A program made the translations under genes and the position numbers. This document shows, piece after piece, positions 1 through 64,000 of a stretch of 64,000 nt of DNA (position 1 is the stretch's first letter; each line of letters begins with the position of its first letter). Under the pieces are notes generated by a model. The model searched no databases. It saw only the letters and a list, made by a program, of their open reading frames with translations, and was not told the DNA's origin. Origin of the DNA: a virus (Duplodnaviria; Heunggongvirae; Uroviricota; Caudoviricetes); the IMG/VR virus record IMGVR_UViG_3300044675_001501, positions 1 to 64,000 of that record; one strand, given 5' to 3'.

Positions 1-14
1 TTATTTCCCTGCAT
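1..14 (-). CDS. N-terminal fragment of a gene that continues beyond the window start (ATG at 14..12)
   Basis: ATG followed by an open frame running off the 5' end of the window on the minus strand. Too short to characterise. Confidence 0.2.
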
Positions 15-39
15 GTAAACATTAGTATAGAAATCCAAA

Positions 40-597
40 TTAAACTCCGTACATAAGCATCATAGCATCATAGGCGCAATCATGAATAGGATTGTGCTTG
101 ATTACATTGTGTCGTTTGAATGTTGGATGATCAACATCGCAGTAACCGTTCTTAGCTGTGGTAGATAAACAATCAACTGCTGTTCTGACATCACGCCAGT
201 TATTATACGGGAAAATAAGTTCTTCGTCAATCTTCTTACATAGCGAATCAATAATAACTTGATCGAAAGAACCTCGAGACCATACGGTATGATCACGACC
301 ATGCTTTGCGACATATTCTTTTAGAATGCGAATACCTTCTTGCGGTGTTAGATCTTGCGGAGTTGGGTCAAAAGAAGTAGCACGAATAGAAGGATGAATC
401 TTATCCCACCATTCTAATGTTTCTTTAGAGATTGATCTGTTATATTCTCTCGCTTGCAGTTTAGAATTAAACTTAACAAAACATGCATTGCTCAACATGG
501 TTTCATAATCGTCACCTTGTTGAACGAAGATTAAAGCAGCAGAAAGAACAACAGCAGTAGACTCAGCGTCTAGCGTCTCTATATCAAAAATGTACAT
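40..597 (-). CDS. dexA: DEDD-family 3'-5' exonuclease (DexA-like)
   Basis: N-terminal 'MYIFDIETLD' matches the exo I motif of DnaQ/DEDDh exonucleases, and the size is close to T4 DexA. The start is moved to the internal ATG at 597, which has a GGAG 5 nt upstream. The ORF-track start at 657 adds a hydrophobic leader and is probably not used. Confidence 0.6.
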   Translation of the reverse strand: MYIFDIETLDAESTAVVLSAALIFVQQGDDYETMLSNACFVKFNSKLQAREYNRSISKETLEWWDKIHPSIRATSFDPTPQDLTPQEGIRILKEYVAKHGRDHTVWSRGSFDQVIIDSLCKKIDEELIFPYNNWRDVRTAVDCLSTTAKNGYCDVDHPTFKRHNVIKHNPIHDCAYDAMMLMYGV

Positions 598-662
598 GAT
601 AACTCCAATGAGAAATGCCTCAAGTATTATTATACCTGAGGCATTAATAAAAAGCAAATGTA

Positions 663-995
663 TTATTGCACTTTTGCAGCACTTAGAATTTGAGCAGCTT
701 CTTCCTTTGTAAGAATTTCTAAACCACTACCAAAAAGTCTGCTGTATTCATTGATAAGTTTTTCAGCTGGCTCACACTCAGCAGCAATACTTGTCCAAAA
801 TACTTTGACTCTTCCATCTTTTGCAAAAGGCATATATGGTGCCATAACACCATCAGTCTTACCATCTGCTGTGCTCTTCAAGAAGATAATAGCAGGGTTG
901 ACTACTGAAAGATATTCAGGTGCTGTGCCTGCGGTATCATCTTCTTTTGCAATTAATACATCACCATTAATTAATCTAAATGTTCTTACGTTCAT
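663..995 (-). CDS. hypothetical protein (110 aa)
   Basis: Open frame whose internal ATG (995..993) overlaps the stop of the upstream ORF in an ATGA arrangement, suggesting translational coupling. No recognisable motifs. Confidence 0.4.
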   Translation of the reverse strand: MNVRTFRLINGDVLIAKEDDTAGTAPEYLSVVNPAIIFLKSTADGKTDGVMAPYMPFAKDGRVKVFWTSIAAECEPAEKLINEYSRLFGSGLEILTKEEAAQILSAAKVQ

Positions 996-1204
996 ATGTT
1001 CTCCTGTGCAATTAACCATTCGACCCATTCGCTCGCTTCTACATAATTAACGAACTGCTGGATCAATACCTTGTCAGCATCATAAACATGCTGAGCTACC
1101 ACCATGACAAACTTGTCATTGAATACGGATACCTTCAACAGCCAAGATGCTCTTCGCACAAGCTGATAAGATACTAGATGTTTGTAGATACGTGATTTCA
1201 TCAT
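992..1204 (-). CDS. hypothetical protein (70 aa)
   Basis: Open frame in an operon-like position. Its stop overlaps the next start (ATGA). Confidence 0.35.
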   Translation of the reverse strand: MMKSRIYKHLVSYQLVRRASWLLKVSVFNDKFVMVVAQHVYDADKVLIQQFVNYVEASEWVEWLIAQENI

Positions 1205-1228
1205 ACTTCTATTTAGTATGATGAAGTG

Positions 1229-1248
1229 GGGAGTTTCCTCCCCACCAG
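1229..1248. other. perfect hairpin gtggggag-tttc-ctccccac (8-bp stem) in the intergenic leader of ORF70
   Basis: Inverted repeat seen directly. A T-run follows it on the plus strand, but on the gene-bearing minus strand it is immediately followed by the RBS and ATG of the 70-aa ORF. Confidence 0.4.
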
Positions 1249-1323
1249 ATTTATTTTTGATTTGGATTTGTTGGAGTCTTTCCGTTTACCCAATCCCAAT
1301 CATCATCTGTCATAGGAAGCCAA

Positions 1324-1848
1324 TTACAACCTTTCTGATAAATCATCTTTTTCCTTTTCTGTTAAAAGTTGTTTATCAGTTTTCTTCGCTTCACCTTTTT
1401 CTGCAATATCAATTTTCTGTGGCTTCTTATGCTCAGGAATAATACGCTCAAGAGCAATCTTCAACATACCATTAATTAATTCTGCACCTTTGATCTCTAC
1501 TTGATCATTCAGCGCAAAGGTATGTGTAAAGTTACGAGTAGCGATTCCCTTATGCAACCACTCTAGTGCTGTGTTATCTTCATTTGCCTTACCTTTAACA
1601 ATTAGTTTGTCATCAGCAAATTCGATTTCTAGTTCCTGTTTTGTGAAACCAGCAACAGCCATCTCAACAACATACTTATTTTCTGCTGTCTTCTTGATAT
1701 TGAATGGTGGATAGTTTGGAACATTTTTGGTCAGATCGTCATGCATTTTTGCTAGACGATTGAATTGATCATCGAAACCGACAAAGAACTTGTCGAAATC
1801 TTTGAACTGAGGGTGTAACATTGTATCTGGTAGCCATTTGTGTACCAT
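1324..1848 (-). CDS. hsp20: small heat-shock protein (Hsp20 / alpha-crystallin family)
   Basis: 174 aa with an alpha-crystallin-domain-like core (…AVAGFTKQELEIEFADDKLIVKGK…IATRNFTHTFAL…). AAGGAG RBS 7 nt upstream. hsp20 is a hallmark of marine T4-like phages. Confidence 0.85.
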   Translation of the reverse strand: MVHKWLPDTMLHPQFKDFDKFFVGFDDQFNRLAKMHDDLTKNVPNYPPFNIKKTAENKYVVEMAVAGFTKQELEIEFADDKLIVKGKANEDNTALEWLHKGIATRNFTHTFALNDQVEIKGAELINGMLKIALERIIPEHKKPQKIDIAEKGEAKKTDKQLLTEKEKDDLSERL

Positions 1849-1870
1849 AATAGTCTCCTTATTAAGCGAG
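1846..1870 (-). promoter_or_regulatory. short hairpin sequestering the hsp20 Shine-Dalgarno (ROSE/fourU-like RNA-thermometer candidate)
   Basis: The minus-strand RNA 5'-CUCGCUU-AAU-AAGGAG-3' can pair CUC/GAG and CUU/AAG with a bulged G opposite the SD. The anti-SD contains UCGCU, which matches the ROSE U(U/C)GCU motif. Confidence 0.3.
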
Positions 1871-1919
1871 TTATAAAATTACTACCCCGAAGGCGTAGCA
1901 GTTTAAATAGTCGGCTTTT

Positions 1920-1961
1920 AACGTAGTTACCGACCAACTACGTTCCCATCCCGATTGGGAT
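1920..1961 (-). other. two adjacent perfect stem-loops in the regA–hsp20 leader (aacgtagtt/aactacgtt 9-bp stem; atccc-gatt-gggat 5-bp stem)
   Basis: Exact inverted repeats seen directly in the sequence. No flanking T-run, so they are not classical terminators. Confidence 0.5.
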
Positions 1962-1970
1962 CAGATTTAT

Positions 1971-2042
1971 TTAGCGATTTGCGATATACATTGTAATCTC
2001 AAATCCAAAACGCATATCAGTAGCTACTGGTTTTGTCCACAT
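1971..2042 (-). CDS. micro-ORF (23 aa, [23 protein letters not shown]) with a strong AAGGAG RBS
   Basis: ATG lies 7 nt downstream of AAGGAG in the noncoding tract where T4 carries gene 43. Coding status is uncertain. Confidence 0.2.
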
Positions 2043-2060
2043 AATTATCTCCTTGGTTAA

Positions 2061-2077
2061 TTGTCCGAACTGGACAA
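2061..2077 (-). other. perfect hairpin ttgtcc-gaact-ggacaa just downstream of regA
   Basis: 6-bp perfect inverted repeat with a 5-nt loop. Confidence 0.4.
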
Positions 2078-2140
2078 TAATACTTATCCCTACTGTGGCG
2101 ATAAGTCCCTAAGGATTTTCATTAAAAACTCATAAATTAT

Positions 2141-2557
2141 TTAGCGTTTTTTTCCGATATTATACTTAGGAACTAATTCCCATTCATCTTTTTCTTTATG
2201 CGTAACTACTTTAATCTGCGACAAAGATGCTTTCGGCTCTGACTTAGATGGTAGCATAATCTTTAACAAACCCCAATCTTGCAAAAGACCAGCAATAGTA
2301 TTGCGTCTCTCAACATCATTGGATGTAATGTTAGATTCTTTACCGTCTAGAGCGAACAGCTCTTTAAAGTGCACAATAAAGTACCTGCCCTGCTTATGTA
2401 AGATATGGCAAGACTGGTATAATTTTTTATCTTTACGGGAAGCGATACCAATACGAGTTAGAGTCTCTCTAACCTTCAGGAAATTGTCTGGTTCTGGTAG
2501 GGTCACTTCTAGCATGGACTCTGGAGTCCAATCGTAATAAACCATTTCAACACTCAT
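2141..2557 (-). CDS. regA: translational repressor RegA
   Basis: Clear similarity to T4 RegA along the whole length (…FLKVRETLTRIGIA…KLYQSCHILHKQGRYFIVHFKE…EWELVPKYNIG). Confidence 0.85.
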   Translation of the reverse strand: MSVEMVYYDWTPESMLEVTLPEPDNFLKVRETLTRIGIASRKDKKLYQSCHILHKQGRYFIVHFKELFALDGKESNITSNDVERRNTIAGLLQDWGLLKIMLPSKSEPKASLSQIKVVTHKEKDEWELVPKYNIGKKR

Positions 2558-2943
2558 GATTTTCCACCCTTATATAATTTTTCTTCTATTTCTTTCAGTT
2601 GATCATCCGTAAGTATGCTCATAGCAACTTTCGCCTTTTCATCAGAATACTTAAAATATTCTTTAACTAAGGAGAAGTGTTTACCTAATTTTTCCTTTTC
2701 GTTCCATTTGGAAAAACGCTTCTTCTTAACTACACTATTTAGTAAAAACGAAAATTGCCATTCTGGTGGAATCTGTGAGTACTGGTTTACTACATTAGCA
2801 TATGCTACAGTGTCTACAAAGTAAGACAAGCCCCTGTTAATGATAAAGGCGCTCTTCTTGTAGTCCTTGGAAGCCAAAGAATCCTTCTTTAGCAAGTCCT
2901 CCTTTGTGTAGGAAATAGCGTTAATAAAGTCAAATGGATTCAT
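2554..2943 (-). CDS. 62: clamp-loader small subunit gp62
   Basis: Position next to gp44. Motifs resemble T4 gp62 (…KKRFSKWNEKEK… versus T4 …KRYGKWAKL…). Its start overlaps the preceding stop. Confidence 0.65.
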   Translation of the reverse strand: MNPFDFINAISYTKEDLLKKDSLASKDYKKSAFIINRGLSYFVDTVAYANVVNQYSQIPPEWQFSFLLNSVVKKKRFSKWNEKEKLGKHFSLVKEYFKYSDEKAKVAMSILTDDQLKEIEEKLYKGGKS

Positions 2944-3266
2944 GATAAGTTCTCTAGGACTTCTTTTTCTACAATAAATTTAGTATTGGGATAACGCTTA
3001 ACCATGGCTTCCAGCAAAGAATCTCTGGTGTTACCCTGAGCGATAAACTCATCGGTGTCATAGTTATATGCGAAAAGGAATCCCTGCTCTTTTTCGAAGT
3101 ATATACGGACTATCTCCTGGTCATCCTGGTGCTCTTCCATCTGATTGAGCATTTTCCTGACTTCATTCTTTGCAGTCAGTTCTCGTAATGCCCAACCAAG
3201 TTTATAGCACATCCAACCATAGAGTAGGATAAGTAATAGATCTAAGACGTTCATTTGAATTTGCAA
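2940..3266 (-). CDS. small membrane-anchored protein (108 aa) inserted between gp44 and gp62
   Basis: N-terminal hydrophobic helix (VLDLLLILLYGWMCYKLGWAL) followed by a charged soluble part. No T4 counterpart at this position. Confidence 0.45.
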   Translation of the reverse strand: MQIQMNVLDLLLILLYGWMCYKLGWALRELTAKNEVRKMLNQMEEHQDDQEIVRIYFEKEQGFLFAYNYDTDEFIAQGNTRDSLLEAMVKRYPNTKFIVEKEVLENLS

Positions 3267-4192
3267 TTTACCATTAGTTCAGTCAACGCTGCCATCATAT
3301 TTATTTCCTGATCAGCTACGAAAGCAGACTTGTACTGATAGTCTGCTAGGGTTACCACTAGCTGAGGGATAGATGATGGATCCATAATCTCAATTGCTTT
3401 GTCATAAAGATTACGGAAAATATGGGCAGTTCCCATATCAGCATTCTTACCAACCCAACGACGAATGTCTGTATACTTCTTCGTCTTTAGTAAATCTACA
3501 AGTTCTTTAAATGATTCATCACTAACATTCAGAAGAATACCAGAATCAATCTTACCTGAAACTGAATAACGCTGAAGTTCATTCAGAGTTCTACGGAAGT
3601 CTGGGAAATGTTTTGTGACGAGTTCAGCTACAACCTTAGAGTCAAACTCTACCTGTTCAGAAGATAGAATGTCAACAATACGCTTATAGAAAGCAGCTGC
3701 GATCTTTGGCTTCTCGCCATTGTCGATTTTAAAATCAACATTAATGCAGCGAGACTGAAGAGCATCAAGAAGACGATGCTTAAAATTACAAGTAAAGATG
3801 AAGCGGCAATTGCCAGCAAACTCTTCAATAAACGCACGCAATGCAGGTTGTACTGAGTCGGCATTCATATAATCAGCCTCATCAATAATAACAACCTTCT
3901 TTGCTTCTGTCAAAGAAACAGTTGAAGCAAAAGATTTAATAACAGTTCGGAGAGTGTCGATAGAACGACCTTCGTCCGAACCGTTAATCATCAAATATTC
4001 TGCGCCAACTTCATCACATAGTGCTTTTGCTACAGTAGTTTTACCAACACCAGCTGTTCCGCTGAAAATAAAATTAGGAAGTTCACCACTAGCGATGAAC
4101 TCCTTAAAAGTTTTCTTCAGAGATTCTGGTAAAATACAATCATCAATTTTCTGCGGACGATACTTCTCAACCCACAAATAGTGTTCACTCAT
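3251..4192 (-). CDS. 44: clamp-loader large subunit gp44 (AAA+ ATPase)
   Basis: Walker A GTAGVGKTT, Walker B VVIIDEAD, and an SRC motif (LQSRCINV). Co-linear with T4 gp44. Confidence 0.9.
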   Translation of the reverse strand: MSEHYLWVEKYRPQKIDDCILPESLKKTFKEFIASGELPNFIFSGTAGVGKTTVAKALCDEVGAEYLMINGSDEGRSIDTLRTVIKSFASTVSLTEAKKVVIIDEADYMNADSVQPALRAFIEEFAGNCRFIFTCNFKHRLLDALQSRCINVDFKIDNGEKPKIAAAFYKRIVDILSSEQVEFDSKVVAELVTKHFPDFRRTLNELQRYSVSGKIDSGILLNVSDESFKELVDLLKTKKYTDIRRWVGKNADMGTAHIFRNLYDKAIEIMDPSSIPQLVVTLADYQYKSAFVADQEINMMAALTELMVNCKFK

Positions 4193-4209
4193 AATATATC
4201 CTCAATTGT

Positions 4210-4494
4210 TTACTTAGAATGTACTGCCTTTAAAGTGCGCTCAAAAATAAGTCGCATATTTTCGTCATAAACATCATCATCAAATTCATCTTGCGTCATA
4301 CATGGTTTAGTTTCAGCCTCAGTCATCCATTCTGGAGGGTTGCCGAAAAAACCAATTGGGGCAAGTGCCATACGGAATCTTATCATAGAGCCTGACATAC
4401 CTAGCTGAGTATCACCTGGAGCAGCATGCTCAGCGATCAGTTTGCCACGACGAACCAATTCCATAATCACTTCATCACGTTGTGTAGTAATCAT
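4210..4494 (-). CDS. hypothetical protein (94 aa) between gp45 and gp44
   Basis: Open frame in an operon position with no recognisable homology. T4 has no gene here. Confidence 0.4.
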   Translation of the reverse strand: MITTQRDEVIMELVRRGKLIAEHAAPGDTQLGMSGSMIRFRMALAPIGFFGNPPEWMTEAETKPCMTQDEFDDDVYDENMRLIFERTLKAVHSK

Positions 4495-4496
4495 AA

Positions 4497-5159
4497 TTAT
4501 TCAAATGTAGAGTCAGCTTCAACAGCAACGAAATAAACTAAATCTGAAGTAGAAGATTGGAAACGACTGATCTTCTTGTTAGAGATTGCGACAGAATAGT
4601 TTCCTGGGATCATCTTAAGATTATCTACCTTCAAGTTTACCTTGAACGATTTATCAGTGTCAGAAAGTGCAACTTCATAAGCATTAGCTGCTGCATTCTT
4701 TTTGTCAGCAACAACGATCTTCATTTTAGAACCATCACCAACTACGCTTACGTCAGCTGAGTGAAGAACAGAAGCAGTACGCTGAACCATAGCAAGAGTT
4801 GCTGCGGTTAAGTCAAAAGTAATATCTTCTGATGGCAGTTGAATCTGCTTTGCTGGAGGAATAGTCAAAGTGCCAGCATCAGCAGCATAGTAACGAATAG
4901 AGTTATTACCTTGCTTGATACGAACAGACTTCTCAGAGAACTCTAGATCGGGATCTTCAAACAAAGATAATGCGCCAAGGAATTCATTAAGATCATAGAT
5001 AGCAAACTCGCTATCGAAAGTCTCAGGAACTGTGATAGATGCCATCACGTTTTTCTGAGCAGAAATCGTTGCGAGTTTAGAACCTTCTTTGATCAAAAGG
5101 TTTCCATTAATGGATGCGAAATTCTTTAGAACTCCGACTGTTTCTTTAGATAACTTCAT
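4497..5159 (-). CDS. 45: sliding clamp gp45
   Basis: Strong similarity to T4 gp45 (MKLSKETVGVLKNFASING…AIYDLNEFLGALSL…VAVEADSTFE). The start is taken at the ATG matching the T4 N-terminus and has an AGGAG RBS. The ORF-track TTG start at 5174 adds 5 residues. Confidence 0.9.
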   Translation of the reverse strand: MKLSKETVGVLKNFASINGNLLIKEGSKLATISAQKNVMASITVPETFDSEFAIYDLNEFLGALSLFEDPDLEFSEKSVRIKQGNNSIRYYAADAGTLTIPPAKQIQLPSEDITFDLTAATLAMVQRTASVLHSADVSVVGDGSKMKIVVADKKNAAANAYEVALSDTDKSFKVNLKVDNLKMIPGNYSVAISNKKISRFQSSTSDLVYFVAVEADSTFE

Positions 5160-5198
5160 ATTTTCTCCTATCAATTAAACACATAACTATGTATATAC

Positions 5199-5227
5199 AT
5201 TATACCCCAGAAATGGGGTATAGTCAA
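5199..5227 (-). promoter_or_regulatory. sigma70-type early promoter for the gp45-gp44-gp62-regA operon (TTGACT-N17-TATAAT)
   Basis: Minus-strand TTGACTataccccatttctggggTATAAT. The spacer contains the palindrome cccca-uuuc-ugggg. Confidence 0.6.
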
Positions 5228-5228
5228 A

Positions 5229-6032
5229 TTATTTTTGCATCATCAAAGCATTGAAGTTAGCAGGAACAACAATGGTCTGCACTCGACCATTCTTAATACC
5301 CTCAGAGATATTCAACGCAGCTTGAGCTTGCATAAAAGCAATAGAACTGGCAGAGTTATTGGCAAGAGCAGCCATACGCTCAGCTTCCTTCTTAGCAGTT
5401 TGAACCTCTACTTCTTTCTGCTTGTATTCATTCTTAGCACGAACCAAAGCATTAGCAGATTCAACAACACTGTCAGCTGGGACTACGTTACGAATTAAGA
5501 CTTGGCTAATTGTAATTGAACCATCAAGTTTTTCTTCAGCAAGATTCTTTTGAATCTCTTCTTGAATCATACGCTCCATATTCTCACGATTGTCTGCCAT
5601 ATCAAGTGCTTCATATTTACGAGCAGCTTTATAGATGGCATTACGAGCATTCTGAACAACGTAGTTATACATTACGTAGGTGTCACCCTTGAACTCAGCG
5701 TGGAATGCTTTGTTCTTAGTTGAGTAGAGTTCTGCTACAGTTTGTGGATTGATGTTGTAAACAACAACAGCATCTAGATCTTTCATAGTGCTATTATCTT
5801 TTGCTACTGGAGTCATATCCTGAAGGACTACGTTAACATCTTTCACTGGGAATGTCAAAACATCACCAATCATAGTTTGGTTAAAAGATCCAGGCAGCAA
5901 CTCTCCTGGTTTAACCTGCTTATCAAAGCCAACTCGAACACCAACCTCGCCTGTCTCAATACGAGTGCAGCCAGTAGCCAGAGCAACAGTAGCAACCAGA
6001 GCAGAGATTTTCAACATTTGTTTCATGATCAT
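5229..6032 (-). CDS. SPFH/band-7 (prohibitin/HflK-like) lipoprotein
   Basis: Signal peptide with a lipobox (LATGC), then a PHB-like domain and a long Ala/Glu-rich coiled-coil tail (…EYKQKEVEVQTAKKEAERMAALAN…). Confidence 0.65.
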   Translation of the reverse strand: MIMKQMLKISALVATVALATGCTRIETGEVGVRVGFDKQVKPGELLPGSFNQTMIGDVLTFPVKDVNVVLQDMTPVAKDNSTMKDLDAVVVYNINPQTVAELYSTKNKAFHAEFKGDTYVMYNYVVQNARNAIYKAARKYEALDMADNRENMERMIQEEIQKNLAEEKLDGSITISQVLIRNVVPADSVVESANALVRAKNEYKQKEVEVQTAKKEAERMAALANNSASSIAFMQAQAALNISEGIKNGRVQTIVVPANFNALMMQK

Positions 6033-6038
6033 TTTCCT

Positions 6039-6215
6039 TTAAAATAAAACAACAATACCAACCATAACAATTACAACCAAAGCAGAAATACCAAGAGAGT
6101 ATGCTGTAATTTTAGCAAGACTCAATTTTTCTTTGTTAGTCATTTTTCTAAACATGTCTATGCCAGTAAAGAAAATAATAAACAAAGAGATGAAAGCGAG
6201 AACTATCTTAATCAT
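6039..6215 (-). CDS. 58-aa membrane micro-protein (MIKIVLAFISLFIIFFTGIDMFRKMTNKEKLSLAKITAYSLGISALVVIVMVGIVVLF)
   Basis: Below the 60-aa cutoff of the ORF track. Two predicted TM helices. AAGGAAG RBS. Its ATG overlaps the upstream stop (ATGA), and it ends 7 nt before the SPFH gene. Confidence 0.45.
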   Translation of the reverse strand: MIKIVLAFISLFIIFFTGIDMFRKMTNKEKLSLAKITAYSLGISALVVIVMVGIVVLF

Positions 6216-6550
6216 TTTTCTTCCTTAGAATATTTTACATCATGCTCATATAGAAAGTAAAGGCAGCACATTGCATGCGCCAAATGATGAATACCAGATT
6301 CAGGATCTAATTGTTCACCTTCTTTCCACGCCCATAGATGTCTTTGCATAGCATCAAAGTATCTACGCTTAGAATCGGGAACAAATTTCCAGTTGTCTGG
6401 TTCATATTTTTCTGCTCCGAATGTAAGGACTTTAACCATTTCTTTCAGAGCGAGTGGTGGGACTAGCCCATATTGAAGTTTGCCACCATCAAACTTTCTA
6501 CCGCCAGTGGTAGAATTCTGAGATTGTTCAATTTCTTTTTTAGTTGCCAT
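6212..6550 (-). CDS. hypothetical protein (112 aa), possibly a phage dATP/dGTP-pyrophosphohydrolase-like small domain
   Basis: Conserved-looking core (…GGKLQYGLVPPLALKEMVKVLTFGAEKYEPDNWKF…SGIHHLAHAMCCLYFL) recalled from small phage nucleotide-hydrolase-like proteins. The assignment is tentative. Confidence 0.4.
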   Translation of the reverse strand: MATKKEIEQSQNSTTGGRKFDGGKLQYGLVPPLALKEMVKVLTFGAEKYEPDNWKFVPDSKRRYFDAMQRHLWAWKEGEQLDPESGIHHLAHAMCCLYFLYEHDVKYSKEEK

Positions 6551-6573
6551 AGATCCTCCAAGTGAGAATGACT

Positions 6574-6596
6574 ATGGGCACTCTAGGAATGCCCAT
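6574..6596 (-). other. intercistronic hairpin atgggca-N9-tgcccat
   Basis: Perfect 7-bp inverted repeat between ORF86 and ORF112. No U-run follows it. Confidence 0.35.
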
Positions 6597-6607
6597 AAGC
6601 AGGTCAC

Positions 6608-6868
6608 TTACGCAAAGAGACCAAGGCGATACGCAGCTGCTACCATCGCACGAGTAGGCTTACCAATGCGATACTTTACAACTGGCTCACCCTTACTATC
6701 GCTTTTAGAGTTTGCGTAAACGCAATAACCCTGCTCGCGAAGATTGCGAATAGCAGATGCGGGATGGGCGATACCGAACTGACCACGGATTTGTGAAGCA
6801 GTTAGTTCTTTACCATTTTGTAGAACCTGCAAAAGTTTAGATTGACGACTCATAGATTTAATCCTCAT
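6608..6868 (-). CDS. small DNA-binding protein (putative helix-turn-helix)
   Basis: 86 aa, basic, with an HTH-like segment (LTASQIRGQFGIAHPASAIRNLREQGY). Confidence 0.4.
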   Translation of the reverse strand: MRIKSMSRQSKLLQVLQNGKELTASQIRGQFGIAHPASAIRNLREQGYCVYANSKSDSKGEPVVKYRIGKPTRAMVAAAYRLGLFA

Positions 6869-6889
6869 TCAAGTCAATACCATCAAACG

Positions 6890-6929
6890 AAAAAAAGTCA
6901 AGAGTGGTGATGGCATTCCCACTCTTGAC
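6890..6929 (-). terminator. rho-independent terminator (11-bp perfect stem gtcaagagtgg/ccactcttgac followed by U7 on the minus strand)
   Basis: Stem and 11-nt loop seen directly. The A7 run on the plus strand corresponds to a U-run downstream on the minus-strand transcript. Confidence 0.7.
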
Positions 6930-6946
6930 TGTCAAACCAAGTCAGC

Positions 6947-7324
6947 TTAGACTTGGATACCGTTAGCACGAAGTTCTGCGGTAAACTCATCTTCATCGAT
7001 AGACACTGGCTCAGCGTCCTCGATAATTTTCTCGAGCTTCTTCTTAGCAGCAGCAGTTTGCTTAGCTACTGCATCTTTGACTGAACCTGTAGACTTCGGT
7101 CCAGGAAACGCAAAAACTCCACGCGAAATTGTGTTGTTAGCAGACAACCAAAGCGGATAACCAATTTTTGGAGCACCGTCGGTGCGCTTCTCATGAAGAT
7201 CCCAAAAAAGTTTTTGAACTTCTTTGGTCGTAATAGTCTCAGCCGAAGCAAGTTTCGGATTGAGAGAAATAAAAGCATCGATACAACGCTTTTGACCCTT
7301 AGACAAATCAGCATATTTCAGCAT
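6947..7324 (-). CDS. hypothetical protein (125 aa) sharing a motif with the N-terminus of the AAA+ ATPase
   Basis: 'KIGYPLWLSANNTISRGVFAFPGP' resembles 'KFPSWLMTNKVGRGLYAIPGG' of the ORF at 7451..8626. It has its own promoter and terminator. Confidence 0.5.
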   Translation of the reverse strand: MLKYADLSKGQKRCIDAFISLNPKLASAETITTKEVQKLFWDLHEKRTDGAPKIGYPLWLSANNTISRGVFAFPGPKSTGSVKDAVAKQTAAAKKKLEKIIEDAEPVSIDEDEFTAELRANGIQV

Positions 7325-7379
7325 AGTTTAACTCCTGTGTGTGTTAATAAAAAAGAAACTACTCAACTTTACAACTATA

Positions 7380-7408
7380 ATTATACCCCGACTGGGCATA
7401 AATGTCAA
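7380..7408 (-). promoter_or_regulatory. sigma70 consensus early promoter (TTGACA-N17-TATAAT) for ORF125
   Basis: Minus-strand gcTTGACAtttatgcccagtcggggTATAAT. Both hexamers are perfect. Confidence 0.65.
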
Positions 7409-7441
7409 GCATAACCCTACAGTTTGCAAGGTTATTTTCAG

Positions 7442-7464
7442 CCTTTAAAATCAAGGACTTACAG
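7442..7464 (-). repeat. copy 1 of a 23-nt element (minus strand CTGTAAGTCCTTGATTTTAAAGG) at the 3' end of the CobS-like gene
   Basis: Identical 23-mer also present at 11004..11026. This copy spans the TGA stop of the ATPase gene. Confidence 0.6.
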
Positions 7465-8626
7465 CCTCCCCTTCGGCTACAGGGGTTTCCACAGCGGCAG
7501 CTGAGGACTCTTCAACGTAATCGCCTGTCGAAACCTTTTCGAACAAGTCAACAAAGGCAAGGCGAGTAGCGTCATCAAATCGATTCGTGCAAAGTTCAAT
7601 TGCTTTCTTCTGATTCTTGAAGATCGCATAAGCACGAACGATGTGAATTAAACGGCGAGTAGTAATTGTTTCGTCAACACCACCAGCATCAAAAGTACGG
7701 CGAATAGCATCAGCCCACTTGACCATGTTCTCAGCAAACTTCTCATCAAAGCAACCGTAAGAAGTCATGAGATTAGTAACGATCTTCATCTCAGTACGCT
7801 GCTCAGGGTATTCCTGGTTGAAGGTAACAGCGAATCGCTCAAGAAATGCTTCGTTAAGAACATTGGTACCAATGTAACGACCATCTTCGCTACCCTTACC
7901 TTTTGTGTTTGCGGTAGCAAAAATATTGAAACCACGAGCAGGATAGATAAGTTCGTTTTTCAGTTTGAAGTAGAATGGCTTACCTTCAAGAATTGGCTGC
8001 AAGCACATCAGAGTATTTGAGTTACCAGCATCAATCTCATCAAGAAGCAGAGGAATACCAAGACGCATAGCAATAACGATTGGACCTTCAACGATTTCGA
8101 CATTACCATCGATCAAAGTCTTAGTGCCAATCAACTGATCTTCATCAGTCATGCTGTTAAAGTTAATACGAATCAGCGGACGCTTACGCTTTGCGCAAAT
8201 CTGCTCAATGCTGGTAGACTTACCGTTACCAGTTGGACCGCTGATGTAAGAAGGATAAAAGATCTCAGACTTGATAATCTCATCAAGATCTTTATAGTTA
8301 CCGAAGGGGACATAGTTAGGATCAACCTTCGGAATCAAAGATGAAGTGTCGCTATAATTCACAATAACATTCTCATTTTTTTCGGGAGCCAAAGCTGTAT
8401 TGCCAACAACTGGTGCTGTAATATTACCACCAGGAATAGCATACAAACCACGACCAACCTTGTTAGTCATAAGCCAAGAAGGAAACTTGTCAGTTCCGAA
8501 TGAAGTCATAACCTCAATCAATTGAGAGCGAGAAACGACACCCTTAGAAGAAACATCAGGGAACATCTCAAAAAGTTTGGTTTCAAACTCATCACGATAA
8601 GCAGCAGTAGTCATCAAAATCTCCAT
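7451..8626 (-). CDS. cobS: AAA+ ATPase, CobS/MoxR-like
   Basis: Walker A GPTGNGKST and Walker B LLLDEID. The size and context (paired with a vWA protein) resemble the cobS/cobT-like pairs of T4-like phages. Confidence 0.75.
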   Translation of the reverse strand: MEILMTTAAYRDEFETKLFEMFPDVSSKGVVSRSQLIEVMTSFGTDKFPSWLMTNKVGRGLYAIPGGNITAPVVGNTALAPEKNENVIVNYSDTSSLIPKVDPNYVPFGNYKDLDEIIKSEIFYPSYISGPTGNGKSTSIEQICAKRKRPLIRINFNSMTDEDQLIGTKTLIDGNVEIVEGPIVIAMRLGIPLLLDEIDAGNSNTLMCLQPILEGKPFYFKLKNELIYPARGFNIFATANTKGKGSEDGRYIGTNVLNEAFLERFAVTFNQEYPEQRTEMKIVTNLMTSYGCFDEKFAENMVKWADAIRRTFDAGGVDETITTRRLIHIVRAYAIFKNQKKAIELCTNRFDDATRLAFVDLFEKVSTGDYVEESSAAAVETPVAEGEAVSP

Positions 8627-8647
8627 AATAAAATTTACTACAATTAA

Positions 8648-8676
8648 ATTATACTAGCATTGGCAATTAATGTCAA
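8648..8676 (-). promoter_or_regulatory. sigma70 consensus early promoter (TTGACA-N17-TATAAT) for the AAA+ ATPase gene
   Basis: Minus-strand gcTTGACAttaattgccaatgctagTATAAT. Its extended -35 flank resembles the promoter at 7380..7408. Confidence 0.65.
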
Positions 8677-8690
8677 GCAAAATGCAAACT

Positions 8691-10943
8691 TTATGCAACC
8701 AGCCCAACAAAGCGATTCAGAAGGATCCGATTTGTCTTCTGAACATTCAGATACTTGTTGAACGCTTTTGCAATTTGCTTGCTATTCATCTTGTCAGAAA
8801 CTTCCAAGTCTTCATCTTTAATTGCAAGTTTAGACGAAGGGATAATATACAGTTCATCACGACCACAGTTTGTAAGCATAGCGAAGTCATTCTTACGAAT
8901 TTCTTTTTGCATTGCTTCAACCGTAGCCATATCCTCAATAGAACCACCCTTAGCAGAAGTAACATTGTTACGAACAAACCAAGTTAGATCACGGCGAGAA
9001 TTTCTACCGATGTAGAAACCAACAGTAGTAGCGTTATATCGATCTTTGATAATCTGCAGGAACACATTAGTTTGTGTGCTAGATTCCTGAGTGATACGAT
9101 ATTCTTTCTTAGTAATTGGATCAACCAAGTAGTTAAGAACTTTACAACGCTTGTACTCTGGCTCATATACGGTAACGTATTCACGAAGAGACTTGTGATG
9201 ATTACCGTGAAGAGTTCCACCCTCGCCATCAGTCAAAGTAATAAATGTCAGTTTCTCGACATTGTTCTTTGACTTAAACTCAGCAAGATGGTTAGTCATA
9301 AACAGCAACGCTTCATTAAGCGGAGTGCTATTAAGAGTCAATCTAGAACTATAATAATAGAAATTAGAAAGACACATCTGAACCATCTTAGTAAATTCAC
9401 TGTTAGTCATTTTATCAGTGAACAACTCAAGAAGGTAAACATCGGCATTGGTAAAACCGTTGAACGATACATCAGTCTCATCAGGAACTCTGGTATAAGG
9501 ATCTTCTGGGTACAGAATATCACCACGTTCGTTTCTAGGATAACGATCGAAACCATTGCTAAATGCGTAGACACGGAAAGGAATCTGTGCACGCTGGCAG
9601 AACATAACCAGAGTAATAGTTTGCTTCAGCGTATCATGAATGTTATCATACATTGAACCAGACCAGTCAAGCAACATAACCATACCGTGATTCTTTGTAT
9701 CTTTAGTAACAGAGATACGCTTAAAGATGTCATCGGTCAACTGATACATCGCCAGTTTGTTTACGTTCAAATTACCAGTCTTAGAAATTTTACTACGACG
9801 ATAAGCAGTAGCTGACTTACGCATTTCAAATTCTTTGACTAGATAATTGACGATACGGCTACTTTCAGACTTGAATTGTTGAGCAGCTGTGGTCATTCTA
9901 TTAGCAGCTTCTGCTCGCTCCTTATTTCTGTCTGCGTCTGTCAAATAACGATTTGCGAAGTGACGATCGAAGTCTTCATCAAAAACTTTGAAGATTTCTT
10001 TATAAGGTACAACCTGATTGACGTCACGCAAATTGGCAGTCTTAGGTTCCCAACGCTGAACAATAGTATTCGTATCTGCTAGGTCTTGAAGGCGAACACG
10101 CAGGGCACGTTCTGTTTGCGACTCCATTTCAGTGGTAGTCGGTAAGGTAGAAGTATTCTGTGTGTTATCACCAGCAACAAAACGCTTGTTAGAACTGTCA
10201 GACTGTTCTTCATGTTCTGTTTCAGTATAGGGATCATACTCGCCGTCAAAGAAGATTTCATCTTCATCTTCATCTTCATCAACATCACCGAACTCAATTT
10301 CGGTATCGTAATTCATTTGCTCTTCGATATCATCGAGATCTTCTTGAGTGAGTTCTTTGTTGGAGTTGAGTTCTTCCTTACGCTTTTTCAATTCCTCATA
10401 AGAAAAGTTGTAAACTTCAAGAGCAAGATTCTGCACGTCTTTGATAGTGTCGCACTTGTCAACTCGGCGAACAAGTTCCATTTCTTGCGGTGTAAACTTA
10501 ACACCAGAGTTGATGCCAACTTTGTAATAGATGTTGATGCGGTCAATCAGCAAAAGTTTGCTGAGGTCTTTGTCTTTAACTTCAAAGAAGTCTTTGTCGT
10601 TGAGGTATTTGTATCCAGCAATAAAGCATTTACGCAAGCCAGGATACTTGTTCTTCATCATTTTTTCAATGCGAACATCTTCAATCACATTAAGATAACT
10701 GTGCATCTTGTGGTAGTTTTCTGTTTGAAGGTATTCTTGAGAAGTGAACAAAGCATGCCCAACCTCATGGGAAATGAGCATGTCCTCCACATCTTCGTTC
10801 ATTTCTTTCCAAAGAGGGAGGACTAGTGTACGACTGGTGATATCAAATGAAGCAGTAGTCGTTCTTGCGCGAACCACGTTCAGGTTCTCGGCTGCAAGAA
10901 GGCGAGCAAGCATGTCCTTACTATTCATAATGTAGGTCTCCAA
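8691..10943 (-). CDS. cobT: vWA-domain protein (CobT-like) with an N-terminal HExxH metallopeptidase-like motif and an acidic linker
   Basis: HEVGH with a downstream Glu (…NVIEDVRIE). A poly-acidic stretch DEDEDEDE. A vWA MIDAS motif VMLLDWSGSM. 750 aa. Confidence 0.7.
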   Translation of the reverse strand: METYIMNSKDMLARLLAAENLNVVRARTTTASFDITSRTLVLPLWKEMNEDVEDMLISHEVGHALFTSQEYLQTENYHKMHSYLNVIEDVRIEKMMKNKYPGLRKCFIAGYKYLNDKDFFEVKDKDLSKLLLIDRINIYYKVGINSGVKFTPQEMELVRRVDKCDTIKDVQNLALEVYNFSYEELKKRKEELNSNKELTQEDLDDIEEQMNYDTEIEFGDVDEDEDEDEIFFDGEYDPYTETEHEEQSDSSNKRFVAGDNTQNTSTLPTTTEMESQTERALRVRLQDLADTNTIVQRWEPKTANLRDVNQVVPYKEIFKVFDEDFDRHFANRYLTDADRNKERAEAANRMTTAAQQFKSESSRIVNYLVKEFEMRKSATAYRRSKISKTGNLNVNKLAMYQLTDDIFKRISVTKDTKNHGMVMLLDWSGSMYDNIHDTLKQTITLVMFCQRAQIPFRVYAFSNGFDRYPRNERGDILYPEDPYTRVPDETDVSFNGFTNADVYLLELFTDKMTNSEFTKMVQMCLSNFYYYSSRLTLNSTPLNEALLFMTNHLAEFKSKNNVEKLTFITLTDGEGGTLHGNHHKSLREYVTVYEPEYKRCKVLNYLVDPITKKEYRITQESSTQTNVFLQIIKDRYNATTVGFYIGRNSRRDLTWFVRNNVTSAKGGSIEDMATVEAMQKEIRKNDFAMLTNCGRDELYIIPSSKLAIKDEDLEVSDKMNSKQIAKAFNKYLNVQKTNRILLNRFVGLVA

Positions 10944-10959
10944 GTTTATTACAGTTAGA

Positions 10960-10988
10960 ATTATGCCCTATTTATGAATTAAAAGCAA
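10960..10988 (-). promoter_or_regulatory. sigma70-like promoter (TTGCTT-N17-CATAAT) for the vWA gene
   Basis: Minus-strand cTTGCTTttaattcataaatagggCATAAT with a 17-nt spacer. Confidence 0.45.
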
Positions 10989-11003
10989 GTCTTGCATATT
11001 TGT

Positions 11004-11026
11004 CCTTTAAAATCAAGGACTTACAG
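11004..11026 (-). repeat. copy 2 of the 23-nt element, 4 nt after the gp46 stop
   Basis: Exact match to 7442..7464. Confidence 0.6.
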
Positions 11027-11030
11027 AGGG

Positions 11031-12749
11031 TTATGGTGCTGACATGACTGAAAAATCGTTCTTCTTTTCGAACTTTACCACACTATGAAACTTGTCAAAT
11101 AGTTGGTCGCCCTTGTGAGAAATTACAAAAACATTAGTCTTTTCGCCCAACTGATTCATCACACTCAAGAAATAGTCAGTTCCTGCTGTGTCTAGAGATG
11201 AATCAAAGATCTCATCCAAGATAAGTAGGTTAGTGTTAACTGAGTTCTTCATCTTCGCAATCTGTCGCCAAGTAAACAAGATAGCCAAGTCAATACGCAT
11301 CTTCTCACCTTCTGAGAAACTCGCATAGGTAAACTCATCACGGAATCTAGACTTAATAGTTTCGTTGAATGATTCATCTAATTCAAAGTGAACATAGAAG
11401 TCCATAGCCTGTAGATACATGTTAATTAACTTGTTCATAGCAGGTAGATATTCTTTGATCACCGCAGTCTTAATTCCAGTGTCCTTTAGTAAGGTAGCTG
11501 AGATTTCTTGAATAGTTCTTTCTTCGCTTAGGACTGTCTTTCTGTCCAGGAACTGCATAGCAGCTTTCGCTAACTCCTTCAACTTAACTTTTTCAGCATC
11601 AATACTTTCAGTGTTAGACTTTGTGTTTTCTATTTCCTGAAGGAGTTTAGTGTTCTGAGAGTTTAGAGTTGAGATTGTGCTATTCATAGTTGAGATTTCA
11701 ATGTTTAACTCAGAGATCTCAGTAACTATGTCATCTATTTGCTTCAATCTAGTTCCTAGATCTTCTAGTCTAGTTTTGATACTATCTTTCTCTGTCTGAT
11801 TAATCTCAAGATCAGCAGTTAAAGTAGTCGCAATCTTTTCAGCATGGGAATGTGGGATGTTCTGATCGCAAGATGGGCACTGGTCGTTTGACGAAAAGAA
11901 TCTAACTCTTTCGTTTAGATCAGAAACTTTTTGATTAATCTTTACCAAAGTTTCTTTAAATGAGGCAATCCCCTCAGTAACAGCTTGCTTATCTGCTATA
12001 TCCTCTCGTAATTCCTTAACTCGATTAGATAGTTCCGTAAGAGTTGTTGTTGTGGTATGAATCTCAGCTTCGTTTGATTGAATTCTTGTTCTAATAGAAT
12101 CAAGGTGCTCTTTCTTTGAAGTAACGAGGCTAGAGATGATCTTCTGTTGAGACTCCACTGCTGACTTTGAAATTTGTAGCTGCGATTCGACATTAGCCAA
12201 TTCCTCTTTGGTTGCTTGTACTTTTTCTTTTAAGAGTTGATTCATCGTAGAGAAAATCTTAATGTCTAAGATATCTTCAATAACTTCTCTACGCTGACCA
12301 GAAGGTAACTGCATAAATGGAACAAATGATGCGCTACCCAGAATAACAACCTGAGTAAATGTCTTATAGTTTAGTTTTAAGATTTGTTGCTCTAGAATCT
12401 TTTGGTAATCCTTAGAGGCAGCATCTTGATTGATTAGATTGTCGTTGTGATAGATCTCAAACAAGTTTGGTTTGATACCACGCTTGATAACATAGTTGTT
12501 TGAGGCAATAGAAAATTCTACTACAACCAAACACTGCTTTTGATTGATGCTGTTGACTAGCTGCCCTTTGTTAATGTTTCTAAATGGTTTTCCGAATAGA
12601 GCAAAACAAAGAGCATCTAGAATAGTCGATTTACCGTCACCATTCTTACCAACAATCAATGTTGACTGCGAACGATTAAGTAAAACTTTATTTGGGGAAT
12701 TGCCTGTTGATAAAAAGTTTTTCCATTCTATAGATTTAAATACGATCAT
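11031..12749 (-). CDS. 46: recombination endonuclease subunit gp46 (SbcC/Rad50-like ATPase)
   Basis: N-terminal Walker A GKNGDGKST, long coiled-coil middle, a CPSC zinc-hook-like motif, and C-terminal signature and D-loop (LLILDEIFDS). Confidence 0.85.
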   Translation of the reverse strand: MIVFKSIEWKNFLSTGNSPNKVLLNRSQSTLIVGKNGDGKSTILDALCFALFGKPFRNINKGQLVNSINQKQCLVVVEFSIASNNYVIKRGIKPNLFEIYHNDNLINQDAASKDYQKILEQQILKLNYKTFTQVVILGSASFVPFMQLPSGQRREVIEDILDIKIFSTMNQLLKEKVQATKEELANVESQLQISKSAVESQQKIISSLVTSKKEHLDSIRTRIQSNEAEIHTTTTTLTELSNRVKELREDIADKQAVTEGIASFKETLVKINQKVSDLNERVRFFSSNDQCPSCDQNIPHSHAEKIATTLTADLEINQTEKDSIKTRLEDLGTRLKQIDDIVTEISELNIEISTMNSTISTLNSQNTKLLQEIENTKSNTESIDAEKVKLKELAKAAMQFLDRKTVLSEERTIQEISATLLKDTGIKTAVIKEYLPAMNKLINMYLQAMDFYVHFELDESFNETIKSRFRDEFTYASFSEGEKMRIDLAILFTWRQIAKMKNSVNTNLLILDEIFDSSLDTAGTDYFLSVMNQLGEKTNVFVISHKGDQLFDKFHSVVKFEKKNDFSVMSAP

Positions 12750-13069
12750 TTATCTTTCCATTTCCATCCAAGCATGAACTCAGTATATTTTCTATTAAGC
12801 CAACTTGGTTTCTCAGTTCTCCATATTTGGATACTTTCAGTAACCTGCCAATAACCAATAGAGTCAGGCGATGGTATAAACTGAAAAGAAGGAGAAGTGT
12901 TTATTGTTGTACTACCTGTTAAACCATTCGCAACCAAGTAACTAGAAACAGTGTTTAAAGAAACTAGATTAGATTTCTGTCTTTGATAATCTTCGCATGG
13001 TGAATAGTCAAGATTCAGCGGAATCTGCTCCGTCAGCGGAAAGAAATATCTTATTTCTAATTGTTGCAT
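12746..13069 (-). CDS. hypothetical protein (107 aa) between gp47 and gp46
   Basis: Occupies the position of the T4 46.1/46.2-like small ORFs. Overlapping start and stop codons. Confidence 0.45.
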   Translation of the reverse strand: MQQLEIRYFFPLTEQIPLNLDYSPCEDYQRQKSNLVSLNTVSSYLVANGLTGSTTINTSPSFQFIPSPDSIGYWQVTESIQIWRTEKPSWLNRKYTEFMLGWKWKDK

Positions 13070-14133
13070 TAGACCACCTCAACATTAATTGCCTCAGTAT
13101 AAAGAGACTTCATATAAGTTTTGACTTTCTCTTTGTCAGTATCTGTTTGAACAGAGTCGATGTAATCATTTAGCAAATCAACAGTGTCCTCAAGATTTAT
13201 GTCTGACGAAACTGCGCCTTCATTGTATTCAGAGAAGTCTTCAATAATTTTGATCTCGGCGCATCCTTTATTATATAACTGTTGAAGGAATTGGTCAAAC
13301 TTGTAATAATCAGTCTTGTTAACAACTACAACTTTAACGAAACAATTTTTTAAGTCGAGTAGCGAAATGTCTTGGACTTCGCTGGTGTCGTCGTACTCGA
13401 ATCTTGTAAACATACTATAATCGTTTCTGATAAACTCGAGTTGTCTGGTCCCAAGGTCAAACAAGTGAAACCCTCTGGGATCGTTATAGTCCTGCCACGT
13501 GAGCTCATAAGGATTTCCGAGGTAAAAGATATGACCGTCGTTAGAGCGATGATGGTAATGACCACTGAATACCATATCAAATTTTTTGAATAGATCTTTT
13601 CCGAGTCCCTCATGAGATTCCATCCCTCTATACATTGCGAAGCCAGCAATCTCAAAGTGCCCCATACAAAGAGTTGCTGATGTGTTATTGATTTCATCCA
13701 TCGCTCTTTGATAGTTGTCTGCGCATATCCAAGGAATCATGCAAACATCGCAATCAATATCTTCATAGTTGAGATGAATTGTTTGTGGGGTGTCGATTAC
13801 GTTGATGTTGTCGTACTCTCTTAAGAGTAGATCTGGTGAGTTTACATCGTTGGTGTTTTTGTAATAAGTGTCGTGATTACCAGCAAGCATATGAACTTGA
13901 ATTTCTCGCTTGGCTAGTTCATCAAAGAACATTCTCTTTGCTCTGTCAAGAGCATAGAAATTTACATACTTACGTCGATCAAAAGTATCGCCAAGAATAA
14001 GAACAGTATTAATACCAGCTGCGTCAAGACTAGGAAAGAAAATATTGTCATAGAATTTTTGAAAAAAGTCTAGAAATAAAACACTGTCATTACGAGCACC
14101 AAAATGTTGGTCAGTTATAATAGCAACTTTCAT
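13069..14133 (-). CDS. 47: recombination endonuclease subunit gp47 (Mre11/SbcD-like phosphoesterase)
   Basis: Calcineurin-like phosphoesterase motifs (DQHFG…GDTFD…GNHD…GHYH). Confidence 0.85.
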   Translation of the reverse strand: MKVAIITDQHFGARNDSVLFLDFFQKFYDNIFFPSLDAAGINTVLILGDTFDRRKYVNFYALDRAKRMFFDELAKREIQVHMLAGNHDTYYKNTNDVNSPDLLLREYDNINVIDTPQTIHLNYEDIDCDVCMIPWICADNYQRAMDEINNTSATLCMGHFEIAGFAMYRGMESHEGLGKDLFKKFDMVFSGHYHHRSNDGHIFYLGNPYELTWQDYNDPRGFHLFDLGTRQLEFIRNDYSMFTRFEYDDTSEVQDISLLDLKNCFVKVVVVNKTDYYKFDQFLQQLYNKGCAEIKIIEDFSEYNEGAVSSDINLEDTVDLLNDYIDSVQTDTDKEKVKTYMKSLYTEAINVEVV

Positions 14134-14687
14134 TCTTCACCTTTTATTAAATCCTCAAGACTATTCGACTTTGCTAACTTTTTCTGTTTTCTTTTTTGCT
14201 TCTTGCGTTCAATAAAGTCATCAAAGTCATTGTTCATCTGCATATATTCAAGATACGTATTATGGTGGTCATCGCCATCATCATGATCCTGAAGTTCAAA
14301 CGCTTCGAACGGCATCTGTTGGATAAGTTTCTGTTTGACGTAGCTTTGTTTCTTTTCCTTGGCTATCGTCCTTAAGAACGAATAATATATTACCTGCGTA
14401 AAATAAGCAAATGGGTTATTGGATTTAGAAGGATCAAAGTTTTTAACAATAGCAAGACAGTTTTCAACACCGTCAAGTATCATATCATTACGGTAGCTGT
14501 AGTTAATGAAGTTACCTTTATATGAGAGGTGAGTAGCAATTTTGTAAAAGCATTCCCCAATATAGTTTGTAACTTGCGGAGGATCATCTCCTGATTCTTC
14601 AGCTTCTTTTACCTTTGTCTTCCATTCAACAATTGCTTTTAAAAATTCTTCATTGTTTACATAATGTGCACCACCTGCCATAACCAA
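14130..14687 (-). CDS. 55: late-transcription sigma factor gp55
   Basis: 'YVNNEEFLKAIVEWKT' aligns with T4 gp55 'YVNNKELLQAIIDWKT'. Similar length. Confidence 0.85.
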   Translation of the reverse strand: MVMAGGAHYVNNEEFLKAIVEWKTKVKEAEESGDDPPQVTNYIGECFYKIATHLSYKGNFINYSYRNDMILDGVENCLAIVKNFDPSKSNNPFAYFTQVIYYSFLRTIAKEKKQSYVKQKLIQQMPFEAFELQDHDDGDDHHNTYLEYMQMNNDFDDFIERKKQKRKQKKLAKSNSLEDLIKGEE

Positions 14688-14711
14688 CTCCTCTTGTTTT
14701 TAACTACTTAC

Positions 14712-14740
14712 ATTATACCTTAACATTATCAATAAGTAAA
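14712..14740 (-). promoter_or_regulatory. early promoter for gp55-gp47-gp46 (TTTACT-N17-TATAAT), followed by an AAGAGGAG RBS
   Basis: Perfect -10 hexamer and a 4/6 match at -35. Confidence 0.5.
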
Positions 14741-14812
14741 ATATTTTTCTTTGCAAACTTTGCTTTTCGCTTGACATAAGAACATAATTACGGTGTAGGG
14801 GTTGATAGATAC

Positions 14813-15286
14813 CTAGTGAAGTGTATTATTACCTCTTACCACTTGCTTCTCTTCTTCCTCCTGCTGCTCTTCCTGAGGATCTTCAGCAAGAGACTTCAAA
14901 TGATCCATAAGTCTGTTCACTCTATCAGATAACTCCTCCACCGAAGAAGGTGGTTCATCAGGAACTTCGATAGTAGCTTCATATTCATTCACCAAACGAA
15001 CATAAAACGGTATAGCATATTGGTGAACTCTCTTCTCAAATACAATATCTCTTTTCTTGAATTCAAAGATCTTGTCTTCTGCGAATTTGCAGTATGGTGC
15101 TGCTGTAACATGTTCTCCGATCTCTCCATCATTCATAAAGGGAAAGCTCTTAATCAACATTGGATATTCAATTGTTACAGAGGTTTGCGATTCATCTCTT
15201 TTTACTGCCATAATTTGTTCACCAGTAACTAATTTTAAAACAACATACTCATCTTTTGCAGTTAGGTTGAATTCGTTCTCGTTCAT
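14813..15286 (-). CDS. hypothetical protein (157 aa) with an acidic C-terminus
   Basis: Open frame in operon context. No homology recognised. Confidence 0.45.
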   Translation of the reverse strand: MNENEFNLTAKDEYVVLKLVTGEQIMAVKRDESQTSVTIEYPMLIKSFPFMNDGEIGEHVTAAPYCKFAEDKIFEFKKRDIVFEKRVHQYAIPFYVRLVNEYEATIEVPDEPPSSVEELSDRVNRLMDHLKSLAEDPQEEQQEEEEKQVVRGNNTLH

Positions 15287-16770
15287 ATTTCGACCTCTAC
15301 GATCTTATAATTAAATTGTTCTTCTGAGTATGTTTTAATTCTCTCAGCGAAGTGGTTTAGCGTATGATTTTTCCAAGATTTCCAGTGAAGATCATCTGCT
15401 ATATCGTAAAGATTACATTCTGTCTTGCCATCTTTTAATCTTAGACCACGCCCAATACTTTGTAAATTGCGTATCTTACTTTTAGAAGGGGACGCAAAAA
15501 TAACATTCTCAATCGAAGGTATATTGATGCCTGTCGAGAAGGTGCCAAACGACGCAATAATGATAGCATCTTCCTCTCCCTCGCAGATATGCCTAATTGC
15601 CTCTCGATCAGATGTTTCGGTGCCACCATAAACGAAAAATACTTTTCTATCTTCATCAGCTTTTTCTTTGATTAGATCGTAAAGAACTTTTCCATGTTTC
15701 TCAACAAACTGAAAAAGAACTAGAGTATTACCACTTGACTTTACGGCAAGATTACGAATAAATCTATTTCGTTTCTCATGAGTAACTATAAAGTCCATCT
15801 CGTCTTGATAGTTATTGTTCTTTCTACCTTGACGAGTTATGTCATCGTACTTTAGTAATATACAGGTAATATTTAGATTCGCTAAACGTGATGAGTCCAT
15901 CAACGCTTTCGTTGTAGTTACTCGGTGGACTGGTCCAAATATTCCTTCAAGTACAAGTCTATGGACTTTCTTATTATCCAGTGTCCCAGTAGTGCCAATG
16001 CGATAACGTACATCGGTAAGTTTCTCCATTACTGACGTCAATGACTTCGCTTTAAACTGGTGCGCTTCATCACCAAAGATGACGTCAAACTGATTAAACC
16101 ATTGTTTTGGTTGTTTATAAATCGACTGCCATGTTGTAATTAATACGTCTTTGGTAAAATCTTTAGGAAACCCAGCATATAGTTTTTGACAGTGTCTATC
16201 AACACGCCAACCATTTGCTGAAGAATAATCTTCAAAATCTGAATATAACTGCTCAACCAAAGAGGTTGTTGGTACTACAATAATACATTTTCTTCCTTGC
16301 TCTAAATGCCATCTTAGAGTAGTATAGATAATAAATGATTTACCAGAAGCAGTTGGTGATAGTAATAGGACACGCTCATCTGTTACAGCTTTGTGAACAG
16401 CTTCTAATTGATAGTCTCTAATCTCGATAGGTTTGCCGTGACCCATTGGTTTTAGCCAATCGGCATAACTTTTAATTTCTTCTATTGAAACTATTGATTT
16501 AGATTCAACAGGAGTAATATAATTTAATTCGTATTCGTTGTTCTTAGCAAACTCTTCTACGTAGCCGAGCAATCCATTGTATAAAGTTTTTCTAAACACA
16601 TCATATAGTCTTACTTTACCATCCCATAATCTAGCTCTATACTGCGGAGTGAACCTCGCTCCTGGATATTCATAAGTGAAGAATTGTGACAACTCCTGCT
16701 CAATACCAGGATCAGCATAACAACGAATAAAAACTTCATTAATTTTTTCTACATTAATAGTACTCATCAA
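15283..16770 (-). CDS. uvsW: UvsW SF2 helicase
   Basis: N-terminus (…RARLWDGKVRLYD…) and C-terminus (…EQFNYKIVEVEI) co-linear with T4 UvsW. Walker A PTASGKS and a DEAH box (FGDEAHQF). Confidence 0.85.
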   Translation of the reverse strand: MMSTINVEKINEVFIRCYADPGIEQELSQFFTYEYPGARFTPQYRARLWDGKVRLYDVFRKTLYNGLLGYVEEFAKNNEYELNYITPVESKSIVSIEEIKSYADWLKPMGHGKPIEIRDYQLEAVHKAVTDERVLLLSPTASGKSFIIYTTLRWHLEQGRKCIIVVPTTSLVEQLYSDFEDYSSANGWRVDRHCQKLYAGFPKDFTKDVLITTWQSIYKQPKQWFNQFDVIFGDEAHQFKAKSLTSVMEKLTDVRYRIGTTGTLDNKKVHRLVLEGIFGPVHRVTTTKALMDSSRLANLNITCILLKYDDITRQGRKNNNYQDEMDFIVTHEKRNRFIRNLAVKSSGNTLVLFQFVEKHGKVLYDLIKEKADEDRKVFFVYGGTETSDREAIRHICEGEEDAIIIASFGTFSTGINIPSIENVIFASPSKSKIRNLQSIGRGLRLKDGKTECNLYDIADDLHWKSWKNHTLNHFAERIKTYSEEQFNYKIVEVEI

Positions 16771-17204
16771 GCGCCACTAATAAATTTTTTCCATTCGATA
16801 CTATTACGAATCTGCCAATCTCTTTGCTTAATTTGATTCATAATGCTCTCAAGATAACTAATAATACTTTCTAGATACTCTTGTCTAAGTTGGGCTTCTG
16901 ATAATTCAAAGTCACCCTCTAGAAACTCTTCCATCTCATTCTTCAATGGTTTAACACCTTGCCATTGTTCCCAGCCATATTGTTCCAACTCACTCTTACT
17001 TAGTTCACCTCTATAATAGCGAAACTTTAGTTGACGTAGTGTGTTGTAATCTTTCTTCGCTTTAGCAAGTTTTAACTTGTAACCGATAAGAAAATTTAAA
17101 TACTTTGCGTGAAGGTTTGGTGTCCTAACTGACTCTCGATCTAGATGATCGTCATCTATGGCACAGTCAGTTTCCCACGCTTCTTGCAGTTGCTCTAAGT
17201 TCAT
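16767..17204 (-). CDS. uvsY: recombination mediator UvsY
   Basis: 'MNLEQLQEAWETDCAIDDDHL' matches T4 UvsY 'MRLEDLQEELKKDVFIDSTKL'. Similar size. Confidence 0.75.
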   Translation of the reverse strand: MNLEQLQEAWETDCAIDDDHLDRESVRTPNLHAKYLNFLIGYKLKLAKAKKDYNTLRQLKFRYYRGELSKSELEQYGWEQWQGVKPLKNEMEEFLEGDFELSEAQLRQEYLESIISYLESIMNQIKQRDWQIRNSIEWKKFISGA

Positions 17205-17220
17205 AATAACTCCAAAAACA

Positions 17221-17249
17221 AATAATAAAAATTATACTATAATTATTGT
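17221..17249 (-). promoter_or_regulatory. sigma70 consensus early promoter (TTGACA-N17-TATAAT) for uvsY-uvsW
   Basis: Minus-strand TTGACAttttacaataattatagTATAAT. Confidence 0.65.
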
Positions 17250-17260
17250 AAAATGTCAAA

Positions 17261-17797
17261 TTACAAGAACTTATAGTAGGAGAATCTAAATGTTGCTCTA
17301 CCGATTAAATACTGAACATCTTGTTGAACTGAAGAAAATTGTAAAGAATCAATATTCGTTGGGAACAAGTCAATAAACTCAACAGTTTGTGATGGTCTGT
17401 TATTGTTAGTGAGGATAGTTAGCGTTGCGTCTGAGTAGTTGCTTGCTAGTTCATTAAGTTGACCACGTTGCTCTTCTGTTAGAAATGATGTATATTGAGT
17501 GTAAGATTCTGGGAATCCTAATGCAACAAGCCAATTATAAACAGACTTGTAGTTAGCCATATCTTCGTCAACCAAGAACTGAATAGTTAATTGATCATAA
17601 GTTAGTGTTTCACCTGGAATCGGAACTCTAGCAAATGGGTTAACGAATTCAGGATCACCTAGAGTTATTCCTGGTAAATTAACTTCTTGACAAAAGAATG
17701 ATAGTGCTGGTAATTTTTGAATAGAAAACTGAAACCCTACTGGCGACAGAGGGTTTATATTATCTGGTGTCGGGCAAGTAAAAATTCTGTTAGACAT
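17261..17797 (-). CDS. 3: putative tail completion/sheath stabiliser gp3
   Basis: 178 aa (T4 gp3 is 176 aa). It sits immediately after gp23 as in cyanomyovirus gene order (g23-g3-uvsY-uvsW), and has its own late promoter. No sequence check was possible. Confidence 0.4.
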   Translation of the reverse strand: MSNRIFTCPTPDNINPLSPVGFQFSIQKLPALSFFCQEVNLPGITLGDPEFVNPFARVPIPGETLTYDQLTIQFLVDEDMANYKSVYNWLVALGFPESYTQYTSFLTEEQRGQLNELASNYSDATLTILTNNNRPSQTVEFIDLFPTNIDSLQFSSVQQDVQYLIGRATFRFSYYKFL

Positions 17798-17823
17798 AAT
17801 TCACCTATTAATTGTAGTATCAC

Positions 17824-17831
17824 TATTTATA
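17824..17831 (-). promoter_or_regulatory. T4-type late promoter TATAAATA about 27 nt upstream of the gp3 ATG
   Basis: Exact TATAAATA on the minus strand. Confidence 0.55.
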
Positions 17832-17834
17832 ATG

Positions 17835-17862
17835 AAAAAAAGGAGGGACGAAAGTCCCTCCT
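17835..17862 (-). terminator. rho-independent terminator after gp23 (ggagggac-GAAA-gtccctcc followed by U7)
   Basis: 8-bp GC-rich perfect stem, a GNRA tetraloop, and a 7-U run on the minus-strand transcript. Confidence 0.8.
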
Positions 17863-17903
17863 TAAAACGCTACTCTTAGGTGGTAGCTTCGTAACCTTAA
17901 AAA

Positions 17904-19211
17904 TTACATTAGGTTAGAAACGAATACCTTACGGAAGTAGTAGTTACTTGCTGACTGTAGGTTTGAACCATTTCCGTCTAGTTGAACGAATGGGTTAGAA
18001 ACCATACCGTAGCGAGTCTTGAAGCCAATCTTAGGCTGGAAGCTCTCTGGATCAACTGCACGAACCAACTGTAGTGGAACGTATGGGCAGTAGAATAGAC
18101 CAGCGTCGAATGCGGAAGCACCCTTATAGCCAACCATGAAGAATTGGTTGTTACCACCGTTACCTGCATATGGATCAACATATACACGGAAACGACCGTT
18201 TAGAACACCTGCGAAGGTAGTTGATGCTTCATCGATTGCTAGACCTTTGTTTGCTTCTAGAGCTGGAGTGTAATCTAGTACACCTGCCATTGCTAGAGCA
18301 GAAGCAACATCAGAAGAACAAACGATAAAGTTACCCTTACCACGACGTGTTTGCTGAGCAATTACGTTAGCATCACGTTCGATTTGGAACATTAGTCCCT
18401 TGAACTTTTCAACGCTCCAACGACCATTAGCGTCAACGTCTAGGTCAAAAGTACCTGCTGATGCTGTACCAGCTTGTGCACCTGGCTTAGCAACTTTGTA
18501 AACAGTACGGATGACTTCACGGTTGATTTCAGCAAGAATCTCAGTTGAGAGAATGTTGCTTAGTTCGCCTTCAGCATCTAGACCATGAACGCTCTTTAGA
18601 TCTTGAGCAAGTTCAATAGTGTATTCTGCTTTTAGAGCACGGCTCTTAGCAGTAACACTGGTCTTTTCGATTGAGAAAGACATCTCGTTGAAAGTACCGT
18701 CACCAGTACCACCAGCGCCTAATGCTTCAGCAGCAGCGGTTGTTAGACCAGTACCGTTGGTAGCATTGTTAGCTGTTGGTTCACCAGTTGAGTGAGTACC
18801 TGTACCAGAGAAATCTGTATCTGCTTCGTTGAAGAGAGCTTCAGTACCATTTTGTGCACTGTAACGGCTCTTCATTGCGAAGATTAGACCTGTTGGTTGT
18901 GTCATTGGCTGAACACCGCAGATGTCATAAGCGATCATCTGTGGCATTGCGCGACGGACTAGGCTGATTAGAACTGGGTCGTAACCTGCCATTTGTGCAT
19001 TAGTACCAGCACCGCCAAGAGCGATACCAGAACCACCTGCGTTAACGTGAGTACCAGTTTCGAAAAGTGCTGACTTTTCTTCTTTAAGAGCCTTTTCTTG
19101 GTTCTCTAGAAGAACTGCAGTAACTTCCTTACGGTAGTTGTCTCTAATTCCTGGCAGAGAGTCATGCTCTAGGATTGGCTGCCATTTCTTTAATAGATCT
19201 TGACGATTCAT
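17904..19211 (-). CDS. 23: major capsid protein gp23
   Basis: 'LLKKWQPILE…VRRAMPQMIAYDICGVQPM…' and the C-terminal 'FQPKIGFKTRYG…' are co-linear with T4 gp23. It is shorter (435 aa) than T4 gp23. Confidence 0.9.
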   Translation of the reverse strand: MNRQDLLKKWQPILEHDSLPGIRDNYRKEVTAVLLENQEKALKEEKSALFETGTHVNAGGSGIALGGAGTNAQMAGYDPVLISLVRRAMPQMIAYDICGVQPMTQPTGLIFAMKSRYSAQNGTEALFNEADTDFSGTGTHSTGEPTANNATNGTGLTTAAAEALGAGGTGDGTFNEMSFSIEKTSVTAKSRALKAEYTIELAQDLKSVHGLDAEGELSNILSTEILAEINREVIRTVYKVAKPGAQAGTASAGTFDLDVDANGRWSVEKFKGLMFQIERDANVIAQQTRRGKGNFIVCSSDVASALAMAGVLDYTPALEANKGLAIDEASTTFAGVLNGRFRVYVDPYAGNGGNNQFFMVGYKGASAFDAGLFYCPYVPLQLVRAVDPESFQPKIGFKTRYGMVSNPFVQLDGNGSNLQSASNYYFRKVFVSNLM

Positions 19212-19234
19212 TTTACTTAACTCCTTGGGTTGAT

Positions 19235-20251
19235 TTACTTCTTAATGGAATTCAAAACTTGCAAGTATGACTTAATAGATGGATCTACGATCTTATCTTC
19301 AGTCAAGGTAACAGCTTCGTCGCTAACGACAGAAGATACTACGCTACTTGTTGTCTTCTTATCACCGAAATAATTTTCGCGAATAGTCTGAAGTTTTGTT
19401 TTAAATGTTTCTTGATTTTCGTAAGATAGTTCTTCAGCTAGACCTTTGAACTTCTCAACTTCTGTGTCGGTTAGACCAGATGTTGCTTCTTCAATAGTCT
19501 TTTGACGAGCCATCTCATCAAGAGTTTTATTCAACGCAACATTCTTTTCAGTAGTTTCGTTTAGTTTATCCTCAAGAGTTGCAATATGCTGTTCCATTTC
19601 TCCTAGAACATCATACTTCTCTTCAGGAACGTCGATGTAGTGCTCTTCAAATAGACCTTTTAGACCACCAACAAAACTTTCAAGAATGTCAGACTTCATA
19701 CCAGATTCAAGGGCAATTTCATTTTGTTCCATCCACTGCTCGACAACGTAGTCGAGATATCCATCAACCTTTTCAACAAGACCCTCTTTTACTTGTTCAA
19801 CTTGTTCTGCAAGTTGAGTTTGGTATTCTTCTTCGATACGTGCTAGTTCTGACTTAACACGTGTCATAACTGCAGCTTCAAAGATTGTTTCTGCTTTCTG
19901 ACGGAATTCTTCTGAGAAGCCTTCTTCGCCATTAAATAAAGCATCTACGTCTTCTTTGACGCTCTTTAGATGAGATCCTTCTGGTGCGGATGCGCCAGCT
20001 GTAACTTTGTTAGCGGTCTTAGAAGTACCACCTTCAGCAGCTTTCTCATCAGTTACTGCGTTTTTCTTATTCTCTGGATTATCTCCAGCGACAGAGGTAA
20101 CGCCATCGGTCTTACCGTTAGCAGCCTCTTCATCTAATTCTTCTTCTACTACTGTAGTTTCGCTGTCTAACTCTTCGGCAACAGTCTCTTCAGCTAATTG
20201 AGCTTTTTTAGATTCTGCCAAGAGTTCAGCAATTTTTTGTTCGATAGACAT
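19235..20251 (-). CDS. 22: prohead core scaffold protein gp22
   Basis: Highly acidic coiled-coil protein. '…LKGLFEEHYIDVPEEKYDVLGEMEQ…' parallels T4 gp22 '…LKELFVEHNVVVPEESVDVVAEMEE…'. Confidence 0.8.
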   Translation of the reverse strand: MSIEQKIAELLAESKKAQLAEETVAEELDSETTVVEEELDEEAANGKTDGVTSVAGDNPENKKNAVTDEKAAEGGTSKTANKVTAGASAPEGSHLKSVKEDVDALFNGEEGFSEEFRQKAETIFEAAVMTRVKSELARIEEEYQTQLAEQVEQVKEGLVEKVDGYLDYVVEQWMEQNEIALESGMKSDILESFVGGLKGLFEEHYIDVPEEKYDVLGEMEQHIATLEDKLNETTEKNVALNKTLDEMARQKTIEEATSGLTDTEVEKFKGLAEELSYENQETFKTKLQTIRENYFGDKKTTSSVVSSVVSDEAVTLTEDKIVDPSIKSYLQVLNSIKK

Positions 20252-20286
20252 CTGTAATCTCCTATTGGAATGATTCTCTAATAAAT

Positions 20287-20294
20287 TATTTATA
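20287..20294 (-). promoter_or_regulatory. T4-type late promoter TATAAATA upstream of gp22
   Basis: Exact TATAAATA on the minus strand, about 36 nt from the gp22 ATG. Confidence 0.5.
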
Positions 20295-20296
20295 AG

Positions 20297-20950
20297 TTAT
20301 TTGATTTTACTTAAAAAGTATTCAAAAGCACGAATCTTCGCTTCCACCAATTGCTTAGAGGATGCTTGTTTAATTGAATGCTTTACAGCATCAATGTGCT
20401 TCTCCACAAAGTTTCCATCAACGTAAATCCATTCTTTACTTTCCATAACTCCACGGACGAAAGCCTCTGGAGCTGAAGGGTCGGCTACGATGTCAGCGGC
20501 AGTAGATAACATAAAGTCATCCTGTACTACTTGGACGCCTTCTTCGTTTTCTTTTAGAGAACCAAGTGCTCTACTAGAAACTCCAAGATTAGCGCCACCG
20601 TCTAACAATCCTTTAGCAATCTGACCCATTGGTGTGTCAAGAATTTTTGCCTTACCAACATAGTTGGTTCCCTCTTTTTTAAGAGAGGTGATTAAATGAG
20701 AAACTCGCTCTAAATTAATGGAAGGGTTTTCAGGATGTCCCAGCTCTCCATATGCACGATTTTTCTCAACGTATTCTTTAATGTAACGATCGACTTCTTT
20801 ATCCATAATGTCTTCTGAATACATACGACCATTACGGTTTACTAATTCTGATTGAAGGAAGATACCTTCAATAAAATATTGTTTACCCTTGCCGAGTTTT
20901 TCCTCAACAATAAGTTTTGGTGTCTCGATAAATTCTCTAATTAGTTTCAT
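20297..20950 (-). CDS. 21: prohead core protease gp21
   Basis: 'AYGELGHPENPSINLERVSHLIT…LDTPMGQIAKGLLDGGANLGVSSRALGSL' closely matches T4 gp21. Confidence 0.9.
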   Translation of the reverse strand: MKLIREFIETPKLIVEEKLGKGKQYFIEGIFLQSELVNRNGRMYSEDIMDKEVDRYIKEYVEKNRAYGELGHPENPSINLERVSHLITSLKKEGTNYVGKAKILDTPMGQIAKGLLDGGANLGVSSRALGSLKENEEGVQVVQDDFMLSTAADIVADPSAPEAFVRGVMESKEWIYVDGNFVEKHIDAVKHSIKQASSKQLVEAKIRAFEYFLSKIK

Positions 20951-20951
20951 T

Positions 20952-21359
20952 TTAGCTTCCTACTGCGTTAGGATTATCATAAGAACCAAATCTAACTGGT
21001 TCGAAAGGAGTATTATATCCATCAACTTTCTTTAGATGCATAACAATACTTCCAGGTCCAGTAAAAGTGGCAATAATATCATGCGTTGATTGATCAGTTA
21101 TCGCCCATTCGGCTTCGACGAACTGATTATTTCCATATAGATCAGCAACAGTTACTGAGTTTCTTTGTAGTTTGATGTTATCATTAGTGCTAGTTAATAC
21201 AGCAGTAATGTAAACAGTTTGAGTTGCGCCAATTGTTTCATTGGTCATTTTTAAATCAGTCTGTAAATCAATAGTAGCTGCGTCTGCTGCAGTTGTTGCT
21301 ACGATTCTAACAATAGCATCAGTTGTAGTTAATTTTGTAACCGTTTTTGTAGCTGCCAT
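20952..21359 (-). CDS. hypothetical protein (135 aa) inserted between gp68 and gp21
   Basis: Thr/Ala-rich, not matched to a T4 head gene. Tightly packed in the head operon. Confidence 0.45.
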   Translation of the reverse strand: MAATKTVTKLTTTDAIVRIVATTAADAATIDLQTDLKMTNETIGATQTVYITAVLTSTNDNIKLQRNSVTVADLYGNNQFVEAEWAITDQSTHDIIATFTGPGSIVMHLKKVDGYNTPFEPVRFGSYDNPNAVGS

Positions 21360-21360
21360 T

Positions 21361-21921
21361 TTATTCCTCTGTTAACAAATCTATCACTTGTAGAAAATTC
21401 TCTTTATTTTCCCTCATATAATCCAACACTTCTTTTTGATCTTTCAATATATTATTTAGATATTCCTGTGTATGCAAATCGATAACTACTTTAGAGCCAT
21501 CAGCTAACACATAATCAATTTTATCTTCAAAAATGCAATCATGTTTGTTTAATTTTCTGATTGCTTGAACTGTTGAATCAACGGTAAAAACCTTAGAAGA
21601 GGCGAGATCAATATAATGTTCTAGTATATTATCTGTAACTTTTATATTGTGCTCTTCTTTTATTATTGACGCGATCTTATTTTCTAACACTTCTTCATAG
21701 ATATCTTTAGACACTTCTTGTTCGATATATTGTAACTTATTTTGTTGTCTAAGGTAAGATCTCGCCTCATCTAAGGTCTTGAACTCAGTTTCAACATTGC
21801 TAATAAAGACTTTACCTTCCTCTGTTAAATACAATGGAATGTTAAATGCAGAGCTCTGTTCTACAATTTTCTTCTGTAGAACAGAACCCTTTACTTTATT
21901 AGCGAATTGCTTAAAATACAT
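21361..21921 (-). CDS. 68: putative prohead core protein (gp68 position)
   Basis: Assigned by synteny only (20-67-68-21). Lys/Glu-rich 186-aa protein. Confidence 0.35.
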   Translation of the reverse strand: MYFKQFANKVKGSVLQKKIVEQSSAFNIPLYLTEEGKVFISNVETEFKTLDEARSYLRQQNKLQYIEQEVSKDIYEEVLENKIASIIKEEHNIKVTDNILEHYIDLASSKVFTVDSTVQAIRKLNKHDCIFEDKIDYVLADGSKVVIDLHTQEYLNNILKDQKEVLDYMRENKENFLQVIDLLTEE

Positions 21922-21927
21922 ATTAGA

Positions 21928-22257
21928 TTATTTGGTTTTAGCTTTTTCAGCTGCTTGTTTTTCAGCACGCTTTTTAGCAGCCAAAGCCTCTAGACCAGGA
22001 TTAGTGAAAGCTCCTTCTTTCATGTCTTCCTTCTCGTCTTCATCTTCATCATCTTCTTTTTCATCTTCTTTCTCATCTTCGTCTTCTTCTTTGTCTTTAG
22101 CCTCAGCTACTTGAGAAGCGAACATATTTTTAGCAACTTCTTGTCTAAATGTATCAAGTTTAGTAGCAACTTTATCTGCCATAATACCCTCAAACGCTGC
22201 TTCAATCTCTAAGGTTTTCCCAGAGTCAATTGCATCAATTAGTTGTCTTGCGTTCAT
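21928..22257 (-). CDS. 67: prohead core protein gp67
   Basis: The N-terminus resembles T4 gp67, followed by a poly-acidic DEDEKEDE tract. Position immediately after gp20. Confidence 0.65.
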   Translation of the reverse strand: MNARQLIDAIDSGKTLEIEAAFEGIMADKVATKLDTFRQEVAKNMFASQVAEAKDKEEDEDEKEDEKEDDEDEDEKEDMKEGAFTNPGLEALAAKKRAEKQAAEKAKTK

Positions 22258-23828
22258 TTCTGATCTCCTGTTTGTTGTTCCTCGTCTGGCATATACGCTT
22301 GTTGAGTTTGCGCAGCCATACCTTGTTGCATACCAGCCATCATACCCATACGTTCAGCATGGTCTAAGTGTTCTTCCTCTTCTTCTTCAATCTGACTTTC
22401 AATTTCTTCAATTTCTTTTTCAGATTGTCTAAGGATATTCTTTCTAACCCATTCTTTAGAATAGTATTTACCAACCATCTGATTTTGTTCTAACATCATT
22501 AGAAGGTTAATTCTATTTGTTAGAATTTCAGAATCTTTTAATTCAGCATAGTAGTTATCTTTATGGTAACTAAACTTGATAAGAGGAAGCATATCTGCCC
22601 ACTCATCATCACGAATAATACCTTTAGCTACTAACTGAATCTTTAATGCGTCAGTAAATAAACTTGTAAATCTCTTACGAATACGTTGGATGAATTTATT
22701 AAATTTAACTTCATCTCTAGTAATCTCGCTGCTCTTGCCAAGATTAAATCCATTATCGGATTGCATTCTAGTAGCAGGAACATTCAATGCTTGATATAGT
22801 TTACGTTGGAAATATTCAATATCTTGAATTTCTCCAAGATTGGTGCCTCCAGGTAGAGTAGTAATTTCAGTACCCTTACCACCTTCACGACGTGGCATCC
22901 AAAAATCTTCAAGCATCGACATATGTTTTCTGTCGTCACGAACTTCGCCAGTACTAGCATCATACTGTATCTTATTGCGAAACTTATTCATAATATCATT
23001 GACGTATTGCTCAGCTCTAATCTTAGGCAAGTTACCTACGTCAATGTAAAAAATTCTACGCTCAGGTGCTCTACTAATACGATAGATAACCAAAGCATCT
23101 TCCATAAACTTCAACTGGTTAGTTGGCTTAATTGCTTTATGCAAATAACTTAAAACCATACCAGTGTTAGAATCTAAGAATCCAGAATGAGCATATATTA
23201 CAGAATCTATAGAGAGTTTAACTCCCTGAACATTATTCTCTGTAATACCTTTATCATTATAGATATAGTATTCCTCAACTTCTTTAACAACCTCAACACC
23301 GTTAGGTTGTCTTTCCTTCTTAATATTCTTGACCTTGCGAATCTTTCTTGGGTCAATATAACGAAGTTCTACGATACCTTCTTTAACTTTATTTGGATCA
23401 ATCAGTATATGATAGAATAATCTTCCATCAACATACCAAGATCTAAAGATATCATGCGATCTAGTTTGAAAATCTAATAGCTGAAGAACAGTAGAGAACT
23501 CTTCTCTAATTTTAGACTTGATACCAGTTGATACTTTTAAGTCATCTAAGACAATATCAACTGGCATCTTGTTTTCATCTGCTACGATCGACTCATTAAC
23601 AATATCTTCAATAGCGCTGTCTACATCTGCATACTGTGCGATTTCACGGTAACGACGGATTAGATCATTTTCATTTTTAATGATCGAATCCATATCAAGC
23701 ACCATGCTATAATAAGCAGCAGCACTTGATATGGTCGTTGCGCCATCGTCTTGAGCTGGAGCAACTACACTAGGTACTTGCTTCTCAATACTCTTGCGCT
23801 TTATCTCAAAGCCAAAAAACTCAGCCAT
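22254..23828 (-). CDS. 20: portal vertex protein gp20
   Basis: 524 aa, the same length as T4 gp20. '…FRSWYVDGRLFYHILIDPNKVKEGIVELRYIDPRK…' matches T4 gp20. Confidence 0.95.
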   Translation of the reverse strand: MAEFFGFEIKRKSIEKQVPSVVAPAQDDGATTISSAAAYYSMVLDMDSIIKNENDLIRRYREIAQYADVDSAIEDIVNESIVADENKMPVDIVLDDLKVSTGIKSKIREEFSTVLQLLDFQTRSHDIFRSWYVDGRLFYHILIDPNKVKEGIVELRYIDPRKIRKVKNIKKERQPNGVEVVKEVEEYYIYNDKGITENNVQGVKLSIDSVIYAHSGFLDSNTGMVLSYLHKAIKPTNQLKFMEDALVIYRISRAPERRIFYIDVGNLPKIRAEQYVNDIMNKFRNKIQYDASTGEVRDDRKHMSMLEDFWMPRREGGKGTEITTLPGGTNLGEIQDIEYFQRKLYQALNVPATRMQSDNGFNLGKSSEITRDEVKFNKFIQRIRKRFTSLFTDALKIQLVAKGIIRDDEWADMLPLIKFSYHKDNYYAELKDSEILTNRINLLMMLEQNQMVGKYYSKEWVRKNILRQSEKEIEEIESQIEEEEEEHLDHAERMGMMAGMQQGMAAQTQQAYMPDEEQQTGDQK

Positions 23829-23851
23829 ACTATAAAATCCTCAAGTTATAA

Positions 23852-24445
23852 TTAGATACGAATTGGTAGCGAACCAATAGGTGTGTCAACAGATACATTA
23901 ACTCCAATGCCACTGCTAGTAGCTGTATTAGATGTCCAGTAGTTGTATTGGAACTCTACTGTAAATTCTTCAACAGCGTTAGTTGTGTCGAAGTTCAATT
24001 CAATTGCGCCGATACTAATTGGATACGCATCAACAAACTTGTAAGTTTTAACGATAGCACCGCTACGATCTAACTGATGAACTGTTAGGTCGGTTTGGTA
24101 TTCACGTGGGTTAGTTCTACCGTTTGTTGTTGCTAAGTTTTGTACTCCATTTGACCATACTTCCATCGCATTGCGAATAGTAAATGTAGTGTCATTTAGA
24201 ATAGTTACTGACCATGGGGCGAAGGTACGCTCACCAGCTACGTTAACAACACGACCACGATAGTTTAGTGGGATGTTCTCAACGGTTGATGCTGGCAACT
24301 GAGCACCTTTACACATAAACTGCGCTTGTTGCCCTACTAAAACACCAGCGGTAACGTAAGATGGGAATGATAACTCAACTCTAAATTGGTTAGCACGTGC
24401 ACCACCTCCGATAAGCTGCGCTTTAAAATCTGAAATGTTTGCCAT
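23852..24445 (-). CDS. 19: tail tube protein gp19
   Basis: 'ANQFRVELSF…NVAGERTF…' parallels T4 gp19 'PNLFQVEISY…NVAGDRTF…'. Confidence 0.85.
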   Translation of the reverse strand: MANISDFKAQLIGGGARANQFRVELSFPSYVTAGVLVGQQAQFMCKGAQLPASTVENIPLNYRGRVVNVAGERTFAPWSVTILNDTTFTIRNAMEVWSNGVQNLATTNGRTNPREYQTDLTVHQLDRSGAIVKTYKFVDAYPISIGAIELNFDTTNAVEEFTVEFQYNYWTSNTATSSGIGVNVSVDTPIGSLPIRI

Positions 24446-24477
24446 TTAAATCTCCTGTTGTGACTTCTTTATATTAT

Positions 24478-26670
24478 TTATCCACCAATTTCATCAAAGT
24501 TTACAGCTGAACGAGCAGCTACAAAGGTTAGAGTAATGAAGTTGATAGAACGGTTTGGTTTGATAAAGATTTCAGCAACAAACTCGTTACGGTCAACGAC
24601 CTCAGCTGTATTGTTGGAATCGTCACACTTAACACGGAAATCTATAATACCACGACGACCTTGAACGTCACGTAGGAATGGTTCAACTAGATTACGGAAC
24701 TGAGCACGTGTAAAACTGTCGTTGAATTCAAACAACTGGAACTTCGCTGCAGTTGAAATAGATTTCTCAAGAGTAATGAATAGGCGACGAACGTTGATGC
24801 GATCAAATGCGCTTGGCTTAGATAGCATTGTCTTATCACCGAACAGAACAGTACCTTGTCCTGGGAATGTAACAACTGGATTAATACCTGCTTTGTAAAG
24901 AGTGTCACGCTCAGTCTTGCTTGGTGTAACAGCCAATTTAATAACATTCTTAACCTGACCACGAGTAAATCCACCTGGAGAGAACCATGGGTCAGCAGTA
25001 AAGTCAGTTCTTGCGCAAATACCAGCGATGTCACCGTTTAGTGGAACATAACGATACTTGTCGTTATAACGGTCATACTGATACTTGTAACCAGAATCAC
25101 AAACTGCGTAGCTGCTACTTGGTAGAGCATTGCGATATGCGATTAATTCATCAACATAATCTGCAGTTTGTTGTGTGATTGGATCGCCGTTACCCATTTG
25201 TGGAGAAACGAATACGATACAATCTTTTCTAAATTCTGCAACGTTGTTGATAACCCAAGTTGCAACAGCAGTAGAAGCTGCGCCTACTGGAATTAATGAG
25301 ATGTCATATAGTTCATCATTTTTAAAGATCTCATATCCAGCTTGTAGAGCTGCGTCAGATACGCTAAAGTCATCAACACCACCAGATAGTGTAGAAGTTT
25401 GAGCTGCTGTTAGTGCCTTAAATGCAGAACTTGTCATGTTTTCGATACGAACACCCCAAGCATTTCCTGTGTTAGCGATAGCAGTTGGGTGATCCATCCA
25501 CCACACATACTTAGATGATTGATTCATAACATCTCTGTAGTATGCGTTAGAACCATCAACACGCTTTGCGCCATCAGCTTTAGAAACGTAAGAATACTTT
25601 TCTAGAGTAGAACCAGCAACACCAGTCCATAGACCTAGAGAGTCGATAACGATAATATGAACTTCGTCTAATGCTGCGTTCTTGCCGTTATTAGTAGCCC
25701 ATGGCGATGTTCCTGGAGCAGTATCAAATTCTGCTTTATATGTCCAAGTATCGAATGTTGCGCTGTCGGCGATAGAAACTGTAATTGAGTTTCCTAGAGC
25801 ACCTGGGAATTTCGCAGCCCAGCTACCAACTAGACCTTGACCAGTTGAGTATGCTGCTAGATATTCTTCAGTGTTTTTAATTTTAACACCAGCTGTTGTA
25901 ACTGTTGCTGTTGCTGTTGCGCCAGTACCGTTACCACCAGTTACGTTTACTGTTGGTGCAGTGCTATAACCAGTACCTGCTGTTCCAACAGAGATAGAAG
26001 CAACTGCGAAACCAAGAGTTGCTGTTGCTGTTGCGATAGAAGTGATAGTGTCGCCAGCATCTGGAGTAATAACTACTGTTGGTGCGCTGGTATAACCAGA
26101 ACCACCTGCTGTTACGTTAATTGCAGTAACTGCGCCACCAGAAACAGTTGCTGTTGCAGTAGCACCTGTACCACCACCGCCAGTAAAGGTAATAGTAGGA
26201 GCAGTAGTATATCCTGCGCCACCACCTGATACTGCTATTGTCTTAACAGCACCTGCTGTTGCTAGAGTAGCAGTAGCAACTGCTTGAACGCCACCAGAAA
26301 TATCTGGTGCTGCGATAGCAACCACTGGTGCGCTAGTATAACCTGTTCCACCTGCACTAAGCGCTACTCCAACAGAACCAGTCTTAACAGCAACTGCGTT
26401 TCTTAGGTTTGGCGAATCAATACGGACGGTCAAAAGGTTGTTTGCGTATGATAAAAAGTTGGCAGCTACTAAAAATGACTGCCAGTTTGCATCTGTTGGT
26501 TTTCCAAAACGATCTGCTAGACTGTTTTCTGAGGAAACTTGAACTGGGTCAAGAACTGGACCCCACTGGAATGATCCAGCAAACGCTCCTGCAGAAGTAG
26601 AAACCGCTGGAACAATTGAAGAGAAATCTTTCTCTACAACTGAAACTCCTGGACTAAGTTGGAAAGGCAT
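24478..26670 (-). CDS. 18: tail sheath protein gp18 with an inserted GYT-APT repeat domain
   Basis: N-terminal (…FQWGPV…) and C-terminal (…[11 protein letters not shown]…[27 protein letters not shown]…) regions are co-linear with T4 gp18. Residues ~95-245 consist of about 5 repeats of '…GG(S/A)GYT(S/T)APT(V/I)…TG…ATATV'. Confidence 0.9.
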
Positions 26671-26756
26671 TGTAATTCTCCTTATTACATTTTACATGTT
26701 ATTCTTTTGCTTTGAAGAGCACAAACTTCATAAGATTATTTATTAAAATCGGTATT

Positions 26757-28337
26757 TTAGAAGTTGTATATGGGTTTCTCCTCATCTGGAGTTCCGTCAT
26801 CGAAAAATCCAAATGGGGTTAGTTCATCTTCAATTGCCTTTAGTTGTTTCTCGTAAATTAATTTTCTCAAGTTTAGATTATTCAAGTCCTTAAAATAAGG
26901 GTTTGTTGATAACCAAGAAAAGAGAACCAGAGTCATAACTAAATCGTCATAGTACCCATCGTCAGCTGCAAAAGAATTCCTCTTTTCAATAAATGTAGAA
27001 AGTTCAGATATAATATCAGCGTCAGTAATAATGAGTTTTTTCTCCTCGATAAAACTCTTCAAAACTGAACAGCCGATTCGTTTGACTTTTTTGTCTGTTG
27101 TTACACCATATTTTGTTCTGCCGCCACCAAATCCACCGTTTACAGTTTGTCCTTGGTTGCCTCTATTAACGAACAACATATTCTCATACTCAAGTTCCCC
27201 ATACAGGATGTCAGCAACCTGTGGGTCTGAGTTAACCTCAATCAGAACATAAGCATTGTTGTATTGTTTCGCTATTTTCTCGATAATGTTTGGATACAAC
27301 AAGGGACTTACTTTGTTACTTCTATATTTAGCGTTTATGAAATACGGAGTTGTAGTAATGTCTATTACCGTAAATGCGCTGTAGTCGCCGTCAAGACCCT
27401 GTGAGGTGTCTGCTACAAGAACATAAGTGTGGTCTTTTTCTGGCTTATTAAAGATGTCAAGACCTTCGTTATTATAGATAGGTTTAATCGGCGACATCTG
27501 AGCGATGACATCAGCATTAATAAGAGTAAGAGAAGAACCAAGGAATTTACACAGAACCTCTTGGTTATATTTAAGGTCGCCAAGTTGACGACGCTGTTCT
27601 TCTGCCCATTTCGCATCTCTACCTGGAATTTCCCAATATGGAATAAACAATGGAACAAAGTCATTATACTTCTGTTCAGCATCGTTCCAGAATTTCCAGA
27701 AATGATTATATCCAAGTGGAGTTGATGTTATCAAAATCTTGGTTGACGTACCAGCAGAAATTGTAGGATATATAGAAGTGAAGAACTGTTCTGCAATTTG
27801 ATTAGGAATAATCGCAGCCTCGTCAATATACAACATGTTAACAGATTTAGAACGAATACCAGAAGCTGTAGTAGCTGCAGTAAAAACCTTTGAACCGTTC
27901 TCTAATTCAACGTCGCCCTTGTTCCATGTTTTAACACCTTGCTGCATCCACAGAGGTAAATTCTCGTACATTAATTGATAACGAGAAAGTATTTCTCTAG
28001 ATGTAGCAGCTTTGTTCGCTAGAATAGCGACATTCTTATTGTCATTAAAAATAGTATACCAAAGAATATAACCAGCAGCTGTAGTTGTTTTACCCTGCTG
28101 ACGACCTTCCATAATAATTACTTTACGATTGTCGTGAATCGTTCTTACTTTTTTCTTTTGACATTCGTATAATTTAAACTGTTGAAGACCATGATCGAGT
28201 GTAACAATATAACAGTAATTATCAATAAAGTAGACTGGGTCTTCTTTACATTTTAGATACTCTTTAATTGTTTCTTCTGTAAATTCTACAGGTACACCAA
28301 CAGCTTTTAAATTCGCATTAGCATTATAATTCTTCAT
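26757..28337 (-). CDS. 17: large terminase subunit gp17
   Basis: Walker A region 'EGRQQGKTTT', with T4 gp17-like motifs throughout. Confidence 0.9.
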   Translation of the reverse strand: MKNYNANANLKAVGVPVEFTEETIKEYLKCKEDPVYFIDNYCYIVTLDHGLQQFKLYECQKKKVRTIHDNRKVIIMEGRQQGKTTTAAGYILWYTIFNDNKNVAILANKAATSREILSRYQLMYENLPLWMQQGVKTWNKGDVELENGSKVFTAATTASGIRSKSVNMLYIDEAAIIPNQIAEQFFTSIYPTISAGTSTKILITSTPLGYNHFWKFWNDAEQKYNDFVPLFIPYWEIPGRDAKWAEEQRRQLGDLKYNQEVLCKFLGSSLTLINADVIAQMSPIKPIYNNEGLDIFNKPEKDHTYVLVADTSQGLDGDYSAFTVIDITTTPYFINAKYRSNKVSPLLYPNIIEKIAKQYNNAYVLIEVNSDPQVADILYGELEYENMLFVNRGNQGQTVNGGFGGGRTKYGVTTDKKVKRIGCSVLKSFIEEKKLIITDADIISELSTFIEKRNSFAADDGYYDDLVMTLVLFSWLSTNPYFKDLNNLNLRKLIYEKQLKAIEDELTPFGFFDDGTPDEEKPIYNF

Positions 28338-29086
28338 TATTCCCAGCCTTCAATTATCGCTGATCCAGGTGTTTCTTGTGTTGCTGAATATGTTGATGTT
28401 TCAATATCAAACTGATTAGTTTGAGAAATGCTTGCATTGATAGTTCTAATAATACCGTTCTTAGAAACAGGTCCAAACAAATTAAGTTTAAGAGTAAATG
28501 TCATAGTATAAGTAACAAATCTTCTTGTCTGAAAATCACCATCATAATCATCTTGAATACTTACGCTATTTAGAATAATTGGAATGTCCTGAACTACATT
28601 CATTTCTGGAACAACATTAAGAGATAGTGTAAACTCTGGTGTAAAATATGGAAGGATCTGCTCTACTATTTGCAAACAGTCTTCTTGGGTTTTAGCGATA
28701 GCATAAAGGGATATGTCAATATTATATGGAACAGGCGAGAACATTTGATCTCTGCCACCATTATCTTTAACGCAAACCAATTTATTCATTCTATTTACTT
28801 TTCTTGTTGCGTCATACGCAATATTAGTAACTTCGAATGAAAGTCTTGGTAGAGTTGTATAAACTTGATTTTCTAAAGTTGGATCTGAGTCAACACGAAC
28901 AATCCACTTTTCTTTAGGTGCGTAAGCAATAGGAACATCAACAGTTTGAATTGTGTCCCCAGTGTTTCCGTATTCGGCGCTATTCTCTTTTAACTTTCTT
29001 TCAATTTTAATGTTACTAAAAAGGCTACCGAAGGCTACGATAGTCTTTCTAATTACACCATGATAGAATGTTTGACCTTTTAACAT
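28337..29086 (-). CDS. 15: tail sheath stabiliser/terminator gp15
   Basis: 'GSLFSNIKIERKL' and 'QIVEQILPYF' match T4 gp15 'GDLFSNIQIKRQL' and 'QIVEQILPYF'. Confidence 0.8.
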   Translation of the reverse strand: MLKGQTFYHGVIRKTIVAFGSLFSNIKIERKLKENSAEYGNTGDTIQTVDVPIAYAPKEKWIVRVDSDPTLENQVYTTLPRLSFEVTNIAYDATRKVNRMNKLVCVKDNGGRDQMFSPVPYNIDISLYAIAKTQEDCLQIVEQILPYFTPEFTLSLNVVPEMNVVQDIPIILNSVSIQDDYDGDFQTRRFVTYTMTFTLKLNLFGPVSKNGIIRTINASISQTNQFDIETSTYSATQETPGSAIIEGWE

Positions 29087-29799
29087 TATACGATATCCCC
29101 AAACGGATTATCTTCATTAAAGATAATATCTCTCATTTCTTTTCTAAACTTCTCATTGTCTCCGAATGAAGTAACTTCATCTGTTCCGTAACCACCACCA
29201 AGCTGTTGACCATTTTCTGCAAGCATTAGATCGCCAGTTTCTAGTAGTAAACCATATTCTCCGTAAGACTTTAGTTCTTCGAAAACATCAATATCAGGGA
29301 TACCAGTTTGGATTGTCTCAGAAGCATACTGGAACAATTCAACTTGTAGTTTGTAAATATAGAGTTTGCCTAATTGAAAGAATGGATCTAGATGATCAAC
29401 ATACTTAATTTCAAACAAACCTTTTGTTAGTGGGAAATATAATAGGTCGCCTTCTGCTGGTCTAGCTGGGATAATCGTTTGACCGAATCTACCAATAAGC
29501 TGATCCCATCTACGTCTTGCTACTGTGAAGGTTGCGCTTGATTCATTAAACAAACCGAACTTTTGAATAAAAGAACCTTGACCACCGTAGTCAGTAACAT
29601 TCTCAAAATACATCTCAATTGGGTATGCATCTAAGAACTGGCTTAAACGATCTTCGCCTAAGATCTCATCTTTACCTACAAGTTTTCTTGGAATGTAAAA
29701 CATATCCTGTCCATAGATGGACAGGGACTCAACTATTAGGTCTTCAATAAGATACTGTTCGTTCTTTGTGCCATGACTAAAGTAGACATTTCTTGTCAT
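29086..29799 (-). CDS. 14: putative neck protein gp14
   Basis: Assigned by synteny (13-14-15-17) and size. Confidence 0.45.
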   Translation of the reverse strand: MTRNVYFSHGTKNEQYLIEDLIVESLSIYGQDMFYIPRKLVGKDEILGEDRLSQFLDAYPIEMYFENVTDYGGQGSFIQKFGLFNESSATFTVARRRWDQLIGRFGQTIIPARPAEGDLLYFPLTKGLFEIKYVDHLDPFFQLGKLYIYKLQVELFQYASETIQTGIPDIDVFEELKSYGEYGLLLETGDLMLAENGQQLGGGYGTDEVTSFGDNEKFRKEMRDIIFNEDNPFGDIV

Positions 29800-29801
29800 T
29801 T

Positions 29802-30548
29802 TTATCCCATAAAGAATTCTAGCGGAGCAGCCTTAGTAATTAAGTCTTCTTCTAATTCCTTTATTTCTTCGACTGCTTCTTGATATAATTTATCGCCATC
29901 AATTACAACACCACCTGGTAATTGTAATCCTTGGAATTTCTTTAGGTTAGTTCCCCACTGTTTCTTAAACAATGCAGTTGTAAACTTCTTTAGCCAAGTT
30001 TCGTTTAACATTCTTGGGAATGTTGCTGGATCTAAAGCACGATAACACTCAACTAGAACATACTCACCAACATTAATATCACTTTCCCAGTTAATATCTA
30101 GGTGTAATCTATTTTGAAATCTATTAAAACGATAAAGAGTATGTCCATTTAGAACCATGTCAAGCAAAGCAAGATGTCCTCTTACCATTTCATAATAGAT
30201 TATAGATGTGCTTGTTAAGTCGTAAAGATCGTGAAGACGTAGTTGGTATTGCATATCAAACATATTACGACTAGAGCCAGAAGCGCCAGAACCACCTGTT
30301 GGGAAAACTCTAGTAATACCATAAACAATATCAGGGATTGGAATATATCTATTTGTCTTATCTGTTTCGGTAATCTGATGTTTTAAATAAAACTTTTCAG
30401 TACCTTCATGGTGATATACTCTAAACTTCTCGATAGCATCATCAATTCTGTCCTCTAGTTGATCGTCGTCTACGTTGATCTCGAGAACTGGTGCGCCCAG
30501 TTCTCTTAAGCAGTACTCTTTTAATTGTTCTCTAGTAGCAACAGCCAT
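29802..30548 (-). CDS. 13: putative neck protein gp13
   Basis: Assigned by synteny and size. Confidence 0.45.
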   Translation of the reverse strand: MAVATREQLKEYCLRELGAPVLEINVDDDQLEDRIDDAIEKFRVYHHEGTEKFYLKHQITETDKTNRYIPIPDIVYGITRVFPTGGSGASGSSRNMFDMQYQLRLHDLYDLTSTSIIYYEMVRGHLALLDMVLNGHTLYRFNRFQNRLHLDINWESDINVGEYVLVECYRALDPATFPRMLNETWLKKFTTALFKKQWGTNLKKFQGLQLPGGVVIDGDKLYQEAVEEIKELEEDLITKAAPLEFFMG

Positions 30549-30557
30549 TTTGTTTCC

Positions 30558-33500
30558 TTATGCTTGTGATTCAGTCCAAGACAGACGGCAAGAAGCAGCG
30601 AACGTAGCAGCAGCAGTAACGTCAGAAGCTAGACCAATGTATCTCATACGTAGAGTCAATACGTCTGGACCGTCAGGGAATACACCGTTACCGCCCATAA
30701 TAGAGTTACCAAGAGTTGCAATTTCACGTAGGTCAATAGAGGTCAATGCTTGAGCTCTGTTGTTTGGTGTTGTCAACTGGTTTCCAGGTGGAACACGGAA
30801 CGAGAAGATAACAGAACCTTGGTCAATTGTGTCAGAAATGTTATGGTAAACAACCTGACTCAATGAAGGAGCAGTAACACGCTTCCAATCCAAGTTATCC
30901 AAGTCAGCATTCAGAACCAGAGACAATTCAATCTCGTGGGTTGAAAGAACGTCAAGAGCTTTCAAGTTCAATTGCATGCGGTTAATAATTTCTCTTTCTC
31001 CAAGTAATCCTGGAATACCATTATCAACAGAAGGCGATAGACGTAAAGACAATAGAGGAATTGTTTTAGTCAAATCAACAGCCTGTGAAACTGTATATGT
31101 AGTATTTGTCGCTTGGATAGAAGAAGGTCTTGCGTTAACAACCAATAAGTTTTTAAGAATATTAGATGTTGGAGAAACTCTGACCTGACGCAAATATGGT
31201 TGACTACCGATAGATGAGTTGGTTGGGTTTGCAGTTAATGTACCAGCAACAATACCATTTCCTGATATACCAGAATTAGCATTAATAGAAAAATATGTAT
31301 CTGCATGAGTAGGAATTTCAATAGCAAAACCAATTTCACCAATCAGCTTACCGCCATTGTTATAAGCATACCATTTTCCTAGTTCGAATGCGTTACCAGC
31401 TGTAACTCCACCAGCTGCGGCAAGACTTGGTGCTACTGCGGTACAAACAAAACTTGTTCCAACGTTGTTGTTTGCTGCTCCATATGAAGTCCAAGTTGTT
31501 GATCCTGCCGTATTAATTGTATAAGAACGACCGATAACTAAATTGTTTGCTGTAAAGGTTTGAGATACTGATGCTTGTGTTCCACCAGTAACGCTAATTG
31601 TGCCAGAAGTACCAGTAGAAGTACGAATCTGGTTAGAAGTAGCGGAGAACAAGTATGCTTTATCGTCATCGAAACCACCGTCCATAATAACGGAAGTACC
31701 CCAGTGTGCAAGTTTAGGTATAAAGGAAGGAGAAACGCCAGTATCAACCTCATAGCGAGCTGGCAGGTTACCCGAACGTAGGTACGCTTCTGTTTCTAAG
31801 TTGTTGTGGACAATTTGGTGTACGTATCTAACAACACCATCAGTAGTTTTAAATCCAAAACGAACTTTACCAGCGCCATACCAAGAATAGTCCATGTAAG
31901 CCATCTGAATCTTACGAATATCTAAAGTATATCCTGTTGGACCACTTCCATTACATACATCTAAATTCCAGCTTGATTGTGGAACTCTAATCTCATTAGT
32001 CTTACTTACTACAACATTAGTTGATGTAGAACCTCTATATGATGGTTGAACATAGAACGTATTGTTGTTTGGAATTTCAATAACTTTATATGATTGTCCT
32101 TTAATTACAACATAATCTCCAGAGACTAATTCTGTTACGTATTGTGTTCCTGTTCCTACAATTTGATTGCTGTTAAAAATAACACTTGCAGTTCCACCTA
32201 GCTGAACTGTAGAATTTCTTCTGCATACGCTAAGAGTCGAACCATTATATTCAAAGAACATACCATTTTGATCATCAAATAAACCACAACGAACTGTTGC
32301 GTTATTCCAAGAATTTACGTAGAATTGTGGGCGACCGCTGGAAACGTTGCTATATGGGAAATTCAAACTAATTCTAAATGAATAATCATCTATAATGTCA
32401 TAAATTGTGAACGATCCATTATAGGTAGATCCAGTATCCCCAGAAATAGTAATGTCTAGACCAGCAGTACATCTGTGAGGAACACGAGTAGTTACTGTTG
32501 CATAGTAGTTACTATTACCTGTAACTGAGTTAATAGGTACTGAAGGGCTGAAGTTAATAGCAAACGAAACTTGAATGCCTTTACCTGACTGATAACGGAA
32601 ATACTTACGAGTCTGACGAACAACACGTGCGTTCGGAGAATCTGTTGAGATTAATTCAACACCACCGTCATATGGTCTATGTAACGCTGATGAGTCAGCA
32701 CGCAACAATAGACTAGAAGTAACATCATAGGTGTTTGTTGCTGGGAATCCGTGACAGTTTATTGCGTTTACAGTAGAAGCTGTTGTTGTTGCTGGGATAG
32801 TTGCAGTCGCAGCAGCATTAGTTTGCATAGTAACAACAATAGAAGTGCTATTGCTACCAGCATTAGTTTTGACAATTAATGGAATATTGTCAATCTGAGT
32901 TGTATTACCAGTTCCTGTTAAAACAATGACAGAGCCAGCAGGGAATGGGCAAGGCATTGGGAAAGCGACAGTAATATCTGGGCTGGCGCTTGTTAGTGAT
33001 ATAGAAGTTACTGGCAATTTATATTGTTCATTAATTGGGATAGTATCAACTAAGTTTAACACAGTGCGTGAGTTGACTGTGCTAATTAGAGAAACACCAG
33101 TATTTCCAGGAACAATTAAAGAAACAGTGTGAACACCTGAACCACCAGAAGCAACGATCAAGTTAGTCCCATTTACTGCATCATTATAGGTAGGAGCTAA
33201 GTTGAAGTCGGCAGCTGACGCCCATCTTACATAGTAGATACCACCGTTAATTAGACCAGTTGGTGCAGCAACAGTAGAGTTCCAGCGTACAGACATGCCT
33301 GTCAACATACCGTGCGCAGCACTAGTAAATGTTGAAGAAACGAAAGTTGTTGTTTTTGCAGTGTAAACTGCTGGGTAATTCCAATAGAAGTTATCGCCAG
33401 ATTTAAACGCAGTTGAGAAGTTTGTGTTATTACCAACTACCTTAGTTGTTCCTGCTGCTAGTGCAATAGTACCAGCACCAACAATAGAACCAACAACAGA

Positions 33501-36500
33501 AGCTGCTTCAAATTGATGCGTTCCAGAACCCAAGAAGTTTCCGCTGTTTAAGTTAATTGGAACAACAATAGGATTAACAGCATCTGCTACTGTCGCAGCA
33601 AGTCTGAACCAATCTTCTGTTATTTTAATAATGTAGTATGTTGTATTACTAATTAATGGACCGAATGGTGTTCCTGATGCTGTATATAATACAGGAGTTC
33701 CTGTAATCAATTTGTGTCCGACGCTATAAATCGCATTCCAGTTAAAGTCGACATTAATCTGAGGATTAATACCTAGAACACGTTTAGGAACAACAGCATT
33801 GTTAGGATTATTAAGGGTAAATTTATTTGTTGCGCCACCAGGAGCATTATTTGCGACAGTATACAACCCATCAATGGCTCCAGTAGTAACCCCAGTAGTC
33901 ATTGTGTGGGATGCGCCAGTTCCTTCTGCTGTTATATCAACAACAGTTGATTGACGTAAAGAACCAGTTCCAGAAGGAGTTCCAACAAACTTCACACGAT
34001 CATCTGCGGTATTGTTAATCGCACCAAGTTGAGTCCAGTACAATGTACATGTCGTAGTAGAATCTGCACGAACGTAGTAGAACGCACCATTGGTTAGTCC
34101 TGTAGCTGGTGTTGCTGACAAATATTGAACTAGACGACCAGTAGTAAACCCATGAGTTCCAGTTGTAATAACACCAGTCGCAGTCGCTAAGTTGGTAGTA
34201 TTCTGCGTAAATGAAATCGCAGCAGTATCCCAACCTGTTAACGTATCAGCTAACTGGAATCTATCGGTAGTAGAATTGAAAACGAATTTAGTTGATCCGC
34301 TTGTTAGTCCTCCAACTTCAGAGCCACCACCTGTTGCGTATGTTACAGAGGTTCCATTGTTTAATCCATGATTTTGTTTATAGATGGTGTCGCCAGCGGT
34401 ATTCGATGCTCTTCTTGTGAAGTAATGATTATTTCCAACAAAAGATAGTTTTGCGCCGAGGAAATAAATTCTACCAACATCTGTGCCATTATTATATGCA
34501 GCAAAAGCAGAAGTGTTTAGAGGCTCAGTAGCTTCAGCATCTTTGTAAATTTCTAGTGTTGTAGATGTTGCTGATTTAGCATAATATATCTTATGATCCC
34601 ATAGAGCATACCAAGGAGAAGCTGGTGCAGCAAAACCTTGGAAGTGAATAGGAACAACTGCGCCAACAGGGACGCTGTGCGCTGCAGTCGTAGCAACCGC
34701 AGTAGAGTTACTGGTGAATGCAGTAATCGCAAGGATCTGAGGGTTCAATGCTGGAATTAGCTGAGAAGCAGTACCGTTTGTTGACACTGCTCCATTGGTT
34801 CCACTATTAGCATATGTGAACGTATTAAATGTAGCTTGTAAAATTACTGCAGTTGCATTGTTAAAGGTTGTGTCAGTAACAGAAGCAATAGCAACTTGTG
34901 TTCCAATTTTGAAACCATGAGGAACAGCAGTAGTAACTGTAGCTACGTTATTATCTCTACGAATAGAAGCAATATTTACGCTGTTCGATGGGAATGTATA
35001 TGTTATTGAATTTGTCTCACCAACAGTAATCGCTGTAATAGATCCTCGTTTTAGTGTAGTAGAAGGAATCTTTGTGATTTCAAAGTAATCAGTAATTTGT
35101 GAGCCAACAAGAGGGAAATATGAGTTATCTTTAGGGTGAGCCCAAACACTCTGCAACCAGCTTGTTCCAATAGCAAGGTTATCTTCATCGCGAACTCCAT
35201 GTCCTGTATCAATAACAACCTTCGCAGTAGATATTGTAGAGAATGTTCCTGGAAGACCTCCTGGAGTCATAACATAAACAATAACACTTAGTGCTGGCGC
35301 AGTTCCTGATACGGCTCCAACTCTAATATCATAAGCATTGAAACGAGAATCTCCGATATATGTTAACTCCGCAGTGCCATCAGAAACCGCACCACTTGTG
35401 TGAGAAGGCGCTGATGTGCTGGTTGTTCCAGCAACAGAAACATTGTATAAATTATTATTCCAGAAAACTTTTTGGTTTAGTGTTAACGCAGTATTTGGAC
35501 CCCATGGTGTACCCATTTTTAGTGGTTGGTTATTTGCGTCAAAGAACTTGATTAAACCGCCATGGTGTGCAACGTTGGCTAAAGCGCTACCTCCTGCGAT
35601 ACGTGCTGCTGAAGTAAACGTGAATGTATTAGCACCAGCAGTAATAGTTGGAACTACAATGTTTGCTGTAGTTGACCATGCAGAAGATGGATACGAAATC
35701 GTCATCGATGTTCCACCAGAAGCCACAGCTGCAGTTTTCCAATTCCAATATGCGGTGTCAAATGTTGTGTTAACATTTGTTAGTGTCTTATCTGCAAATG
35801 CGTTAGCTGTATCTAAATGCGCACCAGCAGCGCTTGTTACTGCCAGAGCAGATCCAGCATCAGAAAGAAGTTTAAATCTATCTGTGGTTGCAGAGTCAAC
35901 AATAAAGTATGATCTATTTGTTAAACCAGTAGGAACAGAAGCTGCGGCTTGGGTTCCACCTGATGCCTCCCAGAAAACCAATTCTCCGTTTTGGAATCCG
36001 TGAGACTTAGAATACCAAGATCTACCAGTAGACCATGGTTGTGTATAGTTAATAGGAACAACATATCCATCAACAGAAGTGCCACTAAGAGTTAAATTAG
36101 ATCCACTAACAGTTGTTGACAAATTGAATGTTAGAATATCTGAACTTGCTGAACCATAGAGATCAAAACCAACATTATTGGTTTGAACTGCAAGAGAATT
36201 GTTTAATGGATTTTTAAGTTTAATTGTTAAAGTTCTAGTTGTTGTTCCTGTGTGGTTGGTTATCATACCAACTGGATTTACTGTAGAACCTGGGAATTCA
36301 CCAAAAGGGCTAACCTCATATGATTGATACAATCCAGTATTATTTCTTAAAACAATCTGGTGTCCTTTCGGAGTATTTCTTAGAGGAGTTCCTGTGAACA
36401 GTGCGCCAGCGTTTGATGCGGTAGCAAGAGTGAATGTTGCACCACCTTGCGTAGAGCTTAAAGTGATATCTGCGCTACTTTCGATAGTTTTAACATAATA

Positions 36501-39500
36501 CGTTGTGCCAGAAACAATATTACCGAAAGATGCACCTACAGTGAATGGTTGATTAACTGCAAGACCTTGAGTTGTATGTAGCGTTAGTCTATTAGTTCCA
36601 GCTGTGGTGTTTGTTGCAATAGTTGTTACGTTTGTAGCGCCAAGGAATCCTGACATGACGTCAGTCTTAACTACTGGTAATGGTCCATACGAATAGCAAG
36701 AAACACGCTGAGCTGAAGTAGTAGATAGAGTTGCTAAAGCCCCACCACGAGTAGTAGAAACTGTAAGTGTTGTTCCAGAAAGAACGCTTACAATGTAATA
36801 AAGTTGTCCAGAAGATAATCCACCAACGCTGGCATCAACTTCAAACATCTGACCAGCTTTCATACCAGTAGTGCTTGACACAGTAATTACGTTCGTTGTT
36901 ACAGCAGTGCCAGTAATTGTAGTAAATGCACCCTCATCAAAAGTTAATGATAATGTTGCAGCGTCTTGAGCCGCAAGAGCGATGGTGCCGATTGCGCCAT
37001 CAAGTTCTCCATTCGGACCACTATAACTAGAAAAATTTGCATTACCTGGAGCACTGTTAGATCCATTGGTTGCGCCGAAGGGTAAGGTTACTTGTGATTG
37101 GTGCGTGTCAGAATTTGGATTTCTGGCATACACAATGTTTGGCAATTGAGCTGGTGTCCAGTTATTAGTGAATGCTGTAGTTCCACCAATAGCAGTAGTC
37201 CATACAGCTAAAGGTTGGTTATCTAAAATCGCAGAATTGAGAGTATCTAAACACTGGACAAACATTGTTCCAGAAGCTGTTTGATAGTCATGAACTCTAG
37301 CTGCAGCCATAAAGGAATGTGGACCAAATCTATCTGTAGCAAGAGGGAATCTAGATGCAGCTGCTTGTACACCGAAGTTAACTGAAAGAGCAGTTCTTCT
37401 GTTTGCTTGTGTAACTAATACGCACTGTGTTGTCGAATCTGTAATAATAGTGCCGATTTGAGCAGTAAACGAAGCAGCAGTAGCAGTACCCATTGCTACT
37501 GGATTTGTAAACTGTTTAGGTGTAGCACTAGAATCGTTTACATCAGTAGTTGGTGTATCAGAAATTGTAATCTGAGTGCCAGACAAAACGTCTTTGACGT
37601 AGTATGTAGTATTTCCAAGAATACCAGCAAGGCTACCGTTAGCAGTACCAGTACCAGATGCTGCTCCATTAGTTGCGGCAGTGAATGTTGAACCAACAGC
37701 ATAAGTTACGCCAGATGTTCCAGCAATAGTATTCCACTGAGGTTGTGTAGTTGTTCCAAGAGCAGCAATAGTGTATTGCTGTCCTACAGTAAAATGACCT
37801 GCAGATACTGTTGGACCTTGAATGTGAGTGCTTAGATATGGGGTTACTGCAGTTCCTGGCACGAAACGAATTGCCATACCTGGAGTCATGTTTGCAGTAG
37901 CTGCTACAGTAACAATATTTCTCTCAGCGTTTAGGGAGTTACCGCTGATCACTGGAATGTTCAAGTAGCGATTAATTGTATAAGTACCAGCTGCTCCTGT
38001 ACCAGTGCCTCTTGCAGTAATGTAAGTTCCTGCTGGTACATGTCCATTAGTATCTGACAGATATGCTCCAAGGTCGAATGCAGTACCTGTTACAGTAGCG
38101 TTAACTGTCAATACGTTTCCTGAAATAGAGAACGAGGTTGTGCTACCTGTTTGGTTTAATGTTGCAGTGCCTGTTGTTGTGTTACCGTTATAGAATCCAG
38201 GTTTAGTTCTTACATAATAAACTGTAGGCGCAGTAATTTGCGATCCACCAATAGTAAGACCGCCATTTAGAGCACCCATGTTGTATAGGTATGGTCTATT
38301 ATCGATAAGACCATGAGAAGAAGCGAAAGTAATTACATTGGCTCTCGTTGAAGCGATGTAGTTTGTATCGTTTACACCTTTATGCTCAAGTAGATCTGCT
38401 GCGTTTTTACCCAATGTGAAAAATAAAGTTGGGCGAGATGCTCCAGCTGGGTTGAAGTTATACTTCTCAGCTGTCCATGTATATGGGTTAAATTTAGATG
38501 TGTTGTCTAGATCTAAAGAGTTTTCTGAGTAGCCGTTAGAAGATGATACGGTTTCGTTAGAAGAAGTTGTTCTGATAAACAACTGTCTCTTCCAGCTCTG
38601 CTGTGGATCTAAGAATACATCACCAGTGAATGTTGCATTAACAGCTTCGTTGTTTGGACCTCTAATACTAAAAGTTAAACTAGATAGAGAATAATTTACT
38701 AAATCTGCTTTTATTAATCTAGCATCAATTGTATCGTTTTCGCAGTCAAATGTTACTTCCCAGATTATTGTAGTATTAGTTGATCCGTCTTGAAACTCTT
38801 TACCTTCCCATCTAATTCTAAGGCTGGTAGTTGTTGTTGAAAAATAAAGTTTCTTAAGATTAAAGTCCCCAGTTAAGAAGTTAATCTTTGGAGAATATGT
38901 ATTGTTATTATCAACGCCATTCCAAGCAGCAACATCAACAGCAGGACCATTACCAATTACGCTTGTGCTATTTGTAAAGTGAATAGTCGAATTAGATGTT
39001 ACCCAAACACGGTCAAAGGTTTGGTCGAAAATTTTAAACGGCATTGATTCTGGGAATAGTACTCTGTAAACACCCTCATCAATACCAACGTTTGATGTTG
39101 TTGCATCACCATCAATAATTAATGTCATACCCAGAGTTCCTGGGTCTGTAATGCCAGAAGTTCCAAAGGTTACGTATGCTTTGTCTGTATAACCATTGTT
39201 ATCAGTAACTACAGCATCATCTGTTCTTAGTATTGCTTGGTTTTCAGTGTAAATTAAAGAAGTAACTAATGTTGAATCGAATGTAATCTGCTGCGATGTT
39301 AGGCTGTTTAGAAGAATAAATGTAGTGCCAATAGCAAATCCATGTGGACCATTGGTTGTAATTGTAATAGTAGATGGGCTTTCTCCATCTGTTGCGATCG
39401 CGCCAAGAGATTCTAACTTAAATTCAGTTCCTTGGTATAATGATGCAAGATAAATTTCTGTAGAGCTTTCTCTTACAGAACCTGTAATTGGTGATGTTCT

Positions 39501-39899
39501 TCTTGCTCTGTATGTAAACGATGTTGATGATGGAGTTGTTAAAACAACGTATGTACCGTCAGCAAACTGTAGATTAGCACCTTTAACAATAATTGAGTTA
39601 CCAACAACAAGACCATGATCCTCAGAAGTGGTAACTGTGATCGTGTTGCTTCCTGAGATTGCAGTCATTGTTAAAATGCTTAAACTCAAAGAACCATCTC
39701 GAGCAAAGAAAGTAGGAATATTATTGATGAGCTCTAAAGTTTCCCACTTTGAAGATTGCAAACCGTATTCGAAGTCAGTATCAATTAAGTTAGATGGCTC
39801 AGAGACACGCATCTTAGACACTGGGTCATAGATGGTCTCATTAGGTTCAATATAAACTGAACCAGCGATTCTGTTTGCTTTTAATACGTCAAGAGACAT
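30558..39899 (-). CDS. giant virion structural protein (3113 aa), fibre/baseplate-associated, paralogue of the gene at 45419..55813
   Basis: Uninterrupted 9.3-kb frame. Thr/Ser/Gly/Asn/Val-rich throughout. Conserved N-terminal (…DPVSKMRVSEPSNLIDTDFEYGLQSSKWETL…) and ~650-aa C-terminal modules shared with the 3464-aa protein. Confidence 0.85.
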   Translation of the reverse strand: MSLDVLKANRIAGSVYIEPNETIYDPVSKMRVSEPSNLIDTDFEYGLQSSKWETLELINNIPTFFARDGSLSLSILTMTAISGSNTITVTTSEDHGLVVGNSIIVKGANLQFADGTYVVLTTPSSTSFTYRARRTSPITGSVRESSTEIYLASLYQGTEFKLESLGAIATDGESPSTITITTNGPHGFAIGTTFILLNSLTSQQITFDSTLVTSLIYTENQAILRTDDAVVTDNNGYTDKAYVTFGTSGITDPGTLGMTLIIDGDATTSNVGIDEGVYRVLFPESMPFKIFDQTFDRVWVTSNSTIHFTNSTSVIGNGPAVDVAAWNGVDNNNTYSPKINFLTGDFNLKKLYFSTTTTSLRIRWEGKEFQDGSTNTTIIWEVTFDCENDTIDARLIKADLVNYSLSSLTFSIRGPNNEAVNATFTGDVFLDPQQSWKRQLFIRTTSSNETVSSSNGYSENSLDLDNTSKFNPYTWTAEKYNFNPAGASRPTLFFTLGKNAADLLEHKGVNDTNYIASTRANVITFASSHGLIDNRPYLYNMGALNGGLTIGGSQITAPTVYYVRTKPGFYNGNTTTGTATLNQTGSTTSFSISGNVLTVNATVTGTAFDLGAYLSDTNGHVPAGTYITARGTGTGAAGTYTINRYLNIPVISGNSLNAERNIVTVAATANMTPGMAIRFVPGTAVTPYLSTHIQGPTVSAGHFTVGQQYTIAALGTTTQPQWNTIAGTSGVTYAVGSTFTAATNGAASGTGTANGSLAGILGNTTYYVKDVLSGTQITISDTPTTDVNDSSATPKQFTNPVAMGTATAASFTAQIGTIITDSTTQCVLVTQANRRTALSVNFGVQAAASRFPLATDRFGPHSFMAAARVHDYQTASGTMFVQCLDTLNSAILDNQPLAVWTTAIGGTTAFTNNWTPAQLPNIVYARNPNSDTHQSQVTLPFGATNGSNSAPGNANFSSYSGPNGELDGAIGTIALAAQDAATLSLTFDEGAFTTITGTAVTTNVITVSSTTGMKAGQMFEVDASVGGLSSGQLYYIVSVLSGTTLTVSTTRGGALATLSTTSAQRVSCYSYGPLPVVKTDVMSGFLGATNVTTIATNTTAGTNRLTLHTTQGLAVNQPFTVGASFGNIVSGTTYYVKTIESSADITLSSTQGGATFTLATASNAGALFTGTPLRNTPKGHQIVLRNNTGLYQSYEVSPFGEFPGSTVNPVGMITNHTGTTTRTLTIKLKNPLNNSLAVQTNNVGFDLYGSASSDILTFNLSTTVSGSNLTLSGTSVDGYVVPINYTQPWSTGRSWYSKSHGFQNGELVFWEASGGTQAAASVPTGLTNRSYFIVDSATTDRFKLLSDAGSALAVTSAAGAHLDTANAFADKTLTNVNTTFDTAYWNWKTAAVASGGTSMTISYPSSAWSTTANIVVPTITAGANTFTFTSAARIAGGSALANVAHHGGLIKFFDANNQPLKMGTPWGPNTALTLNQKVFWNNNLYNVSVAGTTSTSAPSHTSGAVSDGTAELTYIGDSRFNAYDIRVGAVSGTAPALSVIVYVMTPGGLPGTFSTISTAKVVIDTGHGVRDEDNLAIGTSWLQSVWAHPKDNSYFPLVGSQITDYFEITKIPSTTLKRGSITAITVGETNSITYTFPSNSVNIASIRRDNNVATVTTAVPHGFKIGTQVAIASVTDTTFNNATAVILQATFNTFTYANSGTNGAVSTNGTASQLIPALNPQILAITAFTSNSTAVATTAAHSVPVGAVVPIHFQGFAAPASPWYALWDHKIYYAKSATSTTLEIYKDAEATEPLNTSAFAAYNNGTDVGRIYFLGAKLSFVGNNHYFTRRASNTAGDTIYKQNHGLNNGTSVTYATGGGSEVGGLTSGSTKFVFNSTTDRFQLADTLTGWDTAAISFTQNTTNLATATGVITTGTHGFTTGRLVQYLSATPATGLTNGAFYYVRADSTTTCTLYWTQLGAINNTADDRVKFVGTPSGTGSLRQSTVVDITAEGTGASHTMTTGVTTGAIDGLYTVANNAPGGATNKFTLNNPNNAVVPKRVLGINPQINVDFNWNAIYSVGHKLITGTPVLYTASGTPFGPLISNTTYYIIKITEDWFRLAATVADAVNPIVVPINLNSGNFLGSGTHQFEAASVVGSIVGAGTIALAAGTTKVVGNNTNFSTAFKSGDNFYWNYPAVYTAKTTTFVSSTFTSAAHGMLTGMSVRWNSTVAAPTGLINGGIYYVRWASAADFNLAPTYNDAVNGTNLIVASGGSGVHTVSLIVPGNTGVSLISTVNSRTVLNLVDTIPINEQYKLPVTSISLTSASPDITVAFPMPCPFPAGSVIVLTGTGNTTQIDNIPLIVKTNAGSNSTSIVVTMQTNAAATATIPATTTASTVNAINCHGFPATNTYDVTSSLLLRADSSALHRPYDGGVELISTDSPNARVVRQTRKYFRYQSGKGIQVSFAINFSPSVPINSVTGNSNYYATVTTRVPHRCTAGLDITISGDTGSTYNGSFTIYDIIDDYSFRISLNFPYSNVSSGRPQFYVNSWNNATVRCGLFDDQNGMFFEYNGSTLSVCRRNSTVQLGGTASVIFNSNQIVGTGTQYVTELVSGDYVVIKGQSYKVIEIPNNNTFYVQPSYRGSTSTNVVVSKTNEIRVPQSSWNLDVCNGSGPTGYTLDIRKIQMAYMDYSWYGAGKVRFGFKTTDGVVRYVHQIVHNNLETEAYLRSGNLPARYEVDTGVSPSFIPKLAHWGTSVIMDGGFDDDKAYLFSATSNQIRTSTGTSGTISVTGGTQASVSQTFTANNLVIGRSYTINTAGSTTWTSYGAANNNVGTSFVCTAVAPSLAAAGGVTAGNAFELGKWYAYNNGGKLIGEIGFAIEIPTHADTYFSINANSGISGNGIVAGTLTANPTNSSIGSQPYLRQVRVSPTSNILKNLLVVNARPSSIQATNTTYTVSQAVDLTKTIPLLSLRLSPSVDNGIPGLLGEREIINRMQLNLKALDVLSTHEIELSLVLNADLDNLDWKRVTAPSLSQVVYHNISDTIDQGSVIFSFRVPPGNQLTTPNNRAQALTSIDLREIATLGNSIMGGNGVFPDGPDVLTLRMRYIGLASDVTAAATFAASCRLSWTESQA

Positions 39900-39930
39900 T
39901 TTTTCTCCAATTTTCCAATAGTTTTATTAT

Positions 39931-41622
39931 TTATGTTCCACCACGAACCTTAAACACATTATAGCGAATAACGATTCTATCATCTGGATTTGGCGCTTCT
40001 GTAAAAATTAAAGTGCTACCAGAAGTGTAGTACGAATAAGAAGATCCTGGTGTTTGAGGAACGCCACCAACAGTAACAAATATCTCGTCTTCAGCCATCG
40101 CAGCAGCTAATGCGTATGAGGTTGTAGTTCCGTCACCAGTGTATATAGTTCTACTATATTTAGGCGTAAATTCTAACGCAGAACCAGAAGAATTTAATAG
40201 TGGAGTTGCCGCACTTAATCTTAAAGATGTTGCGTTAATCGTTCCAACAACATCTAATGGAAAAACTGCTGTAGTGTTTAAAGTTCTTGGTGTGCTGGCT
40301 GTTCCACTAGAAGTACCATTTACTGGGCTTAGAGCAACTGACAGATAATAATAAAAACCAGAAACTTGTCCATACGCACCACCAGAGGCATTAGCTGTTG
40401 CTAGAGAGTTTGTTCTAGCGGTAGTAAATGTTGAGCTATGAGTTCTTGTGTTAGCTGAAGGTACAGTCTCAACCAGAAACCATGATGTGCTAAATGAAGT
40501 TTTTCTATAAACTTTATATGATGTTGCGCCAGTAACAGCACTCCATGTTACTGTTGCTGTGTGGCTAGTTGGTGATGCGCCAGCGGAATAAAAGCGAGAT
40601 GAGGTTGCGGTTCCTATGGTTTCTCCGTATGCATTAACTGCTGTAACTGCAAAGGAGACCAAAATTGCTCCAGTAGAATTAAGAGAAGAACCAGTTGCAT
40701 ATGTTATAGATGTTTCGCTTAATGATGTAACTGCGCTACTACCAGTAATATGTAAATTACCACCTCTAATACCACCTGCAACTTTTAATGCACCAGCAGA
40801 AGATGTTGAAGGTGTTGTGCTACCTAGAGTTATGTCTCCAGTTGGACCATCAATACTAAATTTTGTTGTTAAAATATCTACATCAACCAAAGTGCCAGTT
40901 GTTTCGCTAACAAGAAGAGGGTATAATGTTCCAGTTGCGTTTGTGGTGTCAGTAATAGCAATAGCATCTGAAGACTGAACCCACTGAACTCCTGTCCCTG
41001 TTGATTTAAGAACATAATTATTAGTTCCAGCGCTACCACCAGCAGTAATTGTTCCAGTTAGGATTAAATTGTTTATTGTTTTACCACTTAGACTTTGCGT
41101 GGAGTCAGTGTCTACAATTGTTTTTCTACCAGTAGCGGTGCCGATGGTTAGAATATTATCATCTGTATCCCAGAAGATAGAACCTTCCGCAGTTTGCGCA
41201 GCGGAAGCACCTTGAGGTAAAACAAGAGAACCTGCTGCTGCATCAATTGTTGGGTTGTTGATTGTTGGGGATGTTAAAGTTTTGTTTGTTAAAGTTTGTG
41301 TATGATCTTTAAAAACAAATTCATCGTTACCAGATAATATTGGTAACGTAATTGTTCTTGTTCCATCCAACTCTCCGACTGCAAACTGGTAAAAATGATC
41401 ACCAGTAGTATCCCCGATCTTAGGGAGAGTCAATACTTTGTTGGATAAAGTTTGCGATGTGTTTGTTCCGACTAAGGTAGTTGTTACCTGTGGAAGAGTA
41501 AGAATCTTGTCACTGTCAACAATAATCCCATTACCTGTTAGGTCTAGATTATCGCCAGAGGCAAGTTCTTCAATTGTGTTGGTTTGTCCAGATTTAACTA
41601 TTAGAGGAAAACGATTTGCCAT
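39931..41622 (-). CDS. tail-fibre-like structural protein (563 aa)
   Basis: Gly/Thr/Ser-rich beta-rich composition within the fibre gene cluster. Confidence 0.65.
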   Translation of the reverse strand: MANRFPLIVKSGQTNTIEELASGDNLDLTGNGIIVDSDKILTLPQVTTTLVGTNTSQTLSNKVLTLPKIGDTTGDHFYQFAVGELDGTRTITLPILSGNDEFVFKDHTQTLTNKTLTSPTINNPTIDAAAGSLVLPQGASAAQTAEGSIFWDTDDNILTIGTATGRKTIVDTDSTQSLSGKTINNLILTGTITAGGSAGTNNYVLKSTGTGVQWVQSSDAIAITDTTNATGTLYPLLVSETTGTLVDVDILTTKFSIDGPTGDITLGSTTPSTSSAGALKVAGGIRGGNLHITGSSAVTSLSETSITYATGSSLNSTGAILVSFAVTAVNAYGETIGTATSSRFYSAGASPTSHTATVTWSAVTGATSYKVYRKTSFSTSWFLVETVPSANTRTHSSTFTTARTNSLATANASGGAYGQVSGFYYYLSVALSPVNGTSSGTASTPRTLNTTAVFPLDVVGTINATSLRLSAATPLLNSSGSALEFTPKYSRTIYTGDGTTTSYALAAAMAEDEIFVTVGGVPQTPGSSYSYYTSGSTLIFTEAPNPDDRIVIRYNVFKVRGGT

Positions 41623-41924
41623 TATACTGCCACTCCTACGACTCCAGTTGGGCTAGTGGATGTCCTAACAATTATTCCTAGAACCCCAGAAGTCACAGAA
41701 ACTACTACAGCATCTTCTTGTAGTAAATCTCCCCTTTGATACACTCTTAATGACGAGGAGCCGCCACCAGCCCCACCGCCAATTAATCCAACCGTGTTAT
41801 TTTGATTTTTGTAATACAGTTTACCGTCAGCGTAGTTGAGAGCCAACTCACCGTATTCTAAGTCTGTATTTAGTGGTATCTTTCCAACTATACTAGACTT
41901 CTTAAGTATAATTCTGTTTGCCAT
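41622..41924 (-). CDS. short protein (100 aa) carrying only the conserved fibre N-terminal module
   Basis: 'MANRIILKKSSIVGKIPLNTDLEYGELALNYADGKLYYKN' matches the N-terminus of the 719-aa protein. Confidence 0.5.
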   Translation of the reverse strand: MANRIILKKSSIVGKIPLNTDLEYGELALNYADGKLYYKNQNNTVGLIGGGAGGGSSSLRVYQRGDLLQEDAVVVSVTSGVLGIIVRTSTSPTGVVGVAV

Positions 41925-41986
41925 TATAATCCTTAAAAAAGGGTATCACTGAATGATGTGGAGTAAAAACTCCATAATGCTTTTAT

Positions 41987-44146
41987 TTAGTAAGTGCCAC
42001 CTTCAATATTAAATCCGTCAATGTCAGAAGTTGCAGCGCCAGCACCAATGATATCTGCAGCAGTTCTAATATTTTTTAGAATACCCAAACCACCAGCAAT
42101 AACAACAGAAGCAGCAGTAGTTGATGTAGCTTCAGTCGTATCAGCGATTGCCATTTTACCAAATCTAACATTACCATAAATTCCAGTTACGCGAGGGTCG
42201 AATGTTGATCCAGTTTCTGCAGCATCAGCAATAAAAACAAATTCAGATAGCGAATCATCATAACCGAAGAAACCATGTTTAGCCATTCCAGCGCCAGACG
42301 AATCATACCAGTGAAACTTAATACCACGATCTAAGTTGTCGTCAGATATAGCATCAAGTTCTCCACCTAAAGTGAAGATTGGGTCATCAATTGCAATCTG
42401 TGTAGAATTAATGGTAGTAGTTGTACCATCAACTTGCAAGTTACCTTTGATGATAACAGTACCACCGTTATCGTTTACTGGAGCTGGATCAAGATAGAGA
42501 GTGTTACTATTATCAGTAGTAGAAATTGTATTACCATCAATTCGAATGTTATCGATATTCGCTTGACCAGTAATTGTTACAGTAGAATCATTACCAGAAC
42601 CAGCAGTTCCTCTAATGGTTACTGTATTAGAATTTAGAATTGTTTCAGCAGTTGTAGCAATAATGCTATTGTTTGTGCCTGTGGCATCGATAGTTACATT
42701 AGTTGCATTAACGTCTAAGGTTGTTACATTAACTTCAACCTCGTCTGACGCTACAGTTGTCTTAACTGAAGAAGTTAATGATAAGTTATCTGTGCTAGAA
42801 GAACCAACTAAAATTTGAGCAGCACCAGTCCCAGAATTTATTGCATCAATTGTAAGAGTTTTAGTTGCTGCGCTGTTGGTTGTAATTGTTAAATTAGAAC
42901 TATCGGTTGCATCGATAGAAATAGAAGTAGCGTCTAATGTAAATAGATTCTTTACATTAACATCCATGTTGGCATCGCCAACAGAGTTATCAGATTTTAA
43001 CTCATAGGTGATTGCAGTGCCAGTAGCGGCATCAACACCCATAGTTGTTGTATTGCTACCAGTGATAGAAACTGTAGTGCCATAAATTGTTGTCGCTACT
43101 CTTGCGCCAGACGCACCGATTGTTGTTGCGCTATCAATCTGAACTGTACCGTCAACCTCAAGATTTCCAAGAACATGAGCATTATGGTTTATTGTTGTTG
43201 TACCAGTGTTAGCACCGATGCTAACAGTTGAGGCTCCCAAGAACGCATTAACGGTAGATGGACCATCATTAGTTAGTGATGCTTCTGTGTCTTTATTTAA
43301 TAAGTTGAATGTTGACTGATTAGAATATAAGTCACCACCATTAATAGCGAAGTCGCCAGAAATAATCTGCGCACCAGTTACAGCGAAGTCGCCTTGGACA
43401 TTCAAGTTACCTGCGATACCAACTCCACCATCAACAACCAAAGCACCATTATTATATGCTGTTGAAGCTGTTGTTGCGTTAATATTAACAGTAGCAATCT
43501 TAGATTCGATATCTAGACTGTTGGTGTCAACAGCCATCGCAAGAGTGCCATCAGTATAGAATCTTAATGTATCATCAGATCCTGCTGGTGTGCTTTCTGC
43601 AGTAATATATGTCAAACCATCTACTGAGCGAACACCACCAAGCGATGACCAGTTTGAACCAGAGTAACCTTCAAATTGAGAGATTTCACTATTATAGCGA
43701 ATAGCACCCTGAACTGCTGGACCTTGTTGCGCTGATGTTCCTACTGGAATTACAACACCATTAGTTCCGATAATATGAACGTAACCAGTGCCAGCTGGAT
43801 CTAATTCAATATTACCATTGGTATCAGTAGAAGAAATCTTATTACCATTGATAGTAATATTATCAACATTTAATTCATCAATTTTCTTATTAGCATCAAC
43901 AATAATTGCAGAGTTTGCAGTTAGAGTTCCGTGTACATGATCAAGTAGGTCAGTAAAATATTTACCACCGATAACATAAGTATTAGCAGCATTACCTGCA
44001 GTTTCTGGACCAAAACCTATGTATAATCTATCACCACCGTTTGCTTGCGTACCACCTGCAGCAGAGTATGCCAATTCACCATTGGCTAATGGTGTTGGCG
44101 CAGAAGCTGCTGTGCCAGAACGCTTGATACGAATAATTGATGCCAT
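41987..44146 (-). CDS. tail-fibre-like structural protein (719 aa) with the conserved N-terminal module
   Basis: 'MASIIRIKRSGTAASAPTPLANGELAYSAAG…DRLYIG' at the N-terminus. Long Thr/Asn/Gly-rich body. Confidence 0.7.
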   Translation of the reverse strand: MASIIRIKRSGTAASAPTPLANGELAYSAAGGTQANGGDRLYIGFGPETAGNAANTYVIGGKYFTDLLDHVHGTLTANSAIIVDANKKIDELNVDNITINGNKISSTDTNGNIELDPAGTGYVHIIGTNGVVIPVGTSAQQGPAVQGAIRYNSEISQFEGYSGSNWSSLGGVRSVDGLTYITAESTPAGSDDTLRFYTDGTLAMAVDTNSLDIESKIATVNINATTASTAYNNGALVVDGGVGIAGNLNVQGDFAVTGAQIISGDFAINGGDLYSNQSTFNLLNKDTEASLTNDGPSTVNAFLGASTVSIGANTGTTTINHNAHVLGNLEVDGTVQIDSATTIGASGARVATTIYGTTVSITGSNTTTMGVDAATGTAITYELKSDNSVGDANMDVNVKNLFTLDATSISIDATDSSNLTITTNSAATKTLTIDAINSGTGAAQILVGSSSTDNLSLTSSVKTTVASDEVEVNVTTLDVNATNVTIDATGTNNSIIATTAETILNSNTVTIRGTAGSGNDSTVTITGQANIDNIRIDGNTISTTDNSNTLYLDPAPVNDNGGTVIIKGNLQVDGTTTTINSTQIAIDDPIFTLGGELDAISDDNLDRGIKFHWYDSSGAGMAKHGFFGYDDSLSEFVFIADAAETGSTFDPRVTGIYGNVRFGKMAIADTTEATSTTAASVVIAGGLGILKNIRTAADIIGAGAATSDIDGFNIEGGTY

Positions 44147-44160
44147 CTACTTATCTCCGA

Positions 44161-44421
44161 TTAAAAATTTCCGCCATCCATGTCTTGAGCCACGAGGTTT
44201 CTTGACGCAACCCACTTAGTCGCTGGGACATTGTATATTAATAAAGAACCTGTCTCTAAGTTTGAAGAGTCTACGTTAGCAGCCTGTTCTATGGTAAATT
44301 CTTGAAGTGCACCAGAAACACCCTGTATACCAACACTTGGAACTTGAACCTGAGCACCAATAGCGCTTATGGTGGCTGGTATATTCTGTGTTTGAGAAAC
44401 TTTTGCTTTTATGTTACTCAT
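44161..44421 (-). CDS. hypothetical small structural-cluster protein (86 aa)
   Basis: Open frame overlapping its neighbours' start and stop codons. Confidence 0.4.
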   Translation of the reverse strand: MSNIKAKVSQTQNIPATISAIGAQVQVPSVGIQGVSGALQEFTIEQAANVDSSNLETGSLLIYNVPATKWVASRNLVAQDMDGGNF

Positions 44422-44756
44422 CTTGTTATCTCTGGCGATATTACTACTATACCTTCCAACACTCTATATTTATCTTGAGTTGTTGTATTTGTTATTTCTA
44501 TATCATAAAGGTATCTTCCTGCTCTCATAGCGGAAGATACCGATGGAGTTAACTGTAGTCTAATCTGACCATTTGTTGGCGTTCCATACACAGATGCTGT
44601 AAAATTAGTAAAGGTTGAAGATTGATATGACTTTCTTATTTGAGCCTGAATGGTAAACCCAGTTAGATTCATAGGACTTCCGTCCTGATTTGTCAAATCA
44701 ATAATCGTACTAAATGTTGTTCCCTGATCAATATACAGATTAGATATTGTTGCCAC
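44418..44756 (-). CDS. hypothetical small beta-rich protein (112 aa)
   Basis: Thr/Ser-rich sequence in the fibre cluster. Confidence 0.45.
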   Translation of the reverse strand: MATISNLYIDQGTTFSTIIDLTNQDGSPMNLTGFTIQAQIRKSYQSSTFTNFTASVYGTPTNGQIRLQLTPSVSSAMRAGRYLYDIEITNTTTQDKYRVLEGIVVISPEITR

Positions 44757-44782
44757 TTAATTCTCCACTCTCTTATTTATTA

Positions 44783-45409
44783 TTATGCAAAGTTGTGGTT
44801 TTCACCGTAGACCCAACCTCTTGCCTCATTATAATAAACAAAAACTCTAGCCTCTCTGGAATCGTTTAGCACAGGATTATCTGTTGACCCAGCCAGCTTT
44901 TTACCATTTAGGTTGATTGTGCAGTTGTTTGTTGCAAAAGTTCCAGCGGCATCAACTATCTTAATAGTATCTCCCATTGAAGCTGTTGCTGGGAATGTAA
45001 CCACAATAGCACCAGCTGTGGTGTTAACGAAATAGTATCCACCAGCTACAGCTGTAAAGTTTGCAGTTTTCTCTTCCCACTGCCCGACGCTAGATCTAGA
45101 AATAGATTGCGCCAGTTTATCTCTTGTAATAGCTCCGTCTGCTACGCTCGGAACGAGGAATTGTTTACCAAGGAAGATGATAAAAACATTACCATTGTTT
45201 ACTGGGGGAGTCGTAAAAACAATTTGACTCCCACCAGATGTAATGTTAAAATCCCTGCCTGGTTTTTGGACTTGCCCATTTCTCACAACAAGCAAAGAAG
45301 CAGCGTTGGAAACCTTATAATCTAAATCAAAAGTCGTAGTTGAACCATCGACTGGAGGTGTTTGCACCTCAAAAATTCCATAACTTGGTTCTCTTCCTAG
45401 ATATGCCAT
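44783..45409 (-). CDS. structural protein with a T7-tail-fibre-N-terminal-like domain (208 aa)
   Basis: 'MAYLGREPSYGIFEVQTPPVDGSTTTFDLDYKV' resembles the T7 gp17 N-terminal adaptor 'MANVIKTVLTYQLDGSNRDFNIPFEYL'. The N-terminus of the 1183-aa protein is similar. Confidence 0.55.
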   Translation of the reverse strand: MAYLGREPSYGIFEVQTPPVDGSTTTFDLDYKVSNAASLLVVRNGQVQKPGRDFNITSGGSQIVFTTPPVNNGNVFIIFLGKQFLVPSVADGAITRDKLAQSISRSSVGQWEEKTANFTAVAGGYYFVNTTAGAIVVTFPATASMGDTIKIVDAAGTFATNNCTINLNGKKLAGSTDNPVLNDSREARVFVYYNEARGWVYGENHNFA

Positions 45410-45418
45410 TCTAACCTC

Positions 45419-48400
45419 TTATGCCTGTGATTCTGACCAAGTAATACGAGCGGATGCTTGGAACGGAGCAGAACCATTGATAGTTGATGTATCAATTGGT
45501 GTCGCTGTAATAGTCAAGATATCTGGACCGTTAGGGAATGTTTCGTCACCGCCCAAGATCGAGTTACCTAGCTGAGCAACTTCACCAAGCTCTGCTGTTG
45601 TCTGAACTAAACTACGCTGACCAGTTGTTGCGCTAATAATAGAACCACCAGAAGCACGGAACGAGAATAACTGAATACCGTTCTTAATGGTTTCTCCTGG
45701 TGAATGTCTATAGATTTGCGACAATGAAGGAGCAGTATTATTAACGAAGTTACTGTCTGACAAATCAGAGTTCAAGAATAGTTTAATCTCAGATTCATGT
45801 GTCAATAGAACACCGCAAGAGTTTAGAGTCAGTTGCATTCTGTTAATGACATCTCGGAAACCAAGACCTCCAGTTAATCCGTTATCTACAGAAGGGGCAA
45901 GACGGATAGAAACTAGAGGAACTGGAGCAAGAGCAGAAATTGACTGATTACTTGTTCCACCACCAACAATAAAGTTTTGACCACTAGCGCCAACTCCAGT
46001 GATATTGTTTCTAAATCTTTGTGTTAATATGACTCTACTATTTGTGGTTCCTGCAACAATAGAAACAGATTTAACTAAAGTGTTTGCTGGTAAATAGAAG
46101 TTATTAAAATCATTCTGAACAGAAACACTAGAACCAACAATAAACTTAGATGAGTTAGCGTTAGTTACAAGGATAAAATCGTCTCCTCTGTTGATATTAG
46201 TGCTTGCTAATGATGCAACAATCTGAGTACCACCATTCGTTAGCGTAATAACATTAGAGTCAGCAGTAAACAAGTATGCTTTATCGTCATCGAAACGACC
46301 ATCCATAATAACAGAAGTACCCCAGTGGAATAGTTGTGGAGAGAATGTTGGTTCGCCGAATGTTACAACTTCGTAACGTGCTGGGATATTACCAGAACGC
46401 ATATATGCTTCAACGAATTCATTGTTGTGGATAAACTCATGGAAGTAGCGAACTTCACCACGCTGGTCTTTAACACCAAAGCGAATCTTACCAGCACCAT
46501 ACCAAGAGTAGTCAATGTATACCATCTGAATCTTATTAAGGTCTAGGACATAACCGCTTCTTCCGTTTCCGTCTGCCTTATCAAGAGTCCATTGATTTTG
46601 CGGTACTTTTGTATCAATTGTTTTGGTTCCAATAATGTTGGTTAGAGTTGATCCGCGATATTCTGGTTGAATATACATTTGAGTATCACTATCAATTCCA
46701 ATAATTTTGTAAGACATACCACGAATAACAACATATTCTCCAACACTTAGTTGCGTTGTAAATTTAGTTTTTTCTCCAGTGATCAAAGAAGAACGATATG
46801 TTGCATTAATTCTTCCAGAAATCTGCTGGATAGAACTTCTTCTAACGCAATATAACTGCTGTCCATCATACTCAAAGAACATACCGTTTTGAGTGTCAAA
46901 TAAACCACAGCGAACCGCAGCGTCTTTCCAAGAAACTAAGTTAAACTTAGGGAATCCATAAGCAACCGAAGATCCATTCTGTCTGTAGATAGGTAGTCTA
47001 ATTTGTTTTATTACAGTTCCAGAATTCTCTGTTATGTTTACACCCGCTTGAGTATAAGTGAATGTTGTTGAATCAACAACTGTTACTGGAGCAGAGAATC
47101 CATTGAAGTTTGCGCCAACACCAGTGCCAGAGATAGAGATATAATTTCCTGTTACAAGACCGTGACTTGATGAAGTAACAACTGTTACAGTGTCATTTAA
47201 TCTTGAGATAGAAGAAATTCCAACTGTTGGTGAACTTCCTACAACAGTGTTAGACAATGTCAAAACTTTAGTATTTGTATTTACATCAGTAATGATTGTG
47301 TTTGCTGGAATTGTTATACCGCCATATGTTCCTGCTTTTATTGTTTTTCCAACTGCAACACCATTCAAATTCCAAACTGAACCGATAGTATTAGTTCCAT
47401 TTGTCACTGTTCCAAATAATGGTGTGTCTTCATAAACATATGTAAAGGTATACTCGTCAACAACTTCTAAAATATCAAATTGACCATTATAACCATTATG
47501 CCCAGAAGCAACTGTTGCTTCTGAAACTCTTATTCTATTAGTTGTTCCTGGTTTAAATCCATGAGGCGAGTCAACCTTAATCTTAGCAATATTCTCATTA
47601 GATGTAAGCTCTTCGCAATCTGTTGGTGGGTTAAAGTTAATAGCAATAGAAACTTGAATACCCTTACCAGATTGATAGCGGAAATACTTACGAGTCTGAC
47701 GAACTACGCTAGAGTCAGGAACTAGACCAGTAGTCATAGTAACTCCACCATCGAATGGACGATGAGCAGTAGTAGCATTAGACTTAACGTAAATGTTAGT
47801 GTTAATAAAGTATTCAAAAACTGGTTGAATAGAAATTGCATTACCAGCAGCAAAACTTGAATTTAAGTATTCACTAATTGTCAATATGTTACCATTAATT
47901 GCAGTAATTCTGGTATTTGCTTTAAATCTTCCGTTACTATCGAATAGGTAGTAACCAACAGCTAAATCAGCAGCATTGTTTACTGTTATAGTTTGAGATC
48001 CAGTTGTTACTGCTGCGCCAGCTGATACTGTTCTATCAATAATCAAATTAACCTTAACAATTGCGTCAGGAGTAATAGGAGATCTCAACTTAATTGAAGT
48101 ATCAGACTTAACAGAAGAAATGATATAGTTAAAGATTTTACCTGGATTAGCTGCAGTATAGAAACGTAGAACGTCACCACCCTTAAAGTTTGTTAAGAAC
48201 TTAGTTCCGATACCTGTAATAATGTCAGATTCTTCAGTAACAACTACTGTACCCAATCCTCTAGTTAAACCAACAATAGAGTAAGTATCAAAGCTCTGAG
48301 ATCCATTAGTTCCAGCAGTCAAATCGATTGTTGTTGGAGTTGGAGAAACAGCCTCATCGAATGTTGGCGCCAACTTAACAAAGTTAGGGTCAACAACAAC

Positions 48401-51400
48401 AGCATAATATGTCTGACCAGAAACAAGAGCAGTTTGTGTTACACCATCTTTGTCAACATAAGGAGCAGTTGCGATTGGTGTAGCTGATCCAGGTCTATAG
48501 ATTAGAGAAGTTCCATCTCTGAACTTATGGTTCTGAATTCTAATGTAGTCTTGTGTTGTGTTTACTTCAGTGTTTGTAAACGACTTAGTGTTGAATGGAA
48601 TGTTCGAACTTGTCGCAACAACAAAAGTTGTTGGATCAGGAATATCCTCAATAACATAAACACCATCAGCATCAGAAGCTCTAGTAAACACGTGAGTTCC
48701 ATAAGACTTAAATGCAACATTGTCGCCAAGATTCTTATTAGAACCAGTAAAGACTAGAGGTCTTGATTCAGCTGTATACGCAACAGGTAGAGGTGTAGTA
48801 AAATCAAGCCTCAATGCCCAATTGGTTGCGGCATATGGTGGAATAGAACCTAAGAATGTTCTTGGTGGTAGTCTATTAAAGTTAATGAATGTTCCACCGA
48901 ACATACCAGCATGCGTTTGGTTCAGAGTAACAGTAATGTTAGGTGCTGTTCCGCTAAACGCTGTAACATATGTGCCAACTGGGAACGGACTAAATGTAAC
49001 TCTCTGACCAGCAGTAACACCACCGTGGATATCGCTGATAGTAACTGTTGTTCCACTAACTGCAGTTACTGTTACATTTTCTGGGAAGTTAGCCTCTGGT
49101 GAACTTACATATAGACCAGGAATAACAGCACCAGCAATAGTGCCAGTAATAGAAGCATTAGATAGAGCAACAGTTGGTGATGCGCCAACAGTAAAGGTGT
49201 TAAGGATTGGATCAATATCAGTGATCAACAACCCTGTTGCTGCAAGAGTACCAGTACCAGCAGTAACTGCAACAGTCATACCAGTGTTCAAACCAACCGT
49301 TGAAGGAACACGAATAATTGAAGTTGTTGGTGTGCTAGAACCAATACCTGCTGCAATAACAGTACCAGCAAGTCTAGTTGCTGGAGTATTACCAGCAGTA
49401 ATTACACCAGTTGTTGCGTTCGCAGTACCAGTAATTAGAGTTGGTTTTAGTGGGTTAGTTGTTACGATAGACTGAATAACTGTTTGTGTTGCATAGTTTG
49501 TTGCAGTCGCGAACGCACCCTGTCCACCAGTAGCTGTTGAAATTAGAGTTAGTAATTGACCAACTTTAAATCCTGTTGCGCTTGGAACATAGATATCGTT
49601 AGTTAAGTTAGTTCCTGTTCCGCTTGAAACACCAGCGATGAATCTAGCGCCAGATAGTGCAGTAGTAGGAGCATCAGTTAATACAAATCTATTGCTGTCA
49701 ATAATAGCAGCAACTCGAGTATTATTAGCAAGAGCTCCAGCACTGCTAATACCACCTGTAGTAATAGCACCAGTAGCCGTAACTTCAACTGCCATACCCT
49801 GAACTAAACCAGCAGTGCTACTTGTGTAGACCATGTTGCTGTTTAATGTCATTGTACCAGTAGCAGTTGTTAATGTCTTAACAGTACCAGCTACACCACC
49901 AGAAATAGTTTCTGAAACAGTGAAGGTAGTTGCGCTTAGGATCTGCTTAACATAGTAAACAGTATTTGTTAGGATAGTACCGAATGTTGTTCCAGTAAAT
50001 ACTACTGGGGTGTTAACTTCAATATTTGCAGTATTGCCAGAAGTTGTAATAGCATTTGTTACTGAAGAAGTTGCAGTACATGCTAGAGTGACAACTACGC
50101 TACCAGCACCAGCGATAATTCTCTGTCCAAACAATGGTGTTGATGGCGTTTGGTTAACCGTGAATGATTTTCCATCAACTGCAATAGATGTAACATAGGT
50201 AGCTACTGGAGTTGTTACTAGAACGCCAGCTGATCCTGCTACGTTAGTTGCAAGAACTGGAACCATACCAACTTGAAGACCAGTTGTGCTATCGCAGAAA
50301 ATACGATTACCAACAGAACCGAAACCACCTCTAATGATTGAGGTGTTAATTACTGGTTCATCTCCAGTTGTCGAACCAATACTACCAACACGATATGTGT
50401 CTGATGCAAAAACAGTTTCATCTAGATTGTTGTTAGCATCTTTGTATCCAACAATAAATGCAACAGAGCGATATGCTGCTGGGCTATCAGGAACAGTTCT
50501 CTTAGAAACAACAACAGAGCCTTGTGGAAGCCCAGCTGTAAATCCAGCTGTTGTAGCATTAACGTGGTGACCTTCAGTTAGAGTACCGCCACCAGTAAAG
50601 CTGTTACCCCAGAAAATATTACCACGAATATATTGCTGAGAACCAGAACCGTATGTTGTTAATGGAATAGCTGTATTACTTTGGGCATTAACCAAAGATG
50701 ATGCTAGTTGAATGTAGTTTGCATTAACTTTAATGATATAGTACAAGTTACCATTCGTTAATCCACCAATATCATTACCACCGTTGCTGAAATAGCGAAC
50801 TGGGTCGCCTGTTAGATATGGGTGTTGTGGTAGACGAATAGAACTTAGAATAGCCGAAGGTCTTCCGTCAGTGCTTGTATAAACATCATTACCAGAGTCA
50901 GCCTTGAACCCTCTAATGTTAGAGAATCCGCTAGTTCCAGCAACTGCACCAGTAGCAAGGAATACTGCACTACTATTAAATGGAACTGCTGAAGTTACAG
51001 CTGCTGCAGTCTGAACTCTATTTTCTGTATAGATGTTAGCAGTTGAGCTAACTTCGAAAGTATTACCTTCACCAGCAGTAGCTGCAAAAGTTGTAGTTGA
51101 TCTATTACCATCAACATACATATTTACCGCTAGTCCAGTATTTGACTTAACAGTAAAAGTATTAGTGTTTGCAGTAGCAGTAGCTGCAGCAACAGTTGAT
51201 AGGTTAGGTGTTGCTTGTGTTACTTCTTGACCTGCTTGAATCTTAAAGAATGTATAAGATCCAGCAGTAGTAGTCGCAGTATGTGGGGCTGTCAACTCAA
51301 TTTGAGTTGGAGAAAGAATTCTCTGAATTCTAGCGTCTAGATTAATACCAGCGCCAACAACTGGCATACCTGGTTTCAATTCTAATGTGTCAGGAACAAT

Positions 51401-54400
51401 CAAAGTGTATTGATTGATTAAACCTGCATTAGCAGCTAGGGTCTTAGTAACATTAGTGATTTGGGTTGCAGTAGCAACTGTTGCCGTTGTCGATACAGCA
51501 CCAACTATTCCTGCCGCAACAGCTACGTTATTTGCTCCACTATTAGCATCATGCCCAACTGAAGATAGAAGATCAGCTTGAGCAGAGGTTAGAGCCATAA
51601 CAACAATAGAATCTACGTCTATTGTTGCAGACTCATCTGATCCAGTTTGAGCGAAAGTGAACGTATTAGTTCCAGTTGTTGTAATTGTAACAGGAGATGA
51701 AGTATTAAACGAAGTTGTTGGCAACCCCTGAATCATTACAGTTTGTGAATTATTGTAACCATGAGCTTCTTCTGTTGTAATTGTAACAATATTAGAAGCT
51801 CTTACTGCGCTCTGAATATCTCTTGGCTTGAACAAGATTCTTGCTGTTCTAATGTTACTTCCTGTTACTGCAGAAACTTTTGACTCGAATGGAAGAACGC
51901 TACTAGACTTAACTAGATGATTTGTAACAATACCACCACCATTAGCAGAAGGAGTCTTCTTGTCTAATAGTCCATCAATTGCTTTCAAGGTAGTAAATGT
52001 TTTACCAGCAGGAACTGGGGTAATAATTGCACGTCTAGCTGTTACGTTAGCAAAGTCAACATATTTGTAAGCAATACCATACGTTACACCAGTCGCAGCG
52101 TTTTGAGTTACTGCTGGAGCAGGATTAGTAAATACTGGAATGTTAACTGTAATTGTAGAAGGGGAAGCATTAATTACTGGAGTTGCTGGAACAGTAGCAA
52201 CAGTCCAGAATCCATTCATATAAGGAACTGGATTATCACGAATAATAATCGAATCACCAACAGCCAAACTGTGGTTGGTGTTAAAGGTAATCGTCATTGT
52301 TGACGCATTAGCAGTTTTACTTACAGCAGTTATTCCTAGTTCTTGAGTTGTTGTTGAAACTCTAAAGTTGTCAGTATTAACTGCTTTAACGAAGTATTCA
52401 AAGGTGTTTCTCAAACCGTCAACAATTGGAGCACCAGCTGAGTCATAAATGACTGTTTGGTTTGCTAAGAATCCATGATTTGGTTTATAAACAGTGTTAG
52501 CTGTTGCTGAATACTTAACACCAGTAAAGGTGTGAGATCCAGTGCCAAATCCTCTTAGATCAATTAAAGTTCCTGTTGCTCTGTCTTTTAGTTTAAAGCG
52601 GTCGTCAGAAACTTTTTCAACTAGATAACCATTAGAACCAGCAGCAGCCAAACTTGTTGCGCTTGGGCTCTGAATTGCAGTATCTGTTGCAGTATATAAA
52701 ATGTAATCGTTATTTAAGAATCCATGATTAGGGATATAGATAGAATCTGATTCTGCTAAAAGAACAATAGGTGTAATGAACACCTCACCATTAGTTCTAG
52801 CTCCAGGTGTAACTAGAGGATTTGCTGGTCCTGTTGAGAATGTTAAATCAAATCCAGAATTTGTTACAGTTCTAACAAAATAAATTGTGTGAGCAGTATT
52901 ATTAGTTGTTGCATCAGTAGCATTTGTTACTGTAGTATTGGCAAGAGCGCCATTAGCTGTATTATTTGTTACAATAAACGCATCACCAGCAGCAAGACCA
53001 TAAGGGACTCCGCTAACCGATGCATTTAATGTCATAACACTTCCAGCAGAACTTACGAATCTGAAGGATCTTGTTGCTACAAACTTTCTACCCTCAAGAA
53101 TAGTTCCAGTGTTTAGAACAACCCTAGCATTAGAGTTTGTCTGGCTGTATACTGTAGGTAGAGCTGTTGCTAATAAAGCAAAATTATCATCGTCGATTGG
53201 ATAAACGAAATAATTTCTAGATGCTGTTAAAGCAGCTGGGAATGTGTTTCCTGGTGGATTATAGAACCATAGAGCATCACCAAGAGCATATCCGTGACTT
53301 GGTACATTAAAGCAAGAAACTCTAATATTTGGCTGTAGGTTTGCTGCTGTTCCAGGATTGTCAGAGAATGTAATCTTCTGACCATGAGTAATGTTAGCGT
53401 TAATGTTAGCGCTAATTTGAACAGTAACAAAGTTATTTACATCTGGCGCACCAACTGTGTTAACTGTAGCATTGGTTGGGATACCAGTTCCGCTAACAAC
53501 CATTCCAGGATAAATCTGTTTATCGTATAGAGTAGCTTTAAATGTCAACTGGTTTGTCGAACCGCTTGCTCTTGTGCCGCCAGAAAAACCAGAAAGATCA
53601 AGAGCTCTTGTTTCCTGATAAGCGAGAGCACTAATAGATGAATTTCTATCATATGCCCAACCAGCATCAACAACAGAAATTGACGATACACTAGAACCTG
53701 TTACTGTTGTTGAGAACACTGCTGGAGCTGCTGAAAATCTTTGAGCAGTTCCGACGCCACCAGAGGTATATGTAATTACGTTGGTGTTATTTAATGCATC
53801 ATTTCTAGTTGGGTGTAACTGAATTGTTGTTGCTGATAGATTTCTAACATATAAACTTAAACTACTTGCGATGAATACATTTCCTGGCAAGAATCTACCA
53901 GTAGCGTTGTTAAAACAACCAGAACCAATATTAGTAAACTTGATGAAGTTTCCACGTAGAGCATCTGAGTATGTAGCAGCAAGTCTAAAATTATCCGCAT
54001 CAATTCTAATTACAAAATACGGAGTAGAATCAGTTAGACCACCAATAACTGCTAGTGCTGGAGAGTTAGCGTTAACTGTTCCAGAAGCAGTTACAACTCT
54101 TCTGTAATAAACTCTATCTCCAGTAACAAATCCGTGATCATCAGTTCTGATGATGCTTGTTTGAGAAGAGATAGAAGCTGCGTACCAAGCAGTAGTAGCA
54201 TTAAAACTAATACCTGTTGAAAGGTTATAAGGGAACTCAATAACAATTGTTAAGATATTGTTTTGAATTTCATAAGAAGAAATTCTAGTTCCTTCTGGTG
54301 TTAATAATGTAGGAGCTGTTGTAGTCGTAGCGCTAATAGACCAAAGTCTTAATTCCTGACCAATTTCAATCTTACCATAATAAGATAATGGATCACAAGT

Positions 54401-55813
54401 AATTAAAGCTGTCTTTGCGCCGACGCTTGCGCCACCGAAACTAGCGCCAGTACCAAATGCAGCTGGAGAATATCCAACTTGACCATCAACAACACTTGCT
54501 TCGCCCATAAAACGACCATTAGATGCCCAGCTGTATGGATCTCTAATTACAGGTGTGCTACCGATAACTGGGTTAATATTCGCGCCTTCCATGTGATACT
54601 CGACACGATCACCAGTATTAAATGTATGAGTAGATGTAGTAATTCTACCAGCATTAGCACCAGTTCCAAGAGTAACACCACCTGCAGTAAATGTAATAGA
54701 GTTTACGTTTGCTGTTGTGCTTCCACTAAAGAATGGGACAGCAACAGGAGCACTAACATAACCTGCGCCACCATTGACAATTCTTGCTGAAGAAATTGGA
54801 GCATTTAATGTAGTGTTGATATTGCTGTTGTCGAAATATAACGTACCCTTACCAACAAATCTGTATGGGGTTACTGATGTAATTCTGTAGTCTAATACAG
54901 ATTCACCAATAGAAGTTGATGTTGTTGTTTTCTCAGTTGTTATTGTATCATCAGAATTAAAGTTTTCAATAGGGATATCTTGACGATAGATAGCAACAGT
55001 ATTGAGGAAATAGAACGGTGTATTTAAAGAGAAACCGTGTGGGAATTTAGTTTTAACAATTAGATGTGATGGGTTTAAACCATTTGTTTCAATATCAGCA
55101 ACAGTAATCTGCGAACCAAAATAGAATGCGCCTGGAATAACTGCAGTATAAACAGTAGATAGTTCTAATGTTGTTTGTGGGGAGAATGTTAACTGATATG
55201 TAAACTGACTTGTGCTGATGACAGCAGTAACAATATAACCACCCTCGAATTGAGAGTTAGCCAAACCAGTAATTTCAAATGGGGAGCCAGCAGTTAATCC
55301 ATGACTTGGAGCTGTAACTAGAACAGTTGAGGAACCTTGTGTTGACTGAACAGATGTTACTGAGATTGCATTCGCACCGTTTCTTGAATAGAATGATGGT
55401 ACATTATTAACAAGTTTCAGAGTTTCCCATTTTGTGGTTTGTAAACCATATTCAAAGTCAGTATCGATAAGATTCTCTGGCTGAGAAATACGTATCTTAG
55501 AAACTGGATCGATGAATGGATCTTCAGGGCGAATTTCTGTTGATTCATTTTCAACTAGAACCTGAAGTGTATCGGTATTTAAAACATTAAGCGCAGCTAG
55601 AGACTGTCTAAAGACAAATTTAGTTTCATGTGTATCTAAATCGTATTCTCTAGTAAGAACACCAGATCCTTCATCCGCGAAGTTATAGATAATTCTGTTT
55701 GTAGTTACATCAGTAATAAGCAATAATCTTTGCAAGAGAATATTGCCATTGATGAAAATAGCATTATTATCTCTATCAATTCTATATCCTGTTGCTAATA
55801 GTTTCTTAGCCAT
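45419..55813 (-). CDS. giant virion structural protein (3464 aa), paralogue of the gene at 30558..39899
   Basis: Uninterrupted 10.4-kb frame. It shares the N-terminal attachment motif and the C-terminal ~650-aa module (…RQTRKYFRYQSGKGIQVS…YSWYGAGK(V/I)RFG…WGTSVIMDG(G/R)FDDDKAYLF…WSESQA) with the 3113-aa protein. Confidence 0.85.
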   Translation of the reverse strand: MAKKLLATGYRIDRDNNAIFINGNILLQRLLLITDVTTNRIIYNFADEGSGVLTREYDLDTHETKFVFRQSLAALNVLNTDTLQVLVENESTEIRPEDPFIDPVSKIRISQPENLIDTDFEYGLQTTKWETLKLVNNVPSFYSRNGANAISVTSVQSTQGSSTVLVTAPSHGLTAGSPFEITGLANSQFEGGYIVTAVISTSQFTYQLTFSPQTTLELSTVYTAVIPGAFYFGSQITVADIETNGLNPSHLIVKTKFPHGFSLNTPFYFLNTVAIYRQDIPIENFNSDDTITTEKTTTSTSIGESVLDYRITSVTPYRFVGKGTLYFDNSNINTTLNAPISSARIVNGGAGYVSAPVAVPFFSGSTTANVNSITFTAGGVTLGTGANAGRITTSTHTFNTGDRVEYHMEGANINPVIGSTPVIRDPYSWASNGRFMGEASVVDGQVGYSPAAFGTGASFGGASVGAKTALITCDPLSYYGKIEIGQELRLWSISATTTTAPTLLTPEGTRISSYEIQNNILTIVIEFPYNLSTGISFNATTAWYAASISSQTSIIRTDDHGFVTGDRVYYRRVVTASGTVNANSPALAVIGGLTDSTPYFVIRIDADNFRLAATYSDALRGNFIKFTNIGSGCFNNATGRFLPGNVFIASSLSLYVRNLSATTIQLHPTRNDALNNTNVITYTSGGVGTAQRFSAAPAVFSTTVTGSSVSSISVVDAGWAYDRNSSISALAYQETRALDLSGFSGGTRASGSTNQLTFKATLYDKQIYPGMVVSGTGIPTNATVNTVGAPDVNNFVTVQISANINANITHGQKITFSDNPGTAANLQPNIRVSCFNVPSHGYALGDALWFYNPPGNTFPAALTASRNYFVYPIDDDNFALLATALPTVYSQTNSNARVVLNTGTILEGRKFVATRSFRFVSSAGSVMTLNASVSGVPYGLAAGDAFIVTNNTANGALANTTVTNATDATTNNTAHTIYFVRTVTNSGFDLTFSTGPANPLVTPGARTNGEVFITPIVLLAESDSIYIPNHGFLNNDYILYTATDTAIQSPSATSLAAAGSNGYLVEKVSDDRFKLKDRATGTLIDLRGFGTGSHTFTGVKYSATANTVYKPNHGFLANQTVIYDSAGAPIVDGLRNTFEYFVKAVNTDNFRVSTTTQELGITAVSKTANASTMTITFNTNHSLAVGDSIIIRDNPVPYMNGFWTVATVPATPVINASPSTITVNIPVFTNPAPAVTQNAATGVTYGIAYKYVDFANVTARRAIITPVPAGKTFTTLKAIDGLLDKKTPSANGGGIVTNHLVKSSSVLPFESKVSAVTGSNIRTARILFKPRDIQSAVRASNIVTITTEEAHGYNNSQTVMIQGLPTTSFNTSSPVTITTTGTNTFTFAQTGSDESATIDVDSIVVMALTSAQADLLSSVGHDANSGANNVAVAAGIVGAVSTTATVATATQITNVTKTLAANAGLINQYTLIVPDTLELKPGMPVVGAGINLDARIQRILSPTQIELTAPHTATTTAGSYTFFKIQAGQEVTQATPNLSTVAAATATANTNTFTVKSNTGLAVNMYVDGNRSTTTFAATAGEGNTFEVSSTANIYTENRVQTAAAVTSAVPFNSSAVFLATGAVAGTSGFSNIRGFKADSGNDVYTSTDGRPSAILSSIRLPQHPYLTGDPVRYFSNGGNDIGGLTNGNLYYIIKVNANYIQLASSLVNAQSNTAIPLTTYGSGSQQYIRGNIFWGNSFTGGGTLTEGHHVNATTAGFTAGLPQGSVVVSKRTVPDSPAAYRSVAFIVGYKDANNNLDETVFASDTYRVGSIGSTTGDEPVINTSIIRGGFGSVGNRIFCDSTTGLQVGMVPVLATNVAGSAGVLVTTPVATYVTSIAVDGKSFTVNQTPSTPLFGQRIIAGAGSVVVTLACTATSSVTNAITTSGNTANIEVNTPVVFTGTTFGTILTNTVYYVKQILSATTFTVSETISGGVAGTVKTLTTATGTMTLNSNMVYTSSTAGLVQGMAVEVTATGAITTGGISSAGALANNTRVAAIIDSNRFVLTDAPTTALSGARFIAGVSSGTGTNLTNDIYVPSATGFKVGQLLTLISTATGGQGAFATATNYATQTVIQSIVTTNPLKPTLITGTANATTGVITAGNTPATRLAGTVIAAGIGSSTPTTSIIRVPSTVGLNTGMTVAVTAGTGTLAATGLLITDIDPILNTFTVGASPTVALSNASITGTIAGAVIPGLYVSSPEANFPENVTVTAVSGTTVTISDIHGGVTAGQRVTFSPFPVGTYVTAFSGTAPNITVTLNQTHAGMFGGTFINFNRLPPRTFLGSIPPYAATNWALRLDFTTPLPVAYTAESRPLVFTGSNKNLGDNVAFKSYGTHVFTRASDADGVYVIEDIPDPTTFVVATSSNIPFNTKSFTNTEVNTTQDYIRIQNHKFRDGTSLIYRPGSATPIATAPYVDKDGVTQTALVSGQTYYAVVVDPNFVKLAPTFDEAVSPTPTTIDLTAGTNGSQSFDTYSIVGLTRGLGTVVVTEESDIITGIGTKFLTNFKGGDVLRFYTAANPGKIFNYIISSVKSDTSIKLRSPITPDAIVKVNLIIDRTVSAGAAVTTGSQTITVNNAADLAVGYYLFDSNGRFKANTRITAINGNILTISEYLNSSFAAGNAISIQPVFEYFINTNIYVKSNATTAHRPFDGGVTMTTGLVPDSSVVRQTRKYFRYQSGKGIQVSIAINFNPPTDCEELTSNENIAKIKVDSPHGFKPGTTNRIRVSEATVASGHNGYNGQFDILEVVDEYTFTYVYEDTPLFGTVTNGTNTIGSVWNLNGVAVGKTIKAGTYGGITIPANTIITDVNTNTKVLTLSNTVVGSSPTVGISSISRLNDTVTVVTSSSHGLVTGNYISISGTGVGANFNGFSAPVTVVDSTTFTYTQAGVNITENSGTVIKQIRLPIYRQNGSSVAYGFPKFNLVSWKDAAVRCGLFDTQNGMFFEYDGQQLYCVRRSSIQQISGRINATYRSSLITGEKTKFTTQLSVGEYVVIRGMSYKIIGIDSDTQMYIQPEYRGSTLTNIIGTKTIDTKVPQNQWTLDKADGNGRSGYVLDLNKIQMVYIDYSWYGAGKIRFGVKDQRGEVRYFHEFIHNNEFVEAYMRSGNIPARYEVVTFGEPTFSPQLFHWGTSVIMDGRFDDDKAYLFTADSNVITLTNGGTQIVASLASTNINRGDDFILVTNANSSKFIVGSSVSVQNDFNNFYLPANTLVKSVSIVAGTTNSRVILTQRFRNNITGVGASGQNFIVGGGTSNQSISALAPVPLVSIRLAPSVDNGLTGGLGFRDVINRMQLTLNSCGVLLTHESEIKLFLNSDLSDSNFVNNTAPSLSQIYRHSPGETIKNGIQLFSFRASGGSIISATTGQRSLVQTTAELGEVAQLGNSILGGDETFPNGPDILTITATPIDTSTINGSAPFQASARITWSESQA

Positions 55814-55835
55814 TTAGTTCCTCTGTTCCAAAAAG

Positions 55836-56063
55836 TTATGCTAGTGCAACTGCAAGCGCAATTTGTAATGATTGTGGGTTAACTGAATCCCATCCCGATC
55901 CATTGTATACTTCTAATTTTCTTACAGTTTCATTATAGCGAACCTGACCAGCTTCTGGGCTCCCAGTTCTTTGTGCTGTAGTTCCTCCTGGCATATCAAC
56001 AACATCGCCTTGTAGTTTGATGTTTGATTGCAGAGAACCTGATTTGATTTTACTGATCGCCAT
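55836..56063 (-). CDS. small fibre-associated protein (75 aa) with a phage tail-fibre repeat-like motif
   Basis: '…TTAQRTGSPEAGQVRYNETVRKLEVYNGSGW…' resembles the recurrent tail-fibre motif. Hydrophobic C-terminus IALAVALA. Confidence 0.45.
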   Translation of the reverse strand: MAISKIKSGSLQSNIKLQGDVVDMPGGTTAQRTGSPEAGQVRYNETVRKLEVYNGSGWDSVNPQSLQIALAVALA

Positions 56064-56083
56064 GTTTTCCCCTGAAGATAGTA

Positions 56084-59000
56084 TTATTTAGCGGACATAT
56101 AAGTGAAACTTAGATTCATAAACGCTGAATTTGTAAGAGAAGTGTGAGTTAGTGGAATCCATCTTCCTGTTAACAAGTTGGTATATCCAAGTCTTACGAT
56201 GTTTGAAGATTGTGGAATAACAGCCATTGCTGGTCCAAATTGTTCTGTTGATTCATCAAAGTTAAATCCAAAAGATTGCTGAGTAACACCATATGATTGA
56301 TACGGTAGACCAATAATAGTCAACTCACCAAGAGAAGTTCCAAATTGAATTAAACGAATTTGGATATTTACTGTAACAATTCTTCCAGTTTTAACATATT
56401 GACCAATATTATTTAGGTAGATTAACCCAACAGAATTTCCACCAATTCTTAATTGTGGAGTAAACGAACCAACTTCTTCATTTACGTTTCTACTTACTGT
56501 ACTAAAACCAAGATGTTGAATAGTAACTTTTTCCCCAGTAGATCTTGGTGTAACAAACTCGATAGAATCCGAGCTACCAAGAACAGCAACAGCTGTCGCT
56601 GCGACTAGAGGAACATCTCCAGACTGCGGTGTTACCACGACAGTTGGGGTATTTTCGTAACCTGAACCCTGATTCGTTACTGCTATACTTGCAACCCCAT
56701 ATCCCAGTCTTGCAGTAGCAGTTGCTCCGCTACCGCCACCACCAGAGAATGATACTGATGGAATGCTTGTGTAGGAAGATCCAGGACTAATAACTGTAAC
56801 AGCAACAACCGATCTAGCAAGTGTTACTGTTGCAGTTGCTGTTGTTGTATTAGTGTCGCCAACTTGTGGTGTAATTGTAACTTGAGTGCTTAAATTATAT
56901 CCAGAACCTGCGGTGTTAACTCCAATGCTTGCGATTCCATACCCAAGAACAGCAGTAGCAGCAGCGCCAGAACCATCACCAGTAAATGAAACTGTTGGGG
57001 CAGAAGTATATCCTGAACCTCCAGAAAGAACAGTTAGATTCTTAATAGAACCTGTTGATACTAGGTTTGCTGTAGCAGTTACGCCAGTTCCTGACCCACC
57101 TGAGAAAGAAATAGTAGGAGCAACAGTATATCCAGATCCACCAGCAGTAATTGTGATAGAAGCAACAGCAAAACCTAGTGTAGCAGTAGCTGCTGCACCA
57201 GATCCACTTCCAGTAAATGAAATCGTTGGCGCTGATGTATAACCAGAACCATTATTGGTAATTGTTAATGATGCTACCGCGAAACCTAGTGTAGCAGTAG
57301 CTGCTGCACCAGATCCACTTCCAGTAAATAAAATCGTTGGCGCTGATGTATAACCAGATCCACCAGCAGTAATTGTAATAGAAGCAACAGCAAAACCTAA
57401 AGTTGATGTAGCGACTGCGCTGGTTGTTGCTGCCTGAGCGCCAGTATCAGTAATAACAACTGTTGGCGCTGAAGTGTAACCTGAACCGCCAGCAGTAATA
57501 TTTAAACTAGCAATTGTGTAACCAAGAACTGCTGTAGCAGAAGCTCCATTACCGTCACCAGTAATTGTAATTGTTGGTGCTGAAGTATAACCAGTACCAT
57601 TATTTGAAAGCGTAATAGAAGCAACAGCATAGCCAATTACTGCAGATGCGGTAGCTGGGTTTGTAATTGTATCGCCTGGATCAGCAGTAATAACAACAGT
57701 TGCTGTGGTATAACCAGAACCAGCATTAGTGATGGTAATTCCTGTAATTGTTCCACCAGAAACTGTTGCAGTAGCAGTAGCGCCAGAACCATCTCCACCA
57801 AATGTAATTGTTGGAGCAACAGTATATCCAGCACCACCGTTAGTGATATTTACTTGTTTAATTCCACCTGTTGATGATAAGGTTGCAGTAGCAACTGCGC
57901 CAGAACCACCACCTCCAGAGAAAGAAACAGTAGGAGCATTTTGATAGTTAGACCCACCGTTGTTTAACGCAATTCTTTTTACGTTAGCAGTAGCAGATAA
58001 TGTTGCGGTAGCAGTAGCGCCAATACCAGAACCACCACTGAAAGAAATAGTAGGCGTAGCTTCGTAACCTGCTCCAACATTACTAAGAGTTAATGATTTA
58101 ATTACACCACTAGAAGCAAGAACAGCATCTGCTGTTGCGCCACTACCATTACCGCCAGTAAATGTTACAGCAGGTGCTTCTTCGTACAATGTCCCACCTG
58201 AAGTAACAGAAGCAGAAACAACGCTACCTGATGTTGCTAAAGTTGCAGTAGCAGCAGCATTGCTTCCATCACCAGTGAATGAAACTGTTGGTGCTGTTGT
58301 ATAACCAGAACCACCGTTGCTTAGTGTTAATGTTTTAAGAGCGCCAGCAGTAGCTAATGTTGATGTTGCTGTTGCTCCAGTTCCGTTGCCACCAGTAAGA
58401 GTAACAGTTGGCGCTGATGTGTAACCAGAACCACCACTGTCAACTGTTGCGGTGTTAACCGCAAATCCTAAAACTGCAACTGCGGCAGCGCCAGTTCCAC
58501 TACCACCTGTAAAGTCTACGGTAGGAGCGCTGCTATAACCAGAACCAGCATTATCTAATGTTAGAGATTTTAAAGAACCAGTTGTTGTTAGAGTTGCTGT
58601 TGCTGTTGCGCTTGATCCACCACCACCTGTAAAGGTAATAGATGGTGCTGAAGTGTAGTTTGCTCCTGGATTTGTTACAGCAACAGAAGCAATTTTACCA
58701 GTAGATGCTAGAGAAGCCTCAGCTACTGCGCCCTCACCAGCGCCACCTGAGAAAGAAACTGATGGTGGTGTTGTATAGTCATCTCCACCGTTATTTACCG
58801 TTACACCTTTAACAATACCAGTTGTTCCTAGTGTTGCTACTGCTGTTGCTCCAGAACCATCACCAGTGAAGGAAATTGATGGAGTCTGCTCGTAACCTGT
58901 TCCGTTATTTGTTATAGAAACAAGTTTTACAGATCCAGTAGTTGCTAGAGTAAAATCCTCAACAGGAGTTTGAACTTGACCATCAACCGAAACCAAAAGT

Positions 59001-59635
59001 GTGTTAATATAATTTTCTGGTTGTGACAGCGAGAAAGAAATTTGATTGTTTGTTGCGGTATGCTTATCAATAACAAAGTTTCTTAAATTCTCTGAAAGAG
59101 TTTCTGGTGTAACAGATCCAGCTGCAGGAACTAGATTATAAGTTGCTCCACCATTGTTTATTGCATAAATTACTGCACCAATATCTGGGATACTAGTAAA
59201 TTGCAAACCACAATCATATAGCTCTTGAATCTCTGTAACCAAACCAGAAGCAAGGAGAATAGCATTTTGTGATTCTACTCTAATGCTACTTGCTTGGAAA
59301 TCAGCAGAAGATGTTTGAAGAATATCAACATAACCACTGTTCTGAACGTAGTTGATAACAATACCAGAAGCAGCAGTTGCTGGTTGGTTGATTGTTCTGT
59401 TAATTTCAAAATCGTTAATCTGACCAGTCAGTCTCAAACGCTTTAATGTTACAACCTTGTACGCATCATCAGGTTGCTGTGGTACGTTCTCTACAAAAAC
59501 TGTTAGATTTCCTGGGTATCCACCTGGAACTGGAGTAGAAAGCAAAAATGTTCTCTGAACACCATCGCCCCTAAACTCATCTTTAGGTCTTGCGCCAGAA
59601 GAAACATCAGCTACTGTATTTCCGATATATGCCAT
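56084..59635 (-). CDS. repeat-rich fibre protein (1183 aa): T7-fibre-like N-terminus followed by ~25 tandem ~36-aa GYT-APT repeats
   Basis: The N-terminus 'MAYIGNTVADV…' parallels the 208-aa protein. The central region is made of '…[10 protein letters not shown](V/I)(S/T)FTG…G…ATATL…' repeats. Confidence 0.85.
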   Translation of the reverse strand: MAYIGNTVADVSSGARPKDEFRGDGVQRTFLLSTPVPGGYPGNLTVFVENVPQQPDDAYKVVTLKRLRLTGQINDFEINRTINQPATAASGIVINYVQNSGYVDILQTSSADFQASSIRVESQNAILLASGLVTEIQELYDCGLQFTSIPDIGAVIYAINNGGATYNLVPAAGSVTPETLSENLRNFVIDKHTATNNQISFSLSQPENYINTLLVSVDGQVQTPVEDFTLATTGSVKLVSITNNGTGYEQTPSISFTGDGSGATAVATLGTTGIVKGVTVNNGGDDYTTPPSVSFSGGAGEGAVAEASLASTGKIASVAVTNPGANYTSAPSITFTGGGGSSATATATLTTTGSLKSLTLDNAGSGYSSAPTVDFTGGSGTGAAAVAVLGFAVNTATVDSGGSGYTSAPTVTLTGGNGTGATATSTLATAGALKTLTLSNGGSGYTTAPTVSFTGDGSNAAATATLATSGSVVSASVTSGGTLYEEAPAVTFTGGNGSGATADAVLASSGVIKSLTLSNVGAGYEATPTISFSGGSGIGATATATLSATANVKRIALNNGGSNYQNAPTVSFSGGGGSGAVATATLSSTGGIKQVNITNGGAGYTVAPTITFGGDGSGATATATVSGGTITGITITNAGSGYTTATVVITADPGDTITNPATASAVIGYAVASITLSNNGTGYTSAPTITITGDGNGASATAVLGYTIASLNITAGGSGYTSAPTVVITDTGAQAATTSAVATSTLGFAVASITITAGGSGYTSAPTILFTGSGSGAAATATLGFAVASLTITNNGSGYTSAPTISFTGSGSGAAATATLGFAVASITITAGGSGYTVAPTISFSGGSGTGVTATANLVSTGSIKNLTVLSGGSGYTSAPTVSFTGDGSGAAATAVLGYGIASIGVNTAGSGYNLSTQVTITPQVGDTNTTTATATVTLARSVVAVTVISPGSSYTSIPSVSFSGGGGSGATATARLGYGVASIAVTNQGSGYENTPTVVVTPQSGDVPLVAATAVAVLGSSDSIEFVTPRSTGEKVTIQHLGFSTVSRNVNEEVGSFTPQLRIGGNSVGLIYLNNIGQYVKTGRIVTVNIQIRLIQFGTSLGELTIIGLPYQSYGVTQQSFGFNFDESTEQFGPAMAVIPQSSNIVRLGYTNLLTGRWIPLTHTSLTNSAFMNLSFTYMSAK
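57140..57410 (-). repeat. near-identical 111-bp tandem DNA repeats inside the 1183-aa gene
   Basis: 57171-57248 and 57282-57359 are identical except for 1 nt, with a third partial unit either side. Period is 111 bp (37 codons). Confidence 0.8.
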
Positions 59636-59958
59636 TATACATCCTCTAGGATTGATGCGATCGCGTCGATAGAAGATGCTACACTAGATTTAATTTTTAA
59701 AGCATCCCCAGCTTGAAGAACGATCTTTTGCCCTGAAATAACTTGTAATGATCCGCCAACTGGAACTGGAGCAGCCTTAACAACATAATAATCCAAAGCA
59801 GATTTTGTGATATAAACATCACAAGTCACTGCGCCATTTGTTGTATTGCAAATGTCAAGTTCAATAATGATAGACTTTAACCCAGTAGGAACAGTGTAAA
59901 CTGTTTCAGCTGATGATCCTACATTTCTTCTTAGTTCGTTTTTAAATACGTTTGCCAT
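59635..59958 (-). CDS. hypothetical protein (107 aa)
   Basis: Open frame abutting the start of the 1183-aa gene. Confidence 0.45.
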   Translation of the reverse strand: MANVFKNELRRNVGSSAETVYTVPTGLKSIIIELDICNTTNGAVTCDVYITKSALDYYVVKAAPVPVGGSLQVISGQKIVLQAGDALKIKSSVASSIDAIASILEDV

Positions 59959-59964
59959 GTTTAA

Positions 59965-60183
59965 TTATCCTAGAGCAAGTGTGATTGCGATTGAAAACTG
60001 ACGACCAGAATTAACAGCAGCTACTAGATTATCTTGAGGGTCAAGAAGAGTGTTAAGATCACCGATCTTCACTTCTTGATTATTAGTTCTCTCAATCGTT
60101 TGATTTGTTTTTACACGCCACTGATCAAAATTGTCAGTTTGCGGAACAGTAGGGATTGGAGTAGACTGATATGGTAGAGCCAT
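59965..60183 (-). CDS. small protein (72 aa) with a hydrophobic C-terminus (IAITLALG) similar to the ORF at 55836..56063
   Basis: Both start with MA, and both end in an Ile/Ala/Leu-rich tail. Confidence 0.4.
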   Translation of the reverse strand: MALPYQSTPIPTVPQTDNFDQWRVKTNQTIERTNNQEVKIGDLNTLLDPQDNLVAAVNSGRQFSIAITLALG

Positions 60184-60434
60184 TATTCTTTCCTATCTAT
60201 TAGAATTTGTAACATTTGTTTGATACTATCAACATCATTCTTAAGATTATTTATTTCACAATTTAAAGAAGAAATTGAAGTAGACATAGCTTGTTTTTCT
60301 AACTCATTTCTTCTAGAGATAGACATCATTTTCTTATGTTCAAGATACCTTTTCGTATCAATGTTGACGACCGACCCAGTTCTTAAATCTTTAACTAGGT
60401 CGGGTCTTTTGTCAATCTTAGCAAGTTTTTCCAT
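60183..60434 (-). CDS. small coiled-coil protein (83 aa)
   Basis: Heptad-like Lys/Glu/Leu-rich sequence (…LNCEINNLKNDVDSIKQMLQILIDRKE). Confidence 0.4.
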   Translation of the reverse strand: MEKLAKIDKRPDLVKDLRTGSVVNIDTKRYLEHKKMMSISRRNELEKQAMSTSISSLNCEINNLKNDVDSIKQMLQILIDRKE

Positions 60435-63400
60435 TATGAGTGAGCGATTAATCTTAGTTTCTTAATACGAGGAACTTTACTTGGATCAGTTGACTTCATA
60501 ACAATCTTAATGATTGCATTAGTAAACGGAGTAATGTCAATAACATCAATTGTTTGTTCACTAAACACATCTAATGCGTCATTAGATGCAGTAGTAAAAC
60601 CTGTATCAACATAATTTAGGGTGTTTGGATCCACACCAGTTGTCCAAGTCTTATAGTAAATTCTCAGATCAGTAAACTGCGGAATGTTACTGTCAAACAA
60701 GATCTTCAACGAATCTGCTGGGTTAGAAATAACCAGAGGACGTGTAATATAGTTTGCATAGTTTGATGTTCCAGTAGGAGCCCAATCTTCAACAAACTTA
60801 TCTAGCTGATCAATCTTCCAACTTGGGGTATTCTTTCTGATATAATATTCAGTTGAAGAAGTAATAGAAGATGTTGGGTTTGCTGTTAGAGTAATAGATG
60901 TATCACTATTAACAATAGAGACTGTTCCGATAGTAATACCTGTCTCACCATCTGTTCTTCCGTTTCCACCAAAACTTTGTTCAGTCAGAACATCACCAAC
61001 TGCAACTTCTGTTAGGAATGCGCTACCAGATCCAGTAACTGCAGTTGCTGCGCTACTTGTTGCTGTAATAAATCCTGCACCTTTGAAGTATAGATAATCA
61101 TTCACCATATCAATTGTTGCAGATGTTACGCCTGATGGGAAAGTAAACGCTGGAGAAACTGTAATTGTAATAACATCGTCTTCAGCGTTACCAACATTAA
61201 CAGTAGTATCGCTTGATGTTACAACAGTTTCAACTAGATACTTTCCGTTAATACCAGCGATCATACCAGACAAGTAGATATACTTACCTTGTTTAGCAAG
61301 AGATAACAGGTTATCAGCAGTATCAATATTAGTAGAAATAATACCCTTACCACCAGAGTTAGAGAATGTTAGTTTAGCTTCTGGAGTACCAATAGTAAAT
61401 GTTGTAGCTGGGTCAGTTGAAACAGTAACAGTAGATGCTGTTGCTAATGACTCTAATTCAAGCAAAGTATTGCCAAGAGTATAACCATTATCAGTTCCAG
61501 AAACTTGAGCTACCTTACCAATTAGTTGATTCTGTGTATTATACAATAATGTTCCAACTGGAGTTTCAGTAGTAAACTGGGTTCCGATACCAAACACATA
61601 TTTACTTCTAACAACAAATTGGTCTCCAGCATTAGTAGTTGGAGATGTTGTGTTAATTTTTATAGATCCTGGATTAACTTCCGTAATAGCTCCAATTAAA
61701 ACTGGAGTTGCAGCAGTTGTATAAATCTCATCACCAACTCTTAGTCGTTTCCATGGTGCACCAGTTTGTGAAGTTCCAGAACCATCAAACAAGTAAGTAG
61801 TTCCAGTAATAGTATATGTTCTAGTTCCTCCTGATGTAGTTGCAGCAGGTAGTGTTAGATTTGCGCCAAACAAATTGGTATAGTGGAACGCACCAATTGT
61901 TCCTGTCGCTGGTTCTGCATCAATATCAGCAGCTGTTACATCGTTCGCTTTTAGTAGAGGTCTGTTGTCAACACCAATAACATTAATGTCTGCTTCAGTT
62001 GGGCTATTAATCAGATTTCTAATAGCGAACACTGATAATCTACCCATATCGATAATAGGTGAGACGTTGGCATTAGATGAAGACAACTTAGCTCTTATTG
62101 AAACAGATGGACGTACCAATCCTGTTGCTGCAGAGAGAACGTCTTCGTTCTCATACGATCTAATAATCTTTCTTGAATTAAATGTAAAGTTTGTATTTTC
62201 AGTTAAAGACTGGTATCCACTAGGAGTTCCGTCAGTATCGATAGCTTGAACTTCAAATTTTAATTCAGTATCTGTAGGAACAACGTTGTCGCCCTTTAAG
62301 AATAGGTAATCAACAATTAGTTGTCTTGAGCACTTAATTCCTGTGCCACCATAATCACCTTTGACGAATTGATCTAGAATTTGCTGAACAGTTGTTTCTG
62401 TTCCAGCTTCCCCAGTGATTAGAATGTTTGGCTCAGACTCACCTGTTTGTGGATTAATATATTCATCTTCAGTTTGTAATCTAAAGCAGAATGAATCTTG
62501 ATCAACACCTTCTTGAAGTACAATCTGACCACCGTTTAGTAAACTTGCTGGAATACCAAAAGACTGCGACTTAGTTCCGTAATATCTTGTTTCTTCGAGA
62601 GTGTCAGCAATAAATTCTGCAACTCCCTCAATCATTACAACGTCGCCAGCACTAAATCCGTGGCGTGGTGCTCTAACTCTAATAATATCTGATCCTGGAG
62701 TAACCTCAAATGGATTAGCAGGAAGATTCATTAGTTTAGGTGGTAATGCTTTTAACTCAACCTGAGCTGTTTGACCAATATCAAACTCTGCCTGATACAT
62801 TCTAAACTTCATATCGAACAGAGGATTAATCTCAAACTCTTTACTGTTTTGCGACAAGTATAGAGATCCAGTTAGAGGTTGGTTTGTAACTACGTTACCT
62901 GTTAAAATGTCGCTCTTACCAAGCTCTGAAATGAAAACTTGACATCCTGGCTCGTCAGTCTTAACGATTAGAGCATAGTTCTCATTATCGACCAAGTAGA
63001 TTGGAGATCTAAACTTAAAGTTTGTTGCAACGCTACCATCATCGGAAACTGCTATCTCTGCTGGATTCTTAGTTACTTCAGAGAATGGCAGAATCTTAGA
63101 AGATGGGACGCCATTATCGGTGGTTCTAATCTCAACTGTAACAGGACGATTACCTGCTTCAGAGAAATATAGATCAACAGAAGTGATAAACATTCCACCA
63201 AAAGATTGAACAACGAATGTTTGTGCTAATGGATCGTGACCACGTCTTGGTCGAATAACCTGCAGGACACGTTGAGATGTTGAAACTCGGCGAACTGGAA
63301 TTGATTCGAATACACGATCTCGTACAAAGTTTGCTTGACGACTATTGACAATAGTTCGTTCGCGAGAAAGCGTAACTCCCACAGAGGAATAAGTAGCCTC

Positions 63401-63562
63401 ACCTATAGAATCAAAGTCAGCGCTGCTATTTGAAATATTATCTGTTATCTTAAATGAACGCTCACCAGTTCTAAATCTAATTGTATCGCTACTTGGGAGA
63501 TTAAAGACTCCAGCGCAAGATCCAGTAGTATCGGTTCTAATAGCATCACCAATTTTCTTCAT
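60434..63562 (-). CDS. large structural protein (~1042 aa), fibre/baseplate-associated
   Basis: The long open frame begins at a TTG at 63571. The first in-frame ATG at 63562 (MKKIGDAIRTD…) is the more likely start. Thr/Ser/Gly-rich. Confidence 0.75.
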   Translation of the reverse strand: MKKIGDAIRTDTTGSCAGVFNLPSSDTIRFRTGERSFKITDNISNSSADFDSIGEATYSSVGVTLSRERTIVNSRQANFVRDRVFESIPVRRVSTSQRVLQVIRPRRGHDPLAQTFVVQSFGGMFITSVDLYFSEAGNRPVTVEIRTTDNGVPSSKILPFSEVTKNPAEIAVSDDGSVATNFKFRSPIYLVDNENYALIVKTDEPGCQVFISELGKSDILTGNVVTNQPLTGSLYLSQNSKEFEINPLFDMKFRMYQAEFDIGQTAQVELKALPPKLMNLPANPFEVTPGSDIIRVRAPRHGFSAGDVVMIEGVAEFIADTLEETRYYGTKSQSFGIPASLLNGGQIVLQEGVDQDSFCFRLQTEDEYINPQTGESEPNILITGEAGTETTVQQILDQFVKGDYGGTGIKCSRQLIVDYLFLKGDNVVPTDTELKFEVQAIDTDGTPSGYQSLTENTNFTFNSRKIIRSYENEDVLSAATGLVRPSVSIRAKLSSSNANVSPIIDMGRLSVFAIRNLINSPTEADINVIGVDNRPLLKANDVTAADIDAEPATGTIGAFHYTNLFGANLTLPAATTSGGTRTYTITGTTYLFDGSGTSQTGAPWKRLRVGDEIYTTAATPVLIGAITEVNPGSIKINTTSPTTNAGDQFVVRSKYVFGIGTQFTTETPVGTLLYNTQNQLIGKVAQVSGTDNGYTLGNTLLELESLATASTVTVSTDPATTFTIGTPEAKLTFSNSGGKGIISTNIDTADNLLSLAKQGKYIYLSGMIAGINGKYLVETVVTSSDTTVNVGNAEDDVITITVSPAFTFPSGVTSATIDMVNDYLYFKGAGFITATSSAATAVTGSGSAFLTEVAVGDVLTEQSFGGNGRTDGETGITIGTVSIVNSDTSITLTANPTSSITSSTEYYIRKNTPSWKIDQLDKFVEDWAPTGTSNYANYITRPLVISNPADSLKILFDSNIPQFTDLRIYYKTWTTGVDPNTLNYVDTGFTTASNDALDVFSEQTIDVIDITPFTNAIIKIVMKSTDPSKVPRIKKLRLIAHS

Positions 63563-63651
63563 TACTGGCAATGTTCCAGCAGTCGAGTTTCCATTGATTG
63601 CTGTTACAGTTACTTGGTTTCTAGCAGAGTTTGCGAATACAAGAGTACCAG

Positions 63652-64000
63652 TTAAGTTCTCGCCAATAGAGAAACCATTTTTAATGTTAGTTACATAAAT
63701 TTCTTGTGTTACTGGTCCAAGAGCATCAGTAGCAGAAGCGACACCAGCAAATACTACAACACCAGTAGCTTGTAATCTTCTAATGTAACCACCATCAGCG
63801 CCAGCGTAAGCAGCAGCTCTATCGTATGTGCTGAACTGTCTAATTCTTGAACCGTCTAATGACGTTAGAGTAATTGTTGTTCCGCTAATCGCTGCAATTT
63901 TAAATACTCTATTATTGATTTCTCTAGAAGTTCCAACATTATAAGTTCTAATTGTTGTCTGATTATTGATACGCTCAGTAACAGTTCTTGTAATGTTTAG
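63652..64000 (-). CDS. C-terminal part of another Thr/Gly/Ala-rich structural protein; its N-terminus lies beyond the window
   Basis: The minus-strand frame with codon-start coordinate ≡1 (mod 3) is free of stops across 63655-64000 and ends at TAA 63654..63652 (…NIKNGFSIGRT*). Confidence 0.5.

Follow-up and report, generated by a model that had tools for sequence, protein, structure and literature searches.

Two identical copies of a 23 nt element at gene 3′ ends

The question raised by this locus is why a 23 nt sequence, CTGTAAGTCCTTGATTTTAAAGG, recurs unchanged at two gene boundaries of an uncultured T4-like phage, and at what level it is read. We searched the window, that is the whole 64,000 nt stretch taken from IMG/VR record IMGVR_UViG_3300044675_001501, and found exactly two copies, both on the minus strand and both without mismatches, at 7442–7464 (copy 1) and 11004–11026 (copy 2). 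The identical pair described in the initial annotation was thereby recovered at the same coordinates, and the search for further copies that it proposed, run across the window with up to 3 mismatches allowed, returned no third. None of 100 dinucleotide-preserving shuffles yielded at least two matches to the 23-mer. Outside paralogous coding repeats, it was the sole non-coding exact repeat of at least 16 nt in the window; one 16 nt coincidence and one palindrome were the exceptions among such repeats.

Copy 1 lies at the end of a gene for a cobS-like AAA_5/CbbQ_C ATPase (7451–8626, minus strand; phrog_249, ‘porphyrin biosynthesis’). These coordinates place the TGA (7451–7453) inside the copy at element positions 12–14, so that positions 1–14 are its coding part. 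Copy 2 follows the gene for a gp46-like SbcC/Rad50-family recombination nuclease subunit (11031–12749, minus strand; SMC_N and AAA_23 matches), and the product shares approximately 50 % identity with the gp46 proteins of Methylophilales phage Melnitz and cyanomyoviruses. Here the ORF coordinates end the TAA 4 nt (ccct) before the element, and both placements agree with those originally described. The two copies are in sense orientation at gene 3′ ends. Beyond the 23-mer the two intergenic regions have nothing in common, as their promoters and a hairpin beside copy 1 differ.

A sigma-70-type promoter on the minus strand follows each copy. The early promoter next to copy 1 (TTGACA-N17-TATAAT, 7380–7408) scores 12/12 and serves a 125 aa gene (6947–7324). 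The one next to copy 2 (TTGCTT-N17-CATAAT, 10960–10988), read from the sequence with its hexamers at 10988–10983 and 10965–10960, serves a gene for a 745/746 aa protein (8691–10928, minus strand; phrog_459, annotated ‘peptidase’), the start of which is the ATG giving MNSKD. The centres of copies 1 and 2 lie approximately 80 and 62 nt, respectively, upstream of the inferred transcription starts. A promoter some 30–40 nt downstream of each copy had been proposed, which holds for copy 1, where 33 nt separate the element from the start of the −35 hexamer, but not for copy 2, where the −35 is at 15 nt and only the −10 falls at 38 nt; given these different −35 distances, a single fixed activation geometry is not evident. 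Both promoters are conserved: the −35 (CTTGAC/CTTGCC) and the GGGTATAAT −10 beside copy 1 in four relatives, and TTGCYT...TAGGGCATAATT beside copy 2 in all five sequences of the corresponding alignment (A2). Strong early promoters elsewhere in the window (17259, 8676 and 5227) lack the 23-mer.

Both copies match the IHF consensus

Read on the opposite strand, the core of the 23-mer is AATCAAGGACTTA, which fits the IHF consensus WATCAANNNNTTR (reverse complement, YAANNNNTTGATW) perfectly. Both copies carry this perfect 13 bp core, TAAGTCCTTGATT in element orientation, at 7449–7461 in copy 1, where it overlaps the last four codons and TGA of the ATPase gene, and at 11011–11023 in copy 2. When applied to lambda attP, the same pattern matched three sites only, the classical H1, H2 and H′, and the window core is identical to H1 (TAAGTAGTTGATT) at 11 of 13 positions. 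IHF cores are not enriched across the window as a whole (5 found vs 6.25 expected), and only two of about nine early promoters in the window have an IHF-type site.

Judged from sequence, a protein-recognition site is the best reading of the 23-mer, with recognition on double-stranded DNA and not in the transcript. It is probable that each copy is a high-affinity duplex-DNA site for host IHF, or for a very close functional equivalent, modulating the adjacent early promoter. The recognition element would consist of the core and the adjacent A/T-rich TTTAAA. On binding, IHF would introduce a sharp bend immediately upstream of the sigma-70-type early promoter, and the bend would modulate, most likely stimulate, initiation at the next early transcription unit; we infer the binding, the promoter effect and its direction alike. 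The kind of site looks like a familiar one, the two copies in an uncultured T4-like phage being a new example, and to our knowledge no role of IHF has been described in T4-type phages. A tblastn search with E. coli HupA, IhfA and IhfB found no HU/IHF homologue in the window or in the other viral loci that carry the motif, and all-against-all blastp found no neighbouring protein common to unrelated loci, which together point to a host factor. In a comparison of consensus sites by eye, LexA, CtrA, sigma-54, Fis, dif, Ter and T7-like single-subunit RNA polymerase promoters did not fit.

The element belongs to a wider motif family

The 17 to 20 nt core of the element occurred in more than 100 viral contigs. 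Of the IMG/VR stretches, 101 contained the right 17-mer and 108 the left, the flanks being unrelated in most cases, and the identical 23-mer was found in six other, unrelated viral lineages, again with unrelated flanks. A conservation profile was taken from 93 secondary copies containing neither search seed. In these, TAA was 90–97 % and TTGAT 95–99 % conserved, the four N positions (GTCC) 53–85 % and the terminal GG approximately 75 %, whilst positions 1–3 were nearly free. The conservation of the family is the profile of the IHF consensus. An A-tract of 4–6 A/T is one of four IHF consensus elements and is present in some IHF sites (PMC1874591). Among right-seed family members, T occupied positions +2 to +7 in 47–62 of 94, and most members carry this T6 tract 8 nt past TTGATW, the geometry of lambda H′ (TTGATA-agcaatgc-TTTTTT). 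The window copies do not share it: the bases downstream of them, ctgaaaat and acaaatat, are A/T-rich with no T tract.

The contexts of other members included iterons, DnaA boxes and AT-rich runs, and a recombinase gene of Ralstonia phage RS-PII-1 has a member 170 nt upstream. On reading through the surroundings of the two window sites we noticed no iterons, and no GC-skew turn indicative of a replication origin was found near 7–11 kb. Hexamers of the −35 type pointing away from the site outnumbered those pointing towards it approximately threefold (25 and 18 vs 6 and 7 of 170), and in several unrelated contigs a full TTGAC[AT]-N16-18 promoter lies 10–20 nt downstream, as at copy 2. Several viral members have a GC-rich palindrome immediately before the motif. 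In bacteria, the 20-mer was found in 28 genome stretches, comprising 21 from Pseudomonadota, two from former delta-proteobacteria and a remaining five, MAG contigs of 1.6–79 kb that may be mis-binned. Three of these copies have a tRNA gene 1–6 nt away, which resembles the junctions of integrated elements. An attP core or tRNA fragment was rejected as the identity of the element, a search of genomes from 185,579 species having returned no exact 23-mer and the tRNA genes predicted by ARAGORN lying beside the 20-mer without overlapping it. A match in phage Melnitz, inside a CDS and with 88 % identity over 26 nt, is probably due to chance, and a literature search for the motif string returned unrelated human PCR primers only.

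Within the family, conservation beyond the IHF consensus (at GTCC, AAAGG and the CTG prefix) exceeds the known requirements of E. coli IHF, the prefix occurring 9 times against 2.1 expected. This would suit a different sequence-specific DNA-binding protein, either a conserved proteobacterial factor or a phage-encoded regulator, with a site that happens to include the IHF core, as would the near absence of the extended motif from 5,426 E. coli genomes (three weak matches only) and the tandem copies at a spacing of approximately 34 nt in four contigs (L019, L015, L048 and L055), which is unusual for IHF. We nonetheless regard such a protein as unlikely: no neighbouring protein is common to unrelated loci, the 20-mer is spread over alpha-, beta-, gamma- and former delta-proteobacteria, and the tRNA-gene junctions, iteron regions and A-tract at H′ spacing are what IHF would predict. 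We know of no other factor with an IHF-like asymmetric consensus. The factor may be a relative of IHF and not IHF itself, or the sites may be alike through common descent.

Copy 1 is retained in relatives and copy 2 was gained

Alignment of related contigs (A1) placed copy 1 at the same position in three of them, with all 23 nt identical in L004, 2 changes in L227 and 5 in L231. These three and the window share GTAAGT..TTGATTT without variation, the changes in L227 and L231 falling at N and flank positions only, and the core is kept while the surrounding non-coding sequence diverges. Copy 2, in contrast, corresponds to a clean 23-column gap in all four of its aligned relatives (L228–L231; A2), in which the flanks of the copy abut with a gap of 0–3 nt. 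L231 is the outgroup to the window and L230, and neither L231 nor L230 has copy 2. Copy 2 is a lineage-specific 23 bp insertion identical to the lineage's own copy 1. The ends of the insertion coincide with the ends of the repeat, and no matching bases were seen at its junctions on reading the aligned flanks. A search for further relatives by promoter DNA pattern returned only the two contigs already known.

The clean ends of copy 2, the presence of the 23-mer in six unrelated lineages and a CTGTAA prefix approximately fourfold over the independent-position expectation leave room for the 20 to 23 bp site being a discrete, portable architectural plug-in, copied precisely within and between phage genomes by short-patch insertion, which we think doubtful. 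Empty sites in other lineages were not seen among the loci examined, as expected given that these had been retrieved by the motif.

The element is better read as DNA than as RNA

The initial annotation described a weak internal palindrome and no U-run, and considered the element unlike an intrinsic terminator. Our folding analysis bears this out. The 23-mer folds at −1.9 kcal/mol, no better than shuffled sequences (z = −0.29), and the 101 nt contexts of the two copies gave z = −1.0 and +0.5. Its stem is A/U-rich and of 4–6 bp, a U-run is missing, and the element was absent from a terminator scan. Covariance models from Rfam gave no match at E ≤1 within 6000–12500. Across the family the weak hairpin shows no compensatory change, as C10 is frequently replaced by A while G22 stays G. 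Orientation relative to flanking genes was mixed among more than 200 related sites, including those followed by a T-run, of which 26 had a same-sense and 40 an opposite-sense upstream gene. Mixed orientation and the lack of hairpin compensation together lead us to read the 23-mer as DNA. Of the suggested protein- or RNase-recognition site, the protein alternative is thus retained, for duplex DNA, and the RNase alternative is not; a processing site or 3′-end stabilizer finds no support either, on the same grounds and because the conserved positions coincide with the IHF DNA consensus, and RNA structure was rejected for the 23-mer.

An action in the transcript, whether as a hairpin that stabilizes the 3′ end, as a site for an RNase or for processing, or as a terminator of non-canonical type, could draw on the sense orientation of both window copies at gene 3′ ends, on the 6 bp stem GUCCUU/AAGGAC that copy 2 can form and on the T-run after many family members. 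In copy 1, however, the stem has only 4 bp, and with the folding, covariation, orientation and Rfam results above we judge such an action very unlikely. There is also a better candidate for 3′-end formation at copy 1. A hairpin predicted between copy 1 and its promoter (7411–7435, minus strand), ATAACCTTGC-aaact-GTAGGGTTAT, has 10 pairs that are 100 % paired in four relatives, with two pairs changed on both sides and two more carrying G-U-compatible single changes that preserve pairing on the sense strand only. This hairpin is likely to be the transcript 3′-end structure, and it can account for 3′-end formation there in place of the 23-mer.

The repeats do not bound a mobile module

As direct repeats on either side of a two-gene auxiliary module (peptidase-like and cobS-like) in a T4-like genome, with an early promoter beside each, the two copies could in principle be recombination substrates that mark and mobilize this 3.56 kb module, like the PeSL (promoter-early stem-loop) cassettes of T4-type phages, for which both shuffling and mini-circles have been documented (PMC2839356, PMC4122927). 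Copy 1 resembles these cassettes in having a stem-loop and a strong sigma-70 promoter beside it, with repeats at gene boundaries. The repeated part here is nevertheless only the 23 bp element upstream, neither promoter nor stem-loop being common to the two regions; it has two copies, is missing at other early promoters in the window, and bounds no indel between relatives. In the comparison with related phages proposed in the initial annotation, four relatives without copy 2 had the intervening segment in the same place and with an unchanged gene order. The repeats therefore did not deliver the module, a mobile cassette bounded by them was rejected, and neither the suggested recombination hotspot nor a module-boundary role was supported. 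We give the recombination reading a very small probability.

That copy 1 is constrained mainly as coding sequence, holding the end of the ATPase gene, and that copy 2, being young and missing from relatives, is a neutral templated duplication without function, is extremely improbable, since the non-coding half TTTTAAAGG is also kept in L004 and L227, the same 20-mer recurs in more than 100 unrelated intergenic contexts, and a neutral insertion is unlikely to equal a consensus site beside a promoter.

Comparison with characterized IHF sites

The predicted IHF sites share the asymmetric core YAANNNNTTGATW with lambda attP H1 and H′, and the bacterial copies directly against tRNA genes are as expected in the arms of integrated elements. 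The window differs in that it comes from a T4-like myovirus of lytic type and offers neither an integrase nor an att context, the predicted sites lying upstream of early promoters. IHF reportedly influences the lambda pL early promoter, to go by the title of Giladi et al. 1992, a reference cited in PMC1874639. At Mu Pe, an IHF site influences a phage early promoter (PMC3820752). The resemblance is a host IHF site upstream of a sigma-70 early promoter at a distance of tens of bases, the window sites being candidates only; Mu and lambda differ in being temperate, with characterized repressor circuits, whereas the window sites are at about −62 and −80. The RIP/RIB elements of E. coli are IHF sites embedded in REP/BIME extragenic palindromes. 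These too are extragenic IHF-type sites at transcription-unit 3′ ends beside palindromic hairpins, but the window sites have no REP sequence and belong to a phage, not a chromosome.

Current understanding is not overturned by these findings. If IHF binds as predicted, early transcription in a lytic T4-like phage of an aquatic proteobacterium would be coupled in part to a nucleoid protein of the host, and the timing of infection would be linked to host physiology, as the level of IHF changes with growth phase. The clean 23 bp gain suggests that a single step is enough for a promoter to acquire a regulatory site. For annotation, the nearly invariant 20-mer TAAGTCCTTGATTTTAAAGG should be useful: it flags candidate IHF sites at putative origins, in att arms and upstream of promoters, across hundreds of contigs from uncultured phages, and it may hint at a proteobacterial host. 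Matches among cultured phages were mainly to those of Vibrio, Escherichia, Burkholderia, Klebsiella, Erwinia and Ralstonia. Some weak matches were to Streptococcus and Cellulophaga phages.

A 23-nt repeat at two early gene ends

The initial annotation had reported two identical copies of a 23-nt element at the ends of early transcription units, and exact matches to CTGTAAGTCCTTGATTTTAAAGG were identified on the minus strand of the window at 7442-7464 (copy 1) and 11004-11026 (copy 2). A search of the 64-kb window for further copies returned just these two and no third with three or fewer mismatches. No shuffle of the window matched this two-copy result, and a k-mer census of the window found the 23-mer to be the sole long exact repeat besides paralogous coding repeats. 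The two-copy repeat is genuine and not a chance occurrence.

The window belongs to an uncultured T4-like myovirus, whose gp46 is approximately 50% identical to those of Methylophilales phage Melnitz and of cyanomyoviruses. Following the minus strand, genes for a gp47-like nuclease, a 107-aa ORF and gp46 (11031-12749) precede copy 2, a promoter TTGCTT-N17-CATAAT (10988-10960) and the gene for a phrog_459 protein of ~745-746 aa (8691-10928). A consensus promoter (8676-8648) then leads to a cobS-like AAA_5/CbbQ_C ATPase gene (7451-8626) with its TGA inside copy 1, followed by a hairpin (7411-7435), a promoter TTGACA-N17-TATAAT (7408-7380) and a 125-aa gene. The anatomy previously described around both copies was thus confirmed, but not the spacing of 30-40 nt to the next promoter at copy 2, where the -35 hexamer starts 15 nt past the element.

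Copy 1 is conserved and copy 2 was probably gained

The copy 1 site at the ATPase stop codon was conserved in three relatives of the window (alignment A1), with GTAAGT..TTGATTT invariant throughout and the surrounding non-coding sequence diverging. It was identical at 23/23 positions in L004, though the ATPase proteins are ~88% identical, and read CCGTAAGTGCTTGATTTTAAAGG followed by gtttttt in L227 and GCGTAAGTTATTGATTTATAATGG followed by ttttt in L231. At the end of gp46, four relatives (L228-L231) lacked the element. At the position of copy 2, alignment A2 displayed a clean gap of 23 columns that began and ended exactly where the repeat does, and an independent BLAST of the flanks gave gaps of 0-3 nt there. 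Identities of the ~745-746-aa protein (window vs L230, 85.7%; window vs L231, 77.8%; L230 vs L231, 77.2%) place L231 as the outgroup. The parsimonious reading of these comparisons is that copy 2 would be a 23-bp insertion in the lineage of the window, with the sequence that copy 1 has in this lineage. No matching bases hinting at the mode of copying were seen at the copy 2 junctions. The promoter beside copy 2 (TTGCYT...TAGGGCATAATT) was conserved in all five sequences of A2, and the insertion would therefore have provided an existing promoter with a consensus site whose centre lies at about -62.

A widespread viral motif corresponding to the IHF consensus

The exact 23-mer was present in 11 IMG/VR contigs, among which only L004 is related to the window. 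The remainder represented six unrelated lineages of 35-54% G+C with completely different flanks and no neighbouring protein in common. Contig-specific iterons surrounded the 23-mer in several of these lineages; in L011 the non-coding region that holds it spans 1.3 kb and also contains iterons, an AT-rich run and two degenerate extra copies. Searches with the right 17-mer of the element (GTCCTTGATTTTAAAGG) hit 101 viral stretches and those with the left 17-mer 108, counts far above chance on a rough estimate of the collection size. Matches to the right seed also kept bases outside it, with T, A and A at positions 4-6 in 79/94, 90/94 and 90/94. A conservation profile was drawn from 93 secondary copies containing neither 17-mer seed. 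It comprised TAA (0.90, 0.97, 0.97), GTCC (0.78, 0.85, 0.80, 0.53) and TTGATT (0.95, 0.99, 0.98, 0.96, 0.96, 0.89), then an A/T-rich stretch and GG at ~0.75. Positions 1-3 were nearly free.

This profile equals YAANNNNTTGATW, the complement of the consensus WATCAANNNNTTR of integration host factor (IHF), a bacterial DNA-bending protein, and the two window copies fit it without a mismatch. Applied to lambda attP as a positive control, this pattern picked out exactly three places, namely the classical IHF sites H1, H2 and H', and the window core is identical to H1 (TAAGTAGTTGATT) at 11/13 positions. In most right-seed members positions +2 to +7 are T-rich, which puts this tract 8 nt past TTGATW and reproduces the geometry of lambda H'; an A-tract is one of four recognised elements of the IHF consensus (PMC1874591). 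Three points temper the assignment to IHF: non-consensus positions of the family were more conserved than E. coli IHF requires, CTG was the commonest of all prefixes (9/73 flank-clusters vs 2.1 expected), and the extended motif was almost absent from E. coli genomes. The best explanation, which we consider reasonably probable, is that the window holds two copies of an architectural DNA site of the IHF type, each upstream of an early promoter; we are less confident that the predicted sites have a regulatory effect. The only odd features are two: the precise 23-bp copy event and the near-identity of a 20-mer across many unrelated phages.

Tandem copies of the motif, spaced by ~34 nt, were observed in large viral contigs of up to 112 kb (L019 1360-1410 and 3089-3140; L015, minus-strand sites; L048 10754-10800; L055 375-425), each copy having CTTTTTT after it and, in many cases, a GC-rich palindrome before it. 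To our knowledge, such an arrangement is unusual for IHF sites. In one further viral contig (L021, ~3600-3626), a parS-like palindrome, TGTTCCACGTGGAACA, lies directly upstream of the motif.

Bacterial occurrences and the candidate host factor

The 20-mer TAAGTCCTTGATTTTAAAGG was found in 28 bacterial genome stretches, whereas a random 20-mer would be expected about once in 596 Gb; 21 belonged to Pseudomonadota (alpha, beta and gamma classes) and two to former delta-proteobacteria. In three of the 28, a tRNA gene is 1-6 nt away from the 20-mer (L207 2802-2821, tRNA-Gln; L209 1290-1309, tRNA-Leu; L223 1239-1258, tRNA-Ser), and the relative orientations differ. These are probably junctions of integrated elements; where an element has integrated at a tRNA gene, such a site is expected in its arms. 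The exact 23-mer occurred in no bacterial genome among 185,579 species; it is therefore not a host gene fragment, and a reading of the element itself as attP is likewise unsupported. Cultured-phage matches came chiefly from phages of Vibrio, Escherichia, Burkholderia, Klebsiella, Erwinia and Ralstonia, mostly at places where no feature is annotated; in Ralstonia phage RS-PII-1, 170 nt separate the motif from a recombinase gene downstream of it. No HU/IHF homologue was encoded in the window or beside the viral sites. A host factor shared throughout the Proteobacteria, with this asymmetric consensus in use in att arms, in iteron regions and upstream of promoters, would most simply be IHF. Among the bacterial stretches, L202 and L205, the latter binned as Saccharibacteria, share flanks with the viral contig L056.

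The element read as duplex DNA rather than RNA

The initial annotation had also favoured a protein- or RNase-recognition site, a processing or 3'-end stabilising element or a recombination hotspot. Its RNA-processing reading found no support: the folding energy of the 23-mer was -1.9 kcal/mol (z = -0.29), the 101-nt contexts of both copies folded no better than shuffles, and no Rfam match was present in window 6000-12500. Approximately three quarters of the family sites were intergenic by a crude gene call, and their orientation relative to flanking genes was mixed (opposite/opposite 37, same/same 30, same/opposite 27, opposite/same 13), also at T-run-bearing sites, where the upstream gene was same-sense in 26 and opposite in 40. 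The T-run is thus not a terminator tail, and termination is unsupported as a function of the element. A C10 to A change was frequent in the family without compensation at G22, which together with the mixed orientation leads us to read the element as duplex DNA. Recombination through a promoter-early stem-loop (PeSL) cassette of T4-type phages was not supported for the 23-mer.

The 3'-end stabilising idea fits the 23-mer less well than the 10-bp minus-strand hairpin at 7411-7435, between copy 1 at the ATPase stop and the next promoter. This candidate was 100% paired in four relatives; two pairs had changed on both sides, and two had single changes that keep them paired, as G-U, on the sense strand only. 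No U-run follows it. With an early promoter directly after it, the hairpin recalls the way in which PeSLs combine stem-loop and promoter (PMC4122927), and it may serve as an mRNA 3'-end stabiliser or make up one half of a PeSL-like unit.

Promoters beside the sites

Across 170 family sites, TTGAC[AT] hexamers within 60 nt pointed away from the site in 25 and 18 cases on the two sides and towards it in 6 and 7. Full promoters with the -35 hexamer starting 10-20 nt past the element were found in the unrelated L012, L014/L027, L057 and L013/L046, a spacing that resembles copy 2. Lambda pL is reportedly an early promoter influenced by IHF (Giladi et al. 1992, cited in PMC1874639). An IHF site also affects the phage early promoter Mu Pe (PMC3820752). 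Within the window, the two copies differ in distance to their promoters and other strong early promoters have no site, so that a uniform site-promoter rule is not shown.

A second, short motif, TTGCAA / AAGTTTGCA, stands 5-25 nt ahead of the -35 hexamer in several early promoters (at about 14750-14770, 8685-8700, 7420-7430 and 10990-11000) and is repeated two to four times in the spacer between gp46 and the ~745-746-aa gene of L228-L231; it may be a regulator site or UP-like element. In the early promoters at 7380-7408, 5199-5227 and 10960-10988, a G-run immediately precedes the -10 hexamer (GGGGTATAAT, AGGGCATAAT), and in two of these three the spacer plus -10 forms a palindrome, e.g. ATACCCCATTTCTGGGGTAT.

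Other features of the window

A perfect 16-nt palindrome, ACATTGGTACCAATGT, lies within the ATPase gene at 7860-7875. The minus-strand gene at 6212-6550 strongly matched PF18909 and phrog_801, the dATP/dGTP diphosphohydrolase (MazZ-like) family, which has been linked to the remodelling of nucleotide pools in phages that carry modified bases. L004, compared at its positions 2752-2792, lacks the minus-strand SPFH/Band 7 gene (window 5229-6032) and 58-aa ORF (6039-6215), its dGTPase-like gene being followed after ~40 nt by the gp45 clamp gene; this indel (window 5229-6215) adjoins the early promoter at 5227-5199. Many diverged repeat units of 111-122 nt lie in putative structural genes (25.9-26.3 kb and 56.7-58.9 kb). 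Two paralogous segments ~15 kb apart (31.6-32.7 kb and 46.3-47.7 kb) have 75-83% identity over ~100 nt, the longest exact run being 28 nt.

Follow-up and report, generated by a model that had tools for sequence, protein, structure and literature searches.

Two giant members of the S-PM2 gp175-like family in the T4-like structural block of an uncultured phage

The window that we analysed, 64,000 nt of IMG/VR record IMGVR_UViG_3300044675_001501 from a marine T4-like phage, encodes on its minus strand two very long proteins, here called A (3113 aa, 30558..39899) and B (3464 aa, 45419..55813). Both are new, stretched-out members of a large known but uncharacterised virion-protein family and not a new kind of protein: they are S-PM2 gp175-like and match the phrog_5838 profile with E=1.1e-155 (A) and E=2.2e-145 (B). 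On balance we lean towards the view that they are anciently diverged paralogues which would form long fibres or adhesins of the bead-on-string type, with a distal lectin-like module that binds carbohydrate.

Two intact genes of one virion-protein family

Each of the two reading frames has a lone stop at its end, and the first-pass annotation had rightly placed both as single intact ORFs at these coordinates. It had also proposed that they are paralogues sharing an N-terminal and a C-terminal module, which BLASTP of A against B bears out. A2-200 aligns with B82-273 (39.5% identity, E=1.8e-37), A2451-3113 with B2861-3464 (39.4% identity, E=7.5e-127) and A2391-2508 with B2668-2790 (41% identity, E=1e-24), a similarity of the ends that by these alignment scores is far beyond chance. 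The motifs quoted in that annotation were all found in both proteins, with the correction that WNNATVRCGLFD is exact in A only and WKDAAVRCGLFD in B. Its remark that the genes are among the largest in phages was overstated. ORFs of 3048, 3338 and 3779 aa occur in S-PM2 alone (PMC9910659), and the family itself reaches 4358 aa, so that the size of A and B is extreme within phrog_5838 without being unique.

The S-PM2 gp175 / phrog_5838 family (equal to T4-GC 863) comprises more than 3900 representatives, and tblastn detected a homologue in 161 phage records, chiefly T4-like cyanophages in which it is labelled ‘virion structural protein’. Lengths are continuous from about 1030 to 4358 aa with a median of about 1900; members on IMG/VR contigs span 1028-3400 aa, and the representatives extend to 4358 aa, including proteins of 3432 and 3756 aa. 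All complete IMG/VR members and 96 full-length representatives consist of an N motif, a variable core and a C module. No near-identical DNA turned up in the phage collection, which marks the source phage as uncultured, and with those of HTVC008M, Melnitz and the cyanomyophages its MCP shares only ~61% identity. Just nine family loci occur in genome contigs, all in MAGs of unrelated phyla, and these are probably mis-binned viral contigs that give no usable clue to a host.

Each giant has collinear orthologues of its own. The orthologue of A, P0183 (3139 aa), is 74% identical end to end, with 65-82% in each 250-aa window, and the orthologues of B are P0264 (3432 aa) and P0267 (3756 aa), B and P0264 sharing 40-59% through the core and the canonical middle. 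The C modules of A and B are up to 55-60% identical to homologues of other viruses and 39% identical to each other, and the order B, gp9/10-like gene, ..., A, gp13 recurs on two other metagenomic contigs (L087 and L088). The idea of a recent duplication with replacement of the core can thus be set aside, and these comparisons identify A and B as old paralogues.

Domain anatomy of A and B

B begins with a beta domain (aa 1-95, 55529..55813, pLDDT 90-98), and a domain of this kind (~95 aa) is typical of phage members and missing from A and from giant-virus members in the alignment. The N motif follows at aa 102-131 in B (DPVSKIRISQPENLIDTDFEYGLQTTKWET, 55421..55510) and lies at aa 25-54 in A (DPVSKMRVSEPSNLIDTDFEYGLQSSKWET, 39738..39827), where it belongs to an N-terminal module (aa 1-236, 39192..39899) and has two FCCH-like barrels after it. 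Over 29 aligned sequences, giant-virus members among them, 20 residues of the motif are invariant. Modelled in isolation it reaches a pLDDT of only 46-59, although the neighbouring domains exceed 90. In its predicted fold the N end resembles the N-terminal regions of tailspikes. A separate family of ~150-aa proteins with the N motif (P0172 and others) was considered and rejected, because these calls are truncated genes on short contigs.

Next to the N module lies the expanded core, which covers aa 237-1842 in A (34374..39191; ~9 FCCH-like barrels and unassigned beta-rich stretches) and aa 274-2338 in B (48800..54994; ~14 FCCH-like barrels). Mapping A onto P0047, P0029 and P0035 showed that its expansion is missing from the canonical ~1225-aa members. 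Whole-protein self-BLAST was uninformative for repeats, and we used chunked BLAST and profile searches instead. With a profile of the ~75-aa FCCH-like ‘HG[LF]’ beta-barrel we located 16 barrels in A and 20 in B, distributed over N module, core and C module, compared to ~5 in the 1225-aa members and no match in 42 shuffled or reversed controls. The label FCCH-like refers to a possible kinship with Pfam E1_FCCH (PF16190). The core stretches that the barrel profile does not match show no significant similarity to one another. A second, small ‘pyocin-fibre-like’ barrel was sought with a strict regular expression as seed; this returned the known copies only, and iteration added one partial copy per protein.

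The cores had been described as unrelated low-complexity sequence, a description that does not hold. Thr, Ser, Ala, Gly and Asn are abundant along the whole of both proteins (T 14%), the composition of the core is near that of the conserved modules, and low-entropy (SEG-like) windows cover just 8.7% of it in A and 12.1% in B. The shared barrel copies and the collinear orthologues speak against unrelated cores, as does the final ~330-550 aa of each, which is homologous to the middle of the canonical members (aa 1843-2390, 32730..34373 in A; aa 2339-2667, 47813..48799 in B). Nor is the shaft ‘swapped’; it is an array of small beta-barrels, conserved and collinear inside each lineage. We calculated a dN/dS of ~0.06 for the core of A against the close relative L003 and of 0.04-0.10 for the C module, the former value indicating strong purifying selection on the cores.

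The C module spans aa 2391-3113 in A (30561..32729) and aa 2668-3464 in B (45422..47812). Its model is a curved, two-sheet beta-sandwich of the concanavalin A-like lectin/glucanase fold, predicted with confidence; a lectin or receptor-binding fold is what the first-pass annotation had suggested looking for. In A an FCCH-like barrel is inserted into the module, which also has a small barrel like that of pyocin side fibres, and in B a barrel is duplicated at 2727-2806 and 2861-2931. By family profile against PDB the small barrel matches the N-terminus of the F2-pyocin side fibre; a direct sequence search of PDB with the N or C module gave no match. Within the module of A lies one variable island (aa 2751-2930, 31110..31649) with low occupancy and a column conservation of 0.31-0.48, compared to 0.55-0.81 in its flanks, and it is partly disordered in the model (pLDDT <50 at model residues 381-446). 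Both proteins, like the complete IMG/VR members and the 96 full-length representatives, end on the consensus W(S/T/A)E(S/N/A)Q(A/S). NCBIfam gave no matches, and Pfam revealed no Peptidase_S74 or other chaperone signature in A or B. Taken together, the predicted folds are of types known from phage fibre, tailspike and carbohydrate-binding proteins, which agrees with the fibre reading of the first-pass annotation.

Gene neighbourhood and known relatives

The structural role proposed by the first-pass annotation agrees with the setting of A and B in a T4-like structural block, where they occupy the stretch from tail/baseplate to neck along with a gp9/10-like gene, gp13-gp15 and gp18-gp20. All the neighbours given with coordinates below are on the minus strand. 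Just upstream of B is a 75-aa ORF (55836..56063) with a GGTTAQR...RYN...LEVYNG motif, conserved on L088, and immediately downstream of B is a 208-aa protein (44783..45409) that matches tail-fibre and baseplate PHROGs. Its assignment as gp9/gp10-N-like rests on the L087 orthologue (55.6% identical), which reaches 33.7 bits with PF07880 (cutoff 25), while the window copy remains below the cutoff (E=0.014); none of the neighbouring genes in the window has a Pfam match at E<=0.01. Between B and A follow a 719-aa structural protein (41987..44146), kept on L087 with 71% identity, and, upstream of A, a 563-aa structural protein (39931..41622; phrog_692, phrog_6002) that is 63% identical to S-PM2p177 over its first 38 aa. 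Immediately downstream of A is the gp13-like neck protein (29802..30548; phrog_211, E=4e-42), the L087 orthologue of which has a PF26809 match. T4 itself has genes 9-12 and wac at the corresponding position, the interval from the gp9/gp10-like baseplate gene to the neck gene gp13. A T4-late-promoter-like ATAAATA (39928..39934) stands ~30 nt ahead of the start codon of A; the same heptamer precedes gp18, gp19 and gp22, and nine of its ten minus-strand copies fall outside the listed ORFs of at least 150 aa.

The nearest described relative is S-PM2 gp175 (S-PM2p175 = S-PM2d173), which has the same architecture, comes from the same phage type and is homologous over the N domain, the N motif and the C module: by BLASTP, p175 1-266 aligns with B 1-267 and p175 305-1095 with A 2394-3113. 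It differs in being single-copy and only 1095 aa long, whereas the window has two copies about three times longer. It also lies near psbA with p176 and p177, far from neck genes, whereas A and B have their place in the interval from the gp9/10-like gene to gp13. The three-gene block of p175/d173 has been described as potential adhesin components. As a virion protein gp175 is known from annotation, the basis given in the T4-GC table being ‘sequence similarity’, and we found no experiments on any member of the family in the literature. An adaptive (swept) mutation in ‘S-PM2d175’ was rejected as evidence on this family, because its coordinates fall in the adjacent gene p177.

Compared to the T4 fibres (gp12, wac fibritin, gp34-37), A and B are alike in being late structural genes of the baseplate-to-neck block and in encoding long, Thr/Ser/Gly/Asn-rich beta proteins that presumably touch the cell. 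However, the T4 fibres have trimeric beta-helical or coiled-coil shafts and variable tips, whereas A and B consist of globular barrels in a row, and it is their ends that are conserved. In Pfam and PHROG profile searches neither showed similarity to T4 gp12, gp34-37, wac or Hoc. The evolved Dit CBM2 of Lactobacillus phage J-1 (PDB 5ly8) and legume-type lectins share only 5-9% identity with the C module and belong to a different host protein. From the phi92 endosialidase, tailspikes and depolymerases A and B differ in that no beta-propeller, beta-helix catalytic domain or Peptidase_S74 C-terminus was detected in them. The ~1225-aa homologues on giant-virus (Nucleocytoviricota-like) contigs have the N motif and C module as in A and B (41-50% identity); the N-terminal beta domain is missing from them, and their barrels number only ~5. 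They adjoin Peptidase_S74 and PA14 fibre-like genes, the S74 domain lying in those neighbours and having no match in A or B. In prasinoviruses, hypervariable regions with phage-fibre and ConA-like genes have been linked to host recognition (PMC12906663), which does not imply homology to A or B.

Proposed role and alternative readings

In the model that we favour, each protein would be built from an optional N-terminal beta domain of ~95 aa (B only), the ~30-aa N motif, an array of barrels and other small beta domains, and a C module of ~700 aa. The giants may have arisen by expansion of the array just past the N module, by ~1600 aa in A and ~2060 aa in B relative to the ~1225-aa members. Both would be transcribed late, alongside other structural genes. 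The N end would anchor or oligomerise the protein on the virion, the array would set its reach (plausibly well over 100 nm), and the distal lectin-like module would bind surface carbohydrate for a first, reversible contact with the cell. Two fibres that differ in N ends, lengths and C-module islands could then serve two attachment sites and/or two ligands. All models of A and B modules are monomers, and trimerisation is outside their reach. Conserved ends that reverse the classical receptor-binding pattern, and giant-virus carriers that lack a baseplate, sit poorly with an adhesin fibre.

The first-pass annotation had held A and B to fit host-range fibres, and this part fared less well. We observed no variable C-terminal tip on a conserved anchor; variability is found in the core and one internal island, and nothing in the family is better conserved than the C module, which retains 40-50% identity with homologues on giant-virus contigs. 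Because a host-specific tip is expected to be the most variable part, we count the C module somewhat against a host-range role, and host-specific recognition by it is doubtful.

The same pattern would fit a reversed, ‘loop-out’ polarity, in which anchoring or assembly would fall to the N motif and C module as one unit, while the variable array and island contact the host; we regard this as unlikely, and it is the best placed of the alternatives. The two ends always co-occur, are the most conserved parts and persist between phages and giant viruses, and the low pLDDT of the N motif without a partner, beside flanking domains above 90, is consistent with it. Variants of such a unit would have the N motif and C module docked together, or acting as an oligomerisation core or a folding module. 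Assembly domains that are conserved at the C-terminus are familiar from other fibres, S74 intramolecular chaperones being one example. However, neither Peptidase_S74 nor another chaperone signature came up in the searches, the C module has a large size (~700 aa) and a lectin/CBM-type fold, and the N part resembles tailspike N-terminal regions.

A less probable reading takes the C module for a virion-borne endo-glycanase or lyase of GH16 or PL7 type, cutting host surface or extracellular polysaccharide like a tailspike depolymerase. Invariant Asp, Glu, His, Arg and Tyr residues are numerous in the module, and the tailspike-like N part recalls depolymerases. However, enzymes of like fold share just 5-12% identity with it, and lectins and CBMs score nearly as high. 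The CAZy signature motifs of GH16 (ExDx(x)E) and PL7 (RxExR, Q(I/V)H and YFKAGxYxQ) had no match anywhere in A or B.

With a similarly small probability, A and B could be appendages of the neck or head, of the type of whiskers, fibritin or decoration proteins, for non-specific adherence or environmental sensing, and not baseplate fibres that set host range. A lies immediately upstream of gp13/gp14, the position that wac has in T4, the strings of small beta domains bring to mind decoration proteins of the Hoc type, and conservation of the C module over viruses of unrelated hosts suggests a generic ligand. On the other hand, B adjoins the gp9/gp10-like baseplate gene, similarity to wac or Hoc is lacking, and the S-PM2 member is far from neck genes and adjoins two further putative adhesin genes. 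That the ORFs are assembly or annotation artefacts (gene fusions or non-coding low-complexity DNA), as biased composition and a gene in two pieces in L003 might suggest, is refuted by the run of N that causes the L003 break, full-length orthologues of 3139, 3142, 3432 and 3442 aa on independent contigs, the dN/dS of ~0.06 and the genuine domain repeats.

The adhesin-fibre model that we favour bears on how T4-like marine phages find their cells, an apparatus that is poorly known because recognisable T4 tail-fibre genes are lacking. Cyanomyoviruses have no wac, g10, g11, g12, g34, g35 or g37, genes presumably replaced by unknown structural proteins (PMC2984593). The family numbers thousands of members across marine and freshwater viromes and here has two expanded copies beside baseplate and neck genes, and we therefore count it as a strong candidate component of the missing apparatus. 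Copies A and B are conserved and three-fold expanded, and constructs can be taken from their anatomy: the anchor end, the FCCH-like barrel array with its capacity to expand, and the C module of lectin fold together with its single variable island. The presence of both conserved ends on giant-virus contigs suggests that adhesion modules have been exchanged between viruses of bacteria and eukaryotes. We consider it a long shot that the whole family is one cross-realm surface module, with N motif and C module folding or assembling together into a conserved glycan-binding head, common to T4-like phages and giant eukaryotic viruses, and the array of ~5 to >20 domains, in proteins of 1000-4400 aa, acting as an evolvable spacer or loop that tunes reach. 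If so, phages with two giants would have two very long tethers, capturing cells or particles via generic marine polysaccharide and not a host-specific receptor.

Giant paralogues and their cores

Both giant genes lie on the minus strand as intact single reading frames, A (30558..39899) encoding 3113 aa and B (45419..55813) encoding 3464 aa, each with one stop, at its end. By comparing A with B using BLASTP we found three regions of significant similarity: A2-200 with B82-273 (39.5% identity, E=1.8e-37), A2391-2508 with B2668-2790 (41%, E=1e-24) and A2451-3113 with B2861-3464 (39.4%, E=7.5e-127). Every motif quoted in the first-pass annotation, which had described two giant proteins sharing N- and C-terminal modules, was found in both. 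From the intact reading frames, the significant A–B regions and these motifs we conclude that the core observation is correct and the giant paralogues are real. Thr makes up 14% of both proteins, and Ser, Ala, Gly and Asn are abundant. A 195-aa plus-strand ORF (35416-36003) nested in A is probably spurious, as is a 204-aa plus-strand ORF (10212-10826) nested in a minus-strand peptidase gene.

The cores had been described as unrelated low-complexity sequence, which does not hold. Low-entropy SEG-like 12-mers account for 8.7% of the residues in the A core and 12.1% in the B core, and in both proteins the amino-acid composition of the core is nearly the same as that of the conserved modules. A profile seeded with the recurring 'HG[LF]' signature revealed a ~75-aa FCCH-like beta-barrel domain (consensus ...TITTSSNHGLAVGDTVIITASGG..GLTNGTTYYVRVISTDTFTLA....) that occurs 16 times in A and 20 times in B, in the core as well as in the N and C modules, compared to no matches in 40 composition-matched shuffles and two reversed sequences. 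These barrels occupy 39% of the core expansion in A and 48% in B; between them lie complex, beta-rich stretches of 100-270 aa, in which no repeats were detectable when they were compared with each other. The cores are structured domain arrays. Against L003, a related scaffold with 78% nucleotide identity to the window, dN/dS was 0.06 in the part of the A core present there (aa 1447-1842) and 0.04-0.10 in the C module; dS is saturated and both ratios are approximate, but constraint on core and C module is clearly strong. The A orthologue appears split in two on L003, but only because a run of N interrupts the scaffold there.

Family, size range and age of the pair

Profile searches assigned A and B to phrog_5838 'virion structural protein' (E=1e-155 and 1e-145, respectively), and both also matched phrog_1645. 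Homologues of the C module occur in 161 phage records at ~40% identity, mostly from Synechococcus and Prochlorococcus T4-like phages. The member in phage S-PM2 is S-PM2p175 (1095 aa, T4-GC 863), the last gene in the block p177-p176-p175; this protein has the N domain, the invariant N motif and the C module in common with B. At least 4100 family matches were found at 90% clustering; at 50% clustering there were 3916 representatives with E<=1e-3, 387 of them with E<=1e-30. A and B add members to a family that is already annotated and uncharacterised.

The 64 complete ORFs on IMG/VR contigs are 1028-3400 aa long with a median near 1850, and none of them lacks the N motif or the C module. The 96 full-length representatives have a median length of 1908 aa and reach 4358 aa; 16 of them have at least 2400 aa and 4 at least 3000 aa. 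When mapped onto the canonical ~1225-aa protein, A has ~1600 additional aa after the N module and a ~140-aa insert in the C module, and B has ~2060 additional aa. As the length range is continuous, A and B are extreme but not unique members, and their giant size is the upper tail of the distribution.

An orthologue of A (P0183, 3139 aa) aligns end to end with 74% identity overall (65-82% per 250-aa window), and P0184, P0185 and P0186 are more distant, collinear A orthologues. The B orthologue P0264 (3432 aa) is 75% identical at the N end, 40-52% in the core and 74-80% in the last ~460 aa; a second one, P0267, has 3756 aa. Both giants also occur, in the gene order of the window, on two metagenomic contigs, L087 (55.8 kb) and L088 (71.9 kb): B-type, 208-aa, 118- and 88-aa ORFs, 719-aa, 104/106-aa ORF, 564-aa and A-type, followed on L087 by gp13. 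The best outside homologues reach 55-60% identity in the C module, compared to 39% between A and B, which argues for an old duplication or the acquisition of one copy. Two family copies at most 10 kb apart were observed in only 3 of 80 IMG/VR loci, and a ~95-aa N-terminal beta domain present in B and most phage members is absent from the A-type proteins. Taken together, the alignments indicate that A and B are ancient, conserved paralogues.

Genomic setting

The window is a T4-like myovirus structural block, all on the minus strand. A 1045-aa ORF and a 1183-aa repeat protein (56084-59635) come first, then a 75-aa ORF (55836-56063) directly upstream of B. After B follow a 208-aa gp9/gp10-N-like protein, two small ORFs, a 719-aa structural protein, a 100-aa ORF (41622-41924), a 563-aa structural protein (39931-41622) and A; behind A lie gp13, gp14, gp15, the large terminase, gp18, gp19, gp20, the prohead protease, the scaffold protein and gp23. 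PF07880 gave a weak match to the 208-aa protein (E=0.014), whose L087 orthologue (55.6% identical) scores 33.7 bits against a curated threshold of 25. A T4-late-promoter-like ATAAATA lies ~30 nt 5' of the A start codon and likewise precedes gp18, gp19 and gp22; nine of ten minus-strand copies fall outside the listed ORFs of at least 150 aa. No near-identical phage was found in the reference collection, and the major capsid protein shows ~61% identity to its counterparts in Pelagibacter phage HTVC008M, Methylophilales phage Melnitz and cyanomyophages alike, which points to an uncultured aquatic T4-like phage as the source.

Several neighbours carry features of their own. The 75-aa ORF contains the motif GGTTAQR...G.VRYN....LEVYNG.GW, typical of fibre N-termini, and since the gene is kept at 75 aa on L088, its product may be a small, independent protein that associates with fibres or acts as an adaptor. 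The 100-aa ORF, which has conserved counterparts of 104/106 aa on L087 and L088, begins with ...LEYGELALNYADGKLYYKN..., a motif frequent at tail-fibre N-termini. The 563-aa protein shares 63% identity with the N-terminus of S-PM2p177 (phrog_6002) over its first 38 aa and differs in the remainder, which looks like a common N-terminal attachment peptide on otherwise unlike structural proteins. The gp18 sheath (24478-26670, minus strand) has an extra region (aa ~67-261) that, like the many repeats of the 1183-aa protein, matches phrog_5342, 701, 460 and 708; a mobile decoration domain appears to be common to sheath, gp14-like and baseplate-like proteins.

Putative role and occurrence in giant viruses

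The C module of A (aa 2391-3113), modelled with a 60-sequence alignment, gave an all-beta prediction (pLDDT 80.3, pTM 0.68) with model residues 381-446 disordered. Column conservation is high throughout the module except for one variable island (A 2751-2930). Its close matches in BFVD are uncultured phage proteins; at TM ~0.4 we observed proteins of Mimivirus AB-566-O17, Bodo saltans virus, Pyramimonas orientalis virus and haloarchaeal tailed viruses. With a family profile, a 62-aa barrel matched the N-terminus of the F2-pyocin side fibre (E=1e-5).

On the best-supported interpretation, A and B are putative virion surface fibres or adhesins, expressed late: the N end would anchor or oligomerise the protein, an expandable string of small beta-barrels would set fibre length and a putative distal lectin-fold module would bind carbohydrate. 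The earlier suggestion of fibres is reasonable. This interpretation fits the position beside the gp9/10-like gene and gp13 and the published view that unknown structural proteins stand in for genes missing from cyanomyoviruses, which are without wac, g10, g11, g12, g34, g35 and g37 (PMC2984593). However, compared to classical receptor-binding fibres the conservation pattern of this family is inverted, and an anchor or loop-out architecture of the two ends is a rival to the fibre arrangement. A neck or head appendage is a further rival. The two proteins might also be glycanases; neither contains GH16 or PL7 catalytic signatures. An often-cited swept Asp->Glu mutation in the S-PM2 gene 'S-PM2d175' (PMC9910659) was rejected as evidence for the family, because this gene is the neighbouring S-PM2p177 and not S-PM2p175: locus-tag numbering differs between two S-PM2 records (S-PM2p175 = S-PM2d173, S-PM2p177 = S-PM2d175; L089/LN828717.1, 122017-125550 versus 115485-118772).

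Members of ~1225 aa with both ends kept and 41-50% identity to A (P0047, P0029 and P0035) are encoded on giant-virus-like contigs of 68, 143 and 527 kb, and two IMG/VR matches are labelled GVMAG. Canonical members were located on L002, L004, L005 and L006, with the match at 10001-13700 in each. On L004 and L006 the family gene is flanked by the RNA polymerase genes Rpb1 and Rpb2, and on L002 Rpb2 alone among the polymerase genes was present within the stretch read. The L006 polymerase genes contain inteins and the L002 Rpb2 a weak Hint match; nearby are eIF-1a (L002) and Bax1-I and Fapy glycosylase (L006). Further neighbours on the giant-virus contigs are a FAD amine-oxidase-like gene and Peptidase_S74 or PA14 proteins of 1700-3000 aa. 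For prasinoviruses, phage-fibre-like, ConA-like and S74 genes are on record in the host-interaction regions of these marine giant viruses (PMC12906663). In bacterial and archaeal genomes we found only nine family loci, all in MAGs (L090-L098) from unrelated phyla (Microbacteriaceae, Methanobacteriota, Bacteroidia, Burkholderiaceae, Synechococcus, Saccharimonadales), most likely mis-binned viral contigs. The family is common to Caudoviricetes and Nucleocytoviricota-like viruses. Both ends of its proteins are conserved even in giant viruses, which have no baseplate, a pattern suggesting that the ends recognise a generic ligand or serve in assembly; their conservation across realms is the more interesting thread.
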